A DNA stretch of 60,778 bases, counting the filler, from Trichosphaerium sp. ATCC 40318 (taxonomy: Eukaryota; Protista; Tubulinea): the NCBI GenBank assembly GCA_038496445.1. It is 3 parts of 3 records of this genome, joined end to end, with 100 filler letters (N's around TTAATTAATTAA, not from the genome) between each part and the next. Parts side by side here need not be neighbours in the genome. Positions count along the whole stretch, not along the records: positions 15,571 to 44,704 come from JALMLS010000222.1; 2 more parts are not named here. The stretch is one strand, 5' to 3'. Both the position numbers and the translations under genes were made by a program. Below are positions 1 through 60,778 of the stretch, piece after piece. Within the stretch, counting starts at the first letter, position 1. Each line of letters opens with the position of its first letter. Below the pieces are notes generated by a model. It searched no databases and was not told the origin of the DNA. It was given only the letters and a program-made list of their open reading frames with translations.

Positions 1-894
1 ATGGACAGGGCTTTTATAAACTCTCTCAATTGCTGCACATGATCAAAACTGACATTTATGAATCCTTTATTAAAATGGGTTCATCAACGTGAGGTTTGCC
101 AATTGGCTCTACCTTACTTCAATGTAATATAGTGTACTTAACCAACGAAGGGTGCGTGGATCATCACCACGTGTTTGAGCAGTAGCGGAATGGAGTGCTT
201 GCACTTCACTACCATCCTAAGTTTATCTTCATACAATCAATCAGGTTCGATTCCTGCTTGGGGCTCCTGGCTAGATCGGATTCTTTCGGGGTAATGGTGT
301 CCGTTGGTAATATTAATGTACAGACAAATAAAATCAAAATCAACTATCCACTTTATCGAAAGTTAGTTCATGTATTTTATCAGTACCTGATAAATTCTTC
401 CGTACCATCTGATGTAAGAGAAAATACATAACCTGGGAATGTTGGAGACCTTCCTGGAGCAAAGGAGGACACATTGTGTTGGTTTATAAGAGGTGGAAAA
501 ACGAAATTGTACTATTAGCACCTTCTTGATATATGTGCTATGGTTCAGTTTCCTTTACTGGTCCATTAACTACACTGTTGTTTGATACAATTGAAGGTGA
601 CATGGTATTCCAGTTGAAAGGTGGCAAAAGAGCTGTGGTACGAAGCTATGATACATAGGTACAAGTGCTAGTGATGATACATATTATCACATGGACCACT
701 CCGATGCTATAACATCCAACAATAGAAAAGTCATTTGCAAAATTAACACTTATCTTTGAACCTTCATATATCATTGTGATGTTTAGGGTTGATGCCTAAC
801 ACTACTTTTCTGTAGGGTTGGGCGTGTCACATCTTACCTTTATTTTTAATGGACGCTTTGTACCTGGGCTATCATTATTGAAGTGTGTTGGACG

Positions 895-1276
895 TAGAGA
901 TGGCAGAAATACCAGTCCGAACCGGTCCGAAACGCAAAAGACCGGTCCGTAAACGGTCCAAACGGTCCGCTGTCAAAGGGAGTACCCTTGGAAAATCGGA
1001 AAAATAGCCGAAAAAGGAATTTTTGTCAAAGGTACCGCTAAAACGTAATTTGGTTAAAAATGGCTGATAGAGGGCTTTCAACCACTCTATGCTTAGAATT
1101 TTTAATTATAAGGTGTTTTAGATTACTTTTAATCAAAAGAAAGTAGCTGGTGGTTCAAAAAGACTTTGATGTTCACTGAATAAATACTGGTCTTGGTCTA
1201 AATCGTGGACCAGTTACGGACCGAAAACCGATATCTTGAAACCGGACCGGCATCGGACCGGTATTTGCCACCTCTA
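895..1276. mobile_element. Non-autonomous hAT-superfamily element (MITE), 382 bp
   Basis: Imperfect terminal inverted repeats: TAGAGATGGCAGAAATACCAGTCCGA at 895, and the right end reads TAGAGGTGGCAAATACCGGTCCGA on the minus strand. Flanked by a perfect 8-bp target-site duplication GTTGGACG (887-894 and 1277-1284). Subterminal CGGTCC/GGACCG repeats. An 8-bp TSD with TAG... termini is typical of hAT. Confidence 0.9.
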
Positions 1277-1670
1277 GTTGGACGTGTTTAGTACACGTCA
1301 TGTGTCTGACAATAAACGTACTTCTGTGAACAACGTACGAAAATAGGAGGCGCTATAAACTAGCCCATTTACTAACACTGGCGACTATTCAGCGCACAGA
1401 TTTGGCAGACTAAACAAAAACAATAGGGCGCTACCTAAATCAATGTACAGTATTTTTTGTGCCGTAGCTGAAAAAACCTTGATCTGGTGTTTGAATAATA
1501 AGAGGAAAGGGTGCCAATGTATTGTGTTATACTTCACGCAGGTCATTGACACGATTACGTTCATTTGTTGTTGGAGAACCACACCTCATTCAAACGCACA
1601 AGCCCTTGCATAACTTAATGTTTACAATGACTTAACCTTAACAGCAAAAACAGTAAGCGATTAAAAGCAA

Positions 1671-2483
1671 ATGAAACGTCAAAGAGGAAACGACACGCTC
1701 AAAAAGTACGTAGTTCGCTTTGTTTACTTGTTGTTTCAACTCAACGATTTTTGCTGCAAACGCTATTACGTCACACGTTTATTGTCAACAAGACAGACGC
1801 ACCACTTTTTGCGTTTTATCTGTCCATTGTGTATTTATAGCAGATTGGATCTATTAAATTGTCAAAAAAACAACTAACCACTGCCGTAGAACAAATAAAC
1901 GCCGCAAGGTAGCGGATAAACCTGAAAAGAAGGGGCTCACCTGTTTATGAACGGGTTAAAGCTCCCAGCAGCGAAAAAACCGCTGCTTTTTAAATCGTAC
2001 GTGTTAGCACATTGTCATTGTCCCTAAAACGTTGTCCAGGAAAGGAATGATTGCCATGAGAGAGGGCAAAAGCAACGTTCTAGAGGTATTCAAAAGAACA
2101 ATTTAGTTTTTTAGCTAATGTGTGTATAGGAACGAAAAAGTAAAATTTTTTTGGGGCTGAAGAAAAGTAACCACCTCAGCAATGAGTTGGATAGAATTGC
2201 AACCGCGTTAGCTAGAAAGTTGCGTCTCCCGTATGAACCGGTATTTAGTCTCAAGGACTGGAGACAGCTACTGGGAAAGCCCCCCTACGCGACTAGGGAC
2301 CTTTCAATTATTATCCCAAACAAAAAAATAGCCTTGGCTATGAGACAAGCTGTTAGCCGGCAGCGATTTGAAGCGGTGTACGATGAAAGGCGTAACCTTG
2401 AGCGTAGCGTTGGGTTTTTTAATTTGCTTCGGTACAGCGAACGAATTGACTCGTTGTTACTGGATTTGGAGTCTTTGTTGTAA
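1671..2483 (+). CDS. Hypothetical multi-exon protein (boundaries approximate)
   Basis: Terminal 110-codon exon (2151-2483) preceded by short GT..AG introns (e.g. GAG|GTATTC...TATAG|GAA near 2085-2130). No recognisable domain. Confidence 0.4.
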
Positions 2484-2630
2484 TTTAAAGTTGTGTAATA
2501 AAGCATAAATTGTGTTGTAACTTTTAGAGCACATGAGGTGCACTAAGTAAGGTATAGACTACCCCAAAAAAACAATCACATGTGATTTTCAACCTTGTTT
2601 ATTTAATTGTTTGTCAAAAGGGTGAATAAA

Positions 2631-5600
2631 CTATGATTTATTGACATTTGATGATTTCCTTGGTGTTACTGGTGTTACTGAAGCACTTCTTCGTATGTCG
2701 ATTGAACGTTTAGAAGTATCTGTTCCCTTTGAAATTTGTTTTTCGTTCTCAAGGCGCACTATAATTGTTTTAGATCAGAGCTATCTCGAAGAAATCTTTT
2801 GTGCAGTAAGTACCCTTGCGTAAATATTCGGCGTGCTTCCGTTGTAATTTCTCGAACTGTTCCAACAAAGTTGCAAAATCAATACCAGTTATTTCGTGAG
2901 TGGACATTTTACTACAAAGATCATTAAGAGTAAAGCACCCAAAAATCTACCAAAATACGTTCACATAGGTTTTTTTTTTGGTTCACGTGATGCGTACCTG
3001 TTTGGTATTAATTGCAAAACGCCAAGTGAAGCGACAGAGTTAAGTCTATTCTTGAGTGTTTCGAATGCTTTGCTTTGTGGTAGTAGCATTAAAATACCAT
3101 ACAAACATTTGAATAAATAAGGGTGTCTTTCAGGCTCCAGAAGTTGAAGTCTCAGTCCTACACAACGGCGTCAATAGCGTAAAACGTTGTTAAAAACTTG
3201 CCTATGAATATAGGTGATTCAATGAGTTGTACAAGCTTATCTATCTCCATAAGAAAGTCAACAGTAACTTCAAGTTCGCCGCTAAAATGAAGATTAGCGC
3301 TTTTTTCAAAGTAAAGAAAGATGTAGTACATACAATTTTCCAATTAGGTCTGATGCGTGCTTGTACGCTTTGGAAAGCAGACATAAACTAAATACAGCCG
3401 ATGGACTGTGGCACCAACATCTAACATGATACCTTTGTCAGTACTTGCAGCAGATCTGTTTTGTAACGATTCTAAAAAGTGCTTACTGATATAGTGCAGT
3501 GAATAGATCTTTGCTTTCGTCATTATCAAGATTCTTTAGTTTTACACGAACATCATAAAGTTCTGTTGAGGAAAGCAGTATGAGGTTGAGGGTTTGTACC
3601 ATCGTATTAGCGAATCGAAGGTCCTAACGAAAAACAAGGTAAATGCTCTGTTGTCAACAAAAAAGAGTGTACCCTTTCGCTCTGTAGGATGCGTGCCACA
3701 CTTCTAAATACCTTCTCTGGTTTTATAAATAAACCAATCTGGCGTACTACAAGAAATATGTGAGACAAGAACAAAGTATGCCATCCACAATAGCATTGTT
3801 TTTTACCACGCACCTATGAGATTACCACGATACTCAAGCAACCGTGGATTCGCACGGAACAATTTTGTTAAGTTTACCATTAACCTGTTGAATAGATTTG
3901 GTTGATCGGCTGTCAGCTTTGCCAATACGCGCAAATCTAATTTGACAACCTTTAAAAACCATGTTATTACGCTATACTGTGAGATTGTATTACTTACTTC
4001 TTCTTCAGCATCTGACAATGTTTTGAGAAGAGGGGAAAATATATCATCCATTAGCTTGTGTACTTGATCTGGAACTTTAGCATGCAGTACGAGGATCCAT
4101 TGTAGGGAGGCCATTCGCGTCAATTTAGGTTGATTGACCAAATGTTGGATGACAACATTTATAAACTCCTATTTATGGTTACCCAAAGTAAGCACAAAGC
4201 CTTGCGACAGATAATTTAAAAAACAATCATACCTTAACAGCAAGATTGGCGTCTGTCCCTTTAACATAATCCAAGAGCGTCTTATCAGTTTTTCTAGCTG
4301 CCAACTCAATCACTAAATTCAACGAAAGCGTAAATAAGAGGACAAAAAATCAAAAGGCAGTTTGAGAGTACGTACATTTGCTCCTCTTTGATATGCAAGG
4401 TAAAATCCCACGAACAAGTTCAGCAATATATTTTGATATCTTTTCTTTTCCGATAGATATAAAGTCATTTATCCAATACAATGCTGTCAAACACGTGTTT
4501 TCGTCTACAAAAAAATAACGTGAGTTTGAGAATTATTTCACTAAAATAGATGAGACCAAAAAAGACTTTTCTTCAAAAGTAGAGAAAAAAATCTTACCTG
4601 GCGATTTTGCATGGGATATGAGGACAGGCACCATGAGCCCAAAATCTGTATTCTCGGGCTTCATTTTAATCTCCTCTAAAAACTCTGAAAGCGCATTTTC
4701 TGTTAATGTTCTTATTTTCTCTTCTCCGCTTTACGATAAGTTAACGTCAGTAAAAATACCAACAAATTTACCTAATCATGTTGAACATGCCATCCAAAAA
4801 TTGTGGAAGGTGTTGAAGCAGGTCCAAGTCGGGTACTTGGTCAAGAACCATAATCCATCCAACAATGAACTACAATTCTTAGCAATCAAATCAAAACTAA
4901 GTTTATACCTGTCTGCACAGTGGATGTGTTACTCTAACGCGCTCTGATAAAAGTGGAATAAACTTATCTAAGTCGAAAGGGTTGCCTTCAGTGACAATGT
5001 CCTACTAATATAAGAACCTGTAGGCTAATTGTTCAAAACACTAGAAGCGCACGTACCTTGGTGAGCCTATCTACAAGCTCTGCACCGCTTCTAACGTTTT
5101 TGTCTGGATCGGCAGACAACTAAAAGAGTTTAAGAACAACATTATTGAGTACTCAGAGAGGCATTGTGCACATTACCTGACACAATCCATTAAAAAGAGC
5201 GTTAAAGTAGAGCAATATGTCAGCACGACAGACTTTAGCAATGTTGTACAACGACTCGCAGGCGTAATATCGGACCTTATTATCAGGATCTGGGCAATTC
5301 ATTAAATCATAAACGGAATTTGATGAGTAAACGTACCGCCGAAGCATTTTAGTACTGGTAATATGAGCTGTTTGGTGTATTGTTTAACAAGCTAGTGTGG
5401 TTAATGAAAACAAAAGCCGTTGAAATACGCGTAAGTGAAAATCAGATGGATACTGAACCTAGACCAAGCGCTGCTGCAGCCAAGGCGATTAAACCGCCTT
5501 TTCGCGCATTTTGTGACGTTGACTCTACAAAATTTGTGACAAGGCTATCAAGTACAGCAGGGATGCCTAATTGAATAAGTATACAGTATTAGAACTGGAA

Positions 5601-5757
5601 GGATACCTTCTGTCTTCTTTTGCTTTATAAGCTCTTTAATGAGCACTTCAACTTCAAAAGCGCCTACTTTACGCTTGTCGTATAAGTTGTTTCCTAAATT
5701 CTTGGCTGTAGCGGTTGGTATAGGCTCGCTAACTTGAGTTTTCTTCTTTGTTGACAT
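2631..5757 (-). CDS. VAC14: VAC14 homolog (PIKfyve/Fab1 complex scaffold), many short introns
   Basis: Exon peptides LGNNLYDKRKVGAFEVEVLIK, RKGGLIALAAAALGL, DPDNKVRYYACESLYNIAKV, LSADPDKNVRSGAELVDRLTK, FLMEIDKLVQLIESPIF and LLPQSKAFETLKNRL match conserved Vac14 motifs. ATG at 5757; probable TAG at 2631-2633. Confidence 0.93.
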
Positions 5758-5872
5758 AGGCAAATTTACAGCGTTATTCACCGCCCACTAGATAATCCAC
5801 TTCGTGTACTTATTCAGTGTCAGTTGTGGGTGAAATGTAGAAAAATCCTACGCGAATATTCACAAGAGTAAC

Positions 5873-6890
5873 ATGTTAATGCGAGTAGTACCTAGCTACT
5901 TGAGCGTAAGATGTATTTTGGTGAAGCTATTAAGCGTGAGAACTTCGCGCTTATCAGCAAACTCACTAATGTTCCATTTGGTAGGTAGACGTGCGGCGGT
6001 TTATCATGGAAACGCTAAGAGAGTGCGTCCAGGCGTTACAGGTAAAACAATCAACCACTTAAACCTAAGGACTCTAATAGCTACAAAAAGATACATGTCG
6101 CGTAGGGGGCGCTCAAGAGCAAACAAATTACATGCACAAAAAGGAGAAGACGCCAGACTTGGTAAACTAGGTGCGTACCAATTACAGTATACTATCGATA
6201 GTTGTTTTCGGTCGTTTGCTAATTTCTTGATTAGAAAAGTTGAAAATACAGTCAAGCAAATATATGGATAACGACGTACCGAAGTAAAATTTTATTTACT
6301 CATACTAACGTGAAGTTTCAGGCAGAAACGGTTGACATAACTCCTCCAGGCGAAGAAGATCAAATGGGCGACATTGCAGAGGACGAAAAACTCGGAGAAG
6401 ACGCTGACCGTGGGCCACTTGTACAACGTAACGAGGAGGACCTGAAAATGAAAGCATTTGATGTCGTACTTGAAGTACTCAAAAACGAGAAAATAGCAAA
6501 CCTCGTGGTTGTTAACATGAAACCAAAAACAGATTGGGTAGGCACAATGTTTGTAGGAACAGGATTGGTACGGCATTTTTCGTGTTATTTACTCGCCCAC
6601 CACTTACGCGTAGCTAGTCTACACCTCACTTACGCGCGACTGGTTCGAGAGTAAAGTCAAGGCTTAAAATGAGCGGAAACAGTGTCATTTTTAAGTCTCA
6701 GGAAGGTTGGATCATTGTTAAAACGCCCGATATCGTCGTACAGCTATTCACAGAGAGGGAGCGTATGTCTTGGAACTTAGAGCGTCTATGGTGTCTAAAA
6801 GCGAGCCAAGAAGATCAATTCCTAAGGCCAGAAGCAGCACAATTTGAAGAAAATAAGGAAGACTGGGAGGACTTAGATTATACTAACTAG
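5873..6890 (+). CDS. Ribosome silencing factor RsfS/Iojap (MALSU1-like), probably mitochondrion-targeted, with introns
   Basis: VLKNEKIANLVVVNMKPKTDWVGTMFVGTG and EGWIIVKTPDIVVQLFTERERMSWNLERLW match the RsfS/Iojap pattern (W..D...VH.F....R..Y.LE.LW). Arg/Ser/Leu-rich N-terminus. Confidence 0.75.
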
Positions 6891-7191
6891 ATACCAAACA
6901 ATCGTTTCTGACCACACCACTCAACACCTAGACCTACAATGAAACAAAAAAACCCACGGATATTTTTGGTTGTAATTGTCTTTTTGACATTGTAGTTTAT
7001 ATTTTACTGTTGTACATTGCTTTACAGGGTAAGATAGAACATGTACCTCTTTTTGTTTGTGTTGTAACAGCAAGTTGAACCTTGTACCCTGAAAAAAAAA
7101 ACCCTACAAGCGGCAATACGGCCACTCCGACGCAAAATTGTTTCGTTTCTTTCTCGATTTTTGATGCTTGGGAAATACTTGTTGAGTGCTA

Positions 7192-8635
7192 TCAAGCCCA
7201 AATAAGAATGCGAGAATCCCATGACCCTGTAGCGACTGCGTCTCCAGATCTCGTAACGCCAAGACAAGACACTCTACTGTCGTGTCCATCCAGTTCCCAT
7301 GGTAACTTTTCGCCGCTTAGCGTGTCCCAAACAAGACAAGCGCTACATCGCATTAGTACTAGTTTTTAGCTTGGAAAAACATCAAAACCGTAATAAAACA
7401 TACTAATCGTCGTAGCTAGCAAACATATTGCGTCCAGATAGCGAAAAATCAATAGCAGTTACACCGCTATTATAACGATCAAGTTTGTAGGTCATTAAAG
7501 AGCCATTATTATATCGTGAGTCAAAGAGACGACATGTAGAGTCGTCTGATCCGGATCCAAACGTTAAACCATTTGGAAAGTACCTGAAAATAGGTTTAGA
7601 ACTTTGTTTTCGCTTAGCAAACGCACTTTACACAATTGACTTCACTTGTATGACCTTTAAAGGTTTGTTGTTGTTTTCCCGTCCGCGTATCCCATAAATT
7701 GATCGTCTTGTCGCAAGACGACGTTAAAAACGACTGACCTCCAGGTCTTAGGCTAATGCTGGTTATATCAGCTTTGTGATGCTTGTATTCTGTTTGTGTA
7801 GTCTCTTTTATCAAATCCCACAACTTGACTGACATATCACCGCTTGATGTCAATAATTCCTTACGAGAAATAAAACAGCAGCCTTCGCGTAAGTAAGTAA
7901 CAATTGTAACCAAAAAACGTGCATGAGATGTAAGCTGTGTGTCCCTTCAACACGCTCTGTTTCTTTGCTGTTTTACTATTATACAGGCTACAGGCATTAT
8001 CTAACCCGCCTGTAGCTACTATTGTTCCATCTGGAGAGTACGCACACGTCATTGTCCAATTTGTTTCTAAAGGTACAGACTGAACTACTCAAAAGTTAAA
8101 CCAAGAAAAAAATTGGTTGCTTTTTACCAATTGTTCCTTGAAGCGCATGCCATAGTATCAGTCGCGCGTCCTGACCTACTGTAACGATGTGTTCATTATC
8201 TAAGGACCAATCCAACGCGTATACTTTGGACTGATGACCTTGTAACGTTCGCCTTGTTAGTGTTAGAATACTGTGCGCTGGCGGCTATTTAATGTTAATG
8301 GCGTGCCTGATGTGCAGCTGTTTAATGACATCACTACGTTAAATTAGTTCAAACTCGATATTATGTAATTACAAACGCGTACATTGTGTCTGTTCCTTCT
8401 GCTTTTGTAAAATCGCTCACTGAGTAAAGAGTTAGCAATCGAATAAGCAAATTCTTTACGCGTACAATTGTTGGCGTTATTACTTTGTAATTTGTCCTTC
8501 CGCAACAGCTCTCGCAAGTTACCGCACTCGTTACGCAATTTCTACGCAAATACGTGTTGGTACTGTTAAATAAAGGCTCTATCCTACCTGCAAACGCTCG
8601 TTGATATTATTGGGCTCACTGCTAGGTGCAGCCAT
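7192..8635 (-). CDS. GNB: Heterotrimeric G-protein beta subunit (WD40), multi-exon
   Basis: [87 protein letters not shown]...[13 protein letters not shown]-stop. Confidence 0.93.
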
Positions 8636-8805
8636 ATTACAAAGAATTATAGGCCTATAATTCTGCTCGTAGCTAGCTAAAGCAACAGTTTAAACCTAGA
8701 ATAGGTGTAGTATGTCAACTAGAGTCCATGGTCCAATTTTAGCTTAAGCAACAGTATCTGCACCTCGTCGAACCTCTTTTTATTCGCCAACACCTGTATT
8801 TCGTG

Positions 8806-9372
8806 ATGGAGCGCGTTACAAATCGCAAGCGAAAAGTACAGGCAAGCGCAAGGCAAGAAAGCTTTATTCATGAGCGATAGTTCGTTGCAGGGGCAAACAA
8901 GGCAGTTTATGGCTTTGTAGTATGGGCGTCAGGCTGTGTGTCGTTTGGTACATCATTAGGTTCGTGCTAGTGTTAACTGTTACTAGTGATCTTTATGGTG
9001 TGGTCATTTCTACCCGATTCTATGCTCTACAGCCTTGGCATAACGTATTTCCCTGACAAGTACGCAGCACTCCCGCGACAGTATTGATGCGTATTTAGAT
9101 ACTGGGCGGTTGCTTTACCTACCTGGATTTTAGTAACTCTCGCAACGTTTTTTTTCTGGTATTGCTGTATCAACTTGCTCAATACAGAACCACTAGACTC
9201 AATGAAACTAGTCAGAGGTACGGAAACCAGTTTACTTTAAAATGCCAACGTGTATTTAGACGACAAGTCTGTACATATTTCGGAGCTGACTGGCCCACCA
9301 GGCGACATACCGCCCATTACAGATGTTCCCATCACAGAAGCCAATCGGCTCATGTTTCTTGATAACAAGTAA
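8806..9372 (+). CDS. PIGP: GPI-GlcNAc transferase subunit PIG-P (missed by ORF track; multi-exon)
   Basis: Exons translate as AVYGFVVWASGCVSF / IFMVWSFLPDSMLYSLGITYFPDK / YWAVALPTWILV...NLLNTEPLDS / IPPITDVPITEANRLMF, the PIG-P family signature. Start codon approximate. Confidence 0.85.
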
Positions 9373-12300
9373 GCAAGCTAGAGGGCAGTAAATTCATTTG
9401 CACTGCGTTGTTAGCGTTGGCTTCGCAATTTCGATAAAGAAGTAAATTATTGAATAAACGATTATATATAATCACGGTAAAGCAATTTTCGTGAACGTGA
9501 GCAGCAAAGCTGTGCCATGTAGTCAAACATGTAAAGTGTCCCAAAAAAATGCCTAGGCTATTTTCTAATTTCGCATTTATTGCAGTTCTGGGTCCTATAT
9601 TGTTTTACCACATCGCACCTTGGGAATTAACACTATTCGTCAGCTGATCCTGAATCGTTAGTGTGTATCGATAAAATTCTATTTTTTTTCTATTTTCAAT
9701 GTGTCACAATAATCATACGCCGAGATAACACTAGGCTCCTATTGTTGAGCGTCATCAATGGCCACTATACATGCGTCTAACATATATATTGGTAAAAATG
9801 TGCACTTGTTCAGGCACCTTTTTTTCGGAATTGCACTTTTTTTGTGCACAGCGACCTCTTTTTGCTTGGTTAGTGCTTTACCTGATTTGGGCCACTTTTC
9901 ATGTTTGGCTACTTATTTGCTGTTTTTTTCAAGAAACTTGAGTAGAGGTGGTCGCTAAACGGCTATAGCCGGTTAGCCGTTTAAGTTGTTGTGTCAAGTG
10001 ATGATTTTTCCTTAGTTTTACAGCATTCCAAGTTGACTTTTCCCTTATTTTTCTCAGCGGTTATGGCCAGCAGCGTATAGGAGTACTGGCTAAATTCGAA
10101 TTGGCAGAGGTATACCCTATATATACCTCGGGCTGCTCCTGTTGCGGTTTTGTCTTTTTCTCGAGGAACAAGTGGAGATGTTAGACCAAGTATGGTACAC
10201 TTTTAAAACGAGAAGTTTTACGCGTTTCGTACACCTGAGTAGCGCAAACTTGAGATCAAGTCAATCAACTACCAGTTGTCTGTAAATCATTTATTCTCTT
10301 GTTTGAACTGCAGCTTGACACTCGCTACAGACCAAACAATCTCGCGTTATTTCTGCCTGTAGAGCGTTTTATTACACTGTCCGGGTTACTCGTGTTTTGA
10401 TAGCGTCTGGATGCTGTTGGCGAGGTTATCAACACCAAAACCAATCCAGCTCCAAGGACTACTAAATAGTTGCAAGGGACATACACACTATGTTAGAGTA
10501 TGGCGGTCACGTGACCTGAGAACCTTCCAAGGTCTTAGAATCACGTTGTTTTATTCGTATCAAACTTTTCGATTGTTATTGAAGTGTTGCCAATGTAGAA
10601 CAGTGTCGTCAAGTTAAGGATTCATCGATAAACGCTGTTGGGTGCGGATGAACCTCACTTTTTTACGATAATGCATTGTAATCGGCATATTTTCTTCACA
10701 AGTCTTCTTACATTCTCGTGACTTGATCGCTTGGTCACAAAACCAGAGAGTTTTCATGATTGTATTCTAAGGGTACTGTGATGGCAATCAAACTCACTCG
10801 TAATAATAATGTAGAACGAAAACAGAATTAATCGTTTAGCACCGCGTTTCGCGAACCAAAACATCGCCAATACTGTTCTCACGCATGAAAATAGATACTA
10901 CAAGGGGTTTGTAGGTGTTTTGAAATGTGCATTATCCATATTTGGAGTATTGAACTGGATATTTCACTGAATTAGATGAAACTGTCCTCGAATTTACCTT
11001 TGGTCCATAAAACGAAGATACAACATGCTCATAAACACCAATGTAACATGGTGGAGTGATTGAAATCGTATTTTATCAACATTTCTCAATACCACTTTTT
11101 ATTTTTATCCACAAATGAATGGTACATAAGTAATCGGAATGGTATTTACAAACAAGGAAGGAAATACATTCTAGCGGGTAAAAATGGCAGTAGCTACAAC
11201 CAAGGTCGTGCAGGACTAGGTTTAGCTACATATGCGCCATCTTCATCTGCAATGTTTCACCGCATTTGCCAATGGTTGACCCGTAGGTGTATATTCCAAC
11301 ACTGAGCATCCATTAGCCTGGCCAGTGTAAGGTATCACAAAGTAACATGATACATTGGCGCTCCACTGCACAACCCGTAAGACCTGGCAGAATATCAGCA
11401 GAGCCGGGGGAGCGCCGAACCTTAACCAAGACTCTCTTTTTGTTAGTGCAGCATGAACTTCTCACTTATCAATGTTTTTAGAACAACTTTTTGCTTTATC
11501 ACGTGACTACATCCTGGTTTTCTTGTTATCTATCTTTTTAGCTTGCAGTTAATAATTTATCCAAAACATACGTATTTCGTCTTTGGCTTGATTGTGGTTT
11601 TTCTTTAGCTTTGTCTCTTTTGTAGCTTAAGTGTTCACTATGTCTTGGTTTATTGCTTGCACTTGGACAAGTTGTAGGAGTTTCAATATGCTGTCGATAA
11701 AGCAAGTGATTGGTACAGCTTACGCGTATTAATTACCAAGACCCGTTTTTGCTACTATTCGTATGGTTTCACTGTGACCGGTAACATGTTGAACACAACG
11801 GAGTACGAAATCAAAATGAGATGACATACAATTCGGTTAAAATGGCTTGCAGTACTTCAAATTAAACTTAGTTTCTTATGGTACCGTAAGGCCATCATGT
11901 GTCGGTTATATCATAGCTATCCTTTGACCGTTTGTCACTCTTCCAGCGACAAAATTACTCCACTCATTTTGCTTGTATTCTCCTGCTTATGCAATATAAG
12001 CACCCTTAATTGGCCTGCAATCCAAAGCCATTCTTTCTTTTCTACCAAACACCTGTACTATTGACCAATGGTTGCTCATGATCCAATAATATGTGATAGT
12101 AAATCAAACTGTAGCCACTTTGTTTCTTTCCCAGAAGATGCTCAACAATCTGCCCAAAGCCACTGAAGCATACTGGCTGTATAGCCAAACCAAATATTGA
12201 ATATTATCTCCATAGACCGAATAGTGTGTGCTTATCCGTTTTTGATGGTACCAGTCGTAAACTGTTCTGTGAGGATAAGGGTCTCTCCTGCATTTAGCAA

Positions 12301-15300
12301 GCCACTGCAAGTGCCCATATTATTTCAACGAGACATCATATGGTTCATTGATAGTCTATAGAGTATAAAGTGTAAGTACAACCAAAAGCGAATGTTGAAA
12401 AGAGATGAAGGTAACGAACATACTTTTCATCTAAATATGAGTCATTACTATAGCAAAGGTTTGCCTAAGAACATAAAACAGTTAGAACGAACAAAAACAA
12501 CGTACAAGTCCCATTCATGAAAACTCGTGTATCGACATCCGAACGCAGCTCTACTATAAGCGAAAGATTTTGACATCATAGCCACTATCGGTTATAAGAA
12601 CACACTAATACTTAAAGAGTATTTGCTAGGGGTACCTCGATATTCTTGAGAAACATTAGGAATATAACACCTTTGGTGATTTTACCAAAGTATACCTGAG
12701 GGTGATTCAGAGTTTAATGTTGCAATCAACTTTCCACTGGCACCGATACCGCCTGATCCAAACGCTTGTGTGCCAATTCAACATAGTAATTCATCAAAGC
12801 GTAGAGCATTACTTCAAGGCCGTTAAAAATAAAACTGATATTTGGGTTTACAATATTTCAGGTTGTTGATGAGTGCGGACTAAGCGACTTTAAATGGCCT
12901 CAATTTCAGAAAAAACTAAGATAAATACATCGCCTAAGCGCTCTATTAGCATCAGATGGTGTGACTGTTACCATTCACTCTGTGTTGGTGCTGTGATGCT
13001 TGTAGCGTATTATCACAAAAAACTCATTTAGAATTTTGAAAGGATCAAAGGGAGTAAGACGTTCAAGTCGGAAAGTCAGTTGTTGAGTCAGCCGAAATTT
13101 TTGAGCGACTCAGTCGAAGTCAGTCATGACTGATGTCGTTTAACATAAAGAAATGGAATACAACAAACACGTCAATACAACAATGCAACGACGATGGCAT
13201 CAATCGTGGTACATTCGATCTTACAGCACTACCAGTTGAAATTATCGTTCATATTATGAAACGTGGTACGTTTACACTGTAACACTGTGTAAGTTACACT
13301 CGTTTACAAGGAATATTTACACACCGTTCAGCCCAAACGTGCCATTTATTGCTTGATATTATTCACGAACACGTCGGCTATGGTGAAATCGAAGTGAGGA
13401 CTTGTATGGTTAAGCGCTTAAAAACGACTAGTAATATTGGCTTCAACAATCTTAACAATAAACAAAACCAAGCATAAAAAGAAAGGTTTCTGGAATAAGG
13501 GCGCATAGTCCTTGTTATCACGCATTTTCGGGTTTTACTGTAAATAATCTGTAGCCAGATTATGTAGGCATTCCACATAGGCTCAATGGCTTTAACATAC
13601 ACTTTGAAAGACGTGTATGGAATAAGAAAGCATAAGATGGTGCTGTAAGCTCAAAAAAAATTATTTAGTAAATTACGAAACCGGAAAGTAACAATTTTTT
13701 TGCATTTGCGTCCTTTTGTGATGTCTAAGTATCATAGAACGCGTGAATAGCGTATGTGGAAACTGAAGTTATGCACTTAGATAGCGTTTTTTGGTTCAAT
13801 AAGTGGATTGCTCACTAAAAACCAGTTTAATACTCTAAAAAATATTCCCTACGCGTAGGGGGTATGTGTGCACATTAAAATACGCTATTTGAATCAAAAA
13901 TGCAATAACAAGTCAAAACGCCATCTAGCCTCATCGATACTGTGCTATATGCTTCTTTTAGCTGTGTTCTTCTTGATGTACCTGTTCGCTGTTTGGACCG
14001 CTGCCCTAGCCGTTTATTTGGGGTTTTACGAAAAATTCTGCCTTTAGAAAACTTGCGCATTTTAGTACTTTTGGCACTTAACATCAATCTCATTCAACTC
14101 CCACATTTGAGGCACTTTATTGTTAGGTACTTTTCAAATAACAACCTAAGCGGCTATTAACTACAACCATTGACGCCTACGCAAACCTCAAGAAAACATA
14201 AATGATAAAGTGTGTAATTAGGAAGACTTAGCTAACAATACTTAGAAAAGCCACAAAATTAAACTATTTTTTAGACTCAATATGGACTACATCACTATTG
14301 GTGAATACTCAATACTCTAAACAAGCTGTTCACAGTATTTATGGCTACTATTTCCTGAATTGTCAATCCTTAAAAACTATTTTCAAGAACTAACAGAAGT
14401 TGCACGATCTGACTAAACACTAAAACCAAAAGTCACATACAGCAAAAAGTTGCAAACTTTTGCAAACTTGAATGATACGGACAATAATACATTATTTAGG
14501 TTTTAACTTGTGTTAGTATAAACAAGTACGTACTAACTTGAGCAGCTACAAGAAGTGCTGTCGAAATGACCAATAAAAGTAGAGGTAGGAGGTACATTCT
14601 TTTGTGTTGTAGTAAAAAACTAAATTGTTGACCAACATCACGTTTTTTTTTGTTAACACGCCAAATATAGTCTGGAATAAGGCGCACAGCCCTACTGTTA
14701 TCAAGCATTTTCGGTTTTGCTGTAAATAATCTAAAGCTCAAAAAAACTGATATTCAGCTAATGATCCGAGACTCAACGGGTTAGCTGTGTGAGTCCGAGA
14801 TGTAACGCTATATAGCGACCTATAACTTATGTACCAAACCTCGAGAGGAAGCAATGTATGTCATTTAAAGTATATGTCCTCTGTCTTTAAAGTTGTACGA
14901 CTATAAATACCTTGATAGCAGTCGATGCCAAAAATTTTGAGTCGACTTTTCAGTCAGACTAGTTGTAAACTATTTTAAAAATTCGGTTTTTATTCTCAAA
15001 CTGTGAACAAACACGTTTTGCACATTTTTCCGGAAACCGGTACTACCTAAAAAACTGAGGCACTTAACATGAGATAATGTCGAACAACATTTTCTACGCT
15101 CAAAAAAGCAATACAGAGATGTTGCACGAGTGGGAAAAAAGTTCAATAAATAATGCAAAAAAAACCAATTAGAGTTCTGATACTAACTACTACTCTTCTA
15201 TCAACTAACCAAAGGGACTCAACTTAGACGATGTTTGGGAAGAAGACAAAATGTCTTGTGGCTCTAGCGCAGCGCCAAGCATTTGTTATCTATTATACAA

Positions 15301-15470
15301 GAAACACTTGGAAAATAAAAGAAAGTTTTACAGTTTAAACAAATTGAAAAGGAAATTTTTGGGTGGGATGTGGGTGATTGCCGCTCGCCATGTTCTTGTA
15401 CACGTTGTAGGCGTTTGTAGTTGATTTATGAGTCATACCAAGTCTTACCCAAACGTCTGTAACGGAGAAA

Positions 15471-15570
15471 NNNNNNNNNNNNNNNNNNNNNNNNNNNNNN
15501 NNNNNNNNNNNNNNTTAATTAATTAANNNNNNNNNNNNNNNNNNNNNNNNNNNNNNNNNNNNNNNNNNNN
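15471..15570. other. Artificial contig spacer
   Basis: N-run, TTAATTAATTAA (stops in all six frames), N-run. Confidence 0.98.
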
Positions 15571-15755
15571 CCCAACAAAATTAACTATAAATTCAAAAAA
15601 ACAAAAAGAACCATCCTAAAACACTTAATTTAAAAAATATAAACCGTAAAAAAAATCCATAAAAAAAAAAACAACTTACCAAAATAAAAACCAACTTGAA
15701 AACACAAACAACCTAAATTATTTACTACGGGATCAAAATGCTCCAAAACTGACAT
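15571..15755 (-). CDS. atp6: ATP synthase subunit a, 5' part (runs off contig end; cryptogene)
   Basis: ATG at 15755 gives MSVLEHFDPVV (cf. SPLEQF); downstream FFEFIVNFV in a shifted frame. Confidence 0.55.
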
Positions 15756-15829
15756 CTTTCTCTTTTCTTTACTTCTTTTATTTTTTTATTAAAATAAAAT
15801 TTAAAATAACCCTTTAAATTTTTTTAATT

Positions 15830-17525
15830 TTATCAGTTACACCTTCCGATACACTACCCTGTTACGAGTTACAGCAATCGCTGACATAGGTTTTATAGTC
15901 CTTTTTTTTATCTTTTCTACTTTTTAATTATCTTTTAAAGCAGGAGATTTACTCAACCGCTTTTAGCTTACGTTAAAAAGATAATTTAAATTTAAATTAT
16001 CTTTTTATTTCTGCCCTATTTAGTTTATTTTTCATAAAAAGTTGCTTTTCCTAAGAAAACTCTACTTTAAAATACAAACTTTTTTGATTTTTTTTTTGAT
16101 TAATTTAAACTACGTCCAGCCACCCAGCTTTCGCTGGGCCACGGCGGTATGTACGAGCGCAGGCAAGTATTCACGCGGTGTGATGATCCGCGATTACTAG
16201 CAATTCATCTTCATATTCCTATTTCAGGGAATATCCGAACAAGAGATTGTTTTATCAGACTAGCGCTAATCACTTATGAATAGCATCTTGTTGTACCAAC
16301 GTTGTATCACATTTGAAGCCAAACCATTAAGGCCATGACGACCAGTCGTCATCACTACTAACTATCATATTGCATGATTTGCTAAATTGTATTATTATTT
16401 TCACTCAATTTCATGGGTACGCCCGTTTATCCAGTAAGGCGACATATCACTACACGAGCTGACGGCGCCATGCAACACCTGGACCTAAAGTATTCTCTCA
16501 ATTTTTAATATAAATTTGAAAAAAACCTACTACTTATAAATATAACTTTATCTTGGGGCATATATCTAGGTTTGTAAGATTAAACGCGGATCATCAGATA
16601 ATCAACATGATCCACTGCTGGTAATACACTCCGCCAATTTCTTAGGTTTACATCTTGCGACATATTTCCCCAGGTGAGATATTTACGCGTAAGCTTCACC
16701 ACCGGTACAAGTCACAAAGGATTTAAAACCTCCTAGATGTCCAGCGCCAAATATCCATCGGTCACAGCGTAGATTACAAGGGTATCTAATCTTTTCACTC
16801 CCTACGCTTTCGATTACTAACGTCTATTCTTTCACAGTACGCGATTGCTCCGCATGATGGTCTTATAAATCTTAGAATTCTACTCCTAATTTATAATACC
16901 ACGTACTCAAAAAAATACAAAGACATAAGTTAAATGAGTTATCCTCAGATCAACCCGAGTTTTTTACTCAAAACTTTATGGACAGTTTACTTCCCTTTAC
17001 ACCAATCAAGATGAGTAGCACTTGGGCCCCCGTGTTACCGCGACTGCTGCACGAAGTTAGACAGCCTTTCCAATAATTACTATCACTATTATCATTATTT
17101 CACTGACTTTCGACTCTGCCTTCTTAAGCGAACAATCTTTCTACAACTGTGCTAAATTTAGCCACACGGCATAACTGGATCGTGCATTAAACTTGTCCAA
17201 AATCCCTCACTGCTGCGCCTTAACGTTCGGGTCATCTCTCCCCGCTGTGCCAGTTTACCCTCTCAGTCCTGGTACGGTCTTCGGCTAGGTAAGCTTTACC
17301 TTAAACCTACTACTTATCATTTACGATACATTCCTATGTGTCAAAAACTCGTATCTCTTTATATAAAAATTATAAATCTATTTACTTTATTAAGCTTATT
17401 TTGCTTAACATAGCTAGCTAATATCGATTAATACTCACCTTACGGGCATTCTAAATAATATAGAATATTACCTTGCATGTGTTAAGTCCACATTAGCACT
17501 CACTCAGCGCAAAATCATACGCTAA
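15830..17525 (-). rRNA. rns: Mitochondrial small-subunit rRNA
   Basis: Reverse complements of conserved SSU motifs: TACCCTGTTACGAGTT (15856), ACGAGCTGACGGCGCCATGCAACACCT, GGGTATCTAAT, TTACCGCGACTGCTGCAC (17035), CTTGCATGTGTTAAG (17472). Confidence 0.96.
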
Positions 17526-17560
17526 CTTTTACTTGTTTTTACACCAACTACCTTTAATAA

Positions 17561-17631
17561 CGAGCAAATCGGACTTGAACCGATATCTGAAAGGCCGACA
17601 ACTTCTATTTTACCTTTTAAACTATTGGCCC
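17561..17631 (-). tRNA. trnD: tRNA-Asp(GUC), needs 2 G insertions
   Basis: Anticodon loop TTGTCGG. Anticodon stem GAAG[G]/CCTTT and acceptor GGGCCAA/TTG[G]CTC+G pair fully only after G doubling. Confidence 0.9.
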
Positions 17632-17634
17632 TTT

Positions 17635-17704
17635 TTTGGATAGCAGACTCGAACCTGCACTTTTGGCTCCAAAGCCAACACTCTACCTTTTAAGTTATAC
17701 CCTG
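17635..17704 (-). tRNA. trnP: tRNA-Pro(UGG), cryptic
   Basis: CAGGGTATAACTT...; stem TTGGC/GCCAA with a 6-nt loop TTTGGA (7 nt after G doubling, giving G37); T arm GCAGG-TTCGAGT-C[C]TGC. Confidence 0.75.
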
Positions 17705-17710
17705 TTTTTT

Positions 17711-17783
17711 TTTTGGAGGCCGGACTCGAACCGATCTCCTCAAGGGTCATGAGCCTGCGAGCTAACCTATACTCCACTCCCGA
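17711..17783 (-). tRNA. trnM: tRNA-Met(CAU), probable initiator
   Basis: Loop CTCATGA; CAGG[G]/CCCTT gives the three G:C pairs diagnostic of initiator tRNA after one G insertion. Confidence 0.8.
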
Positions 17784-17785
17784 TT

Positions 17786-17865
17786 TTTCAGTGACGGGAC
17801 TTGAACCGCACGTTTTTTCAAACACAAATTTTGAATCTGACGTGTCTACATTCCACCACACTGAC
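17786..17865 (-). tRNA. trnL: tRNA-Leu(CAA)
   Basis: Long variable arm, loop TTCAAAA. D-loop AATG[G]TA and T stem GCG[G]G/CCCGT each lack a G. Confidence 0.88.
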
Positions 17866-17937
17866 TTTTTCAGGCCGGACTTGAACCGACATCAAAGATT
17901 TTGGAAACCTCTATTTTACCAATTAAACTACTGATAC
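17866..17937 (-). tRNA. trnW: tRNA-Trp(CCA)
   Basis: Stem GAGGT/ATCTT, loop TTCCAAA; T arm GTCGG-TTCAAGT-CCGGC. Confidence 0.88.
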
Positions 17938-17946
17938 CTTTTTAAC

Positions 17947-18018
17947 TTCGGGCGACAGGCATCGAACTGCAACCTTTGGGTTAAAAACCCACTGCTCTAC
18001 CTATTAAGCTACGCCCCC
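17947..18018 (-). tRNA. trnK: tRNA-Lys(UUU)
   Basis: GGGGGCGTAGCTTAATAGGTAGAGC; loop TTTTTAA; T stem GCAG[G]/CCTGT. Confidence 0.88.
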
Positions 18019-18021
18019 TCC

Positions 18022-18103
18022 CTAACGCGGTGGGATTCGAACCACGAAGAGAAAAACTCAATAAATTTACAATCTACTCCTTTAACCACTTGGATACACG
18101 TAC
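18022..18103 (-). tRNA. trnY: tRNA-Tyr(GUA)
   Basis: Loop TTGTAAA, long variable arm; T stem GTG[G]G/CCCAC. Confidence 0.88.
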
Positions 18104-18107
18104 TTTT

Positions 18108-18175
18108 GTTGGGTAGTTGATTCGAACCAACGTAACTTATTCAAAATCAAGCGCCTAACCTCTCGGCATACCCAT
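18108..18175 (-). tRNA. trnQ: tRNA-Gln(UUG), cryptic
   Basis: Loop TTTTGAA; anticodon stem CTTGA/T[C]AAG and T stem GTTGG/C[C]AAC each lack a C. Confidence 0.8.
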
Positions 18176-18245
18176 TTAGCCCAGTGGACTCGAACCCACA
18201 TCTTACAACTTATGAGTTGCTGTTTTTGCCTTTAAACTATAGTTC
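18176..18245 (-). tRNA. tRNA with CAU anticodon (elongator Met or lysidine-Ile), cryptic
   Basis: Stem GCAAC/GTTGT around a 6-nt loop TCATAA (7 nt after C doubling); T stem GTGGG/C[C]CAC. Confidence 0.75.
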
Positions 18246-18256
18246 TTTAAAAAAAA

Positions 18257-18326
18257 TATCCACGTTGGACTTGAACCAACATCGCCGAATTGAAAATACG
18301 TATCCTAACCTTTAGACGACGCAGAC
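18257..18326 (-). tRNA. trnE: tRNA-Glu(UUC)
   Basis: GTCTGCGTCGTCTAAAGGTTAGGA; loop TTTTCAA; acceptor pairs after C doubling (CCAAC[C]GTGGAT). Confidence 0.85.
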
Positions 18327-18328
18327 TT

Positions 18329-18400
18329 TGGCTCGTAACGGAATTGAACCGTTATTACACTATTTGCAATAGTATGGATTAACCGTTATCCTAACGAGCC
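18329..18400 (-). tRNA. trnC: tRNA-Cys(GCA), canonical as encoded
   Basis: Perfect cloverleaf: GGCTCGT/ACGAGCC, TACTA-TTGCAAA-TAGTG, AACGG-TTCAATT-CCGTT. Confidence 0.93.
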
Positions 18401-18402
18401 TT

Positions 18403-18482
18403 TTTCAGTGACGGGACTTGAACCGCACGTTTTTTCAAACACGAGATCTAAATCCGACGTGTCTACATTCCACCACACTGAC
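18403..18482 (-). tRNA. trnL: tRNA-Leu(UAG), near-identical paralog of trnL(CAA)
   Basis: Identical to 17786-17865 except for the anticodon arm (TCGGA-TTTAGAT-CTCGT). Confidence 0.85.
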
Positions 18483-18521
18483 TTTTTTTTCTTTTTTCCT
18501 TCTAACAAGGATTTTTTATAG

Positions 18522-18662
18522 TTGAGATTGCTTTTTTTAAATATAGATGCAGATCGTAGTTTTGTGCATCTATGGAAATATAAACAATCTTTGAGATTGT
18601 TTATATTTCCATAGATGCACAAAACTACGATCTGCATCTATATTTAAAAAAAGCAATCTCAA
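18522..18662. repeat. Perfect hairpin, about 69-bp arms, 3-nt loop
   Basis: TTGAGATTGCTTTTTTTAAATATAGATGC...AAACAATCT-TTG-AGATTGTTT...GCATCTATATTTAAAAAAAGCAATCTCAA. Confidence 0.95.
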
Positions 18663-20039
18663 AAAGACTCTATTTCCGTTATATAAGTATAATCTCTCAA
18701 TAAACTCCCACTTTCTTAGAGTTCTCTGAAAACTTAAATATGAATAAATCCTACCTTCATAAACTTAACAACCAATCACTAAATATTTCATACGACACGC
18801 AAACCTACGACGTAAATTTCAAAAAATAAGTAACCTTTCATTAATTTATCTTACTTTTATAATCTATAAAATAATACTATAATTATATAACCTTAAATTT
18901 AACAATACTTTACGCCCATTAAAGTTAATTTTTTTAAAAGACATGTGAGGCTTTAGTTTCTGTTACTAATTCTCTTCATCAATTTTCAAATTTCATCAAA
19001 TTTTATTCATCGATGAAATTCTAAATAAAAAAAGAAATAAAACCACATGCAAAGAAAATATTCAAGAAATACAAAATTAAATATACTTATTTTAAATAAT
19101 TTAAAACATTATATAAAAATCTATTGCATTTTGTATAAATTTATTTATATTTTTTTCAAAACGTTTTGAAAACTATACAAATTTTAATACCTTTTTCACG
19201 ACGTCACTAATACGCATCCTCTTATTTCAACGTTTTTTATTTCTTACTTTTTTTTTTGTTGTTAAATATACTTCTTTATTTTTTATTTTTATATTTTGCC
19301 AGCTTTTAGTGGTAATAATAGACGCTTGTTTTTTATTTCCTATTAGTATTATTATTTTTTTCTTTTTTTTTTTTCTTTTTTTTTTTGCTTTTGATTTTAA
19401 TTTTTTTATTTTTATTGTTATTTTTTGCAAGTTTATTTCTTTTTTTTCTTTTATCTGATCTTTTTCACAATTTATTAATTTTACTTTTATTTTTTTTACC
19501 CTTTTTTTTGTTTTACTTTTATAAAGCTGCGTATTAAACAAAAATAAATGTAAAAGCTCACGCGATTTCTGTTCGAAAAAAAAAGAGTAATATAATCTTA
19601 TTAAGTTATATTACTCTTTTTTTTTCGAACTCTTTTTAAATACCCATCTTATTTAATTTTTTGTTAATATTACTAAACTAGTACCATAACTTCTTTTATA
19701 CATTAATTTTGTCCATAAACTTATAACGCCATAATTTTTTAAAAATCACGCATTCATATTTATATTATTACGCGATTTTTTACCTCTATTTTTTTTTATA
19801 TTAAACCTACACCTTTTATTAATCTATTAATTTATTATAAAACATGTATGTATATATTGTTTTAATTTATCTAAACTTTATATTTATAATCACTTCTCGC
19901 TAAATTTAACCTTCACGGCTCTTTTTTAAAAAATTAAACCTACATTTGTTTGAAAAATATTTCCTATCTTTTATTTAAAATAAATTAGATAATATACTCT
20001 TTTTTCTCTTCTTTTTCAAAATCTATCCACTAAACGCAT

Positions 20040-21245
20040 TGACCTATTTCACGCATGCGTTTAGTGGATAATACACTTACCTTTACTAAAATAATTTGAA
20101 TATACCAAAGGCAATTTATTTTTGATAAACTTTTATATTTAAATTTTTTACACTAAACTTTCTTTTAATACCCTAAAATAAACAAAAGATCGGCTTTTAA
20201 GATACCTATAGGTATCTTAAAAGCCGATCTTTTGTTATATAAAAATTTGACTTTTATTTTTTTTATTACAATATCTGATGCATGCTCAAATAATAACTTT
20301 GACTTTCCTTTTTGTCACAATATTCAAACCATGCACGCCACCTTTCATCATTTTTTTACTAAACCTTAATCGTCTAATTCTACGTCTTCTTTTTTTCAAA
20401 GCACTTCTAGTTTTTGGAATTCTTTTAACGGGCTTAGTTTTTTTATATATTTACTATTTAATAAACAAAATAAATAAATTTCATTTTTGACAACATATAA
20501 TATCACCAAGAGATAATGACTTTACACCAAACCAAAATTTCCCCCCAAATTCTTTAATTTTTTTCTCTTCTTTTTAATTTTTTATAATTATTCCTAACAT
20601 TCTTATTAGATTTTTTTTTCAGTTTGGGTCCCCTTTATTTCTTTTAATGTTTTTTGGCATATTGACCTTTTACACCTTTCAATCCCAATATTTAGATCAA
20701 TATAATTATATTGCTTTAAATAATACATTTCTTTTTAGTGTGTTTTGATAAAGCAACCTATCAAAAGAGATTCCTTTTACTACATGCCCTTTTCAACAGG
20801 ATTCCCCTAACAATCTTATTTACTTATATCTTTTAAATTGCTATTTTTAAAGTAGATAATCTCGCGCTTTAAACAAATTAAGATAATGTTTAATATATTC
20901 TTCTGTTTTATTTCTCTTTAAAAAATAACTTAATGAATTTTTATTCATTTATCAACTAAAATAAACCTTTATAAGTATAATAATAACTCATAAAAAACTA
21001 TAAAATTACAAAATATATTCACTAAACTAAATTAAAAGATCAAAAAAAACTTTTTGACGTAAATAAAATCTATTTAAATTTAACTTTTTCTCTCACGACT
21101 AAAAATATGTTTACGTCAAACTTAATATAACGTTTTATATAACTCGCCTTAATCTTTTAAATTTATTCTTTTTGCATTTCTTTGTCGACTTTTTCTAGAA
21201 GTAAAAGTTTGTGCAGCATCCCACAAAATTTATAAGTACGCCATT
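20040..21245 (-). CDS. Possible ribosomal protein S4 (highly diverged cryptogene)
   Basis: Lys/Arg-rich fragments with LRQKV, SLSLGDIIC and C-terminal VYYPL in shifting frames. Weak support. Confidence 0.3.
20181..20236. repeat. Perfect 56-bp palindrome
   Basis: AACAAAAGATCGGCTTTTAAGATACCTA|TAGGTATCTTAAAAGCCGATCTTTTGTT. Confidence 0.95.
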
Positions 21246-21284
21246 ATTTAAATGTTCACTAATTTACATTTAAATTTAATTTCT

Positions 21285-21450
21285 AAAGATCCAGCGTTAG
21301 TTTTACTTGATCTTTGGCTTTAAATTTAAAGCCAAAGATCAAGTAAAACTAACGCTGGATCTTTTTACTATCTCCTCTTTATTACGTGAACGCAAGATGT
21401 TCGAAACACCAAAATACGGTGTTTCGAACATCTTGCGTTCACGTAATAAA
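21285..21450. repeat. Two adjacent unrelated hairpins (21285-21364 perfect 80-bp palindrome; 21378-21450 with 7-nt loop)
   Basis: AAAGATCCAGCGTTAG...TTTAAA|TTTAAA...CTAACGCTGGATCTTT and TTTATTACGTGAACGCAAGATGTTCGAAACACC...GGTGTTTCGAACATCTTGCGTTCACGTAATAAA. Confidence 0.95.
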
Positions 21451-21760
21451 CTTTCCAACATCATTTACTCTAGCTCTTAACCCACATCTTCTATTTTACC
21501 ACACACGTCGCACGTTCTTTATTTAACAAATTTAAAAATTCTACATAATATAAGCTATAAAAAAAAATCAATAACTTCAGAAACCAAATAATGTTTTGAT
21601 AATCCACATAATGATACATTACATTACACATCATCGTAACCCTCTAATGTACGTAAATTTAAATTTTTTCTTTAAATTTTTTAATCCTAAATTAAATCAA
21701 CTTGTAAATTTAAAATTCCTAAATTTTTAAATTTACACCCCTATATATTATTTTTTTTGC
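21450..21760 (-). CDS. Possible ribosomal protein L6 (diverged cryptogene, extent uncertain)
   Basis: VVKIEDVG.RARV resembles the L6 L.GVGYRA motif after one insertion. Confidence 0.3.
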
Positions 21761-21769
21761 TTTTCTATA

Positions 21770-22362
21770 TATACATAATCAACATCCAACTGTTAAAATA
21801 ATACTGACTTTTAAATGTTTTTGTGTCCCTGCTAAACAACAATCCACCACTGAACTAACCCATCTGAACTAACAACACTACCGACGGAACCCTAACACCC
21901 CTTGATTCCCGTACATATTTAAACTCTTCAAGCTGCACTTAAAAACACTCAACAGGTAATTTATAACGCATTTGTAACCTTCTAACTGTTCTCCAAATTT
22001 ATCACTTGCTCTAGCATCTCTGTTATCAATAAACCCATCATCTTACTATAACCTAAAATTTGTTAAAGTTCCTTCTCTTCACGCACTGCTACATAAGGTT
22101 GTCACATAAATATGCAGCTGCTTAGTTAACCTTCTAAAAATAACGCGTAATTCGCAAACAACACGGCACCTCTCTCTCTAAACCTCATCTTATTAATTTA
22201 TTTATATATGAAATCCTTGAAACATATATCCATTTCTAAAATACACATTTTATAGGATTCTCTAAAATACACCAACCACTTAAATAATTTGTATCTTCTT
22301 TAAAGAACCAAAAAATATTCAATCTACAAATAATTGATTCACCAGCGCTTTACTTTTATCAT
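21770..22362 (-). CDS. rps2: Ribosomal protein S2 (cryptogene)
   Basis: KALVNQLF...IFFG, AWREGTLTNFR (cf. RWLGGTLTNF), RYKLP, LGVPSVVLL.SD and VDCCLAG in successively shifted frames. Confidence 0.75.
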
Positions 22363-22389
22363 TTTTAATATTTATATTTATTTTTAAAT

Positions 22390-22750
22390 TACGTCTATCC
22401 TTATATTTACTCTTACCCCCCTATAAATAAACGAAAACTTTGGTGCCTATAGGTAACCCCTCAATAAGCATTTTTTTTTTTCCAAATTACAAATCCCTGC
22501 CCTATGGATGCCTTTAATAATTCACCTGCTAATTGCTATAACTGAACCTAGGCTTTACATTTCTGGTAACCAGAACACTACCATTGTTCTCTTTTCCGCT
22601 CATTAACATACATGGGTACTGCACCGTTCTTTTGCCTAAAACAACTGTTTTAGGCAAAAGAACGGTGTGAACGCCTAAAAGCAACTGCAAAATAGTAGAA
22701 GGACTCCACTATTTTGCTCCTTTAATCACATATATATTTTAAAATACAAA
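22390..22750 (-). CDS. rpl14: Ribosomal protein L14 (cryptogene; contains a hairpin at 22622-22667)
   Basis: N-terminal KGAKC (cf. DNSGAK); C-terminal MLIEGLPIGTKVF[G] (cf. GNPIGTRIFG). Confidence 0.55.
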
Positions 22751-23072
22751 TCACCGCACGAATTTTTTTTCTTTTTTTATTAAAGAAGTTACATACGCGT
22801 TCTATAACTAAATAAACTATTTGTTGATCCTTTTCACTAAATCTAACCATCGCATGTTATTTTAAATTTTTACGTTCTTAAATTCACTGAAGTTAAAATT
22901 ATAAAACTATATAGTATAAAAATATAATATAATATAATAAAAAAAATAAAAAAAAATAAAAAATAAATAAAATTAAATATCAACAACATAAAGATGCCTT
23001 ATTTTCCTGATATTTTATATAATTTTTATTTTTATTTCCTACCTCCTATATTACACCTGAATAATTTATTAA

Positions 23073-23167
23073 ATTATTGAATGGCAAAGATTACGCAATT
23101 TAAGTTAGTAAAATCTACGACGTAGATTTTACTAACTTAAATTGCGTAATCTTTGCCATTCAATAAT
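23073..23167. repeat. Perfect hairpin, 47-bp arms, 1-nt loop
   Basis: ATTATTGAATGGCAAAGATTACGCAATTTAAGTTAGTAAAATCTACG-A-CGTAGATTTTAC...CAATAAT. Confidence 0.95.
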
Positions 23168-23299
23168 CCCGCTAATAAAAATTACATTTAAACAAATTCT
23201 TTAAACATTCTATATTTTTATTTGCAACGTATTTTTATTAATCCTTCTAAAATATTAATATTACTTCTATAAAATTATCCAAACTAAATTCTGACTTGA

Positions 23300-23792
23300 A
23301 TAAACTCGGCTTAAATTTTAAATTTCTAATAATTTTTCAAAAATATCATCTTTATCAATATTGCACTATCTACATAAAATAACGATAATAAAAAGACTAA
23401 ATAACACCAGTACTTTTAACAAATAGATTATTTACTTTATTTTTAATCTTAAACTAAATTCTTTAAAAATAAACATTTAACTTTTATTAAAGATACATAT
23501 CTACTGAAACACTTTTTAAAGTTCGCGATATTGTCACAATATCGCCAGTCCAATCGCGATTGGGCTGCTGCTCCTATAATTATGATGATACCTAATATAC
23601 ACCTACAGAAATATCCGTTACGACTGCAAAACCAAAGCAAGAACGTAGATTAAAACTCTAATAACTCTAAACTTATTAACATTTCTAATATACTTTGGAA
23701 GTTATTATAACCCCGATGATGTAAAAATACACAACAATAATCTAAAATTACCATTTTCTTTAATTTTTTATCTTCACATTTTTTCTACTCAT
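23300..23792 (-). CDS. rpl2: Ribosomal protein L2, N-terminal region (cryptogene, extent uncertain)
   Basis: HHRG...KYIRNVNKFR, LEF...RSC, NGYF...ILG and TGDIVTIS occur in L2 order. Confidence 0.45.
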
Positions 23793-24327
23793 TCATATCA
23801 AAATCAAACATGCGATAATCCTGTGTTAGCTCTACCGTTCATAAACTATACCTTTCCTTGATCATCATATCTCACTCATAATAACCTGTTAATGGAAAAT
23901 CCTTTCTTAAAGGAAACCTCTAAAAGTATAGTCTAATAAAATTCTACGCATATCTACATTCCCGAAAAGTATACGCCAAATAAATCTTGCGCTCTCTTTC
24001 TAACCACAAACCTGATCTAAAAATTTTACACGATGTAAATAAACTACCTCTTTTTTTATATGCAAAACCTTCTAATCTTATTCTACGATTTTAAATAAAC
24101 TTGAAAAAACGTAAGCTACCTTCAATTTACAGCAGCTGCACTATTATCTACACAAAAATATCTAACAATGATTTTCAGCATGCGCTCACTTAATTTTAAC
24201 CAAAAAAATAAAAACCACAAATCGCCATATCTTTACAAGATCCTATAAAAGTTCTTAAATATGTCCAAAAGATTTAATAAAAGACCTAAAATAAATTCAA
24301 AAGCAAAAACTCTCTAATTCAACGCAT
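23785..24327 (-). CDS. nad9: NADH dehydrogenase subunit 9 (cryptogene)
   Basis: Six single-base doublings give [78 protein letters not shown]. Confidence 0.93.
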
Positions 24328-24329
24328 AA

Positions 24330-25293
24330 TTAACCTAAAAAACTACCATATAAAATTACTTACCTCCCAAAGCTATTCACTATTAAACAATAAAACCCTA
24401 CCGTTATAGGTAACAAAGTTTTTCACCTAAACTCATTAAATGATCATATCTATATCTAGGTAATGAAGCTCTAACCAAATAAACATAAGCATTATTAATA
24501 AACTTTTAATATACAAAAAATAGGAATTCCTTCCACAAATCATTATAAAAAAAAATATTTCGCCAAGAAATAAATTGGCAAACAAAATACTTAATATAAT
24601 CATGTTTATATATCAGAAAGAAAAAAACAAACAAAACCCATGAAGAATATTCAACATTATAACAGACACTAATTCACCTTCTGCCTCTGGTAAATCTGCG
24701 AAAGGTGGCCTATTAGTCTCTGCTAATATTGTCACTATAAAAATTATTGCCGCTCAGGCGCATATAAAAATAAAATAGTATCTTTTGTAAATTAACTACA
24801 CTTATAAGATTTAACGTACCTGCTCAAGCACCAATATAATAATAACTAAACCAAAAGGAACTCATAAGAAATCATTTGGGCAGCAGCTCTTATTGCACTA
24901 AAAAAGCATATTTTGAGTTACTTGCCCAACCCGCAAAAATTAAACATAAACACCTAATGACGATATAACAAATATCAACATCAAACTATATCTATATCTA
25001 TGATTACATTTTAAAAGACAAAGGTAATAAGGATAAAAGAACTAAGATAAAAATAACAACCACAAGGAGCAAAAACAAATAAAATACCATAGCGTATTGA
25101 GGAATTATTGTTTCTTTTCAAATCATTTCAACCCATCAGCTATGGCTGTAATAAACCATATAAACCTACTACATAGGTCCTTTCCTTCTTTGATACCAGC
25201 CATAACTTTTCTTTCCATAAAGTTAATAATGCTCCGCAAAAATAAACGGAAACATTAAAATAATAAAATAATAAACTTTAAAATAACTAACAT
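24330..25293 (-). CDS. nad1: NADH dehydrogenase subunit 1 (cryptogene)
   Basis: [72 protein letters not shown], all in successively shifted frames. Confidence 0.94.
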
Positions 25294-25503
25294 TATTTTA
25301 TTAATATATTTAAAATTACTAAAAAACAAAAAAAATAAAATAAAGAACTTAATTTATTTTTAATTTCGCTTCTTCCCTTGAAACTATAAAAAATTATAAA
25401 CAAATAACTATCTTTTTTAAATATTCATTTATAATACAAATAACATTCTTTTTTTTCAAAATTTACACACTTTTCTTATTTTTTTACTTAAACTATAAGT
25501 AGT

Positions 25504-26574
25504 TTAAGTAAAAAAATAAGAAAAAAATTCATATATATTTCCCAGCATGTTGGTTATAAAATAATAAAAATCAACGCCTTTTTCATAAAATCATTCGCTT
25601 CATCTGTTTTCTATTTCTTTATCTAATATTGATAATTTTTTTTTTATTGCCTCTTTTATTATTGATCTAGACTTAACAATCCCTCATAATATATCTTGCA
25701 GTAATCCATATTTTTCTAAAAGCTTTGCCCATAAATCACGTCGGGCCTCTAATAGCGATGCATTATTCTCCACAAATCTATGCATTTGATCCTTAAAATA
25801 CTTGGACAGTTTTCCTACATCTGTAGCTTGCCAGTCAAAAACTTCTATCAAATCATATAAATTTTTTTTTATTGCTCTTAAATTTTCTAAATCTAAGGTT
25901 TTTATGTTTTCTTTAGTATTAAAATAAGCAAATAATTCTTCTAATTTCAATTTCAGACTATTTATACAGACGTCTATATAACACACTACATTTTTTTTAG
26001 ATAATGCTGAAACACTGTTTTCTAAATAAATTTTTAAATTTTCACTGTTATACAATTCTCACTCTTTTATTCAATCAAAAATTTTTTCTAATCCTTCTAT
26101 ATTTTCTCCTTCTATATTTTCTCCTTCTATTTTTTCTAATCCTTCTATATTTTCTCCTTCTATATTTTCTCCTTCTATTTTTTCTAATCCTTCTATATTT
26201 TCTCCTTCTATTTTTTCTCCTTCTATTTTTTCTAATCCTTCTATATTTTCTCCTTCTATTTTTTCTCCTTCTATTTTTTCTACTCCTTCTATTTTTTCTT
26301 CTTCTATTTTTTCTCCTTCTATTTTTTCTACTCCTTCTATTTTTTCTTCTTCTATTTTTTCTTCTCCTTCTATTTTTTCTCCTTCTATTTTTTCTTCTTC
26401 TTTCTTTTCTCCTTCTATATTTTTTTCTCCTTCTTCTGATGCTGATCTTCTATTTACTACCACCATCACGCCTACTATTACTCCTATAATACAAGTGGCT
26501 GCAAAACCAAAACCTATGTCTACATACCCAATACCTCCCACAGCTAACGCCATAGGATCCATTCCTCATAACAT
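25504..26574 (-). CDS. Unassigned 356-aa mitochondrial ORF, uninterrupted in code 4: N-terminal TM segment plus acidic (IEGEK/IEGLEK) repeat
   Basis: With TGA=Trp, the track ORFs 26071-26562 and 25684-26055 join in frame from ATG 26574 (MLWGMDPMALAVGG...) to TAA 25504-25506. No frameshift is needed. Confidence 0.8.
26080..26440 (-). repeat. Coding minisatellite of 15/18-bp units (ATAGAAGGAGAAAAA, ATAGAAGGATTAGAAAAA)
   Basis: About 20 degenerate tandem units encoding IEGEK/IEGEN/IEGLEK/IEGVEK. Confidence 0.92.
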
Positions 26575-26679
26575 AATAACATTTTTTTTTTGCTTTTTTA
26601 TAACATTGTTATAAAAAAGCAAAAAAAAAATCGTTAATATTCATATAAAAAATATTATAAAAATTAAAATTAAAAATAA

Positions 26680-26961
26680 ATTATAACTAATAATTAATGT
26701 AAAAAAAAAAACCCTAAACCTACAAAATCAAATATTTATAAATATCACACTTTCCACAATATTTCTCTTTTATTTATATTTTGAACCCAACATTATAAAT
26801 ACCAAAAGAACCTATTCACTCTAATATACTTTTTCCATTAAATTAAAACTATATTTATAAGAAAACAAATAAAAAACTATACCTATACTTGCTCCTCCTA
26901 CACCGACAGTACATACTCCTGCTGCTAATACTTTTGCTGCTAATACTATTTGTCATTCCAT
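26680..26961 (-). other. Chimeric atp9(5')::nad5(3') reading frame
   Basis: 26961 to about 26878 encodes MEWQIVLAAKVLAAGVCTVGVGGASIGI, near-identical to atp9 at 36082. It continues directly into VFYLFSYKYSFNLMEK[G]ILEWIGSFGI, which resembles the Nad5 C-terminal motif Y..SF..LDKG.IE.LGP.GI. Confidence 0.7.
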
Positions 26962-26989
26962 TTTTTTTTTACTCTTTTTTAAAATTTAT

Positions 26990-29063
26990 ACTATTACTAT
27001 ACTGTTTCTACCTGTTGCCGCAAATATTTTGACGATTTAACATATTCATTGTTATCTTAAAGTAATTACAAATAAAAAAACTTACGATAACAATCAGTTT
27101 AAAAACACTTTATTATACTTCTTTTCATAATTACTTTTTTATAAAACTATTTTTCCCCAACAAAAAAAACATTACCTAGGAAAAATACAATAATAATTTA
27201 CTGTTGGTATATTGCTCAAAATACTATACTTTTTATGAAAATATACATATTAATAATATGTATATTTTCATAAAAAGTATAGTATTTTGAGCAATATACC
27301 AACAGTAAATTATTGAAAAATAAAATAGAAATTACATTTTTTTCAACTCAAAAGACGCATTACCTTGTAACTTTTTGTAAAACATTTTCTATATTAGAAT
27401 ATCAACATCTTTTTCCGTATAGACCAATCTGGCACCGCTACATCTACTCACGCCCTAAATTTTTACGTAAATTATAATTTAGATGAATAAATTTACTTAA
27501 TCTATATTTAATAAATTTATTCTGTTTATTCTCCTTGCCCAAAAAACAAATTCAAATTATGCTTTGAATTTGTTTTTTTTTTACACCTTTTTTTGCAAGC
27601 CTAATAACCCTAAAAAACTAAAATTAACCTTGAAATATCTTGACTTATAAAATTCCTAAATTATTCTTACTTTCTCATTTTATATTTAAATTTAAACTTT
27701 TGTTGTATAATACCACACTTCTTTTAAATTAGTATACCTTCCCATCTACTAAACATATTTTGATTTTTTTCAGCGAACCTTTCTTTACAATTAGCCCTAC
27801 ACCAAAGCTAAATATAATAATTCTTTATAGTACAGCCTATATTATTACACCTAAGTATATAGACTTTACACCTAACCAACAGTAAAATATTTCATTAGTT
27901 TTTCAAATCAAACTTTCTTAATCAGTAACCTAATAAAGGCAATTCTAAACGAATATCAGAAAACATATAAAAAAGCAATCAAACAAAGCAATTTCGAAAT
28001 CAATTCACAAATAAAATACCATATTTGTTATAATTTACACAATACAATCTGTTATTACACTCCTATATTATTCATAAAATTTCTAATGCTATTTACACTT
28101 TAATATCAAAACTACTCTTATACTAAAATGTAAAATTTAACGATTTGTATAGTCATAACCATCATGAGATTAAATAAGATCAACTTACGCTTATATGAGT
28201 TGATCTTATTTTTCTCTATTTTCTTGTCAAAAAACCTAAATCTACATCCCCATAACCGTTTAAAATAAAAACTGTAAACGCAAATCTTGCTTTATTAGTT
28301 AATCATTCTATATTAAAAATTCATTTAACTTGCTTTAGTTCGAACTATATATATAAAAATTACATCATTGTTAAATTTCCTCTAACACATCATTAACATC
28401 TAAAGTATCCTGAACAACTGCTCCCATTTTCTAGACGCAAACTCAAAAGGCTTCAAGGTAAATGCTCTACAGGACATACTGCTATAAAATTTGTTGTTAA
28501 TTCTCCGTAATTATTTTTTCTCTATACGTACTAATTCTAAAAACATGCCACGACCTAAAAAACTAAACCAAAACTACCAAATACTTCTAAGCTAAACAAA
28601 ACACACTAGCACACTGAATACACTTGTCATATATGTGCTTGTTAATTCTCAACAAAAAAACCTAATACTGACCTTTTTTTTTTTTCATGTATCTTCCTCT
28701 ATCATCCCAAAAATAAAAGAAATATCTTGTAAATCACAACACCCGCCTGATCACAAATTGGACAATCCAACGGATGATTACATAGTAAATATTCCATTAC
28801 ATTTTCTCTAGCAATCTCTATCTTAAAGATATTTTCTTATAACTAAACCTGATACTAGAGGTACACTACATGCTATTTCTAATTAGACGTTCTAGTTGTC
28901 TCTATTAAACATAATCTGCAGTTCCCAATATTCCTAATTTTTCAAAATAACATAATCTTGGTAAATTTAAATTAATACATCTAAACCTTGGATTGCTGTT
29001 CGCCACTCGGTACCAAAATTACTCGATTAATCGCTTTATACCTACCATTTCTGATTCTCACAT
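26990..29063 (-). CDS. nad11: NADH dehydrogenase subunit 11, full length (cryptogene)
   Basis: [77 protein letters not shown]; C-terminal DVAVPG.VYTEKD..YSNIE and NYFKDN...KSSK. Confidence 0.92.
27192..27314. repeat. Perfect 123-bp hairpin inside the nad11 coding region
   Basis: AATAATTTACTGTTGGTATATTGCTC...CATATTA-A-TAATATG...GAGCAATATACCAACAGTAAATTATT. Confidence 0.93.
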
Positions 29064-29126
29064 TTTGGGGTGTTTTTTTTTACTTTTTTTTATATTTTAA
29101 TTAAACAGGGGGAAAAGAAGGGAGAT

Positions 29127-29226
29127 AACTTTGATTTTTTTTAAAAAGATTAATTGAATATCTTTTAGAAATAACCAAATTTTTCTAAAAGATATTCAAT
29201 TAATCTTTTTAAAAAAAATCAAAGTT
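29127..29226. terminator. Hairpin overlapping the stop codon of the 468-aa ORF (mirror copy about 43255-43354); possible processing or terminator structure
   Basis: AACTTTGATTTTTTTTAAAAAGATTAATTGAATATCTTTTAGAAA...TTTCTAAAAGATATTCAATTAATCTTTTTAAAAAAAATCAAAGTT. The function is inference. Confidence 0.45.
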
Positions 29227-30571
29227 TTTTAAAAAGTCAAGTAAAAAATACATAATGTCAATTAACAAATTTATCAAAATTTACAGGAGACAAACTTATT
29301 CATAAAATAGGAAGTATAAAAAAAGTCTCCCCAAAGCTTGCAAAAGTTACTAATTTGTCAAGAACAATTAAATCTAAAAAAGAATATAAAGTTTCTATAA
29401 AAACGAACTCTCTTTCTTTTTCAAGCATGCTTATAATTTTATCTTTTCAAATTTCATTTATACTATCTATTATAGTATATCAATCCATTCATCAAACAAG
29501 TTCATCCTTTTTAATATCTCTTCATAAATTTTCGTAATAGTTACGTAAATTCTCTTCATAATTTTTAGAAAAATTTAAAACAGCATCATGAATGTTTTCA
29601 CTGTAACTACTCTCTAAATCTGCTAATTCTTCACCTTTCTTTTTTTTTTTTATAAATTCTTTTCATTTAGGATAATCTTGCACAATACTTAAATCAACGT
29701 TATGTTTAACACAAGTATTTGTTAAATAATTAAAAAAAATATCTAGCTGATTTTCAAAATATTTAGTAGTTTGTTCAATTAAATTTTCTTTATCTATTTC
29801 CATTGCTTTTTTTTTTTCTAACATTATTTTTTTTAATTCTACTATTAAATTTACATTTTTTTCACTTATATCATAATTTTCAATTATAAATTCTACTCAG
29901 CTTAAATTCTCAAACATAACTGACAAATTACTTTCTTCTATTATTATTCCTTCGTTTTCTAAAGTATAAGTTACAAAATTAAAAAAATCAGCATCTTGAC
30001 TTTGCTCAATTTCACCTATATGATCTACTATTTTTTTTTTTATAAACTCTTTATCATTTTGCATAAATAGAATAAAATTATTTATTTCTTCTAAATTAAG
30101 CATAGAATTAATAAAAAAATGATAATAAATAGAACACATAACTAATCATAAGATCATAGAAGCAAACGCACTATAGCTTCAAGTTAAACTATATCCTTGG
30201 CTAGCTAGTTGCGTATATAGATCTGCTACCACTGTTGGATCTATAGGTACTAAATTGTCTAACTTATCCACTATTTCTTCTCTGCTTTTTTCTTCATTAA
30301 AGAACGTTAAGGTTAAGCCTCCCCCCTCGAAGCTTAACCATTCAAAAAAATGAACCCTCCCTTTCGCTAATAAAGCATAATTATTTATCAAATCTTCTTT
30401 AAAAAAAGGATTATTATAAAATACTAATTCTTTACTAAATAAAAAATAAAATTTAAAAACACTTATAAAACACCCCGCCATGTAATGTATTGAATTCAAT
30501 ACAAACCAAAGAACCAAAAATGATAGGAGCTCACTTTTTACATATTTCTTTAATATTACAAAATTAAACAT
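29165..30571 (-). CDS. Unassigned 468-aa mitochondrial ORF, uninterrupted in code 4 (copy 1)
   Basis: With TGA=Trp, track ORFs 30179-30610 and 29897-30139 join and continue to TAA 29165-29167: 1407 nt from ATG 30571 with no frameshift. Confidence 0.8.
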
Positions 30572-30748
30572 GATAATTTTTCTTCTTTTTTTATATTTTA
30601 AACTTAACAATACCTATATAAATTACTCTATTACACTACACAAAATACACTGCATATATACTTTAAATATATTTATTTTTCTTCTTTTTCTTTTTCTTTT
30701 TTTTTCTTAAACGTCTTTTAGTTATTCTTTTATTTTTTATTTTACCAT

Positions 30749-31135
30749 TTATAATTTCATCTGAAATTTTGGTTCCAAATTCTTTTGTCTTCACAATTTA
30801 AAAGATTTTGATGTTTTACCATAGTCTTACTTCGTTGACATTTACAGGTAAACCACTTAGTAACTTTAACCTCTATTACTATAAGATCTGTATATCTTCT
30901 TATATATTTTTTAATTCTCACATAACCTTTCACCTAAATAATAATTAGAAAAAAGATAATACTTTAAAATCATCCCTTTCCTAAAATTCCAATTGCTCAA
31001 ATTTTCGCAAGGCGATATACCTAAGTTAAAACATATTCTACTACCCTTCGTCTACAAAGCCCCCTAACGCAGATAAATTTACTGAAATTGCTCCTTACTT
31101 TTTAATATTACACCAACTAAAATAAAATTTTTCAT
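30749..31135 (-). CDS. rps13: Ribosomal protein S13 (cryptogene, copy 1)
   Basis: MKNFILVGVILKSK..ISVNLSALGGF...ICFNLGISP...NRG.KLLSGLPVNGQRSKTNGKTSK after single insertions. Confidence 0.85.
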
Positions 31136-31879
31136 AACTTAATCATAATAAAGTAATCCTTTTTTCCTTCTCTTCACGTACTTTTCCTATTTTTAGTTCA
31201 TTAAAATTTGTGGATGCACAATCCTATTTTCCTATATATATGAACTTTTTATAAAGCAAAAAATATGCGCAAAATTATTTAGTATATAAGATATATACTA
31301 AAACATATTATAATTTTCTATAATAAACTTTTATATAAATTAAATCATACTAAAAAGATATAAAAAATGACCTAAAAATAAATTTATCTACGTAATTTCT
31401 TATATGTTTAAAAACACGCACTCTAAAACTAAACCTTTTAAATAAAATTTAAAATAAAAACTTTATAAGATCATAAAAACGAAAGAAAAAGACGCTAATA
31501 AAATTTAAAAAAACTAAATAATCAAAGAAGAGTAGCGTAGAGATTTTCTATCTATTTTCACTATACAAATTTTTTTAACTTCAACTATCTATGACTACAA
31601 AACCATTTAAAAAAACCTCTTATACTTTCTAGATAAATATAACATTAAATTAATATTAGCACCAAATAATGAGTAGATACACCATCAATCCTTTTCTTAC
31701 ATAATTCAAAGGTATACTTGCACACTCAAAATTCCTGTATTTGGATTTAACACGAAAAAATAAAAACAGTTAAAGACTAATACACCATTTAAACTTCTAA
31801 CTTTATCCTCACCAAAATTATAATTATCTTTAAAAATAAGATCTCTCTTTTGTTAAAAAGTAATCTTCAACTAAATCTC

Positions 31880-33337
31880 ATAGGCATCTTCATAAGAGTA
31901 TACAATATAAAATATAAAAACTCTCCTATAGACATAAAATATAACATAAAATAAATAAAAATAAACACAGATAGTAAATAACGCCCAACAGAACATCAAA
32001 AATTTAAAGCAACATAAGCATCTGGATAATCACTATCCTTCTGGGCATACCCGCCATCCTAACAAATGCATTGGCAAAAAAGTCATATTTACTCCTATAA
32101 AATTTCCCAAAATTGTAATCTTCCTATAAAATCGGATATTTTTTTCCAAACATTAAAGAACTTCAATGATAAAACCCGCAAAAATTCCAAACACAGAACT
32201 AAAGATAAAACATAATGAAAATGAGCAACACATAATATGTATCATGCAATGCTATATCTAAAACACGTTTGCTAAAATAATACCAGTTACACTCCAAAAC
32301 TAAACATTAGTACAAATCTGCAGCATAAAATAGCGGAACTCTTCATTCTACTATACAAACATTATTGTTGATAACAACCAAAAACTTTAACCCTGAAGGC
32401 ATTGCTATTATCATAGTTACTGTCATAAAATATACCTCGTATCATCATCTAAACCCGCTGTAAACATATGATGACTCATACAATAGATCCTAAAACTGCT
32501 ATACATACCATGCATAAACCATAGAATCATGACATAAACCTCTTTATAAGTTCAACAGAAATTACTACACTAGTTATACAAAAGCTGGTAATATTAATAT
32601 ATAAACTTCTGATGTCCAAAAAATCAAAAAATATGTGATATAAAACAGGATCTCCACCTCCTGTGGATCAAAAAATGTTGTATTAAAATACGATCTGTTA
32701 TTAACATAACTAAAGCTCCTCTAAAACAGGTAATGTCAATAATAATAATACCGCTGTTATATAAATGATACTGCAAACAACCAATTCTATAAGTATCCAT
32801 AATCGCATATTCATTATAGTTACCATAAAATTTATTGCACCGATATTGATGAAATTCCGGCTATATGCAACTCAAAATACAAGCATCTATGACATTCCAG
32901 GACTAGCCTTAATACAGAAAGTAATGGATATAAAGTTCATCCTGCTCTGCACCATCTCCTATAACAAAGATCACATTAATAATAATAAAGAAGGCGCAAT
33001 AATCAGAAACCTAAATTATTTACTCTTGGGAATGCATCTCCGGGGCCCCTAAACTTAATGAACTATAAAATTACCTAAACCCCTATTAATAAAGGCATAA
33101 CGAAAAAAAAAATCATTAATAGACATGCGCTGTTACGATTACATTATAAACTTGTTATCTTGAACCAAAATTAACGGACAGGCATTCCTAATTCTATACG
33201 TATTATCATGATAATATAGTTCCCATACTCCTCCAAAAAAACTTGCTCATATATATAGCATCCTATATCTTTATGATTTGTTGAACATGACCACTCTTAA
33301 TGTAACATAAATATTGATAAAAACTTAATAAATACAT
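31880..33337 (-). CDS. cox1: Cytochrome c oxidase subunit 1 (cryptogene, copy 1; 3' end approximate)
   Basis: KRWSCSTNHKDIG, YNVIVTAHG, GAPEMAFPRVNN, GAGAGWTLYP, FFDPTGGGDPVLY.HIFWFFGHPEVYILILP, HDTYYVVAHFHYVLSLG and GMPRR after repeated single-base insertions. Confidence 0.96.
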
Positions 33338-33489
33338 TATTTTTAATTTATAATATACTTTTTATTTATTAAAAATCTTTTTTTTCTCTACTTTTATTAA
33401 AAACTTAATTAATGGAATCTAGTCAAAAAACTACCTTATATATATTTTTTTTACAGTTGTAAAAAAAATATATATAACATTATTTTACA

Positions 33490-35950
33490 ATATTTTTTTT
33501 ACTACCATATTTAATCCTGATATTGAATCATAAATATAAATTAAAATTAGCAGATTCTACTTATATGTTATCAGCAGTTCCTTTTTCGCACGTAGCTTTA
33601 ACGCCAACCGGAACGTAAAACCGATAACGCTACCACAAGCGGTGCACCCTATTACCATAACGCCTCTCTCGTACTGCATTGGGCTCTAATTTTAATTTTT
33701 ATCACAGCAGATAGGGGCAAACTGTCTCACGACGTTCTAAACCAGCTCACGTACCTCTTTAAACGACGAACAGTCGTACCCTTGGGAGCCTACTCCCCCA
33801 GGATGAGATGAGCCGACATCGAGGTGCCAAACCGCTCGCAGATAAGAACTCTCAAAGGCAATAAGCTGTTATCCCTGGCGTACTTTTATCCGTTTGCGGA
33901 TGCCCTACCTGTAAGCGCATCCGGAAAACTATGACGACTTTAAATCCCTGTTAACCCTTTCAAGCTTACAGTCAGCTAAAATAAAAACCATATGCACTAC
34001 GGAACTTTAACGTCCTGAATTAGCCTTTGTACACTCCGTTACCTTTTAGGGAGCTTCGCCCCAGACAAACTATCCACCATGCATTTTTAATTTCTACTAA
34101 GATTAGATTTTTCCAACAAAAAATCAATATCCACTGACGGCTCCTTAAATGACCTAAACCATTAAATCATACCTCTTGATTATACTGTGTTTTTGCTTTC
34201 CTTAACCCATACAAGGTTTTAGTAAAGTGCACAGGGTCTTCCGTCCCGCTGCAATTTTTTCGCATCTTCACGAAAACTTCAATTCACTAAAATAACACTT
34301 GAGACAGTAGAAGAGTCGTTACGCTTCATGCAGGACTACAATTAATAGCTAGGAATTTCGCTACCTTAAGACGTCAAGGATTACGGCCGCGTTTACTGCT
34401 GCTTATATTCATTGCTTTTAAACAAATCCTTTTCACGATACAGCACGGGCAGGCATCGAACCTATACTTCATATACTATTTAGCAGGGTCCTGTGTTTTA
34501 GTAAACAGTCGCTCTTCTCTGTTCCGCTTCCCCCAAAATACTTCTTAAAAATAAATTATTTTCACTTTTAATTTATTTTAAAAAACAATATTTTAGGTAC
34601 CTATCTCCCGAAGTTACTGAGTTATTTTGCGAGTTCCTTAAGCATTATTCTTCTATTACTTATTGTTCTACAACTAATTACCTGTGTCGGTTATTGGTAC
34701 GTTTTTTTTTTTTATTTTTTTCTTGTAAGTTACAAAAAAATTGATATTTTACGATTACAATAACTATTTTTTGTAATTAAATTTCTATAAAATTGCTCTG
34801 AATATAACTAATATAACCTTAGTCGGAATCTTACAAACACATTCCCTTAAGGACCGCTAACCCTTATCTGTTTAACATAGATAAGGAAACCTTAATCTTT
34901 CGTAATAATGTTTTTACATATAAAGCTACTCATGCAACATTTATACTATTGATATTTTAACCAAACTCACGTACAGTTTTTTACATACAATACATCTGCT
35001 ACCAAATTAATTCTATAGCTTCGCAAATAATTTAGAGCCCCTTACATCATGACGCTTAAAAAACAATACGTGAGCTTTTACGCATCTTTAAAGAATGGCT
35101 GCTTCTAGCCCATCTCCGCTTTTATTACGTCTTTCCAGTTGATTATTATTTAAGGGCTTAGCTTATAGTCTGGGCTTTTTCCCTCTCGACTAGAATCTTC
35201 GCACCTAAGTCTTTCTATACTTTTTTATTTTTATAACATCTTGGTTTCACTATACCCGTAAATAACTTAGTTACTCCGGAATAATATTAGTGCCATACTC
35301 TACAAAATCAAAATACGCTTGCTTAAACAAGTTTCGCAGAAAACCAGCTATCACCAAGTTTGATTAGCTTTCACTCCTAACCAACACTCATCGAGCCTCT
35401 TGCAACAGACACCGGTTCAGCCAAAAACTTGGTGTTGTTAGATCACTTGGTTTCGGTCATATTTTTTAGACTTTACAGATTTACTCTTTGCTTTCACTAC
35501 GCCTCCCTTAAAGTTAAGCTTGCTCAAAAATATACTCATTGGCCCATTATACAAAAGTACGCTGTCATATCTTTTTTATACTCCAACCGTTAAAGTATTA
35601 AGTTCATTTCTTTTCAACTATCCCTACGATATCTTTTTCAACTTCCTTCACAGTACTTTTACACTATCGGTTATAAAAAAATTCTTACTTTAGCAGCAGG
35701 CACTGCCTATTCGATTTTCTCTACTTAAAAGAACTCAACGCATTTGTCACCATACTAACGTTTCTACACGATGTTTTTTTTATAGGTACTGAGATGTTTC
35801 ACTTCCCTATTTTTATTTTTCTATTTTAAAAATTTAAAAAGATACCTAAAAATCATAGCATTGTACTACTCAATTAAGTTTTCGCTTTATTAAAGCGTCT
35901 TTTTTTTGATACCTAGTAATCCCTTAATACTTAATATATAATAAAAGTAA
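33490..35950 (-). rRNA. rnl: Mitochondrial large-subunit rRNA (copy 1, ends approximate)
   Basis: Reverse complements of GGAAGTGAAACATCTCAGTACC, GGTAGCGAAATTCCT, GGGATAACAG and GCACCTCGATGTCGGCTC. Confidence 0.95.
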
Positions 35951-36081
35951 AAACTCTAATAGAAAACTTTTACTTTTTTTTACTCTTTAAATTAATTAAA
36001 AAATTTAAAGATTTAAATAAAAAAAAAAAATAAAATCCCCTATACTAACAGATTTTTTTATATAGAAAAAAAAAAAAAAAA

Positions 36082-36356
36082 ATGGAAATGACAAATAGAT
36101 TATTAGCAGCAAAAGTTTAGCAGCAGGAGTATGTACTGTCGGTGTGGAGGAGCAAGTATAGGTATAGGTAAAGTTTTTGGAGGTTTATTAATAGCAGTAT
36201 CTAGAAATCCTGAATTAGAAGCTAATTTATTAGAACAGCACTTTTAGGTTTTGCTTTATCTGAGGCGATGGGTTTATTAGTTTTATGATGTCTTTTTTAA
36301 TTATGTATACTAGTAAAAAAGACATCATTAAAAGGATAGTTTATTTTTTATATTAG
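36082..36356 (+). CDS. atp9: ATP synthase subunit c, single copy in the centre of the inverted repeat (frameshifted; local read quality doubtful)
   Basis: LLAAKVLAAGVCTVGVGGASIGIGKVFGGLLIAVSRNPELEANL.RTALLGFALSEAMGLL..MMSFLIMYT, with the RNP loop and catalytic Glu. Confidence 0.92.
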
Positions 36357-36529
36357 TAGAATATCGCATATATTCTTTGTAGTTTGTTTTTTTTTTTTTT
36401 TTTTTTCTATATAAAAAACATCTGTTAGTATAGGGGATTTTATTTTTTTTTTTTATTTAAATCTTTAAATTTTTTTATTAATTTAAAGAGTAAAAAAAAG
36501 TAAAAGTTTTCTATTAGAGTTTTTACTTT

Positions 36530-38990
36530 TATTATATATTAAGTATTAAGGGGATTACTAGGTATCAAGAAAAAAGACGCTTTAATAAAGCGAAAACTTT
36601 AATTGAGTAGTACAATGCTATGATTTTTAGGTATCTTTTTAAATTTTTAAAATAGAAAAATAAAAATAGGGAAGTGAAACATCTCAGTACCTATAAAAAA
36701 AACATCGTGTAGAAACGTTAGTAGTGGTGACAAATGCGTTGAGTTCTTTTAAGTAGAAAATCGAATAGGCAGTGCTGCTGCTAAAGTAAGAATTTTTTGA
36801 TAACCGATAGTGTAAAAGTACTGTGAAGGAAGTTGAAAAAGATATCGTAGGGATAGTTGAAAAGAAATGAACTTATACTTTAACGGTTGGAGTATAAAAA
36901 AGATATGACAGCGTACTTTTGTATAATGGGCCAATGAGTATATTTTTGAGCAAGCTTAACTTTAAGGGAGGCGTAGTGAAAGCAAAGAGTAAATCTGTAA
37001 AGTCTAAAAAATATGACCGAAACCAAGTGATCTAACAACACCAAGTTTTTGGCTGAACCGGTGTCTGTTGCAAGAGGCTCGATGAGTGTTGGTTAGGAGT
37101 GAAAGCTAATCAAACTTGGTGATAGCTGGTTTTCTGCGAAACTTGTTTAAGCAAGCGTATTTTGATTTTGTAGAGTATGGCACTAATATTATTCCGGAGT
37201 AACTAAGTTATTTACGGGTATAGTGAAACCAAGATGTTATAAAAATAAAAAAGTATAGAAAGACTTAGGTGCGAAGATTCTAGTCGAGAGGGAAAAAGCC
37301 CAGACTATAAGCTAAGCCCTTAAATAATAATCAACTGGAAAGACGTAATAAAAGCGGAGATGGGCTAGAAGCAGCCATTCTTTAAAGATGCGTAAAAGCT
37401 CACGTATTGTTTTTTAAGCGTCATGATGTAAGGGGCTCTAAATTATTTGCGAAGCTATAGAATTAATTTGGTAGCAGATGTATTGTATGTAAAAAACTGT
37501 ACGTGAGTTTGGTTAAAATATCAATAGTATAAATGTTGCATGAGTAGCTTTATATGTAAAAACATTATTACGAAAGATTAAGGTTTCCTTATCTATGTTA
37601 AACAGATAAGGGTTAGCGGTCCTTAAGGGAATGTGTTTGTAAGATTCCGACTAAGGTTATATTAGTTATATTCAGAGCAATTTTATAGAAATTTAATTAC
37701 AAAAAATAGTTATTGTAATCGTAAAATATCAATTTTTTTGTAACTTACAAGAAAAAAATAAAAAAAAAAAAAAACGTACCAATAACCGACACAGGTAATT
37801 AGTTGTAGAACAATAAGTAATAGAAGAATAATGCTTAAGGAACTCGCAAAATAACTCAGTAACTTCGGGAGATAGGTACCTAAAATATTGTTTTTTAAAA
37901 TAAATTAAAAGTGAAAATAATTTATTTTTAAGAAGTATTTTGGGGGAAGCGGAACAGAGAAGAGCGACTGTTTACTAAAACACAGGACCCTGCTAAATAG
38001 TATATGAAGTATAGGTTCGATGCCTGCCCGTGCTGTATCGTGAAAAGGATTTGTTTAAAAGCAATGAATATAAGCAGCAGTAAACGCGGCCGTAATCCTT
38101 GACGTCTTAAGGTAGCGAAATTCCTAGCTATTAATTGTAGTCCTGCATGAAGCGTAACGACTCTTCTACTGTCTCAAGTGTTATTTTAGTGAATTGAAGT
38201 TTTCGTGAAGATGCGAAAAAATTGCAGCGGGACGGAAGACCCTGTGCACTTTACTAAAACCTTGTATGGGTTAAGGAAAGCAAAAACACAGTATAATCAA
38301 GAGGTATGATTTAATGGTTTAGGTCATTTAAGGAGCCGTCAGTGGATATTGATTTTTTGTTGGAAAAATCTAATCTTAGTAGAAATTAAAAATGCATGGT
38401 GGATAGTTTGTCTGGGGCGAAGCTCCCTAAAAGGTAACGGAGTGTACAAAGGCTAATTCAGGACGTTAAAGTTCCGTAGTGCATATGGTTTTTATTTTAG
38501 CTGACTGTAAGCTTGAAAGGGTTAACAGGGATTTAAAGTCGTCATAGTTTTCCGGATGCGCTTACAGGTAGGGCATCCGCAAACGGATAAAAGTACGCCA
38601 GGGATAACAGCTTATTGCCTTTGAGAGTTCTTATCTGCGAGCGGTTTGGCACCTCGATGTCGGCTCATCTCATCCTGGGGGAGTAGGCTCCCAAGGGTAC
38701 GACTGTTCGTCGTTTAAAGAGGTACGTGAGCTGGTTTAGAACGTCGTGAGACAGTTTGCCCCTATCTGCTGTGATAAAAATTAAAATTAGAGCCCAATGC
38801 AGTACGAGAGAGGCGTTATGGTAATAGGGTGCACCGCTTGTGGTAGCGTTATCGGTTTTACGTTCCGGTTGGCGTTAAAGCTACGTGCGAAAAAGGAACT
38901 GCTGATAACATATAAGTAGAATCTGCTAATTTTAATTTATATTTATGATTCAATATCAGGATTAAATATGGTAGTAAAAAAAATATTGTA
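36530..38990 (+). rRNA. rnl: Mitochondrial large-subunit rRNA (copy 2, ends approximate)
   Basis: GGGAAGTGAAACATCTCAGTACC (36669), GATAGCTGGTT, AAGGTAGCGAAATTCCT, CAGGGATAACAG, TTTGGCACCTCGATGTCGGCTC, GAACGTCGTGAGACAGTT. Confidence 0.95.
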
Positions 38991-39138
38991 AAATAATGTT
39001 ATATATATTTTTTTTACAACTGTAAAAAAAATATATATAAGGTAGTTTTTTGACTAGATTCCATTAATTAAGTTTTTAATAAAAGTAGAGAAAAAAAAGA
39101 TTTTTAATAAATAAAAAGTATATTATAAATTAAAAATA

Positions 39139-40600
39139 ATGTATTTATTAAGTTTTTATCAATATTTATGTTACATTAAGAGTGGTCATGTTCAACAAAT
39201 CATAAAGATATAGGATGATGTATATATATGAGCAAGTTTTTTTGGAGGAGTATGGGAACTATATTATCATGATAATACGTATAGAATTAGGAATGCCTGT
39301 CCGTTAATTTTGGTTCAAGATAACAAGTTTATAATGTAATCGTAACAGCGCATGTCTATTAATGATTTTTTTTTTTCGTTATGCCTTTATTAATAGGGGT
39401 TTAGGTAATTTTATAGTTCATTAAGTTTAGGGGCCCCGGAGATGCATTCCCAAGAGTAAATAATTTAGGTTTCTGATTATTGCGCCTTCTTTATTATTAT
39501 TAATGTGATCTTTGTTATAGGAGATGGTGCAGAGCAGGATGAACTTTATATCCATTACTTTCTGTATTAAGGCTAGTCCTGGAATGTCATAGATGCTTGT
39601 ATTTTGAGTTGCATATAGCCGGAATTTCATCAATATCGGTGCAATAAATTTTATGGTAACTATAATGAATATGCGATTATGGATACTTATAGAATTGGTT
39701 GTTTGCAGTATCATTTATATAACAGCGGTATTATTATTATTGACATTACCTGTTTTAGAGGAGCTTTAGTTATGTTAATAACAGATCGTATTTTAATACA
39801 ACATTTTTTGATCCACAGGAGGTGGAGATCCTGTTTTATATCACATATTTTTTGATTTTTTGGACATCAGAAGTTTATATATTAATATTACCAGCTTTTG
39901 TATAACTAGTGTAGTAATTTCTGTTGAACTTATAAAGAGGTTTATGTCATGATTCTATGGTTTATGCATGGTATGTATAGCAGTTTTAGGATCTATTGTA
40001 TGAGTCATCATATGTTTACAGCGGGTTTAGATGATGATACGAGGTATATTTTATGACAGTAACTATGATAATAGCAATGCCTTCAGGGTTAAAGTTTTTG
40101 GTTGTTATCAACAATAATGTTTGTATAGTAGAATGAAGAGTTCCGCTATTTTATGCTGCAGATTTGTACTAATGTTTAGTTTTGGAGTGTAACTGGTATT
40201 ATTTTAGCAAACGTGTTTTAGATATAGCATTGCATGATACATATTATGTGTTGCTCATTTTCATTATGTTTTATCTTTAGTTCTGTGTTTGGAATTTTTG
40301 CGGGTTTTATCATTGAAGTTCTTTAATGTTTGGAAAAAAATATCCGATTTTATAGGAAGATTACAATTTTGGGAAATTTTATAGGAGTAAATATGACTTT
40401 TTTGCCAATGCATTTGTTAGGATGGCGGGTATGCCCAGAAGGATAGTGATTATCCAGATGCTTATGTTGCTTTAAATTTTTGATGTTCTGTTGGGCGTTA
40501 TTTACTATCTGTGTTTATTTTTATTTATTTTATGTTATATTTTATGTCTATAGGAGAGTTTTTATATTTTATATTGTATACTCTTATGAAGATGCCTATG
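39139..40600 (+). CDS. cox1: Cytochrome c oxidase subunit 1 (cryptogene, copy 2; 3' end approximate)
   Basis: ATG 39139 MYLLSFYQYLCYIK-AG[G]-TGG gives the conserved RW.STNHKDIG; same motifs as copy 1. Confidence 0.96.
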
Positions 40601-41344
40601 AGATTTAGTTGAAGATTACTTTTTAACAAAAGAGAGATCTTATTTTTAAAGATAATTATAATTTTGGTGAGGATAAAGTTAGAAGTTTAAATGGTGTATT
40701 AGTCTTTAACTGTTTTTATTTTTTCGTGTTAAATCCAAATACAGGAATTTTGAGTGTGCAAGTATACCTTTGAATTATGTAAGAAAAGGATTGATGGTGT
40801 ATCTACTCATTATTTGGTGCTAATATTAATTTAATGTTATATTTATCTAGAAAGTATAATAAGGTTTTTTTAAATGGTTTTGTAGTCATAGATAGTTGAA
40901 GTTAAAAAAATTTGTATAGTGAAAATAGATAGAAAATCTCTACGCTACTCTTCTTTGATTATTTAGTTTTTTTAAATTTTATTAGCGTCTTTTTCTTTCG
41001 TTTTTATGATCTTATAAAGTTTTTATTTTAAATTTTATTTAAAAGGTTTAGTTTTAGAGTGCGTGTTTTTAAACATATAAGAAATTACGTAGATAAATTT
41101 ATTTTTAGGTCATTTTTTATATCTTTTTAGTATGATTTAATTTATATAAAAGTTTATTATAGAAAATTATAATATGTTTTAGTATATATCTTATATACTA
41201 AATAATTTTGCGCATATTTTTTGCTTTATAAAAAGTTCATATATATAGGAAAATAGGATTGTGCATCCACAAATTTTAATGAACTAAAAATAGGAAAAGT
41301 ACGTGAAGAGAAGGAAAAAAGGATTACTTTATTATGATTAAGTT

Positions 41345-41731
41345 ATGAAAAATTTTATTTTAGTTGGTGTAATATTAAAAAGTAAGGAGCAATTTCAGTA
41401 AATTTATCTGCGTTAGGGGGCTTTGTAGACGAAGGGTAGTAGAATATGTTTTAACTTAGGTATATCGCCTTGCGAAAATTTGAGCAATTGGAATTTTAGG
41501 AAAGGGATGATTTTAAAGTATTATCTTTTTTCTAATTATTATTTAGGTGAAAGGTTATGTGAGAATTAAAAAATATATAAGAAGATATACAGATCTTATA
41601 GTAATAGAGGTTAAAGTTACTAAGTGGTTTACCTGTAAATGTCAACGAAGTAAGACTATGGTAAAACATCAAAATCTTTTAAATTGTGAAGACAAAAGAA
41701 TTTGGAACCAAAATTTCAGATGAAATTATAA
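41345..41731 (+). CDS. rps13: Ribosomal protein S13 (cryptogene, copy 2)
   Basis: GGT TTA CCT GTA AAT G[G]T CAA CGA AGT AAG ACT A[A]T GGT AAA = GLPVNGQRSKTNGK. Confidence 0.85.
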
Positions 41732-41909
41732 ATGGTAAAATAAAAAATAAAAGAATAACTAAAAGACGTTTAAGAAAAAAAAAAGAAAAAGAAAAAGAAG
41801 AAAAATAAATATATTTAAAGTATATATGCAGTGTATTTTGTGTAGTGTAATAGAGTAATTTATATAGGTATTGTTAAGTTTAAAATATAAAAAAAGAAGA
41901 AAAATTATC

Positions 41910-43316
41910 ATGTTTAATTTTGTAATATTAAAGAAATATGTAAAAAGTGAGCTCCTATCATTTTTGGTTCTTTGGTTTGTATTGAATTCAATACATTACA
42001 TGGCGGGGTGTTTTATAAGTGTTTTTAAATTTTATTTTTTATTTAGTAAAGAATTAGTATTTTATAATAATCCTTTTTTTAAAGAAGATTTGATAAATAA
42101 TTATGCTTTATTAGCGAAAGGGAGGGTTCATTTTTTTGAATGGTTAAGCTTCGAGGGGGGAGGCTTAACCTTAACGTTCTTTAATGAAGAAAAAAGCAGA
42201 GAAGAAATAGTGGATAAGTTAGACAATTTAGTACCTATAGATCCAACAGTGGTAGCAGATCTATATACGCAACTAGCTAGCCAAGGATATAGTTTAACTT
42301 GAAGCTATAGTGCGTTTGCTTCTATGATCTTATGATTAGTTATGTGTTCTATTTATTATCATTTTTTTATTAATTCTATGCTTAATTTAGAAGAAATAAA
42401 TAATTTTATTCTATTTATGCAAAATGATAAAGAGTTTATAAAAAAAAAAAATAGTAGATCATATAGGTGAAATTGAGCAAAGTCAAGATGCTGATTTTTT
42501 TAATTTTGTAACTTATACTTTAGAAAACGAAGGAATAATAATAGAAGAAAGTAATTTGTCAGTTATGTTTGAGAATTTAAGCTGAGTAGAATTTATAATT
42601 GAAAATTATGATATAAGTGAAAAAAATGTAAATTTAATAGTAGAATTAAAAAAAATAATGTTAGAAAAAAAAAAAGCAATGGAAATAGATAAAGAAAATT
42701 TAATTGAACAAACTACTAAATATTTTGAAAATCAGCTAGATATTTTTTTTAATTATTTAACAAATACTTGTGTTAAACATAACGTTGATTTAAGTATTGT
42801 GCAAGATTATCCTAAATGAAAAGAATTTATAAAAAAAAAAAGAAAGGTGAAGAATTAGCAGATTTAGAGAGTAGTTACAGTGAAAACATTCATGATGCTG
42901 TTTTAAATTTTTCTAAAAATTATGAAGAGAATTTACGTAACTATTACGAAAATTTATGAAGAGATATTAAAAAGGATGAACTTGTTTGATGAATGGATTG
43001 ATATACTATAATAGATAGTATAAATGAAATTTGAAAAGATAAAATTATAAGCATGCTTGAAAAAGAAAGAGAGTTCGTTTTTATAGAAACTTTATATTCT
43101 TTTTTAGATTTAATTGTTCTTGACAAATTAGTAACTTTTGCAAGCTTTGGGGAGACTTTTTTTATACTTCCTATTTTATGAATAAGTTTGTCTCCTGTAA
43201 ATTTTGATAAATTTGTTAATTGACATTATGTATTTTTTACTTGACTTTTTAAAAAACTTTGATTTTTTTTAAAAAGATTAATTGAATATCTTTTAGAAAA
43301 ATTTGGTTATTTCTAA
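41910..43316 (+). CDS. Unassigned 468-aa ORF (copy 2)
   Basis: Mirror of 29165-30571; two compensating poly-A length differences (about 42445 and 42835) are probably consensus errors. Confidence 0.75.
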
Positions 43317-43417
43317 AAGATATTCAATTAATCTTTTTAAAAAAAATCAAAGTTATCTCCCTTCTTTTCCCCCTGTTTAATTAAAATATAAAAAAAAGTA
43401 AAAAAAAACACCCCAAA

Positions 43418-44704
43418 ATGTGAGAATCAGAAATGGTAGGTATAAAGCGATTAATCGAGTAATTTTGGTACCGAGTGGCGAACAGCAATCCAAGGTTTAG
43501 ATGTATTAATTTAAATTTACCAAGATTATGTTATTTTGAAAAATTAGGAATATTGGGAACTGCAGATTATGTTTAATAGAGACAACTAGAACGTCTAATT
43601 AGAAATAGCATGTAGTGTACCTCTAGTATCAGGTTTAGTTATAAGAAAATATCTTTAAGATAGAGATTGCTAGAGAAAATGTAATGGAATATTTACTATG
43701 TAATCATCCGTTGGATTGTCCAATTTGTGATCAGGCGGGTGTTGTGATTTACAAGATATTTCTTTTATTTTTGGGATGATAGAGGAAGATACATGAAAAA
43801 AAAAAAAGTCAGTATTAGGTTTTTTTGTTGAGAATTAACAAGCACATATATGACAAGTGTATTCAGTGTGCTAGTGTGTTTTGTTTAGCTTAGAAGTATT
43901 TGGTAGTTTTGGTTTAGTTTTTTAGGTCGTGGCATGTTTTTAGAATTAGTACGTATAGAGAAAAAATAATTACGGAGAATTAACAACAAATTTTATAGCA
44001 GTATGTCCTGTAGAGCATTTACCTTGAAGCCTTTTGAGTTTGCGTCTAGAAAATGGGAGCAGTTGTTCAGGATACTTTAGATGTTAATGATGTGTTAGAG
44101 GAAATTTAACAATGATGTAATTTTTATATATATAGTTCGAACTAAAGCAAGTTAAATGAATTTTAATATAGAATGATTAACTAATAAAGCAAGATTTGCG
44201 TTTACAGTTTTTATTTTAAACGGTTATGGGGATGTAGATTTAGTTTTTTTGACAAGAAAATAGAGAAAAATAAGATCAACTCATATAAGCGTAAGTTGAT
44301 CTTATTTAATCTCATGATGGTTATGACTATACAAATCGTTAAATTTTACATTTTAGTATAAGAGTAGTTTTGATATTAAAGTGTAAATAGCATTAGAAAT
44401 TTTATGAATAATATAGGAGTGTAATAACAGATTGTATTGTGTAAATTATAACAAATATGGTATTTTATTTGTGAATTGATTTCGAAATTGCTTTGTTTGA
44501 TTGCTTTTTTATATGTTTTCTGATATTCGTTTAGAATTGCCTTTATTAGGTTACTGATTAAGAAAGTTTGATTTGAAAAACTAATGAAATATTTTACTGT
44601 TGGTTAGGTGTAAAGTCTATATACTTAGGTGTAATAATATAGGCTGTACTATAAAGAATTATTATATTTAGCTTTGGTGTAGGCGCTAATTGTAAAGAAA
44701 GGTT
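43418..44704 (+). CDS. nad11: NADH dehydrogenase subunit 11 (cryptogene, copy 2, truncated by contig end)
   Basis: [11 protein letters not shown] at 43702-43735; ATG ACA AG[G] TGT ATT CAG TGT GCT AG[G] TGT GTT at 43850. Confidence 0.92.
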
Positions 44705-44804
44705 NNNNNNNNNNNNNNNNNNNNNNNNNNNNNNNNNNNNNNNNNNNNTTAATTAATTAANNNNNNNNNNNNNNNNNNNNNNNNNNNNNNNNNNNNNNNN
44801 NNNN
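44705..44804. other. Artificial contig spacer
   Basis: N-run, TTAATTAATTAA, N-run. Confidence 0.98.
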
Positions 44805-45737
44805 TACTCTATTTACCATAAAATCAATTAACATTAGGCAGTCTGAAACCAAACATTGTTTTCGTTTGCAGGGTTAGCTGCCAAAACACTAAATGAGGAG
44901 CCAGTGAAAATAATCTGGTTCCCACCTACAAATGTTATGAATGGGCTGGAATGTTCGATAAGAGCCTTCTAGTGCTGACTCTGGAAGCCCATGTTTTGTT
45001 CTTTCGCAAATATACACACCTGTTGTGTTTGCACACTAACCATGTAGTGAGATCAGCTGATGCTATTGTTGTGTTGTTTCCAAGAGATACAAGGTTAATT
45101 ATCGAACGGGGTTGACTCGCTGTAAATAACGGCTCGCCAAACATTGTGAAAGATGCAAGGGTTGTATTGTCATTTATGTCAGCTTGATGTAGAACACAGA
45201 GTTAATTATAGTTCACAAACAAACACTATGACACGATAGATAAAGATGTTTAATTGTTTGTTCGTCTGACGGTCAAGTCGTTACAGTTAGCTTTCCCTTA
45301 TAATTCTGACACTTCACAAATTGCCTTCCTTAAGCTTGTATGGCCAGGTGGCTATGGCTATCCTGATCAAATGGACATGGAAGCTTTATAACAATGCTAC
45401 ACATTCGAAAGGTCTGTTGCCAATATCAGTTCATAGAAAAGTAATTAAAGATGAGCTCGATGACACATGGAAACAGATTCAACACATATTCAACAAAACT
45501 TACATTTATCGCTACAACCTTACAATTACCATTTGACTTGCCCGGTCAACTGGGAGTTGGTTTTCTCCCTAACATTCAGGTGGAAAGGATGGGAAGGGTT
45601 CAAATCCCTTTTAACATTTTGGGCGGAAGTTCGTAGCTTCACGTTTTTGGTGCTCTGTTGGCGATCGAAGGAACTATGTATCTTGTATGCAAATAATTGC
45701 TTGTAATCGTTGGCTTGGTGAGCTGTCCTTGTATAGC

Positions 45738-46925
45738 CTAGACTTTAAAACAATTAATTGAATGTACTCCAGGAAGTGCCTTGAGGCCTTCATCTGTTAT
45801 ACGGCAACCTACAAGATTAATTGTATGTACTCCAGTAAGTGCTTTTAACCCTTCATCTGTTATTAGCCAACAGCATGTAAGATCAATTGAATGTACTCCA
45901 GAGAGTGCTTTTAACCCTTCATCTGTTATTAGCCGACACCATGCAAGATCAATTGAATGTACTCCAGAGAGTGCTTTTAACCCTTCATCTGTGATACTGC
46001 GACACCTTCTAAGATTAATTGTATGTACTCCAGAAAGTGCCTTGAGGCCTTCATCTGTTATATCGCAACCTGCAAGATTAATTGTATGTACTCCAGTAAG
46101 TGCCTTGAGGCCTTCATCTGTTATATCGCAACCTGCAAGATTAATTGTATGTACTCCAGTAAGTGCTTTTAACCCTTCATCTGTTATTAGCCAACACCAT
46201 ACAAGATCAATTGAATGTACTCCAGAGAGTGCTTTTAACCCTTCATCTGTGATATTGTGACACTTTCTAAGATTAATTGTATGTACTCCAGAAAGTGCCT
46301 TGAGGCCTTCATCTGTTATATCGCAACCTGCAAGATTAATTGTATGTACTCCAGCAAGTACCTTGATACCTTCATCTGTTATACTGTGACATTTACTAAT
46401 AGTAATTGTGTGTATGCCAGCAAATGACTTTAGGCCTTCATTTGTTATATTGGTGTCAAAGAGCTCAATTTCAGTCACTCCAGTAAATGCTCTGGCAACC
46501 ACATCAGAAATGGAGGTTCCAAAAAGTTTGATTCTTGAGTGTTGGAGAGTACTTGAATATTGTATAGCCACTAGAGCTTGAGAGGGTCTTGAAATACAAA
46601 CACTATCATATCCGATAATGTCGTGAACGATAGAAGCAAGGCGATGACATGTCTGGCATGCTGCAATCCTTGCTTTCGTCGTTTTGAGCAAAATATATGC
46701 TAAAATCTCAGTCGGGAGGTCTAAAAGGTCACTTGTTTGGCAAGGCGTAATCCTTGGTTTCGTCGTTTTAAGCAAAATATATGCTAAAACCTCAGTCAGG
46801 AGGTCTAGGCCACGTGTTTGCCAAGACGTAATCATTGCTATCGTTTTTTGATAAATATGCGCTAAAATATCTATCAGGAGTCCTAAAACGCTTTTCTTAA
46901 CACTACAGTGAGTTAGCATGCGCAA
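45738..46925 (-). CDS. Intronless F-box plus leucine-rich-repeat protein
   Basis: F-box LLDLPTEILAYILLKTTKARIAACQTCHRLASIV preceded by two degenerate copies; about 9-10 LRRs ITDEGLKALSGVH(T/S)I(N/D)L..C encoded by 72/75-bp near-identical units. Confidence 0.88.
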   Translation of the reverse strand: MRMLTHCSVKKSVLGLLIDILAHIYQKTIAMITSWQTRGLDLLTEVLAYILLKTTKPRITPCQTSDLLDLPTEILAYILLKTTKARIAACQTCHRLASIVHDIIGYDSVCISRPSQALVAIQYSSTLQHSRIKLFGTSISDVVARAFTGVTEIELFDTNITNEGLKSFAGIHTITISKCHSITDEGIKVLAGVHTINLAGCDITDEGLKALSGVHTINLRKCHNITDEGLKALSGVHSIDLVWCWLITDEGLKALTGVHTINLAGCDITDEGLKALTGVHTINLAGCDITDEGLKALSGVHTINLRRCRSITDEGLKALSGVHSIDLAWCRLITDEGLKALSGVHSIDLTCCWLITDEGLKALTGVHTINLVGCRITDEGLKALPGVHSINCFKV

Positions 46926-47896
46926 ATAGACCTATTTTAAACATACGTTTGCTTTTTTGTGGTTACCTGCCTTTTTGACATCACGTGAGGCTTTAAGGGT
47001 AGTTTTATTACTAAATAGTTGCGCTAGATAGTCCCGAAGTTTGACTGTAAGAGCTGTTGCTACTGAGTTGAAAGTTAAGTGATTCTGCTTTACAATGTTG
47101 CGTTCTACATGTCATTAATCTTGGAAAGTATCACGTCATCTGATCAATGTGATTGACTTGTATGACTAGACAAGACTGAGAAAACAAAGCACCTGGCGTT
47201 GAAAAGCTAACTTTTCGGTCAAATTCGGAATTTGACAGCACAATGCAATTCAAATAACCTAAAAACACTGAATACGAAGTACTGACGTACAGTACCATGT
47301 CCTGGGTTGTTCCTCTTGAAACCAAAGGAGGAAACACATGGTGAGAAACAACAAGCTCTGATGCGTTATTTATAAAGCAAAAATGGCGTCACGCGTACAG
47401 AGGATACTATGAGAGTGCGTTTGTATTAACTTTTGTACTACAGTACTCAACTATCGCTAATATATTCTAGCATCCGTTACACGCGTGGGGGGGATTTTTT
47501 AGGCCATCTAAGAGCCATCGCATTATTATTAACAGAAAACCGTATTATCAAGTGGCAATTGCCCAATCTTTGCCTGATATTAACTGTGTGTGGGCTTGGA
47601 TATCATTAAACATAACGCAGAGGTAATCAATTAGATTTGTGATCTGTAAATCGCTTTTGCCCTGTCTTCTCTTGGATTCGTTGATATTTCTACTAGGCTA
47701 TCAACAGATCTAGACTCAGTTGACAGTAATTTCTTACATTTTATCTTCTTAAAATTAGCAAAAACAAGGCACGTGCGCAAAGTGACTCGAGTGTCAAAAC
47801 ATGCCAATACAAAATTACAATGTTGGTTGAGCTAATAGCGACCACTGTTGCAGTACTTTATAACATCTGAGTTCTTGTTTGGCATAACTAAATATT

Positions 47897-48175
47897 TTGC
47901 CCACTTTTAGAAATAGGACGCCCAATGATATCTCACCTCTTCCAGACAGTTTTTTCCCATCTATTATTACGACTGTTGAAAACAGAAGGCAACAACACAA
48001 CCTTCATGTAGAACGTAAAATACCAGTATGTGTTATATGTTATACTGATGAGAGTCATTGTGCATTGAAACCTTGTAATCACGTTGCAGTATGTAAAGAT
48101 TGTTCATCGTTTGTCAAAACTTGTCCTATATGTAGAACAAAAGTTCAAGCTGTAGAGCGTGTGTTTGTAGCATAG
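47897..48175 (+). CDS. C-terminal C3HC4 RING (IAP/MGRN1-type) domain; 5' end not resolved
   Basis: CVICYTDESHCALKPCNHVAVCKDCSSFVKTCPICRTKVQAVERVF-A-stop. Confidence 0.8.
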   Translation: MPTFRNRTPNDISPLPDSFFPSIITTVENRRQQHNLHVERKIPVCVICYTDESHCALKPCNHVAVCKDCSSFVKTCPICRTKVQAVERVFVA

Positions 48176-48997
48176 AAATCTGATTGTAAAATAAATAGTA
48201 GAAGACAGTACTGGGATAAAAATCTAGTTAAGGTTTTTTGTTAGATCCTAAGTGACCTTCCCACTTTTTTCTTACATTTTTTCTACGAGTTTGTCTGATC
48301 TATCAACAGACGCTTAACCTTCAGTGCCATGCTCATTCGTGCTGGCACTTCTGTAAGAGCCTCCTGTGGGAACGCCAAATAACAAAAGCCGAAGAAAAGA
48401 TAAAGAGAACAATGAAGCTTGTACAGTTTCCTGAACACAACGCCACTATTAATCTACGTGCCATTCATAAAACCGTGTACGTTCCATTTTGTTGTAGTAT
48501 AACACAAAATAATGTTTGTAATTGTTTAAAACATACGTAATTCGATGTATGAGTAGCTGGTAAACTATTTATTGTATTAAAACGTGACAGCTTTATACTA
48601 TTAAGACACAGAAATTTGAACTTTTTTAAATACTTTTAAGTTTGTTCGCTACCGCAAACGCACCCATTTAATAACCCATAAGCTACGCTTAATATATAAG
48701 CCTATTCTTTGTTCAATTGATTCATGCACTACAATAGACAACCGTGCCTGGTCGCTTTGGCGTGGCTTTTTTTTTTTCTACTATCTGTTGTGTTAGCTTG
48801 TGTACTCCATAAACAGTGATTTTGTGGCTATTGATGACACTCACAACAAATACAAACAGAGCACAACAGAACGCAATTCCTATCTAAAAGATACGAATTC
48901 TTTGGTGAAATCTCGGGCCAAGTTATGCAATCTCGGATTGAATGAAAATGTGCATTACATGTTAAGATTGTATCATCACATCAAAACTCCAATAACA

Positions 48998-50246
48998 ATG
49001 TATCTACGCCCACTTCTCCTTTGTTTCTTGCTTTCATCTCTTGTATTATTATCAAGAGCTCAAACTACAGCTGTTGTAGCCTATTACCTAAATAGCGGTA
49101 CCAATACTGTTCAACAATTTGATCTGGAGTCTGGAGCACTTGTGGCTCTCGTAAGTTGCCACTTCTTCTGCTTATGTATTAACAACGTAATATAGCGTGT
49201 GTTTCCACGGATGACTTCCTTACTTCTGTGAGTGCGTAATAGCCAAGTTTTTTCTATTTACAAACATCTTTTTTTTTTTTATCTCTCACGTGATCAACCA
49301 GGGGATTGTTTTGTAGTTTTCAGTCTTTTTTTAGCTGTACATTCCTTTTGTTACCCCTCCAACCACACGAGGTTTTTCTACAATATATTAACTCATTAGC
49401 ATATCTGCAAAATGGCAATATTGCTGTAGCTTATCAGATTTTACCTGATGATTTTGGTGCTGTACAAACTTTTGAAACCAGGAAGCTGCACCCCCGTACG
49501 TTAAAGATAAAGAAGAATCTACCATTATTAGTAACGCAATATTGAAGATAGACTAATGCCGTGAAATGGAGCAATGCATGAATGGCCCAAATACAAACAT
49601 GAATATCGATTCCTATAACGGGTACAATGTATGGTACCATAGACGACAGTGTTGCCGTCAATTCTTTCACATCGATGTGTGAAGGTAACCCTATATGTTC
49701 ACGTGTTGTAACAGGACCCCCAACTGTGGCTCCAAGTGCGGTTATTAAAAAACGTGTTGATTGTTGTTTACCTGTTATCTTCTAGCTGTTGTAATTGGTC
49801 CAATATCATACATGGGATATGGCGGTATGATTGTGCGTTCTAGGTTAGCAGAAAATCCACCTGACGAGTGTCCAACTTTTGGATCAGGAATCGCAACATC
49901 ATGTACCAACATTAAAGGTACAGAACCTTTTGCTGATATAACTCTGTAACATTGTTTTACTAGGAATGGCTGTATATGATAGCACACATCCTTGTTGTTT
50001 GTGGATCAGAAGAAATGGGAGCGTCATATATGTACAATACAAATTCTGGAGCTTTGACAGCAAGTGGATTTGCTCAGATACCAACTCCAGATGATATGGT
50101 TGGCTTGTCTATCACGCCATGCAAACCGTACCTTTTTAATACTTGTGTTCTTTCTTTTCATCGCATTCTTACTTTTATCTAGAAGTCAGGTTGATAGTGC
50201 AATGCGTATAGCTCTACTTTCAGGTTCAAGTGGTTATGGCAAATAA
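48998..50246 (+). CDS. Hypothetical secreted protein, multi-exon (extent approximate)
   Basis: Signal peptide MYLRPLLLCFLLSSLVLLSRAQ followed by GT..AG-bounded exons (ORF fragments 49761-49949, 49976-50182). Confidence 0.5.
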
Positions 50247-50699
50247 TATTAGTACCTAAAGTCCAGGATTAAATAAAAACTTGAGCGGTTCTTTTTTTCA
50301 AAACGTACCTCATTGTTATTTGGCGCAATCCCTTTGGATCGCCTTGTCTATACATATAATTGGGGTGATGTCTTTCTTGTATAAAATTTATTGGTGGCGG
50401 AGACATAGCACAGCTGTAAAGCTGCACACCCGTAGTGTGATAGATTTGATGCAAATGTGCACTATGTGCAAACAAATTTCAGGTCAAAAACCCATTAACA
50501 ATGTATCTCCGGCTACTTCTCCTTGTTGCTTTCTTCTATTGTATTAATATCAAGCTCTCAAACTGGACGCCTTGCAGCTGTAGGATACAATGATGGAACT
50601 TTTCAAGTTCTATTCGTTCAAATTCTCTACTTTTTTTTCCCAACGCGTTGCAACTGTATCTTAATAGGCGTGTACGATGTCTGATAGCAAACATGAGCC

Positions 50700-51090
50700 A
50701 AAGGTAAACAAGTAAAAGCGATTTTTTTTTAAGTGAATAAAAACGTACATTAGGATGACGGTGGCACCCATAATCATAGTGTTCGAGCATGTTCTGCATA
50801 TCAACATAGTGAACAATAGCTGTTGAGGAACTTACGACATTTCTAATGTATTGACAGCTATCACCGCTGGTCATTGGACCACAAACAACAAATATTTGAG
50901 TTTCAGGTTGGTTCTTTGATACAATGAAATTAATAAACTCGTGATAGCCTAGTAGAATATGACGAGAGTGAGGCACAATCAACGAAAAACAAGCTGACAA
51001 GGTACCTGATTCAAAGCCTTCTTGTGGCAGATGAGGTCGTGTACTGAAGTCGTTGGTACCCAAATTGATTACAATAGCCAATGCCAAAAG
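50700..51090 (-). CDS. SGNH/GDSL hydrolase, CE2-like, C-terminal fragment (possibly a pseudogene)
   Basis: IVINLGTNDF (block III), IFVVCGPM and YGCHRHPNV (cf. GCDWHP). N-terminal GDS block not seen. Confidence 0.65.
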
Positions 51091-51189
51091 GTAAGCAACT
51101 CCAAGAAACTAATCACTAATACAGCTTGGTTTATTGGGAGCCTTTTTTCACTGGGTCTGGTCGTTTTTCTTCGTAAGAGGATATGCACA

Positions 51190-52394
51190 GTATATTGCCG
51201 ACAAATTCAACGCAGATATTTACCAAGAATGTTGGTAAGGACGTAGTAAGGTAAAGAACAGTTTAGAAACCAATAGCAAAACGTTTTCAAGTACAAGGAT
51301 CCGTTCCAAGTACACCGTATGAGCAAGTCCAATAAACTCTATCCTTCTTTACTTTTGCATGCGTGGCATATCAAGTACTATTGTACCAGTTTCCATGATC
51401 CTTCAATAAAACTCTAAACAAGATCATGAGTAACACCAGAATAGTAGCTATAACGTACATTTCAAACTCGTAGACATGGATACCCTTCAATGGTCCATCT
51501 CTGACTGTTATTGCCAAGTATTTATCATCGTCATCAATTGCAACCTGTCCAATGAAACTACTATCCACAGTAACGCTTCCATCAGCATTTGTAACATTAA
51601 ACCCAGTGAGAAATTGATAAGCGAACCCAAAAGCTTGATAAACAACCTGAAGGTAAGTTAAAGAAAAAGTAGTGCTGATACTTGCTTTGCTTACAATGGT
51701 GCTAAATGCTCCACCGCCAACATAAAGAATGTCACCCTTAAAAACAAGGCCTTGATATGAGTAAGTGAAACAAAGAGTGAAAGATAAGTTCAAAGTCCAA
51801 TGATCCTCACCCCCTGCTCAAAGCTTGAATCAAGCCTTGAACCCAGATTGATTTGTGCAGGCACCCCTTAAAAAACCTATTTAAAAAGTTAACAATGTTC
51901 CATTTTTCAGTCCGTTGTAACTCATAACCTAAATAATTTCCGTTCCTCATATTTGATAAAATGGATGCTATCACTTGAATTTCATATTTGATGCTTGTTA
52001 GAATGTACTGAATGCTCGTAGTGATGAACAAATACAAGCCAAAAAATGCGATTGTCGCGACATGTTTGTTGTCAATAATCCGGGTCAATTCCTCACATTA
52101 CTTGCGTACCAATGGCATTCGGATCTACTTCAAATACTGAACCTGAAAAGCTCCCCTAGAACCTTTCCTGGCTTTGGTGACGCTGTCATTGAGAAGTATG
52201 TTTGAGCATTCGCAACACCTCATCAAAATGTCTTAGAAGAGAAGACGTTAAATGAAGTCTTATATACGAGCGTCGAACAACCACGAAAGCAAGTTCAGCA
52301 GTAAAAAAGAGAAAATATCTCCAATGTTCGTGTACGAAACTAAAGAACATGTACGTAACAGCACACATAGGACTGCAAATAATAACAATCGCAT
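51190..52394 (-). CDS. Hypothetical secreted multi-exon protein (extent approximate)
   Basis: Signal-peptide-like MRLLLFAVLCVLLRTCSL at 52394; exon-like ORF pieces at 51371-51793 and 51807-52088. Confidence 0.4.
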
Positions 52395-52870
52395 TTCTCC
52401 TTTATCTAAACTAAACAATTCGCCTGTTTAACCAGTGTGAGATACAAAACAGTTCTTTGTGACACTATTGATCGCTTGTTATGAGAATGTGAACACCACG
52501 TTCGTACGTACCACTTGTTACTTGTCTGTAACGAAGATCGGAAGTGTTCAATACTCAATTTAGGAAGGTCCTTTTTTGATGAAAAATGGCTTAAAATGAT
52601 AAAATCATTCCACTGTTTTCTGTAAGTATAGATCGGTTTTCGAATACAACGCCATCCCCAGTATCAAATACAATCGTTTGTCAGTCTTCTAGCACAATGG
52701 TTCTTTGAGGAAACGAACCGTCAGCGGCGGTAAATAAAACGCATTCGAGTGTGATGTAACTTGTGTAGAGTGTCAAACAGATTGAAGGTGTTTTCCCCTC
52801 AAATGTCAGGCCTTAAGCACGTTAAGTTTCTCATACAGCTGTTTCAAACGCTTACAAATCCTCGACGTGC

Positions 52871-55096
52871 ATGACAGACTACGCTGATAATTTTTGGGTG
52901 CGTTTAAACCTAAATCTGGGTACAAATTATAACATTAAGGCTCTGTAGGGTCCCGGGGGTGCAGACGTGCTTCTAAACCGCGCAGCGGAGAGTAAACAAG
53001 CACTTGATGAACTTGGTAATTTTGTATCTTCTTTATCCAAAGTAGAGGAGCAACACGCATCAGCGCTCGAGAAACTAGTTAAATCACATGCTTCTAAGTT
53101 AGTTCAATTAGAACAAGGATACAGGCACGTAAACACGCGTTAATATACTTCTAATACAGTCACAGCACGTTAACTACGTTAATGCAGACACTTGTTGATG
53201 TTACCAATCAAAAAGCACAACACCACCAGTACGCGCGTTATAAAACGGTTTATTTAAAGCGTATTACACTTAAAAATACTAATAGCACATTTTTACATGT
53301 AAAAAACACCGTATTGTTTTGGTTAACGTTTGATTTTTAGTGCATTGGCTGCATCGCTTAAAACTGGGCTAGCTTCAGAGATTGGTATATTCTCAAAGCA
53401 ACAAGCAAGCGAAAAAAAAGAAGTGGTTGCTACAGCATCAAAAGCAAATAAAGAGTATACCAAATACTACTCGTCAGTAATGAAGGTAAGTGTTAATTTT
53501 TTCTTTTGATAGAAACGTCTCCACAATAAATTCCAAAACAGGCTTTGTTTATCCACGAAATTAGAAAAAAATCTAAATACAAACTAAAACGCTCCAGCTA
53601 TACTTCCTTTTGTTTATACTTATGTTTACAGGCTAAAGATCATCACTATAAAATGTGTCAAGCCAGTGAAGAGAGTGATAATAAACTTAAACAAGCCCAA
53701 GCATCGGGATCATCAAAACTAGCAAAGGTACGACTTATGTGTAGTATTAAATTATTGACAACATGTCAAGATGGAGAAATTACAAGTTAAGGCACACAAA
53801 CAGAAGGAGTCTTCTGATAATGAGTATAAAGGATGTGTTGATAAATTAGTTAATTTTAGACCAGAATGGGAGAGGACTACACGTGCTGCGTTTGCTGTAT
53901 GCAAAGTTTTCTATTTCACATACTAAATTTAACACAGAAAATGCAAACAATCGAGAAAGCCCGTATTGATTCCACAGCGATGTTTGCTTCTAAATTAGCT
54001 TCGATACTAAATGAACATGAAGAAAAGATACCAAAAGAGACTCAAAGTATTATTGATAGTGCGGACAAGTACGTATAAACAAAATCTATCTCCCGATGTC
54101 TTACAATATTTTTTAAGCGTTGATTCTGATAACAATTTGACTACTTGGATTTCTGCGAATCAAACTGGTACAGAAATGCCAGGAATGCCCAAATATGTTG
54201 CTTATGGTGACCCTGATGATGTACGAATGGATTATGTTTGTTGAACCGCAAGATTAATTGTTTGCTTTAGCAAGTAGCAGAAGCGCCTGTTCGTGTTTCT
54301 ATCAGAAAACAGAAAGGTCTTTTTACAAACTTTATACCATTTGTGGGTAATAGGTCAGCACCACCATCTACAAGATCATCTGTAAGGCCAGCACCAGAAA
54401 AAACAAAACCAAAACCTGCTCCTACTGCAGCAGCACCAGCGCCAGTTAAGGCAGAATCAGGTAGCTTATCTTAGAAAAAAATTGTTACGGCTTACAAATA
54501 GTTTTAGAGAGTTCCTCTATTCCGCCACCACCAAACCACCCGCCAGCAAATCCTATGGCGTCTAATAAAGCTGGACCACCATCAAAGGCACCACCAATGG
54601 CGCCACCTGTAGCGCCACTATCAATTCCTGCCGGAGGTACGATTTAAAACGAACCAAATAGAATATCTAAGTATATATGTATGTATGTTTTAAACGAACG
54701 AATTATTAGTCAACCCAGAACCTGATATGCCCTCACCTTCTCGAGCACCTCCTTCACCTACTAAGCATCATTTAGAAGAAGAACCAGAAGAACTTGAAGA
54801 GGTATGTTACACTAGGGTGGCGTAAAATTGTGGGGGGTTTTTTTACTAACATTAACACAGTACGATGAGATTTATTGTATTGCTTCATATGATTATGATG
54901 CTACAGATGAAACAGAACTTTCTTTTAAAGAAGGTGATCGTATACTCATATATGAACAAGATGAGTCCGGTTGGTGGACTGGTACGCTAACATCAGTTCC
55001 GCTTTGATTGACTTTTTTTTTCTTCCTTTAGGTGAGCTTAACCAAAAGGCTGGTTTGTTCCCTTCTAATTTTGTAGCTCTTGAAGAAGCTGCTTAA
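52871..55096 (+). CDS. F-BAR (FCH) plus proline-rich region plus SH3 protein (PSTPIP/PACSIN-like), multi-exon
   Basis: MTDYADNFW|GPGGADVLLNR...LDELGNFV...VEEQHASALEKL (FCH); Pro-rich exons; SH3 CIASYDYDATDETELSFKEGDRILIYEQDESGWWTG|ELNQKAGLFPSNFV. Confidence 0.9.
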
Positions 55097-56061
55097 AACT
55101 TAATATATTAATAGCGTTGGTAACCAAAGGCCAAGTTAGTTTAGCAACAATGTACAGTATTTTCAACAGAAAAAAGAAAAAATTAAGAAAAAAACTAGTC
55201 TTTGTTATTGTCAGTAACAGGCCTACCAGAGGTGGGACTTTTCCAGTGACATTTTTGGACGTTTTGTTGTTTCACCAAGTCACAAACAACCAAGGATCTT
55301 GATAACAGGTCAACTAATGACTAACTGCATAGGGTCGGATATTGTTTCTGTGTTTTCCGGAAAGCAATTCCAAAAAAGGACCGAATACCAAACTTGGAAC
55401 TTGCCTTAAAAATTGTCATTTTTTAAATGTGAGCACCCTCACGCCTGTCGAGTGAATCCAACCGTTTCAAACCCACGTGATTTAACAAACCCTTAGCAAA
55501 AAATTTTATTTACATATTTGACGCCGCGTTTACAAAGCCTACAGCAACGCTGGCGGTGTTTTGGAGGTTTTAACGTTATTACACTGCCTTGCCATTTGGA
55601 TGCTGCCATAGCGCTTTTGTTAGCGTGGGGTAGGTGCTAGCGCTAGTTAGTTATACACGTACGTTGATTTTTTTGAAGCAAACATAAAGCAAACAGTGTT
55701 TGAGGCATACCGTGTTTGGCAGTAATGCGATAGCTTTGTAGGACATCACCCTTTTTAATTCGCTTTTAGCGCTTTGAACACTTCTGTGGTTTGATCGTAC
55801 CGTGTACAGTTTGAGTTTGTAAAATGCTGCGATCATCTTCCATGGTATGTTGAAACTTACATTGAAAATTTTGCTATCACTTACCGTAAGGTACCTAAGT
55901 CATACAATGAAGGACAGCATTGTAACACAAATAGTTCACATTGTGATAGATCTACACCATTTGACAGAAGTGTCAGATTTTGCTAGATCTGCTAAAAGTG
56001 CTAAAAACACTTTCCAGAAAATTGTAGACTAAAACTTGAATGAAACATACAATACGTTTTT

Positions 56062-58887
56062 ATATCGTTACTCAACACCAGCTACAAAATCTTATCTACC
56101 ATCTTAACTAGGAGACTCCAAAAAGATATTACAAAACGCAACATTATATCAGAAGCACAATTTGGTTTTACTCAATCACGTAACTGCCATATGAACCACA
56201 AAATATATCACGGTATAATGGAAAATGCCTTAGAACACTGCCGACCACTGTTTGTCACATACATTGACTTTAGGAAAGCATATGATAGTGTAGACAAATG
56301 GGCAGTATTAAATACACTTAAATACTACAACGTTGACCCTAAATTTATATCATTCATAGACAACATTTACGATAATCAAACAGCTGAAATAATCACACCA
56401 ATAGGAACTACTAATATTGAAATCAATAGAGGAGTAAAGCAAGGAGATATCCTAAGCCCTACACTTTTCAGTATCTTTATAAACCCACTACTAGAAGAGC
56501 TACGTAGATCAGGTAAAGGGTACACCATTGGCAACAACACCATTGAAGTGCTTGCATACGCTGATGATATTAAACTTTGCTCTGATAATAAAGCAAACAT
56601 GATTGCGCTATTCGATATAGTCAAAACATTTGCAACCTTTTATAACATAGACATTAATACCAATAAATCAGGATTCACATACAATAAACACGTGCAATTA
56701 TTAGACCAAGGTGACCTAATATGGAAAGATAAACCAGTCAAGAAAATAGATAGTAAAGATAACTACAAAGATCTTGGAATCTGGACCAACATGAACCTAG
56801 ACTGGAGCACACATTGCGACAAACTTGAAGCAAGTATGTACAAAATGATAGACAACGTTTCCAAATTCAGAGTTCCAACACGTATAGCCATTTGTGCTAT
56901 CAATCAGCTAGTACTAGCGAAAGCAGCCTACACCATGTCCTCTATTGCCATACCGTGTGATAGAGTATCAGATATGGAAGAAAACATACTCAAACTAACT
57001 AGAAAGCTATGTAAATCAATTAAAGGACAAAAGGCACACAGACTTTACGGAGGATATAAAGTGGGTGCTAAAAATCTAATATGTATCAAAGACTTACAAC
57101 TTGAACGTTATGGTAACACAATACTCTATGACGTCCTAAATTATGAGAACAACTCCTTGATGGTAACAATCAAAAAGGACAGACTAAATAACGCTCAAAT
57201 ATTCAACTCACAAGTAGTCTCAGAACCTGGTGAATGCTGTCTACCACCTGTAGGTTGTGGTAGCCGCTCATATAACATATATGATAATTTCTTAGACACG
57301 TGGGCAGACATAAATAGCTGTAACGAACGAAATAATATCTACACCCCTAATGTACGTAATAGCTGGTCACAACAGTTCACCAGATGGACTACAGAACAAA
57401 TGGATAATGTAACAAAAACTAACAACTGGCTTATTATAGCCACAGACGGTAGTTGTTACAGCAACGCAGAAGTGGATTGCCGAGCAGGTTATGGTGTTTT
57501 CCTGAGTGAAAACTATAAAATTAGTGGTGTAGTACCCTTTGATACCATGCCTATCTTTGCAGAACTATATGCTATAGAAACTGCGCTGAAAACTATCCCT
57601 AGAGGATGCAAAGCTTTGCTAGGAACAGACTGTATAGGAGCCAAAAGTCTTATTAAACAGTACAAACTAGCTAGCGTACATAGCAGGAAAAAACTGTCTT
57701 ACAAAGCAATACTATATCGCATTCATAAAGCAATGGAGCTAGTCAATGTAAAAATAGTATGGATACCAGCACACACAGACGATTTTGAAACAATATCAAT
57801 CACAGAAACAAAGAAAGAACACTTCACTAAATTAAGAAACAAATATGGAGAAGATGTAGTCAAAGCGTTAGTAAAAGGTAACAAGAACGCAGATACCCTA
57901 GCAAAACATGGTAGAGATGAAGAATCGGAAGACGTTCCGTTATTTAATAAGATAGGTAAAGGGCATAACACGTTTATAGTCAGCAAGAATGGTATGGTCA
58001 CATACGGCAACTACCAAAAAGTTTGCAAAAACGAAAACCAAACATTCTGGGATAAAAGATGGATTACTGAATCTACAGGACCAGCTAAATACGAACATAT
58101 AGACATGCACACATCTAACTTAATATTTCAGAGGAATGAAGCTGAATATGGAAGGGTACAAGACTTTATATTTCGGCTCAAGACAAATAACCTTAACCTG
58201 AACCAAAAACTTAATAGCATAGCTACAAATATAGGAACACCATCCAACTACATAGAAAAATATATGACAGAAATGTATGATGATGATAAATGCGAATTAT
58301 GTAACCTAGAAGAGGACGACAAAAGAGAAATAGAAGACGTAAAACATTTCAACTACTGTGACCCAGAAAACACATTTTACTATTCAACTGGTGAAGTCAT
58401 AGGTCAAGTAACACAACACCTCATAAACACAAAAGGCACCTTAGAAGGTATAGAGAAAGCAATTCCGATCACTGGACATTTAGAAAATAATGGATTTAAA
58501 AGCGTGCTAACTCCACTCTCCAAAGATCAAGACGAAAACAATACCCCACTACACATTTCTTGGCCTATCTACACAATTCATTAGGGAACTAGATGTAGAC
58601 AAATCCACCAATAGGCTACTCCGGAGGAGAGCGAAAGAGATGGCACATATGATACACCAAATAGAATTATATAAAAAGTATATAATTAATAGGAAAGCAA
58701 ATCATGCGATCAAACTTAAAAGAGTAAAAGAACGAGCGAGGAGGAACAGAGAGGAATATATGATCAACGAATACACATAACAAAAAAGTAAAGAGGACAT
58801 TTCCCAGGCTAAGGCCTGTGTTGTACTATATATGTAACGCGAAATGTGCTCGACTAAAGTAAAACATAGTCAAATAAACCAAACAAA
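56062..58887 (+). mobile_element. 5'-truncated non-LTR retrotransposon (RT, RNase H, Cys/His finger)
   Basis: The frame extends upstream of the ORF as ISLLNTSYKILSTILTRRLQ...QFGF. It continues with YIDFRKAYDSV, GVKQGDILSPTLF, YADDI, RNase H (ATDGS...AELYAI...GTDC...WIPAH...GNKNADTLAK) and CELC...EDVKHFNYC. Frameshifted tail to about 58780. No clear TSD. Confidence 0.88.
56191..58584 (+). CDS. Reverse transcriptase / RNase H polyprotein (partial)
   Basis: 797-aa ORF with non-LTR RT motifs and RNase H catalytic residues. Confidence 0.9.
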   Translation: MNHKIYHGIMENALEHCRPLFVTYIDFRKAYDSVDKWAVLNTLKYYNVDPKFISFIDNIYDNQTAEIITPIGTTNIEINRGVKQGDILSPTLFSIFINPLLEELRRSGKGYTIGNNTIEVLAYADDIKLCSDNKANMIALFDIVKTFATFYNIDINTNKSGFTYNKHVQLLDQGDLIWKDKPVKKIDSKDNYKDLGIWTNMNLDWSTHCDKLEASMYKMIDNVSKFRVPTRIAICAINQLVLAKAAYTMSSIAIPCDRVSDMEENILKLTRKLCKSIKGQKAHRLYGGYKVGAKNLICIKDLQLERYGNTILYDVLNYENNSLMVTIKKDRLNNAQIFNSQVVSEPGECCLPPVGCGSRSYNIYDNFLDTWADINSCNERNNIYTPNVRNSWSQQFTRWTTEQMDNVTKTNNWLIIATDGSCYSNAEVDCRAGYGVFLSENYKISGVVPFDTMPIFAELYAIETALKTIPRGCKALLGTDCIGAKSLIKQYKLASVHSRKKLSYKAILYRIHKAMELVNVKIVWIPAHTDDFETISITETKKEHFTKLRNKYGEDVVKALVKGNKNADTLAKHGRDEESEDVPLFNKIGKGHNTFIVSKNGMVTYGNYQKVCKNENQTFWDKRWITESTGPAKYEHIDMHTSNLIFQRNEAEYGRVQDFIFRLKTNNLNLNQKLNSIATNIGTPSNYIEKYMTEMYDDDKCELCNLEEDDKREIEDVKHFNYCDPENTFYYSTGEVIGQVTQHLINTKGTLEGIEKAIPITGHLENNGFKSVLTPLSKDQDENNTPLHISWPIYTIH

Positions 58888-60778
58888 GCGCTTAAGCCTG
58901 AACGATTTGTTAAGTAATGGTTGAATTTATTGCAGCGTATGGCCAACAACACCTCTTCCGTACCTTGTTTTATGACTTGAGTTAATTTGAAGGTTAATAC
59001 AGTATGTAGGAAGATGTATTAAGATTTGTTGTGCGCCATAAATCAACTTCAAGACGATCCAGATATATCCTTCGAAAAGAACTGCTTGCTTCTCATCCTG
59101 ATACATTACTTGGACGATTACTCGGTGTCTCGACATCACGATCTTCTCTAACCTTTAAGAGTGATAATTCAGGAGCTATTATCATTACTCAGTAAGCTTT
59201 TTATTGTTATTCTAAACAAGTCACGTGACTGATCATGTGGGTTTTTCAGATATCCAGATTTCTTCAAATACGTTATTTCGTTTTACACTTCTGGATGTAT
59301 TATAATCCCACGACGGTTTACGATGGATACAGTGTTTGACTTGATGATAGCCCTTGAGTTTTATTGTATTGACTACGATATTTCAAAAGCTAATTGGAAG
59401 GACTACGGTAATACAACATAAGAGAATCAACGCCCAACTTATCGCATCACTTCACTAACAATACTCAAACAGGATTGAAGCTGAAGTATCTTACGTATCA
59501 GAATTTACTTCCCAGGATGAACGCAGTTGTAGAATATATACTAAAACAATGCTCACAAGCGGTAAGATTCTGTACAGTATCAAGTGTTTTCAGAAAACAT
59601 TATTCTTGCTTTTGTTATTTATCAGAATTGTGTAGGCGTCCGACGGAAAAGGAAGTCTCAATACGTTCCCAGATATTCTACAAGTGTATGGAGCTAATGT
59701 TGAAGTTTGGAAACAAGATGATATAAGAGAAGCCATTGTATCAATTTTAAAACACCACAACTTACACGTCGAGGTAAGACAAGACATCAAACCAGAACAA
59801 CTTTAACAGCAACACTACTTATTGTCCTCTAGTCACATAACGCAAAGACACTTGAAGTGGTGTGGCTCTATCATATGGACAAAGACAAAACACGTGAATT
59901 ATATCAACGAATATTTTAGTGTACCACAAAAAAAAAAACAATCCTAAATGACCACTCTGGCCCATCAAGTATTTGATCCTCGCTACCATAGTAACCTAAA
60001 TATGTGAACCTCTTAAACAGAGGAGCGTAGCCAAAAATGAAATAAAGTGAAGCGATACAGAGATAAAGTAATTTACACAATTTTTATTTTGTACTACTTA
60101 CTAGCACTTTATCAACCTCTACAAGGTCACTTTAAGCAAAAGCAAACTCTTCTCTGTAAGTCTTTGTATAGAAACGCATTCCATCATTAATATCTACATG
60201 GTCTTGGACATGGAATATAGTCGTTCTCCACCGACCTAAACAACCAACTTAGTAAACTCAATCCATTAAAAAAAAGCTGCACTTTTTTGCAGTTTGAAAA
60301 AACTTAAACAATTTTTCACGTGACACGTGCCGTTTTTTCTAAATGAGTTACTAAAAACTGTGCGTATAGTATTTATAGCATCATTGGCATTTAGTGGATT
60401 TAGATTATGCTCACCAGCACCATCGAGGTAATTCGTTGCTGAAAAAGAATATTAGTTATGAAAAAAAAACATAGCAAACTTTTATGACTTGTAAGCAGTC
60501 ACGGATACGTACGTAGTGTTAGAATAAATTTATCCAAATCACCGGTTTTGTAAGATTTAGAGAAAGCATCAAAGTTAACAAACAGAATAATAAGAACACC
60601 TAAACATCAGAAAGTCAAAAAAAAATCTTTGTTATCAAGAAAAATTACCTTGTCGGAAGTTTCGCATAATTGACTGATACTGTTCAAAGCAGCTTGATAA
60701 GTGAAAAGGGTCTTTTATTTGTCAATGCTAGTTAAGAAGAAAATCAACAAAGAAAAGACATGCCGGATCAAGAGCAAC

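Follow-up and report, generated by a model that had tools for sequence, protein, structure and literature searches.

The closest described system is that of BB2, a heterolobosean amoeba grown at 42 °C in axenic medium, in which inserted mononucleotides always match a base encoded next to them (Yang et al. 2017; PMC5421314). The 475 BB2 sites lie in about 70 kb of unique sequence, with 40 of them over both rRNAs, and 84% of the inserted bases are G (PMC5421314). The code in use in Heterolobosea is the universal one (PMC7900873). Editing in Physarum inserts mostly C, matches the neighbor at some sites only, and also includes dinucleotide insertions and C-to-U changes (PMC5421314, PMC3285571), and U insertion occurs in calcaronean sponge mitochondria (Lavrov et al. 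2016, cited in PMC12710240).

Here, we analyzed a window of 60,778 nt (the whole stretch of DNA, filler included) that contains a mitochondrial contig piece in which the rRNA genes and nearly all recognizable protein genes lack single bases about once per 30 to 37 nt (Table 1). Very probably, these are cryptogenes whose RNAs gain copies of neighboring bases; the mechanism proposed here is a BB2-like double reading of the template, at sites that may have originated as tolerated deletions. The sense strand is high in G and low in C on either side of the repeat center, and only six ORFs of at least 100 aa are present in the piece under table 11. TGA encodes Trp, as the first-pass annotation had proposed, including at 13 codons within the 482-codon ORF.

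Mitochondrial DNA of this type also occurs in runs labeled with seven other organisms, as well as in marine and other metagenome runs. The host is a protist, apparently a marine one; our literature search found no published report on this organism.

Table 1. Features of the mitochondrial piece, in window coordinates
Feature	Position	Strand	Remarks
Mitochondrial contig piece	15571..44704	.	72% A+T; genes recognized: rns, tRNA cluster, nad4L (?), nad9, nad1, nad11, cox1, rnl, atp9
SSU rRNA gene	16107..17530	-	
tRNA-like cluster, ~10 genes	17559..18487	-	4 recognized by ARAGORN
Leu-like tRNA genes, 87 nt each	17784-17870; 18401-18487	-	
nad4L cryptogene (probable, tentative)	23482..23739	-	slightly above shuffled controls
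nad9 cryptogene	23774..24305	-	12-15 single-base insertions needed
nad1 cryptogene	24348..25302	-	23-26 single-base insertions needed
ORF, 421 codons	25507..26769	-	open under code 4; acidic 15/18-nt tandem repeat
atp9 5' fragment	26877..26980	-	single frame, without frameshift
Inverted repeat, left arm	27775..36083	.	higher-quality copy
nad11 cryptogene, N-terminal part, left-arm copy	28258..29010	-	extends further to lower coordinates
ORF, 482 codons, left-arm copy	29168..30613	-	open under code 4
cox1 cryptogene, left-arm copy	31822..33358	-	42 shifts at penalty 10
LSU rRNA gene (rnl), left-arm copy	33495..35946	-	
atp9 cryptogene	36084..36320	+	in ~300-nt unique center between arms; 4 shifts
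Inverted repeat, right arm	36389..44704	.	reaches piece edge; ~25 small differences from left arm
LSU rRNA gene (rnl), right-arm copy	36527..38981	+	RNA contigs with insertions
rnl G insertions (itemized)	37154, 37174, 37537, 37638, 38732		
rnl A insertions (itemized)	37233, 37387, 37477, 37553, 37667		
rnl C insertions (itemized)	37570, 37616		
cox1 cryptogene, right-arm copy	39121..40657	+	aligned across whole protein; 43-50 predicted insertions
Dense-editing gene or genes after cox1	40660..41800	+	RNA contig insertions
ORF, 482 codons, right-arm copy	41868..43313	+	broken into three by homopolymer indels
nad11 cryptogene, right-arm copy	43470..44704	+	truncated at piece edge; holds the 43850 site

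The protein genes were placed by frameshift-aware alignment, using for Cox1 the intact proteins of metagenome loci L002 and L003 as references. The right-arm cox1 requires 43 corrections of +1 base at penalty 10 and 50 to 61 at penalty 6 to 8, with at most one shift in the opposite direction; for L003 and L004, whose cox1 DNA is unedited, the identical procedure gives two to four shifts at penalty 10. The alignment scores of nad1 (497 with 23 shifts; shuffle maximum, 155) and nad9 (251 with 12 shifts; 136 in shuffles) lie above those of their controls, and the nad11 N terminus aligns with 16 shifts (z = 3.8) at a place where tblastn locates a 13-residue motif. For cox1, nad1, nad9, and nad11, these data bear out the earlier description of recognizable genes frameshifted every few tens of nucleotides, and its readings of cox1 at 39862 as GHPEVY and of nad11 at 43850 as TRCIQCARC, the latter once two G are duplicated, are as stated. 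The same annotation had listed rps2, rps13, rpl14, and atp6, none of which rises above shuffled controls with E. coli and L012 references. E. coli NuoK and L012 Nad4L, independent of each other as references, put the probable, tentative nad4L at one and the same position. Compared with the fragment copy, and with relatives as well, the atp9 cryptogene is short of four single bases, and the gaps fall at bases that the relatives do have; the fragment's 28 residues are identical to a relative's intact Atp9.

Shifts so numerous and all in one direction might be expected if ribosomes frameshifted or bypassed on unedited mRNA, as in Perkinsus mitochondria. The probability of this explanation is close to nil, however, because RNA-seq contigs, those of untranslated rRNA among them, physically contain the extra bases. 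Mature RNAs contain the bases missing from the DNA, for mRNA and LSU rRNA alike. This comparison was made between assembler contigs rather than reads. Of the runs, X18 alone is documented as RNA (an RNA-Seq cDNA library); the kinds of run X5 (RNA) and run X3 (DNA) are guesses made by software, and X3 comes from another study with another labeled organism. Over rnl, cox1, and the next gene, X18 and X5 contigs differ from the DNA by zero substitutions and about one extra base every 30 to 37 nt, and over more than 3 kb, the differences are +1 insertions alone, with zero deletions. X18 record 16 has 909 nt against 880 nt of DNA (39881-40760; 29 gaps, zero substitutions), and record 15 gains 10 bases across 295 nt (39571-39865), again with zero substitutions, as does a cox1 RNA contig that gains 14 across 39849-40275. 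X18 records 9 to 12 on rnl carry 5 to 12 gaps per 170 to 440 nt, and X5 records 28, 29, and 30 carry 32, 14, and 50, those of record 30 being 50 added bases across 40250-41765. In X18 records 15 and 16 and X5 records 29 and 30, gap count equals net length gain. In total, the 4.6 kb covered hold well over 100 precise single insertions, most of which adjoin a lone base and not a homopolymer. The number of corrections predicted for cox1 in each interval agrees with the gap counts of the RNA contigs. About 40 extra single bases fall between 37134 and 38610 of rnl, and several edits bring back universal rRNA sequence, among them those at 38732 (GAGCUGGGUUUAG) and 37387 (AAAGAAUGCG).

The DNA-form contigs lack these bases. 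X3 records 20 to 22, which span 40558-41386 with small breaks between them, show zero gaps and zero substitutions in a stretch where X5 record 30 has dense insertions, and at 12 of 12 itemized sites, the depth of the inserted form in X3 is 0 out of a total depth of 9 to 28. X3 records 17 to 19 represent a relative 5 to 14% diverged and likewise have the uninserted form; no DNA-form contig with inserted bases was seen in X3. Run X1 also yields DNA-form contigs without the inserted bases. The RNA/DNA comparison that the first-pass annotation had proposed finds the missing bases in RNA-run contigs, free of substitutions, and X3 contigs without them, supporting its reading of insertional RNA editing rather than error or decay.

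We give very little weight to the idea that a noisy long-read assembly simply lost bases. Such errors do exist: about 25 small differences, many of them in long homopolymers, separate the arms of the inverted repeat, and at 39218 and 40860, contigs support the left-arm base against an erroneous right arm (two of two covered substitution positions). Moreover, X1 holds both inserted and uninserted forms in one run. However, the arms are 99.7% identical, so that their differences affect about 0.3% of positions and are 10 times rarer than the frameshifts; the X3 contigs from another study and the diverged relative reproduce the uninserted form exactly; and missing bases hardly ever lie within long A/T runs. 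The argument that the same bases are missing in both arms, made earlier against error, is weak given the right-arm assembly errors and the fact that the repeat may be a foldback artifact. The two open ORFs also cited earlier on this contig are present and intact, at 421 and 482 codons under code 4. The former has no Pfam match and no signs of frameshifts, and for the latter, an ORFan, neither a homolog nor a Pfam match was found. The RNA-run contig across 41820-42999, over the right-arm copy of the 482-codon ORF, has just four gap letters and no dense insertions.

It is equally improbable that the piece is a decayed NUMT or pseudogenized mitochondrial DNA, with an intact genome at another place supplying the RNA. 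Separate loci of origin for RNA and DNA are a formal possibility to which nothing specific points, and decay would yield deletions as well as insertions, whereas over more than 3 kb the two differ by +1 insertions alone, with zero substitutions. The uninserted form reaches a word depth of about 700-fold in X1, X3 has no inserted DNA-form contig, and rRNA genes are affected likewise.

We itemized 12 of 171 indel rows, all 12 in rnl, for the identity of the inserted base. Every one of these bases (five G, five A, and two C) adjoins an identical encoded base, giving the patterns G to GG, A to AA, C to CC, and GG to GGG; by arithmetic from base composition, the chance of 12 of 12 is less than about 1e-4. 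The base spectrum, and a probable absence of dinucleotide insertions, are drawn from this small sample together with predicted sites. Sites placed by protein conservation are consistent with the same rule. Among 24 unambiguous sites predicted in cox1, G is the commonest base without an overwhelming majority (14 G, 5 A, 3 T, and 2 C). The 14 cox1 sites at which G is the sole neighbor duplicate giving the reference residue all encode Gly or Met, and Pro and Asn sites are restored by C or A duplication. At 17 of 45 cox1 sites, the reference residue is best restored by a non-neighbor base; these exceptions, which may be true sequence differences or misplaced shifts, do not prove the rule. Sites in atp9, nad11, and conserved parts of cox1 are compatible with neighbor copying, and U insertions are predicted in atp9. 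GG is depleted in the edited genes (observed/expected 1.07 versus 1.64 in one unedited cox1). The mixed G+C insertion suggested previously thus becomes insertion of G, A, C, and probably U as neighbor copies; the claim that lesions concentrate in G/C runs holds just in part: A equals G among the 12 itemized rRNA sites, and U insertions are predicted in atp9.

Editing of the Physarum type, that is, cotranscriptional insertion of mostly C with some dinucleotides and C-to-U changes, would fit several of these features. With about one insertion per 30 nt in mRNA and one per 37 nt in rRNA, the density lies in the Physarum range, all RNA classes seem affected, and the sense strand is low in C. We nevertheless regard it as very unlikely: C makes up 2 of 12 itemized and 2 of 24 predicted sites, the predicted cox1 insertions are mostly G, the edited RNA contigs over cox1 contain zero other letters and hence no C-to-U change, and neighbor copying at 12 of 12 sites differs from Physarum, where only some sites match (PMC5421314).

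The other RNA classes may follow the same pattern. Single bases are missing from universal motifs of the SSU rRNA, at 17032-17052 (GTGC-AGCAG) and 16139-16156 (CCGCC-GT), suggesting that this rRNA is edited as well. The anticodon loop of one tRNA (17635-17704) is 6 nt long, and this tRNA reads as Gln or Pro only once a loop base is duplicated, which would point to tRNA editing.

The most economical mechanism, borrowed from the proposal for BB2, would place the duplication during transcription: at particular positions, the RNA polymerase of the mitochondrion, or a factor traveling with it, would read a single base of the template twice. Because the 482-codon ORF lies beside densely edited genes and its RNA-run contig shows no such insertions, site recognition would be local. 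The sites may have begun as single-base DNA deletions, tolerated where a neighbor copy yields an acceptable product; in atp9, for example, an ancestral GTATTA would have become GT-TTA by deletion, and T duplication would give the synonymous GTTTTA. Post-transcriptional insertion by guide RNAs or site-specific proteins would produce the same RNAs with different machinery. The sites are precise and share no evident motif, and the escape of the adjacent ORF calls for some system of site recognition. Even so, guided insertion seems unlikely, since antisense matches to 29 edited sites within the 29-kb piece never exceed a wrong-base control, a templated guide would not be confined to neighbor copies, and X5 assembled edited contigs alone over cox1.

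Kinetoplastid editing also restores the frames of cryptogenes at the RNA level, but it inserts only U, includes deletions, and proceeds after transcription with guide RNAs and many partly edited transcripts. We saw none of these traits here: G, A, and C are inserted, deletions are absent, and the 29-kb piece holds no guide-like match. The calcaronean sponge system reportedly inserts U alone, inside existing short U tracts, and so shares insertion into runs of the same base, which here extends to G, A, and C. In the paramyxovirus P gene, G is inserted by polymerase stuttering at one site per genome, a slippery A(n)G(n) tract, where the number of added G varies and accuracy is modest. There, as here, the added base copies an encoded neighbor and is explicable by double reading of a template base; here, the insertions are single, precise, and far more numerous, mostly beside a single base. 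The myxomycetes Physarum and Didymium share dense, accurate insertions that leave genes unrecognizable in DNA, and they insert into mRNA, rRNA, and tRNA, as seems to be the case here if SSU rRNA and tRNA are included; the present system differs from Physarum in its minority of C, its consistent neighbor copying at itemized sites, and its lack of substitutions.

BB2 and the present piece share neighbor copies, here at the itemized sites and apparently of single bases, that use all four bases (U being predicted here), with G commonest in mRNAs and no substitutions. In both, mRNAs and rRNAs are edited, tRNAs probably so, and at least one ORF is unedited, and both genomes are AT-rich (BB2, 70%; here, 72%) with a large inverted repeat. 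They differ in density (about 1 per 30 to 37 nt here, about 1 per 150 nt in BB2 by arithmetic from the figures of PMC5421314), in rRNA sites (about 40 in 1.5 kb of rnl against 40 in both BB2 rRNAs), and in G share (84% in BB2; here, 5 of the 12 itemized sites in rRNA and about 14 of the 24 unambiguous ones in cox1, with A common). BB2 was cultured at 42 °C in axenic medium, whereas marine metagenome runs contain this sequence. The editing is not of a new type, since its rule is that of BB2, the one other organism in which it was previously reported, here about four times denser, and the earlier suggestion of an undescribed system is corrected in this respect. TGA=Trp, set against the universal code of Heterolobosea (PMC7900873), leans toward a different lineage, so that an origin independent of BB2 is possible.

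The frameshifts in the protein genes are genuine and run in one direction. We followed them with a custom protein-to-DNA aligner in which a codon can be completed by one inserted base (penalties 6–10), taking as Cox1 references the intact proteins of L002, L003, and L004, loci of ≈68% nucleotide identity from a scan of metagenome DNA. All 546 residues of Cox1 align across 39121-40657, with 43 "+1 base" corrections at penalty 10, 50 to 61 at penalties of 8 to 6, and at most one shift of the opposite sign; the cox1 copy in the left arm of the inverted repeat takes 42 corrections, and unedited cox1 DNA used as a control takes two to four at penalty 10. TGA stands opposite five conserved tryptophans of cox1, and no TAA or TAG falls in frame. 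A minus-strand scan with 70 reference proteins (from E. coli and the metagenome loci L003 and L012), set against six locally shuffled controls, extended the analysis to other genes. The first-pass annotation had named cox1, nad1, nad9, nad11, rps2, rps13, rpl14, and atp6 as broken genes; cox1, nad1, and nad9 emerge clearly and nad11 more weakly, and rps2, rps13, rpl14, and atp6 do not rise above the shuffled controls. In the same scan nad6 and rps7 gave no signal above those controls. The two examples offered earlier, GHPEVY in cox1 and TRCIQCARC in nad11, read as claimed, the latter through two G duplications, and a 13-letter protein motif of Nad11 was recovered by tblastn. The region downstream of cox1 (40660-41800), considered as cox2 or nad6, has no obvious match to either. 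Matches from the metagenome scan, whose pattern allowed for an inserted base, were considered as transcripts and proved to be unrelated, unedited cox1 of other organisms at 67 to 70% identity.

The sequence of the mitochondrial piece is present in 20 public sequencing runs, under seven organism labels as well as in marine and other metagenomes; a 21st run is listed solely as a member of the same study. For four of these runs we compared contigs, not reads, with the DNA over 37000-42999: X18, a documented RNA-Seq cDNA library; X5, RNA by guess; X3, DNA by guess, from another study and another labeled organism; and X1. The X18 and X5 contigs show zero substitutions relative to the DNA, yet they carry extra bases, and the counts of these equal the shifts predicted by the aligner over the same intervals, an independent concordance. 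In X3, depth_with is 0 at 12 of 12 itemized sites, and three contigs identical to the window span 40558-41386 free of gaps. Contigs in X3 from a relative diverged by 5 to 14% have the uninserted form too, including a 472-nt stretch of rnl that differs by 32 substitutions and 0 gaps, against nine insertions in the RNA there. X1 contains both inserted and uninserted forms. The outcome predicted by the first-pass annotation for a comparison of RNA with the contig was therefore obtained, with inserted contigs in X18 and X5 and uninserted ones in X3, and this RNA-versus-DNA comparison rules out sequencing error, a decayed NUMT, and translational recoding as the main explanations. Over 37783-39876, the diverged lineage in X3 is likewise uninserted and shows hardly any indels relative to the window, so related lineages appear to have kept the same editing sites.

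Features of the mitochondrial piece, RNA-Seq (X18) and presumed RNA (X5) contigs aligned with it, and intact atp9 genes of a relative
Feature	Positions	Strand	Remarks
SSU rRNA, bacterial-type	16107-17530	-	Rfam
LSU rRNA, copy 1	33495-35946	-	Rfam
LSU rRNA, copy 2	36527-38981	+	Rfam
tRNA-Leu-like pair	17784-17870; 18401-18487	-	87 nt each; 93% identical; anticodons CAA and UAG
nad4L	23482-23739	-	marginal; same position from two independent references
nad9	23774-24305	-	score 251 vs shuffle maximum 136; 12 shifts
nad1	24348-25302	-	score 497 vs shuffle maximum 155; 23 shifts
nad11 N terminus	28258-29010	-	z=3.8; 16 shifts; weaker signal than cox1, nad1, nad9
421-codon ORF	25507-26769	-	open under code 4
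482-codon ORF	29168-30613	-	open under code 4
atp9 5' fragment	26877-26980	-	104 nt; single reading frame, MEWQIVLAAKVLAAGVCTVGVGGASIGI
Palindromes	18522-18662; 21285-21364; 23073-23167; 27192-27314; 29127-29226 (copy 43255-43354)
X18 record 15	39571-39865		+10 bases
X18 record 16	39881-40760		880 nt; contig 909 nt, 29 gaps
X5 record 29	39849-40275		+14 bases
X5 record 30	40250-41765		+50 bases
X18 records 9-12, X5 records 24-27	rnl		5-12 extra bases per 170-440 nt
Intact atp9 of relative	L010 1775-2008; L011 1628-1861		TGA=Trp; 78-80% identical in atp9

Twelve insertions, all in rnl, are itemized among 171 indel rows (G, G, A, A, A, G, A, C, C, G, A, and G), and at all 12 the inserted base equals an adjacent encoded base; several recreate universally conserved rRNA sequence, for example GAGCUGGGUUUAG. 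The protein genes can be read by the same rule. At 14 cox1 sites G is the sole neighbor duplicate that restores the reference residue, in every case Gly or Met, and at Pro and Asn sites duplication of C or A restores it; the four gaps of atp9 are filled by copies of U, G, U, and A or U. Total alignment scores discriminate only weakly between insertion models with neighbor-copied and non-neighbor bases (1326 versus 1314 and 1178 versus 1168). GG dinucleotides are scarcer in the edited genes than in unedited cox1. Together, the piece is a genuine mitochondrial genome with dense editing that follows the rule of the heterolobosean amoeba BB2. Polymerase "stutter," as proposed for BB2, could be the mechanism. 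Across 29 sites in 37154-40603, the base after a duplicated purine is in most cases a pyrimidine (most A sites read A|AT(G), most G sites G|GT or G|GC) and that after a duplicated C a purine, a weak trend over few sites that is not statistically secure. Guide-like antisense matches to 29 edited sites did not exceed the wrong-base control within 15571-44704.

Structural RNA genes other than rnl also appear to miss bases. The 530-loop and 1400-region motifs of the SSU rRNA each lack one C, and of ≈10 tRNA-like genes ARAGORN passes four. For the tRNA at 17635-17704, whose anticodon loop spans 6 nt, a call (as Gln or Pro) is obtained only after duplication of a loop base, never after deletion; single-base variants of the tRNA region yield borderline calls from insertions and deletions alike, leaving the 6-nt loop as the only specific case. 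ARAGORN calls neither 87-nt Leu-like gene from the DNA, and it accepts one of them once a single base is duplicated. In 17559-17937 (minus strand), mismatches in tRNA-Trp, tRNA-Met, and the Gln/Pro-like tRNA are limited to acceptor pairs 1 to 3, with A on the 3' side, a pattern that resembles Acanthamoeba-type acceptor-stem tRNA editing and would represent a second kind of editing. The tRNA-Trp anticodon is CCA, despite the use of TGA for Trp.

The piece is 72% A+T with an N count of zero, and it contains six ORFs of at least 100 aa under table 11. GC skew of the plus strand is strongly negative to ≈35.6 kb and positive thereafter, so the sense strand is G-rich and C-poor on either side. An inverted copy of 27775-36083 makes up the right third, with the repeat extending to the piece edge, and the arms flank a unique center of ≈300 nt that encodes atp9. 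The arms (36389-44704 versus 27775-36083) show ≈25 small differences, many in homopolymer length. Two of these leave the 482-codon ORF broken on the right and open on the left, and contigs of other runs back the left-arm base at 39218 and 40860; the right arm therefore has assembly errors. The inverted repeat might be a foldback assembly artifact. Both points weaken an earlier argument for editing, that the same bases are missing from both arms, although that argument has been superseded and is no longer required. Ten of the ≈25 arm differences are concentrated in the first 450 nt of rnl, beside the repeat center. The mitochondrial piece also has five perfect palindromes, with arms of 40 to 69 nt and loops of 0 to 10 nt, and those that can be judged are intergenic, such as the one separating nad11 from the 482-codon ORF. 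A possible role is processing or transcription punctuation; Rfam gives weak plant microRNA precursor matches for two (18522-18662 and 21285-21364).

The 482-codon ORF is flanked by densely edited genes, and an X5 contig of similar depth covers it with only four gap letters, which we take to be right-arm homopolymer errors from comparison with the arm differences and ORF breaks. Because uninserted contigs over cox1 are absent from the X5 assembly, the one covering the ORF most likely derives from RNA, in which case the ORF is transcribed but unedited. A search with its first 144 residues found no homologue, the open ORF had no match in exact-protein look-ups, and Pfam returned nothing significant for either the 421- or the 482-codon ORFan. 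Within the former, a 15/18-nt tandem repeat (25985-26497) encodes an acidic EKIEGE-type repeat.

A further contrast comes from atp9. Just upstream of the 421-codon ORF lies a 5' fragment of the gene whose product is identical to the N terminus of P0001, the intact Atp9 of a relative represented by metagenome contigs L010 and L011. This fragment seems either to preserve the sequence as it stood before the deletions or to have been acquired from an unedited lineage. Searches with Atp9 returned only unlabeled metagenomic relatives. When the functional atp9 is aligned, its missing single bases coincide exactly with bases present in the fragment and the relatives. At the first site, ancestral GTATTA has become GT-TTA, and copying T yields GTTTTA, which again encodes Val-Leu; what editing recovers is thus the reading frame and not the original base. 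This pattern fits an origin in which editing sites would have arisen from tolerated single-base deletions. In the L010/L011 lineage, either atp9 is unedited or there is no editing at all. The same contigs also carry ORFans of 301 to 427 codons, unrelated to those of the window.

An apparently unedited ORF among edited genes, an atp9 that is edited here but intact in a relative, and sites apparently kept at 5 to 14% divergence are contrasts that bear on site recognition and origin, and they provide material for testing both recognition and a constructive-neutral origin of editing sites. In practical terms, a cox1 unreadable in DNA defeats standard annotation and barcoding, and such organisms may therefore go unnoticed in marine surveys.

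Among known systems, the closest is BB2, the single organism previously described with neighbor-copy insertional editing. Its 475 mononucleotide insertions (84% G, 7% A, 5% C, and 3% U) always lie beside an identical base and affect mRNAs, rRNAs, and half the tRNAs, and polymerase "stutter" was proposed as the mechanism (Yang et al. 2017, PMC5421314). A 2025 overview gives heteroloboseids alone for this type (PMC12710240), and our literature searches found no account of this organism or of another BB2-like system. Physarum, with mostly C insertions, dinucleotides, and C-to-U changes, does not fit the pattern seen here, nor does kinetoplastid editing. The insertion rule matches that of BB2 exactly; the density does not, with ≈130 insertions in 4.6 kb (≈1 per 35 nt) here and ≈1 per 150 nt in BB2, which has 40 sites across both rRNAs together. 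Also unlike BB2, A and G are equally frequent at the itemized rRNA sites. TGA encodes Trp here, whereas Heterolobosea use the universal code (PMC7900873), and BB2 grows in axenic medium at 42 °C, whereas the window sequence occurs in marine metagenome runs. A tentative reading, to which we give slightly less than even weight, is that this is a TGA=Trp protist outside Heterolobosea in which BB2-type editing evolved independently or was inherited from deep ancestry, with the highest density known for this type (≈1 per 30 nt), which would plausibly amount to over 1000 sites per genome, and with built-in controls. If so, the unedited ORF, the unframeshifted atp9 fragment, the relative with intact atp9, and the 14% diverged relative that has kept its sites would make editing-site recognition directly testable. 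A second lineage, in which sites are ≈4 times as dense and the inserted bases more varied, indicates that neighbor-copy editing is no one-off, and comparing the two systems can expose its essential features.

What the first reader, a model, noticed from the sequence alone, without database searches (positions are those of the whole stretch)
17635..18482. tRNA acceptor stems appear to need 3'-end rebuilding rather than the usual amoebozoan 5' editing
Seen (5' strand/3' strand): Pro CAGGGTA/TATCCAA, Met TCGGGAG/CTCCAAA, Leu x2 GTCAGTG/CACTGAA, Trp GTATCAG/CTGAAAA, Lys GGGGGCG/CGCCCGA, Tyr GTACGTG/CGCGTTA. Mismatches are confined to pairs 1-3, and position 72 is A in all of them, usually merging into the A-rich spacer. 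The 5' side keeps canonical bases (G1 in Leu/Lys/Tyr, C1 in Pro). Established: Acanthamoeba-type editing replaces 5' bases via Thg1-like enzymes; templated 3' repair is known from the jakobid Seculamonas and the centipede Lithobius. Inference: 5' editing would give U1:A72 in all of these, so 3' truncation plus templated resynthesis is more parsimonious. That would be a second editing system in the same organelle.
Basis: partly seen in the sequence, partly recalled or inferred. Interest (0 to 1): 0.8.

Follow-up and report, generated by a model that had tools for sequence, protein, structure and literature searches.

The report
Mitochondrial tRNAs with unpaired acceptor ends
Twelve mitochondrial tRNA genes sit in a genome whose RNAs are corrected by single-base insertions, and nine of them (seven at the very first pair) still end in acceptor-stem bases that cannot pair, so a second end-repair step is probably needed, but the sequence cannot show which strand is rebuilt.

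Summary
Contigs from the likely source run and a 562-nt metagenome contig that is not shown to be independent carry the same DNA.

RNA contigs carry single extra bases, each identical to a neighbouring base and mostly G. I modelled 18 such insertions in the cluster. With them ARAGORN finds 12 tRNAs instead of 4, and the modelled numbers match two RNA contigs exactly (11 and 5).

Insertions repair the tRNA bodies and the Asp and Glu acceptor stems, and put the CAU tRNA's in register. They cannot repair Trp, Pro, both Leu, Met, Gln, Lys or Tyr. After editing, 14 of 36 top-three pairs are mismatched against 1 of 48 lower pairs. The 3' base is A in 10 of 14 non-redundant cases.

A separate terminal repair is therefore likely (about 0.8). 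Its direction is not shown. The A-rich, spacer-like 3' side and the G/C-rich 5' side lean towards 3' rebuilding (about 0.4). 5' editing by Thg1-like enzymes is about 0.3, and tolerated mismatches about 0.15. The "amoebozoan" label is unsupported.

The parts
18403..18482 (-). tRNA-Leu(UAG). G1xA72. One modelled G insertion in the T stem (near 18424).
   Evidence: X5 RNA contig rec22 covers 18300-18424 without a gap, so the 3' acceptor strand and its spacer are unedited in RNA.
18329..18400 (-). tRNA-Cys(GCA). Fully paired, no insertion needed.
   Evidence: 61 bits in Rfam, found by ARAGORN, no gaps in X5 rec22.
18257..18326 (-). tRNA-Glu(UUC). The acceptor stem becomes fully paired (three G-U pairs) after a modelled C insertion at the T-stem/acceptor junction (near 18263). 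A second modelled C lies near 18300.
   Evidence: X5 rec22 is clipped exactly at 18300.
18177..18246 (-). tRNA-Met/Ile(CAU), elongator type. Modelled insertions in the anticodon loop (C), T arm (C) and 3' acceptor strand (G or C). Residual A3xG70 and A4xG69.
   Evidence: ARAGORN finds it only with the acceptor insertion, which also brings the modelled count to the 11 observed.
18108..18175 (-). tRNA-Gln(UUG). Three modelled insertions. Residual A1xA72.
18022..18103 (-). tRNA-Tyr(GUA), long variable arm. Two modelled insertions. Residual G1xA72 and U2xU71.
17947..18018 (-). tRNA-Lys(UUU). One modelled G insertion in the T stem. Residual G1xA72 and G2xG71.
17866..17937 (-). tRNA-Trp(CCA). Needs no insertion. 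G1xA72 and A3xA70. Its discriminator A abuts G1 of Leu(CAA). This is the cleanest test case.
   Evidence: 48.9 bits in Rfam, found by ARAGORN in DNA, model uses no insertion.
17786..17865 (-). tRNA-Leu(CAA). Paralogue of Leu(UAG) with identical acceptor, D and T arms. G1xA72.
17711..17783 (-). tRNA-Met(CAU), initiator-like: GGG/CCC in the anticodon stem after a modelled G insertion. Residual C2xA71 and G3xA70.
17635..17704 (-). tRNA-Pro(UGG). Two modelled insertions (G37 and C61). Residual C1xA72 and A2xA71.
   Evidence: X5 rec20 has 5 gaps over 17514-17768, the number modelled.
17561..17631 (-). tRNA-Asp(GUC). Modelled G insertions in the anticodon stem and the 3' acceptor strand restore a perfect stem with G73.
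16107..17530 (-). Small-subunit rRNA (context). It is where the insertional editing is seen directly.
   Evidence: Rfam. Twelve listed insertions in RNA contigs of X5, X7 and X22, each duplicating a neighbouring base.
18523..18661 (.). 139-nt perfect palindrome just upstream of the cluster. RNA contigs stop here.
   Evidence: Loose ends carrying adapter sequence at 18571 and 18668.

Best explanation
This is a cluster of 12 mitochondrial tRNA genes, transcribed together upstream of the small-subunit rRNA. The organelle corrects its RNAs by inserting single bases that duplicate a neighbouring base (BB2-type editing). About 18 such insertions rebuild the D, anticodon and T arms, and repair or re-register three acceptor stems (Asp, Glu and the CAU tRNA). 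Nine tRNAs then still have bases that cannot pair, almost all in acceptor pairs 1-3 and usually with A on the 3' side. My preferred reading is that a separate step after transcription repairs them. The unpaired, spacer-like 3' bases (positions 70-72 and probably 73) would be trimmed back and resynthesised using the 5' strand as template, before CCA is added. Shown: the mismatches, their position, their persistence in precursor RNA, and the insertional editing. Inferred: that any repair happens (about 0.8) and that it acts on the 3' strand (about 0.4 overall).
For: 1. Mismatches cluster at the stem end: 14 of 36 pairs at positions 1-3 against 1 of 48 at positions 4-7, p = 1.3e-5.
2. RNA contigs with no substitutions but many single-base insertions prove editing. 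All 12 listed small-subunit rRNA insertions duplicate a neighbouring base.
3. The 18-insertion model raises ARAGORN detection from 4 to 12 tRNAs. It also reproduces the gap counts of X5 contigs rec21 (11) and rec20 (5). That leaves no spare insertion for the acceptor stems of Trp, Lys, Tyr or Pro, or for the 3' strand of Met.
4. A duplicated neighbour cannot supply the needed bases, for example in Trp (CUGAAAA) or Pro (UAUCCAA).
5. For the 3' direction: the 3' bases at mismatches are A in 10 of 14 cases, G in 3 and U in 1 (p = 0.009 against genome composition). A outnumbers U ten to one although the genome has them in equal amounts. The A's are continuous with A-run spacers.
6. The 5' bases are G/C in 8 of 14 cases. 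G1 is kept in Leu, Lys, Tyr and Trp, and C1 in Pro.
7. 5' editing would give U1 in seven tRNAs, while the fully encoded tRNAs start with G (Cys, Asp, Glu) or A.
8. The 4:69 mismatch in the CAU tRNA lies beyond the three-base reach of known 5' editing.
9. 3' editing has a precedent in Discoba, the jakobid Seculamonas (PMC4284800, PMC3590771).
Against: No mature tRNA end was observed, because contigs show only precursors. The G/C richness of the 5' side is not significant (p = 0.08-0.22). The limit to the first three pairs is the hallmark of 5' editing. Other heteroloboseans with such mismatches (Acrasis 8 of 11 tRNAs, Naegleria 8 of 20) are assumed to use 5' editing (PMC4202320). There are no overlapping tRNA genes, which usually accompany 3' editing in animals. 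In Gln the 3' base (A72) is the canonical one and the 5' base (A1) is not. Asp, Glu and the CAU tRNA keep their encoded 3' strands in register through dedicated insertion sites, so encoded 3' ends are used at least there. A-tract expansion from the spacers could produce the A bias under 5' editing too. The positions of the tRNA insertions are modelled, not read.
Confidence: 0.4

Rival explanations
1. Classical 5' editing. The first one to three 5' bases are removed and a Thg1-like 3'-5' polymerase resynthesises them on the genomic 3' strand. This gives U opposite each A: U1:A72 in Leu, Gln, Tyr, Lys, Trp and Pro, UUU in Trp and Met.
For: Mismatches are limited to pairs 1-3 (14 against 1), as in every documented 5' system, and such enzymes can add any of the four bases (PMC4284800). 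Heteroloboseans with the same pattern are assumed to edit the 5' side (PMC4202320). Gln would regain U1:A72. The encoded 3' strands are clearly used in Asp, Glu and the CAU tRNA. Trp's encoded discriminator abuts Leu G1, so the 3' end is ready for CCA addition.
Against: It would create U1 in 7 of 12 tRNAs and very A/U-rich stem ends. The strand that would be discarded is G/C-rich (8 of 14), while the supposed template is almost pure A, like the spacers. From memory (Lonergan and Gray 1993), the discarded 5' bases in Acanthamoeba are A or U. The 4:69 mismatch of the CAU tRNA would remain.
Confidence: 0.3
2. No terminal repair. The tRNAs work with frayed ends (GxA, AxA or CxA at 1:72 and sometimes at 2:71 or 3:70), or some are pseudogenes replaced by imported tRNAs.
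For: Precursor contigs show no substitutions in the acceptor stems (other_letters 0). GxA at a helix end is only mildly destabilising. Nothing here shows any repaired molecule.
Against: Pro, Met, Trp, Lys and Tyr would each have two mismatches in the top three pairs, leaving 5-bp stems. The tRNA bodies are otherwise well kept, and dedicated insertion sites maintain them (ARAGORN 4 to 12), which argues against pseudogenes. Where comparable mismatches were tested in other organelles they are repaired (PMC4284800).
Confidence: 0.15
3. Insertional editing alone explains everything. A duplicated base in the 5' strand, with the 5' end set one base further in, would give UUCAGUG in Leu, UAACGUG in Tyr and UUGGGUA in Gln, all fully paired with the genomic 3' strands.
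For: These variants score within one point of the best model or tie it. The Leu(UAG) variant makes ARAGORN find that tRNA.
Against: It cannot work for Pro, Met or Lys, and only half works for Trp.
Confidence: 0.07
4. Artefact: assembly errors at homopolymers, or wrongly placed gene ends, create the apparent mismatches.
For: The two arms of the inverted repeat differ at A/T runs of 8 or more, so the lengths of long runs in this assembly are unreliable.
Against: The X1 contigs and the ENA contig L001 carry identical DNA, though neither is certainly independent of the assembly. The mismatches depend on the first one to three bases after the paired part, not on run length. Rfam and ARAGORN agree on the gene ends.
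Confidence: 0.02

Closest known systems
Mitochondrial 5' tRNA editing of Acanthamoeba, Dictyostelium, Physarum and chytrid fungi (Thg1-like 3'-5' polymerases)
   Same: Many mtDNA-encoded tRNAs have mismatches confined to acceptor pairs 1-3. In Acanthamoeba it is 12 of 15 tRNAs, here 9 of 12. Physarum also combines this with insertional editing.
   Different: Here the 3' partner is nearly always A, so the product would be U-rich 5' ends. The side that is edited has not been determined. One mismatch lies at 4:69. The organism does not look amoebozoan.
Template-dependent 3' tRNA editing in the centipede Lithobius forficatus
   Same: The encoded 3' acceptor bases do not pair. Repair here would need all four bases (C, U, G and A) and perfect pairing to the 5' strand.
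   Different: In Lithobius 21 of 22 tRNAs are affected, with up to five mismatches and many overlapping genes. Here no genes overlap and the depth is at most three, perhaps four. The enzyme is unknown in both.
[quoted passage not shown]
   Same: A protist (Discoba) precedent for replacing 3' bases at mismatched acceptor ends.
   Different: Only two tRNAs are affected there, at positions 71-73, with a C/A bias that points to a CCA-adding-like enzyme. Here U and G would also be needed, and position 70 is affected.
Insertional editing of mitochondrial RNAs in the heterolobosean amoeba BB2 (Yang et al. 2017)
   Same: Single-base insertions, each identical to a neighbouring base and mostly G, in rRNA, mRNA and tRNA. 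They restore the GUUC motif, anticodon loops and acceptor stems.
   Different: Editing here is about three times denser (about 1 per 37 nt in the small-subunit rRNA against 1 per 92). The rRNA length differs, so this is another organism. BB2 was not reported to have residual terminal mismatches.
Predicted tRNA end editing in Acrasis kona and Naegleria (Fu et al. 2014)
   Same: Mismatches in the first one to three acceptor pairs of many mt tRNAs, alongside a different mRNA editing system.
   Different: Those authors assumed 5' editing and did not test it, and the mRNA editing there is C-to-U.

Membership tests
5' tRNA editing (Thg1-like polymerase type) | Mismatches restricted to acceptor pairs 1-3 of mtDNA-encoded tRNAs | tested here: met
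   14 of 36 against 1 of 48, p = 1.3e-5. The one exception, at 4:69 in the CAU tRNA, depends on a modelled insertion.
5' tRNA editing (Thg1-like polymerase type) | Mature tRNAs carry new 5' bases complementary to the genomic 3' strand | not testable with these tools
   Only precursor contigs were available, and the single read-laying run was used.
5' tRNA editing (Thg1-like polymerase type) | A nuclear Thg1-like protein targeted to mitochondria | not testable with these tools
   No nuclear sequence of this organism is held, and the organism is not identified.
Template-dependent 3' tRNA editing (Lithobius type) | Mature tRNAs carry new 3' bases complementary to the genomic 5' strand, using all four bases | not testable with these tools
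   The bases needed would be C, U, G and A, for example Pro U71 G72 and Trp U70 C72. No mature ends were seen.
Template-dependent 3' tRNA editing (Lithobius type) | Overlapping or 3'-truncated tRNA genes | tested here: not met
   No overlaps. Spacers are 0-10 nt, and Trp and Leu(CAA) abut exactly.
Seculamonas-type 3' editing | Replacement limited to positions 71-73 with C and A only | tested here: not met
   Position 70 is mismatched in Trp, Met and the CAU tRNA. U or G would be needed in Pro, Met, Trp and Gln.
BB2-type insertional RNA editing | RNA has single extra bases relative to DNA, without substitutions | tested here: met
   X5, X7 and X22 contigs show 0-1 other letters and 15-24 gaps per 580-860 nt. 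Run X1 holds the DNA form as well.
BB2-type insertional RNA editing | The inserted base is identical to a neighbouring encoded base, and G predominates | tested here: met
   12 of 12 listed sites (chance about 5e-5). In RNA sense they are G 8, C 2, A 2 and U 1. Only 12 of 86 sites were shown.
BB2-type insertional RNA editing | tRNAs are edited, restoring the T loop, anticodon loop and acceptor stem | tested here: inconclusive
   The gap counts in tRNA contigs (11, 5 and 0) match an 18-insertion model that lifts ARAGORN from 4 to 12 tRNAs. The exact positions were not displayed.
BB2-type insertional RNA editing | The host is a heterolobosean related to BB2 | not testable with these tools
   Organism names are coded, and no named relative was retrieved.

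The most novel reading that the evidence does not exclude
An undescribed protist lineage runs two unrelated RNA repair systems on the same tRNAs. One is very dense stutter-type insertion during transcription, about three times the density in BB2. The other is a templated resynthesis of the last two to four 3' acceptor bases using all four nucleotides. Such a Lithobius-like activity has not been seen outside animals, and this setting could make its unknown enzyme findable.
Probability: 0.35. Interest if true: 0.75.

Novelty: new member of a known kind. Interest (0 to 1): 0.5.

Why it matters
Terminal tRNA editing is known in two mechanistically opposite forms, and they have never been found together (PMC4284800). 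The enzyme for templated 3' repair is still unknown. This cluster offers clean substrates. Trp needs no other editing and carries two end mismatches, so a single tRNA-sequencing experiment would decide the direction. It also shows that reading tRNA genes from unedited DNA misleads in such genomes: ARAGORN found 4 of 12 genes in the DNA, and three acceptor stems look broken only because of missing inserted bases. Separately, the piece documents a second, much denser case of the BB2-type duplication editing. That bears on how the system spreads.

Tried and rejected
1. Physarum-type C insertion was my first idea from the cox1 frameshifts. The RNA contigs showed insertions of all four bases, mostly G and always duplicating a neighbour, which is the BB2 type.

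2. A C insertion in the 3' acceptor strand of Leu (giving CACUGAC) is rejected. X5 contig rec22 covers 18300-18424 without a gap.

3. I tried to fetch the RNA contigs of the cluster. The listing of cluster members found only one window ORF in the collection, from a DNA-form ENA contig. The search for homologous proteins with that ORF found only itself.

4. Exact-pattern scans with stretches of tRNA-Cys and tRNA-Trp found nothing in JGI metagenome contigs or viral contigs, so no comparative data were obtained.

5. Identifying the organism failed. Run names are coded, the sample code is in no paper, and every frame contains stops, so no long protein query could be made.

7. Pfam gave nothing for the long ORFs that need no editing.

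8. Contig X22 rec15 (10 gaps, net +4) does not fit the model (5-6 insertions expected). It may come from another strain with different A-run lengths. This is unexplained.

9. Contig X7 rec28 (1 gap over 18284-18559, 2 modelled) may be DNA-derived, as its depth is about 5.

Full report
**What is there**

The piece (15571-44704) is mitochondrial DNA with 72% A+T. Rfam finds a small-subunit rRNA at 16107-17530 on the minus strand. It also finds two inverted copies of the large-subunit rRNA, and tRNA hits only at 17560-18482 on the minus strand. Read on that strand, the cluster holds 12 tRNA genes in this order: Leu(UAG), Cys, Glu, Met/Ile(CAU), Gln, Tyr, Lys, Trp, Leu(CAA), an initiator-like Met(CAU), Pro and Asp. 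They are separated by 0-10 nt, mostly runs of A.

**The observation**

In those seven tRNAs the non-pairing positions lie in pairs 1-3 and position 72 is A.

The DNA itself is sound. Contigs of run X1 match the window with no gaps across 17784-18430. An ENA metagenome contig (L001, 562 nt) is 100% identical over 17607-18168. X1 is probably the run the window was assembled from, and L001 may come from the same sample, so this shows that the assembly is faithful rather than giving independent replication. The two arms of the large inverted repeat differ only at A/T runs of 8 or more. Long run lengths are therefore uncertain, but the bases at positions 70-72 are not.

Almost no long reading frames exist under any genetic code. 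cox1 (33300-31700, minus strand) changes frame about every 27 nt, for example at HPEVY, which needs one extra C.

Laying contigs of public runs on 16000-19500 showed RNA-derived contigs in three runs (X5, X7, X22). They have essentially no substitutions but 15-24 single-base insertions per 580-860 nt of the small-subunit rRNA. All 12 insertions that the tool listed duplicate the neighbouring base. In RNA sense they are G 8, C 2, A 2 and U 1. The chance of 12 out of 12 is about 5e-5.

This is the editing described for the heterolobosean amoeba BB2. That system has about 475 single-base insertions, 84% of them G. Each is identical to an adjacent base, and they affect rRNAs, mRNAs and 12 of 25 tRNAs, restoring the GUUC motif, anticodon loops and acceptor stems (PMC5421314). 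Editing here is about three times denser and the rRNA length differs, so this is not BB2 itself. The organism could not be identified.

**Editing inside the tRNAs**

The same run gave contigs over the cluster:
- X5 rec21 covers 17849-18327 with 11 insertions.
- X5 rec20 covers 17514-17768 with 5 insertions.
- X5 rec22 covers 18300-18424 with none.

I therefore modelled each gene as a standard cloverleaf that allows only duplications of a neighbouring base.

The best set has 18 insertions:
- Leu(UAG): 1
- Glu: 2
- CAU tRNA: 3
- Gln: 3
- Tyr: 2
- Lys: 1
- Leu(CAA): 1
- initiator-like Met: 1
- Pro: 2
- Asp: 2
- Trp and Cys: 0

With these insertions ARAGORN finds 12 tRNAs, 10 at its default threshold without the CAU acceptor insertion, against 4 in the DNA. 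The modelled numbers equal the observed ones in both long contigs, 11 and 5. Contig rec22 is clipped at both ends exactly at modelled sites, 18300 and 18424. Two low-depth or foreign contigs do not fit (X22 rec15 and X7 rec28).

**Consequences for the acceptor stems**

Insertions repair Asp (a G in UUG^CUC gives a perfect stem with G73) and Glu (a C at the T-stem/acceptor junction). They put the CAU tRNA in register. They cannot supply the bases needed in Trp, Pro, both Leu, Met, Gln, Lys or Tyr, and the matching counts leave no spare insertion for those stems.

After editing, the mismatches are as follows:

| Pair | Mismatched tRNAs (of 12) |
|---|---|
| 1:72 | 7 |
| 2:71 | 4 |
| 3:70 | 3 |
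| 4:69 | 1 |
| 5:68 to 7:66 | 0 |

That is 14 of 36 against 1 of 48 (p = 1.3e-5). Precursor contigs carry the genomic ends unchanged. Any repair must therefore be a separate event after transcription.

**Which strand is repaired?**

This is not shown by the data.

- The 3' bases at mismatches are A 10, G 3 and U 1, counting the two Leu paralogues once. Against genome composition p = 0.009. A outnumbers U ten to one although the genome has them in equal amounts.
- These A's merge with the A-run spacers, as expected for sequence that is discarded.
- The 5' bases are G/C in 8 of 14 cases, with G1 in Leu, Lys, Tyr and Trp, and C1 in Pro.
- 5' editing would produce U1 in seven tRNAs, while the fully encoded ones begin with G or A.
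- The 4:69 mismatch lies beyond the three-base reach of 5' editing.
- Seculamonas, also in Discoba, edits 3' ends (PMC4284800, PMC3590771).

*Arguments for the 5' strand:*
- The limit to three pairs is the hallmark of Thg1-like 5' editing, which can add any base (PMC4284800).
- Acrasis (8 of 11 tRNAs) and Naegleria (8 of 20) show the same pattern and are assumed to edit the 5' side (PMC4202320).
- No genes overlap here.
- The encoded 3' strands are evidently used in Asp, Glu and the CAU tRNA.
- Gln has the canonical A72.
- The G/C excess on the 5' side is not significant (p = 0.08-0.22).

*My estimates:*

| Explanation | Probability |
|---|---|
| 3' rebuilding | about 0.40 |
| 5' editing | about 0.30 |
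| Tolerated mismatches | about 0.15 |
| Insertion plus a shifted 5' end (Leu, Tyr and Gln only) | about 0.07 |
| Artefact | about 0.02 |

The remaining few per cent is left unassigned.

**Comparison and novelty**

End mismatches in protist mitochondrial tRNAs and both forms of repair are known. Two editing systems in one organelle are also known: Physarum, where both are documented, and Acrasis, where the second is predicted. What would be new is templated 3' repair using all four bases in a protist, next to BB2-type editing. That remains a hypothesis. The finding is a real and well-defined test case, not a demonstrated new mechanism. The amoebozoan attribution is not supported.

Noticed in passing
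window 15571-44704 (SSU 16107-17530; cox1 31700-33300, minus strand): The whole piece shows BB2-type duplication-insertion RNA editing at about three times the BB2 density. The small-subunit rRNA has about 1 insertion per 37 nt, and cox1 needs one extra base about every 27 nt. This looks like a second, more extreme case of a system known from one amoeba. The organism was not identified.
   Followed up: partly
window 27796-35598 and 36875-44683: A large inverted repeat carries the large-subunit rRNA, cox1 and a 482-codon ORF. The arms are 99.8% identical and differ almost only in the length of A/T runs of 8 or more. The contig ends inside the repeat.
   Followed up: partly
window 18523-18661: A 139-nt perfect palindrome lies just upstream of the tRNA cluster. 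RNA contigs of X5 stop on both sides of it with adapter sequence, so it may mark transcript ends or block reverse transcription. Rfam reports similar palindromes as spurious miRNA hits at 21285-21450, 27210-27296, 29133-29220 and 43261-43348.
   Followed up: no
window 17866-17937 and cox1 31700-33300: TGA is read as Trp in cox1 (in FWFFGH and AGWTLYP), yet the only tRNA-Trp found has anticodon CCA. Either C34 is modified or edited, or another tRNA is encoded elsewhere or imported.
   Followed up: no
window 29168-30613 (-) and 25507-26769 (-): Two long ORFs (482 and 421 codons with TGA read as Trp) need no insertional editing, in a genome where every recognisable gene does. The second has EEKIEG-type repeats. 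Neither has a Pfam match. The inverted-repeat twin of the first is broken at two lysine-codon runs.
   Followed up: partly
window 18403-18482 and 17786-17865: The Leu(UAG) and Leu(CAA) genes are identical outside the anticodon arm. This points to a recent duplication or gene conversion with an anticodon switch. Leu(UAG) keeps an AxC mismatch at 31:39.
   Followed up: no
window 16000-19500, run X1: The best-matching run holds both DNA-form and edited RNA-form contigs of the small-subunit rRNA, at very high depth. It seems to be a mixed DNA and RNA library of the source organism. Marine, wastewater and other metagenomes hold parts of the stretch.
   Followed up: no

Follow-up and report, generated by a model that had tools for sequence, protein, structure and literature searches.

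Introduction

RNA editing in which the inserted nucleotide duplicates its encoded neighbour has been described for the heterolobosean amoeba BB2 (Pharyngomonada) by Yang, Harding, Kamikawa, Simpson and Roger (2017, Genome Biol Evol 9:1161; PMC5421314). These authors counted 475 insertions, all of one nucleotide (G 84%, A 7%, C 5% and U 3%) and each a copy of the encoded base beside it; mRNAs, both rRNAs and 12 of 25 tRNAs were affected. They detected neither a motif nor a guide RNA, saw the unedited form in only 0.33% of reads, and proposed a transcriptional 'stutter' (PMC5421314). The doubling rule and the stutter idea are thus not new, both being in print for BB2 (PMC5421314). Among the kinds of RNA editing, template-doubling insertion is the one least understood, and the literature that we searched, the coverage of which is incomplete, reports it from this single organism, with no second one found. 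Paradinid editing was considered as a second case and rejected, as it is substitutional.

Other systems share some of these features. Physarum and Didymium have dense single-nucleotide insertions in all mitochondrial RNA classes, with no guide RNAs known; Physarum editing is co-transcriptional (summarized in PMC5421314) and adds mainly C and some dinucleotides, only some of which match a neighbour. In paramyxovirus P genes, the transcribing polymerase adds a variable number of G residues beside encoded G, at one slippery A(n)G(n) tract. In kinetoplastids, mitochondrial mRNA frames are restored post-transcriptionally by guide RNAs, through the insertion and deletion of U only, and many partly edited molecules are present.

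The window analysed here (the whole stretch of DNA, 60,778 nucleotides) contains part of a protist mitochondrial genome, and its editing is a real case of this known but very rare kind, in a much more heavily edited genome that appears not to have been described before. It resembles that of Physarum and Didymium in its dense single-nucleotide insertions across RNA classes and its lack of known guide RNAs, but G and A dominate and all the readable insertions match a neighbour, a difference from Physarum that the first-pass annotation had anticipated. Like the paramyxovirus genes, it has extra G residues beside encoded G, but at hundreds of sites with exactly one letter added at each. It shares with kinetoplastids the restoration of mitochondrial frames by added nucleotides, but none of the other kinetoplastid features was seen: the readable inserted bases are G, A and C, and within the mitochondrial piece no match across an edited site exceeds 13 nt.

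Gene content and organization

The mitochondrial piece (15571-44704) is AT-rich (about 27% G+C) and has a G-rich sense strand, which switches from minus to plus near 36200. It carries a large inverted repeat with 307 nt between the arms (Table 1). The protein genes are shattered across frames, and their pieces match solved structures (cox1, nad1, nad11, atp9 and, weakly, nad9). Letters are missing from protein and rRNA genes, and probably from tRNA genes, at about one per 30-45 nt. The gene that we take to be rps13 was named from the likeness of its edited reading to uS13, no tool having matched it. An intact ORF of 163 aa is present on the minus strand at 26074-26565, and begins with hydrophobic residues; Glu, Lys, Ile and Gly make up a long tandem repeat in it (units such as EKIEGE), and its antisense frame is likewise open, for 161 aa.

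Table 1. Positions in the window of genes, repeat arms, RNA contigs and RNA-shown insertions, with the frame corrections for intervals of cox1
Feature	Position	Strand	Remarks
SSU rRNA gene	16107-17530	-	at least 9 one-letter gaps at conserved positions, 3' half
tRNA cluster, about 12 genes	17560-18400	-	ARAGORN recognizes only 4
nad9 3' part, 'WLERE' to stop codon	23785-24010	-	NuoC/NDUFS3 chains, best E 0.085; six +1 breaks
nad1	24407-25300	-	split over many frames; ND1 chains, E 5e-6; boundaries approximate
Inverted repeat, left arm	27776-36082		all genes minus: nad11 5' part, URFs, rps13, cox1, LSU rRNA
atp9	36082-36330	+	in 307-nt repeat centre; subunit c, E 7e-4; needs about 4 one-letter insertions
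Inverted repeat, right arm	36390-44704		same genes as left arm, on plus; cut off by piece end
LSU rRNA gene	36527-38981	+	twin 33495-35946 on minus
cox1	39139-40860	+	twin about 31620-33340 on minus; COX1 chains, E 0.006; start and end approximate
Probable rps13	41300-41725	+	edited reading 'PVNGQRSKTNGKT'
Unidentified ORFs, lightly edited	41820-43234	+	4 indels in 1415 nt of X6 contig (record 24)
nad11 5' part	43500-44704	+	75-kDa subunit chains, E 5e-9 for 43645-43776; start approximate; continues past piece end
X7 record 25 (LSU)	37800-38610		811 nt; 22 gaps
X6 record 22	39849-40275		441 letters on 427 nt; +14
X20 record 15	39881-40760		909 letters on 880 nt; +29
X6 record 23	40250-41765		1566 letters on 1516 nt; +50
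RNA-shown insertions, LSU rRNA	37816 +G, 37846 +G, 38640 +G, 38732 +G, 38191 +A, 38235 +A, 38248 +C	+	
RNA-shown insertion, cox1	40252 +G	+	among the insertions listed
RNA-shown insertions, rps13	41489 +G, 41641 +G, 41690 +G, 41506 +A, 41657 +A	+	
cox1 interval	39155-39399	+	+1 corrections needed 7; RNA surplus 7
cox1 interval	39571-39865	+	+1 corrections needed 13; RNA surplus 10
cox1 interval	39849-40275	+	+1 corrections needed 14; RNA surplus 14
cox1 interval	39881-40760	+	+1 corrections needed 24; RNA surplus 29

Searches with unedited sequence yielded little. Pfam gave no match for ten fragments of the cox1 region, because their in-frame stretches are only about 9-17 aa long, and phmmer gave none for a 53-aa cox1 fragment against the full protein library. 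Exact look-ups of three window ORFs and a homology search with a 143-aa window ORF were also negative. Neither JGI metagenome contigs nor GTDB genomes contained the exact DNA words of cox1 and LSU rRNA, in which the edit sites were left optional, and IMG/VR likewise lacked the exact cox1 word.

RNA contigs with one-letter insertions

Contigs from four public runs were compared with positions 37800-43799 of the window. X20 is a recorded RNA library, and X6 and X7 are probable RNA. Contigs from these three runs displayed zero substitutions in cox1 and LSU rRNA and had gained a single letter at many places, about 51 of these in cox1 and 22 within 811 nt of LSU rRNA; within the 6 kb compared, the changes in these two genes were mononucleotide insertions only, without deletions. 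The number of surplus letters equalled the number of gaps in three of the five cox1 contigs, which hence contain no dinucleotide insertions, and the other two fell three letters short and were read as the left-arm variant of the repeat. X6 and X7 had 6-10 substitutions in intergenic parts and in the unidentified ORFs (40860-40913, 41988-43119) but none in cox1 or LSU rRNA, and they were therefore attributed to a second strain of the same species. This strain turns up in several studies, under differing organism labels.

The added letters occur in the RNA, restore the genes and obey a doubling rule. Editing was thus seen directly in mRNA and rRNA, and it is probable in tRNA, in keeping with the first-pass annotation. 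The frame breaks themselves, and nothing further, could suggest that ribosomes shift frame at each break and that the RNA is unchanged; however, the extra letters are present in RNA contigs and the rRNA and tRNA genes also miss letters, so that recoding during translation has a negligible probability.

The fourth run, X1, contains an unedited contig of 2444 nt at a depth of 731, alongside edited contigs, and both forms are represented by contigs at 41140-41356. This run therefore appears to combine DNA with RNA, and the window was probably derived from it. These contigs bear on the reading in which the assembly dropped the missing letters by error, through undercalling of short runs, and the contigs taken for RNA represent the true DNA. 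The DNA side of the comparison consists of the window and X1, which holds both forms, and the two arms of the inverted repeat differ by 18 small indels and five mismatches, with 8 of the indels no more than 500 nt from the centre. At 39218-39220, X1 and the RNA contigs agree with the left arm, and at 40860 X1, X6 and X7 do so; a three-letter deficit in two contigs suggests that the runs also follow the left arm at 39366. Six of the 18 arm indels (36419 C, 36569 G, 36724 G, 35722 AG, 39218 AT and 44684 C) reflect neither homopolymers nor doubling and weigh against the doubling rule; one of them, the G at 36724, is required by the conserved rRNA consensus. It is possible that the indels near the palindrome centre are assembly noise, or that edited and unedited reads were mixed there. 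However, the unedited X1 contig was assembled independently, and both arms are identical over 1514 nt of cox1, with the same approximately 50 breaks in each. Most of the sites are, moreover, single bases rather than long homopolymers, and X20 contains only 7% of the 31-letter words of the window, a loss that dense editing predicts. We therefore consider an assembly artefact to be very improbable.

Identity of the inserted base

The first-pass annotation had proposed that nearly every break could be mended by repeating a neighbouring encoded base. The identity of the insertions was read from 12 of the 142 indel rows, which were those listed, and from two eight-letter loose ends. All 13 insertions readable in this way duplicate the encoded base next to them (8 G, 4 A and 1 C). 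Eleven of the 12 listed rows adjoin an identical base, with a probability of 2.4e-5 that all 11 would do so, given their identities, and the loose ends supplied the G insertions at 37846 and 41641. The twelfth row, +C at 38737, falls within a part of LSU that is ultra-conserved and reaches a depth of tens of thousands, because contigs from other organisms pile up there. The universal LSU sequence GGAAAGACC..GCACCUUUACU is regained through the insertions at 38235 and 38248, and the A doubling suggested earlier for rps13 (ACT A[A]T) corresponds to the insertion seen in RNA at 41657. The observation of base-doubling insertions is thus confirmed, its first interpretation is partly supported, and we hold the doubling rule itself with high confidence.

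At the 34 sites with coordinates, a small and partly inferred sample, the inserted bases were G at 20 (about 59%), A at 9 (about 26%), C at 3 (about 9%) and U at 2 (about 6%), in the order G > A > C > U. The template run was a single nucleotide at 24 of these sites, two nucleotides at nine and four at one. No flanking motif was found at the 34 sites, a weak T at +1 (17 of 34) being the sole hint. The DNA shows no depletion of GG (rho about 1), and editing is therefore site-specific, as had been proposed.

Editing of the Physarum type, with mostly C, some dinucleotides and inserted bases that bear no relation to their neighbours, would account for the similar density (about 1 in 25-30 nt) and for the editing of all RNA classes. 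However, every readable insertion adjoins an identical base, the single C stands against 12 purines, and three of the five cox1 contigs lack dinucleotide insertions; this type of editing is highly improbable here.

Restoration of cox1

A frameshift-aware dynamic programme was used to align cox1 with a profile of seven bacterial CtaD/CyoB proteins. The scores were 659 with doubling only, 592 with non-neighbour bases only, 643 with G only and 706 with any base. Among the 24 rules in which the inserted base is a fixed permutation of its neighbour, doubling ranked 11th under the standard code and 13th with UGA read as Trp, 12 of the 23 alternative rules outscoring it in the latter case. We therefore rejected cox1 DNA combined with protein homology as evidence for doubling. 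The amino acid constrains the inserted base only weakly, so that the earlier list of repairable breaks, taken as evidence from DNA, was suggestive rather than evidential: any +1 break can be mended by some nearby base, and the repairs did not exceed chance. The evidence for the rule comes from the RNA.

In each cox1 interval, the RNA surplus roughly matches the +1 corrections that the alignment with UGA as Trp requires (Table 1), and the insertions restore cox1. The shortfall in the last interval is due to the alignment stopping at 40533, before 40760.

UGA seems to be read as Trp. In the cox1 motif FWFFGHPEVY, TGA stands for the conserved Trp (39853-39855), with the RNA unchanged there, and the score of the cox1 alignment rose from 706 to 770 with translation table 4. 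The nad7 gene of a contig from the same organism (L011, see below) has TGA at two conserved Trp positions. The sole tRNA-Trp seen (17866-17937) has the anticodon CCA.

Predicted sites in nad9, rRNA and tRNA genes

In the three-frame view, the minus strand at 23785-24010 has six +1 frame breaks, exactly where the first-pass annotation had placed them. Doublings at 23992 (G), 23961 (G), 23912 (C), 23875 (G), 23851 (G) and 23837 (C) would produce a single open frame, WLERE..EPVEL, with NuoC/Nad9 motifs, ending at TAG (23785-23787). Two of these predicted sites need C, for conserved prolines, and one needs G, for the usual valine; three are free at the protein level. The gene sequence thus predicts that base doubling mends all six breaks.

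Covariance-model alignments of LSU rRNA and of the 3' half of SSU rRNA, with variable-region gaps left out, revealed 27 further one-letter gaps at conserved positions, and in all 27 the consensus base is the neighbour of the gap. In the tRNA cluster, several genes are one letter short in the T arm, the anticodon loop or a stem. Three T arms, GGUUCGA(G/A)UC-, need C, and one arm, CAG-UUCG, needs G; doubling of G or C would return GGUUCGA..UCC to the T arms. Two anticodon loops have six letters. SSU rRNA and tRNA are therefore probably edited, judging from the gaps in their genes. The trnQ stem U[C]AAG (18108-18175), previously listed as an exception to doubling, does lack a letter, but it is equally readable as a U doubling, which would give a G.U pair.

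Copies of atp9 and related genomes

There are two copies of atp9 in the piece, the full gene in the centre of the repeat (Table 1) and a truncated 5' duplicate at 26820-26958 (minus strand) that is fused to unrelated sequence. Contig L011 (JGI sample 3300016894) is from the same organism as the window and carries nad7 (136-1329) followed by atp9 (1398-1725). It is 100% identical to the truncated copy over 26877-26970 (94 nt) and then follows the central atp9, with one substitution and four one-letter insertions, three of them doublings and the fourth an A between C and T. The 5' part of L011 cannot derive from the central atp9, and its template is therefore probably a third locus outside the piece; alternatively, the copies may have recombined. 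The extra A is a non-doubling insertion relative to the central atp9 and as such speaks against the rule. However, with another locus as the probable template, we regard it as unexplained rather than as a counter-example.

A search with atp9 identified a cluster of relatives in ENA, JGI and Logan assemblies, including Tara Oceans metagenomes (L008-L015), with atp9 DNA 78-88% identical to that of the window. At two of the four breaks in the central atp9, these relatives encode GGG or TTT where the window has GG or TT, and edit sites therefore differ between close relatives; at the other two, doubling results in a synonymous codon. In this comparison of genes, the edit sites look like one-base losses from short runs. 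Gene callers use TGA as Trp in L008-L015, the upstream ORFs of which have no Pfam match. One relative, L014, has the same atp9 protein under the standard table, presumably with TGG where the others have TGA.

Mechanism

The best explanation for these observations is template-doubling insertion, most likely made by the re-use of one template base in transcription, and to this reading as a whole we assign a probability of roughly 80%. The mitochondrial transcription complex would use one template base twice at specified positions and then move on, so that the insertion would be templated and made during transcription. The polymerase, or a factor attached to it, would fail to advance the template once at marked positions. 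The added base is always the templated neighbour, and a templated step is therefore far likelier than free addition. For the timing taken separately, we lean only somewhat towards a co-transcriptional mechanism; the timing, the enzyme and the choice of sites are what we infer from this pattern.

The term stuttering in the first-pass annotation, understood as homopolymer slippage, does not fit these sites. Classical slippage requires a homopolymer as long as the RNA-DNA hybrid. At 24 of the 34 sites a single template base is present, and one letter is added at each, making classical homopolymer slippage unlikely.

The alternative is a separate machine that cuts or extends the finished RNA and adds a copy of the neighbour, directed by proteins or small RNAs. 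The choice of sites without a motif could reflect such trans-acting specificity factors. A search on both strands of the 29-kb piece for guide-like matches spanning an edited site found none longer than 13 nt, which is the chance level and agrees with the earlier statement that no guide is apparent; this search covered only these 29 kb of one genome. However, a guide-based system has no reason to copy only the neighbouring base, and there were no unedited contigs at edited sites in the three RNA-type runs (X6, X7 and X20), bearing in mind that contigs drop rare variants. Edited-only contigs fit editing during or right after transcription, although contigs cannot reveal rare molecules. In BB2, only 0.33% of reads were unedited (PMC5421314). 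We consider post-transcriptional insertion to be unlikely, and we retain the re-use of a template base in transcription as the preferred reading.

Comparison with BB2

The editing described here is of the same kind as that of BB2. In both organisms, single nucleotides are inserted as copies of an adjacent base and all four bases are used, with G leading (here in the small and partly inferred sample of 34 sites); mRNA, rRNA and, probably here as well, tRNA are affected, with T-arm GUUC motifs restored; and there are no substitutions, flanking motifs or homopolymer tracts. Edited forms dominate the RNA of BB2, and here the RNA-type runs contained edited contigs only, from which rare variants would drop out. 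Both genomes also have a large inverted repeat.

However, editing is 3-5 times denser here. There is about one site per 30 nt in cox1, whereas BB2 has 475 in a genome of 119 kb (about 70 kb with the repeat counted once). The 22 sites in 811 nt of LSU rRNA equal the number in the whole BB2 LSU, and cox1 alone has about 51, against about 8 per protein gene in BB2. A accounts for 26% of the 34 sites here, but for 7% overall and none of 40 rRNA sites in BB2. The repeat arms are 307 nt apart here and opposite each other in BB2, and the SSU gene measures about 1.42 kb, whereas the edited SSU rRNA of BB2 has 1,654 nt. BB2 was grown in a rich peptone-serum medium, whereas this organism and its relatives were found in marine (Tara) and wastewater data. 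The genome analysed here is therefore not that of BB2, and its editing may have arisen independently.

We tentatively suggest, as a possibility that we would not put at even odds, that the sequences come from an undescribed, widely distributed marine protist lineage with the densest known template-doubling editing (about 1 in 30 nt, all four bases and all RNA classes). In practice, genomes edited in this way look like damaged sequence or poor assemblies and are mis-annotated by gene callers. A second, far more heavily edited genome offers several times more sites per kb in which to search for determinants, and public metagenomes contain less-edited relatives through which the origin of the sites can be approached. 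If the proposed lineage is real, its relatives in Tara and other ENA data, which still encode some of the doubled bases, would allow the gain and loss of sites to be traced, and their comparison may reveal the site determinants and the polymerase or factor responsible.
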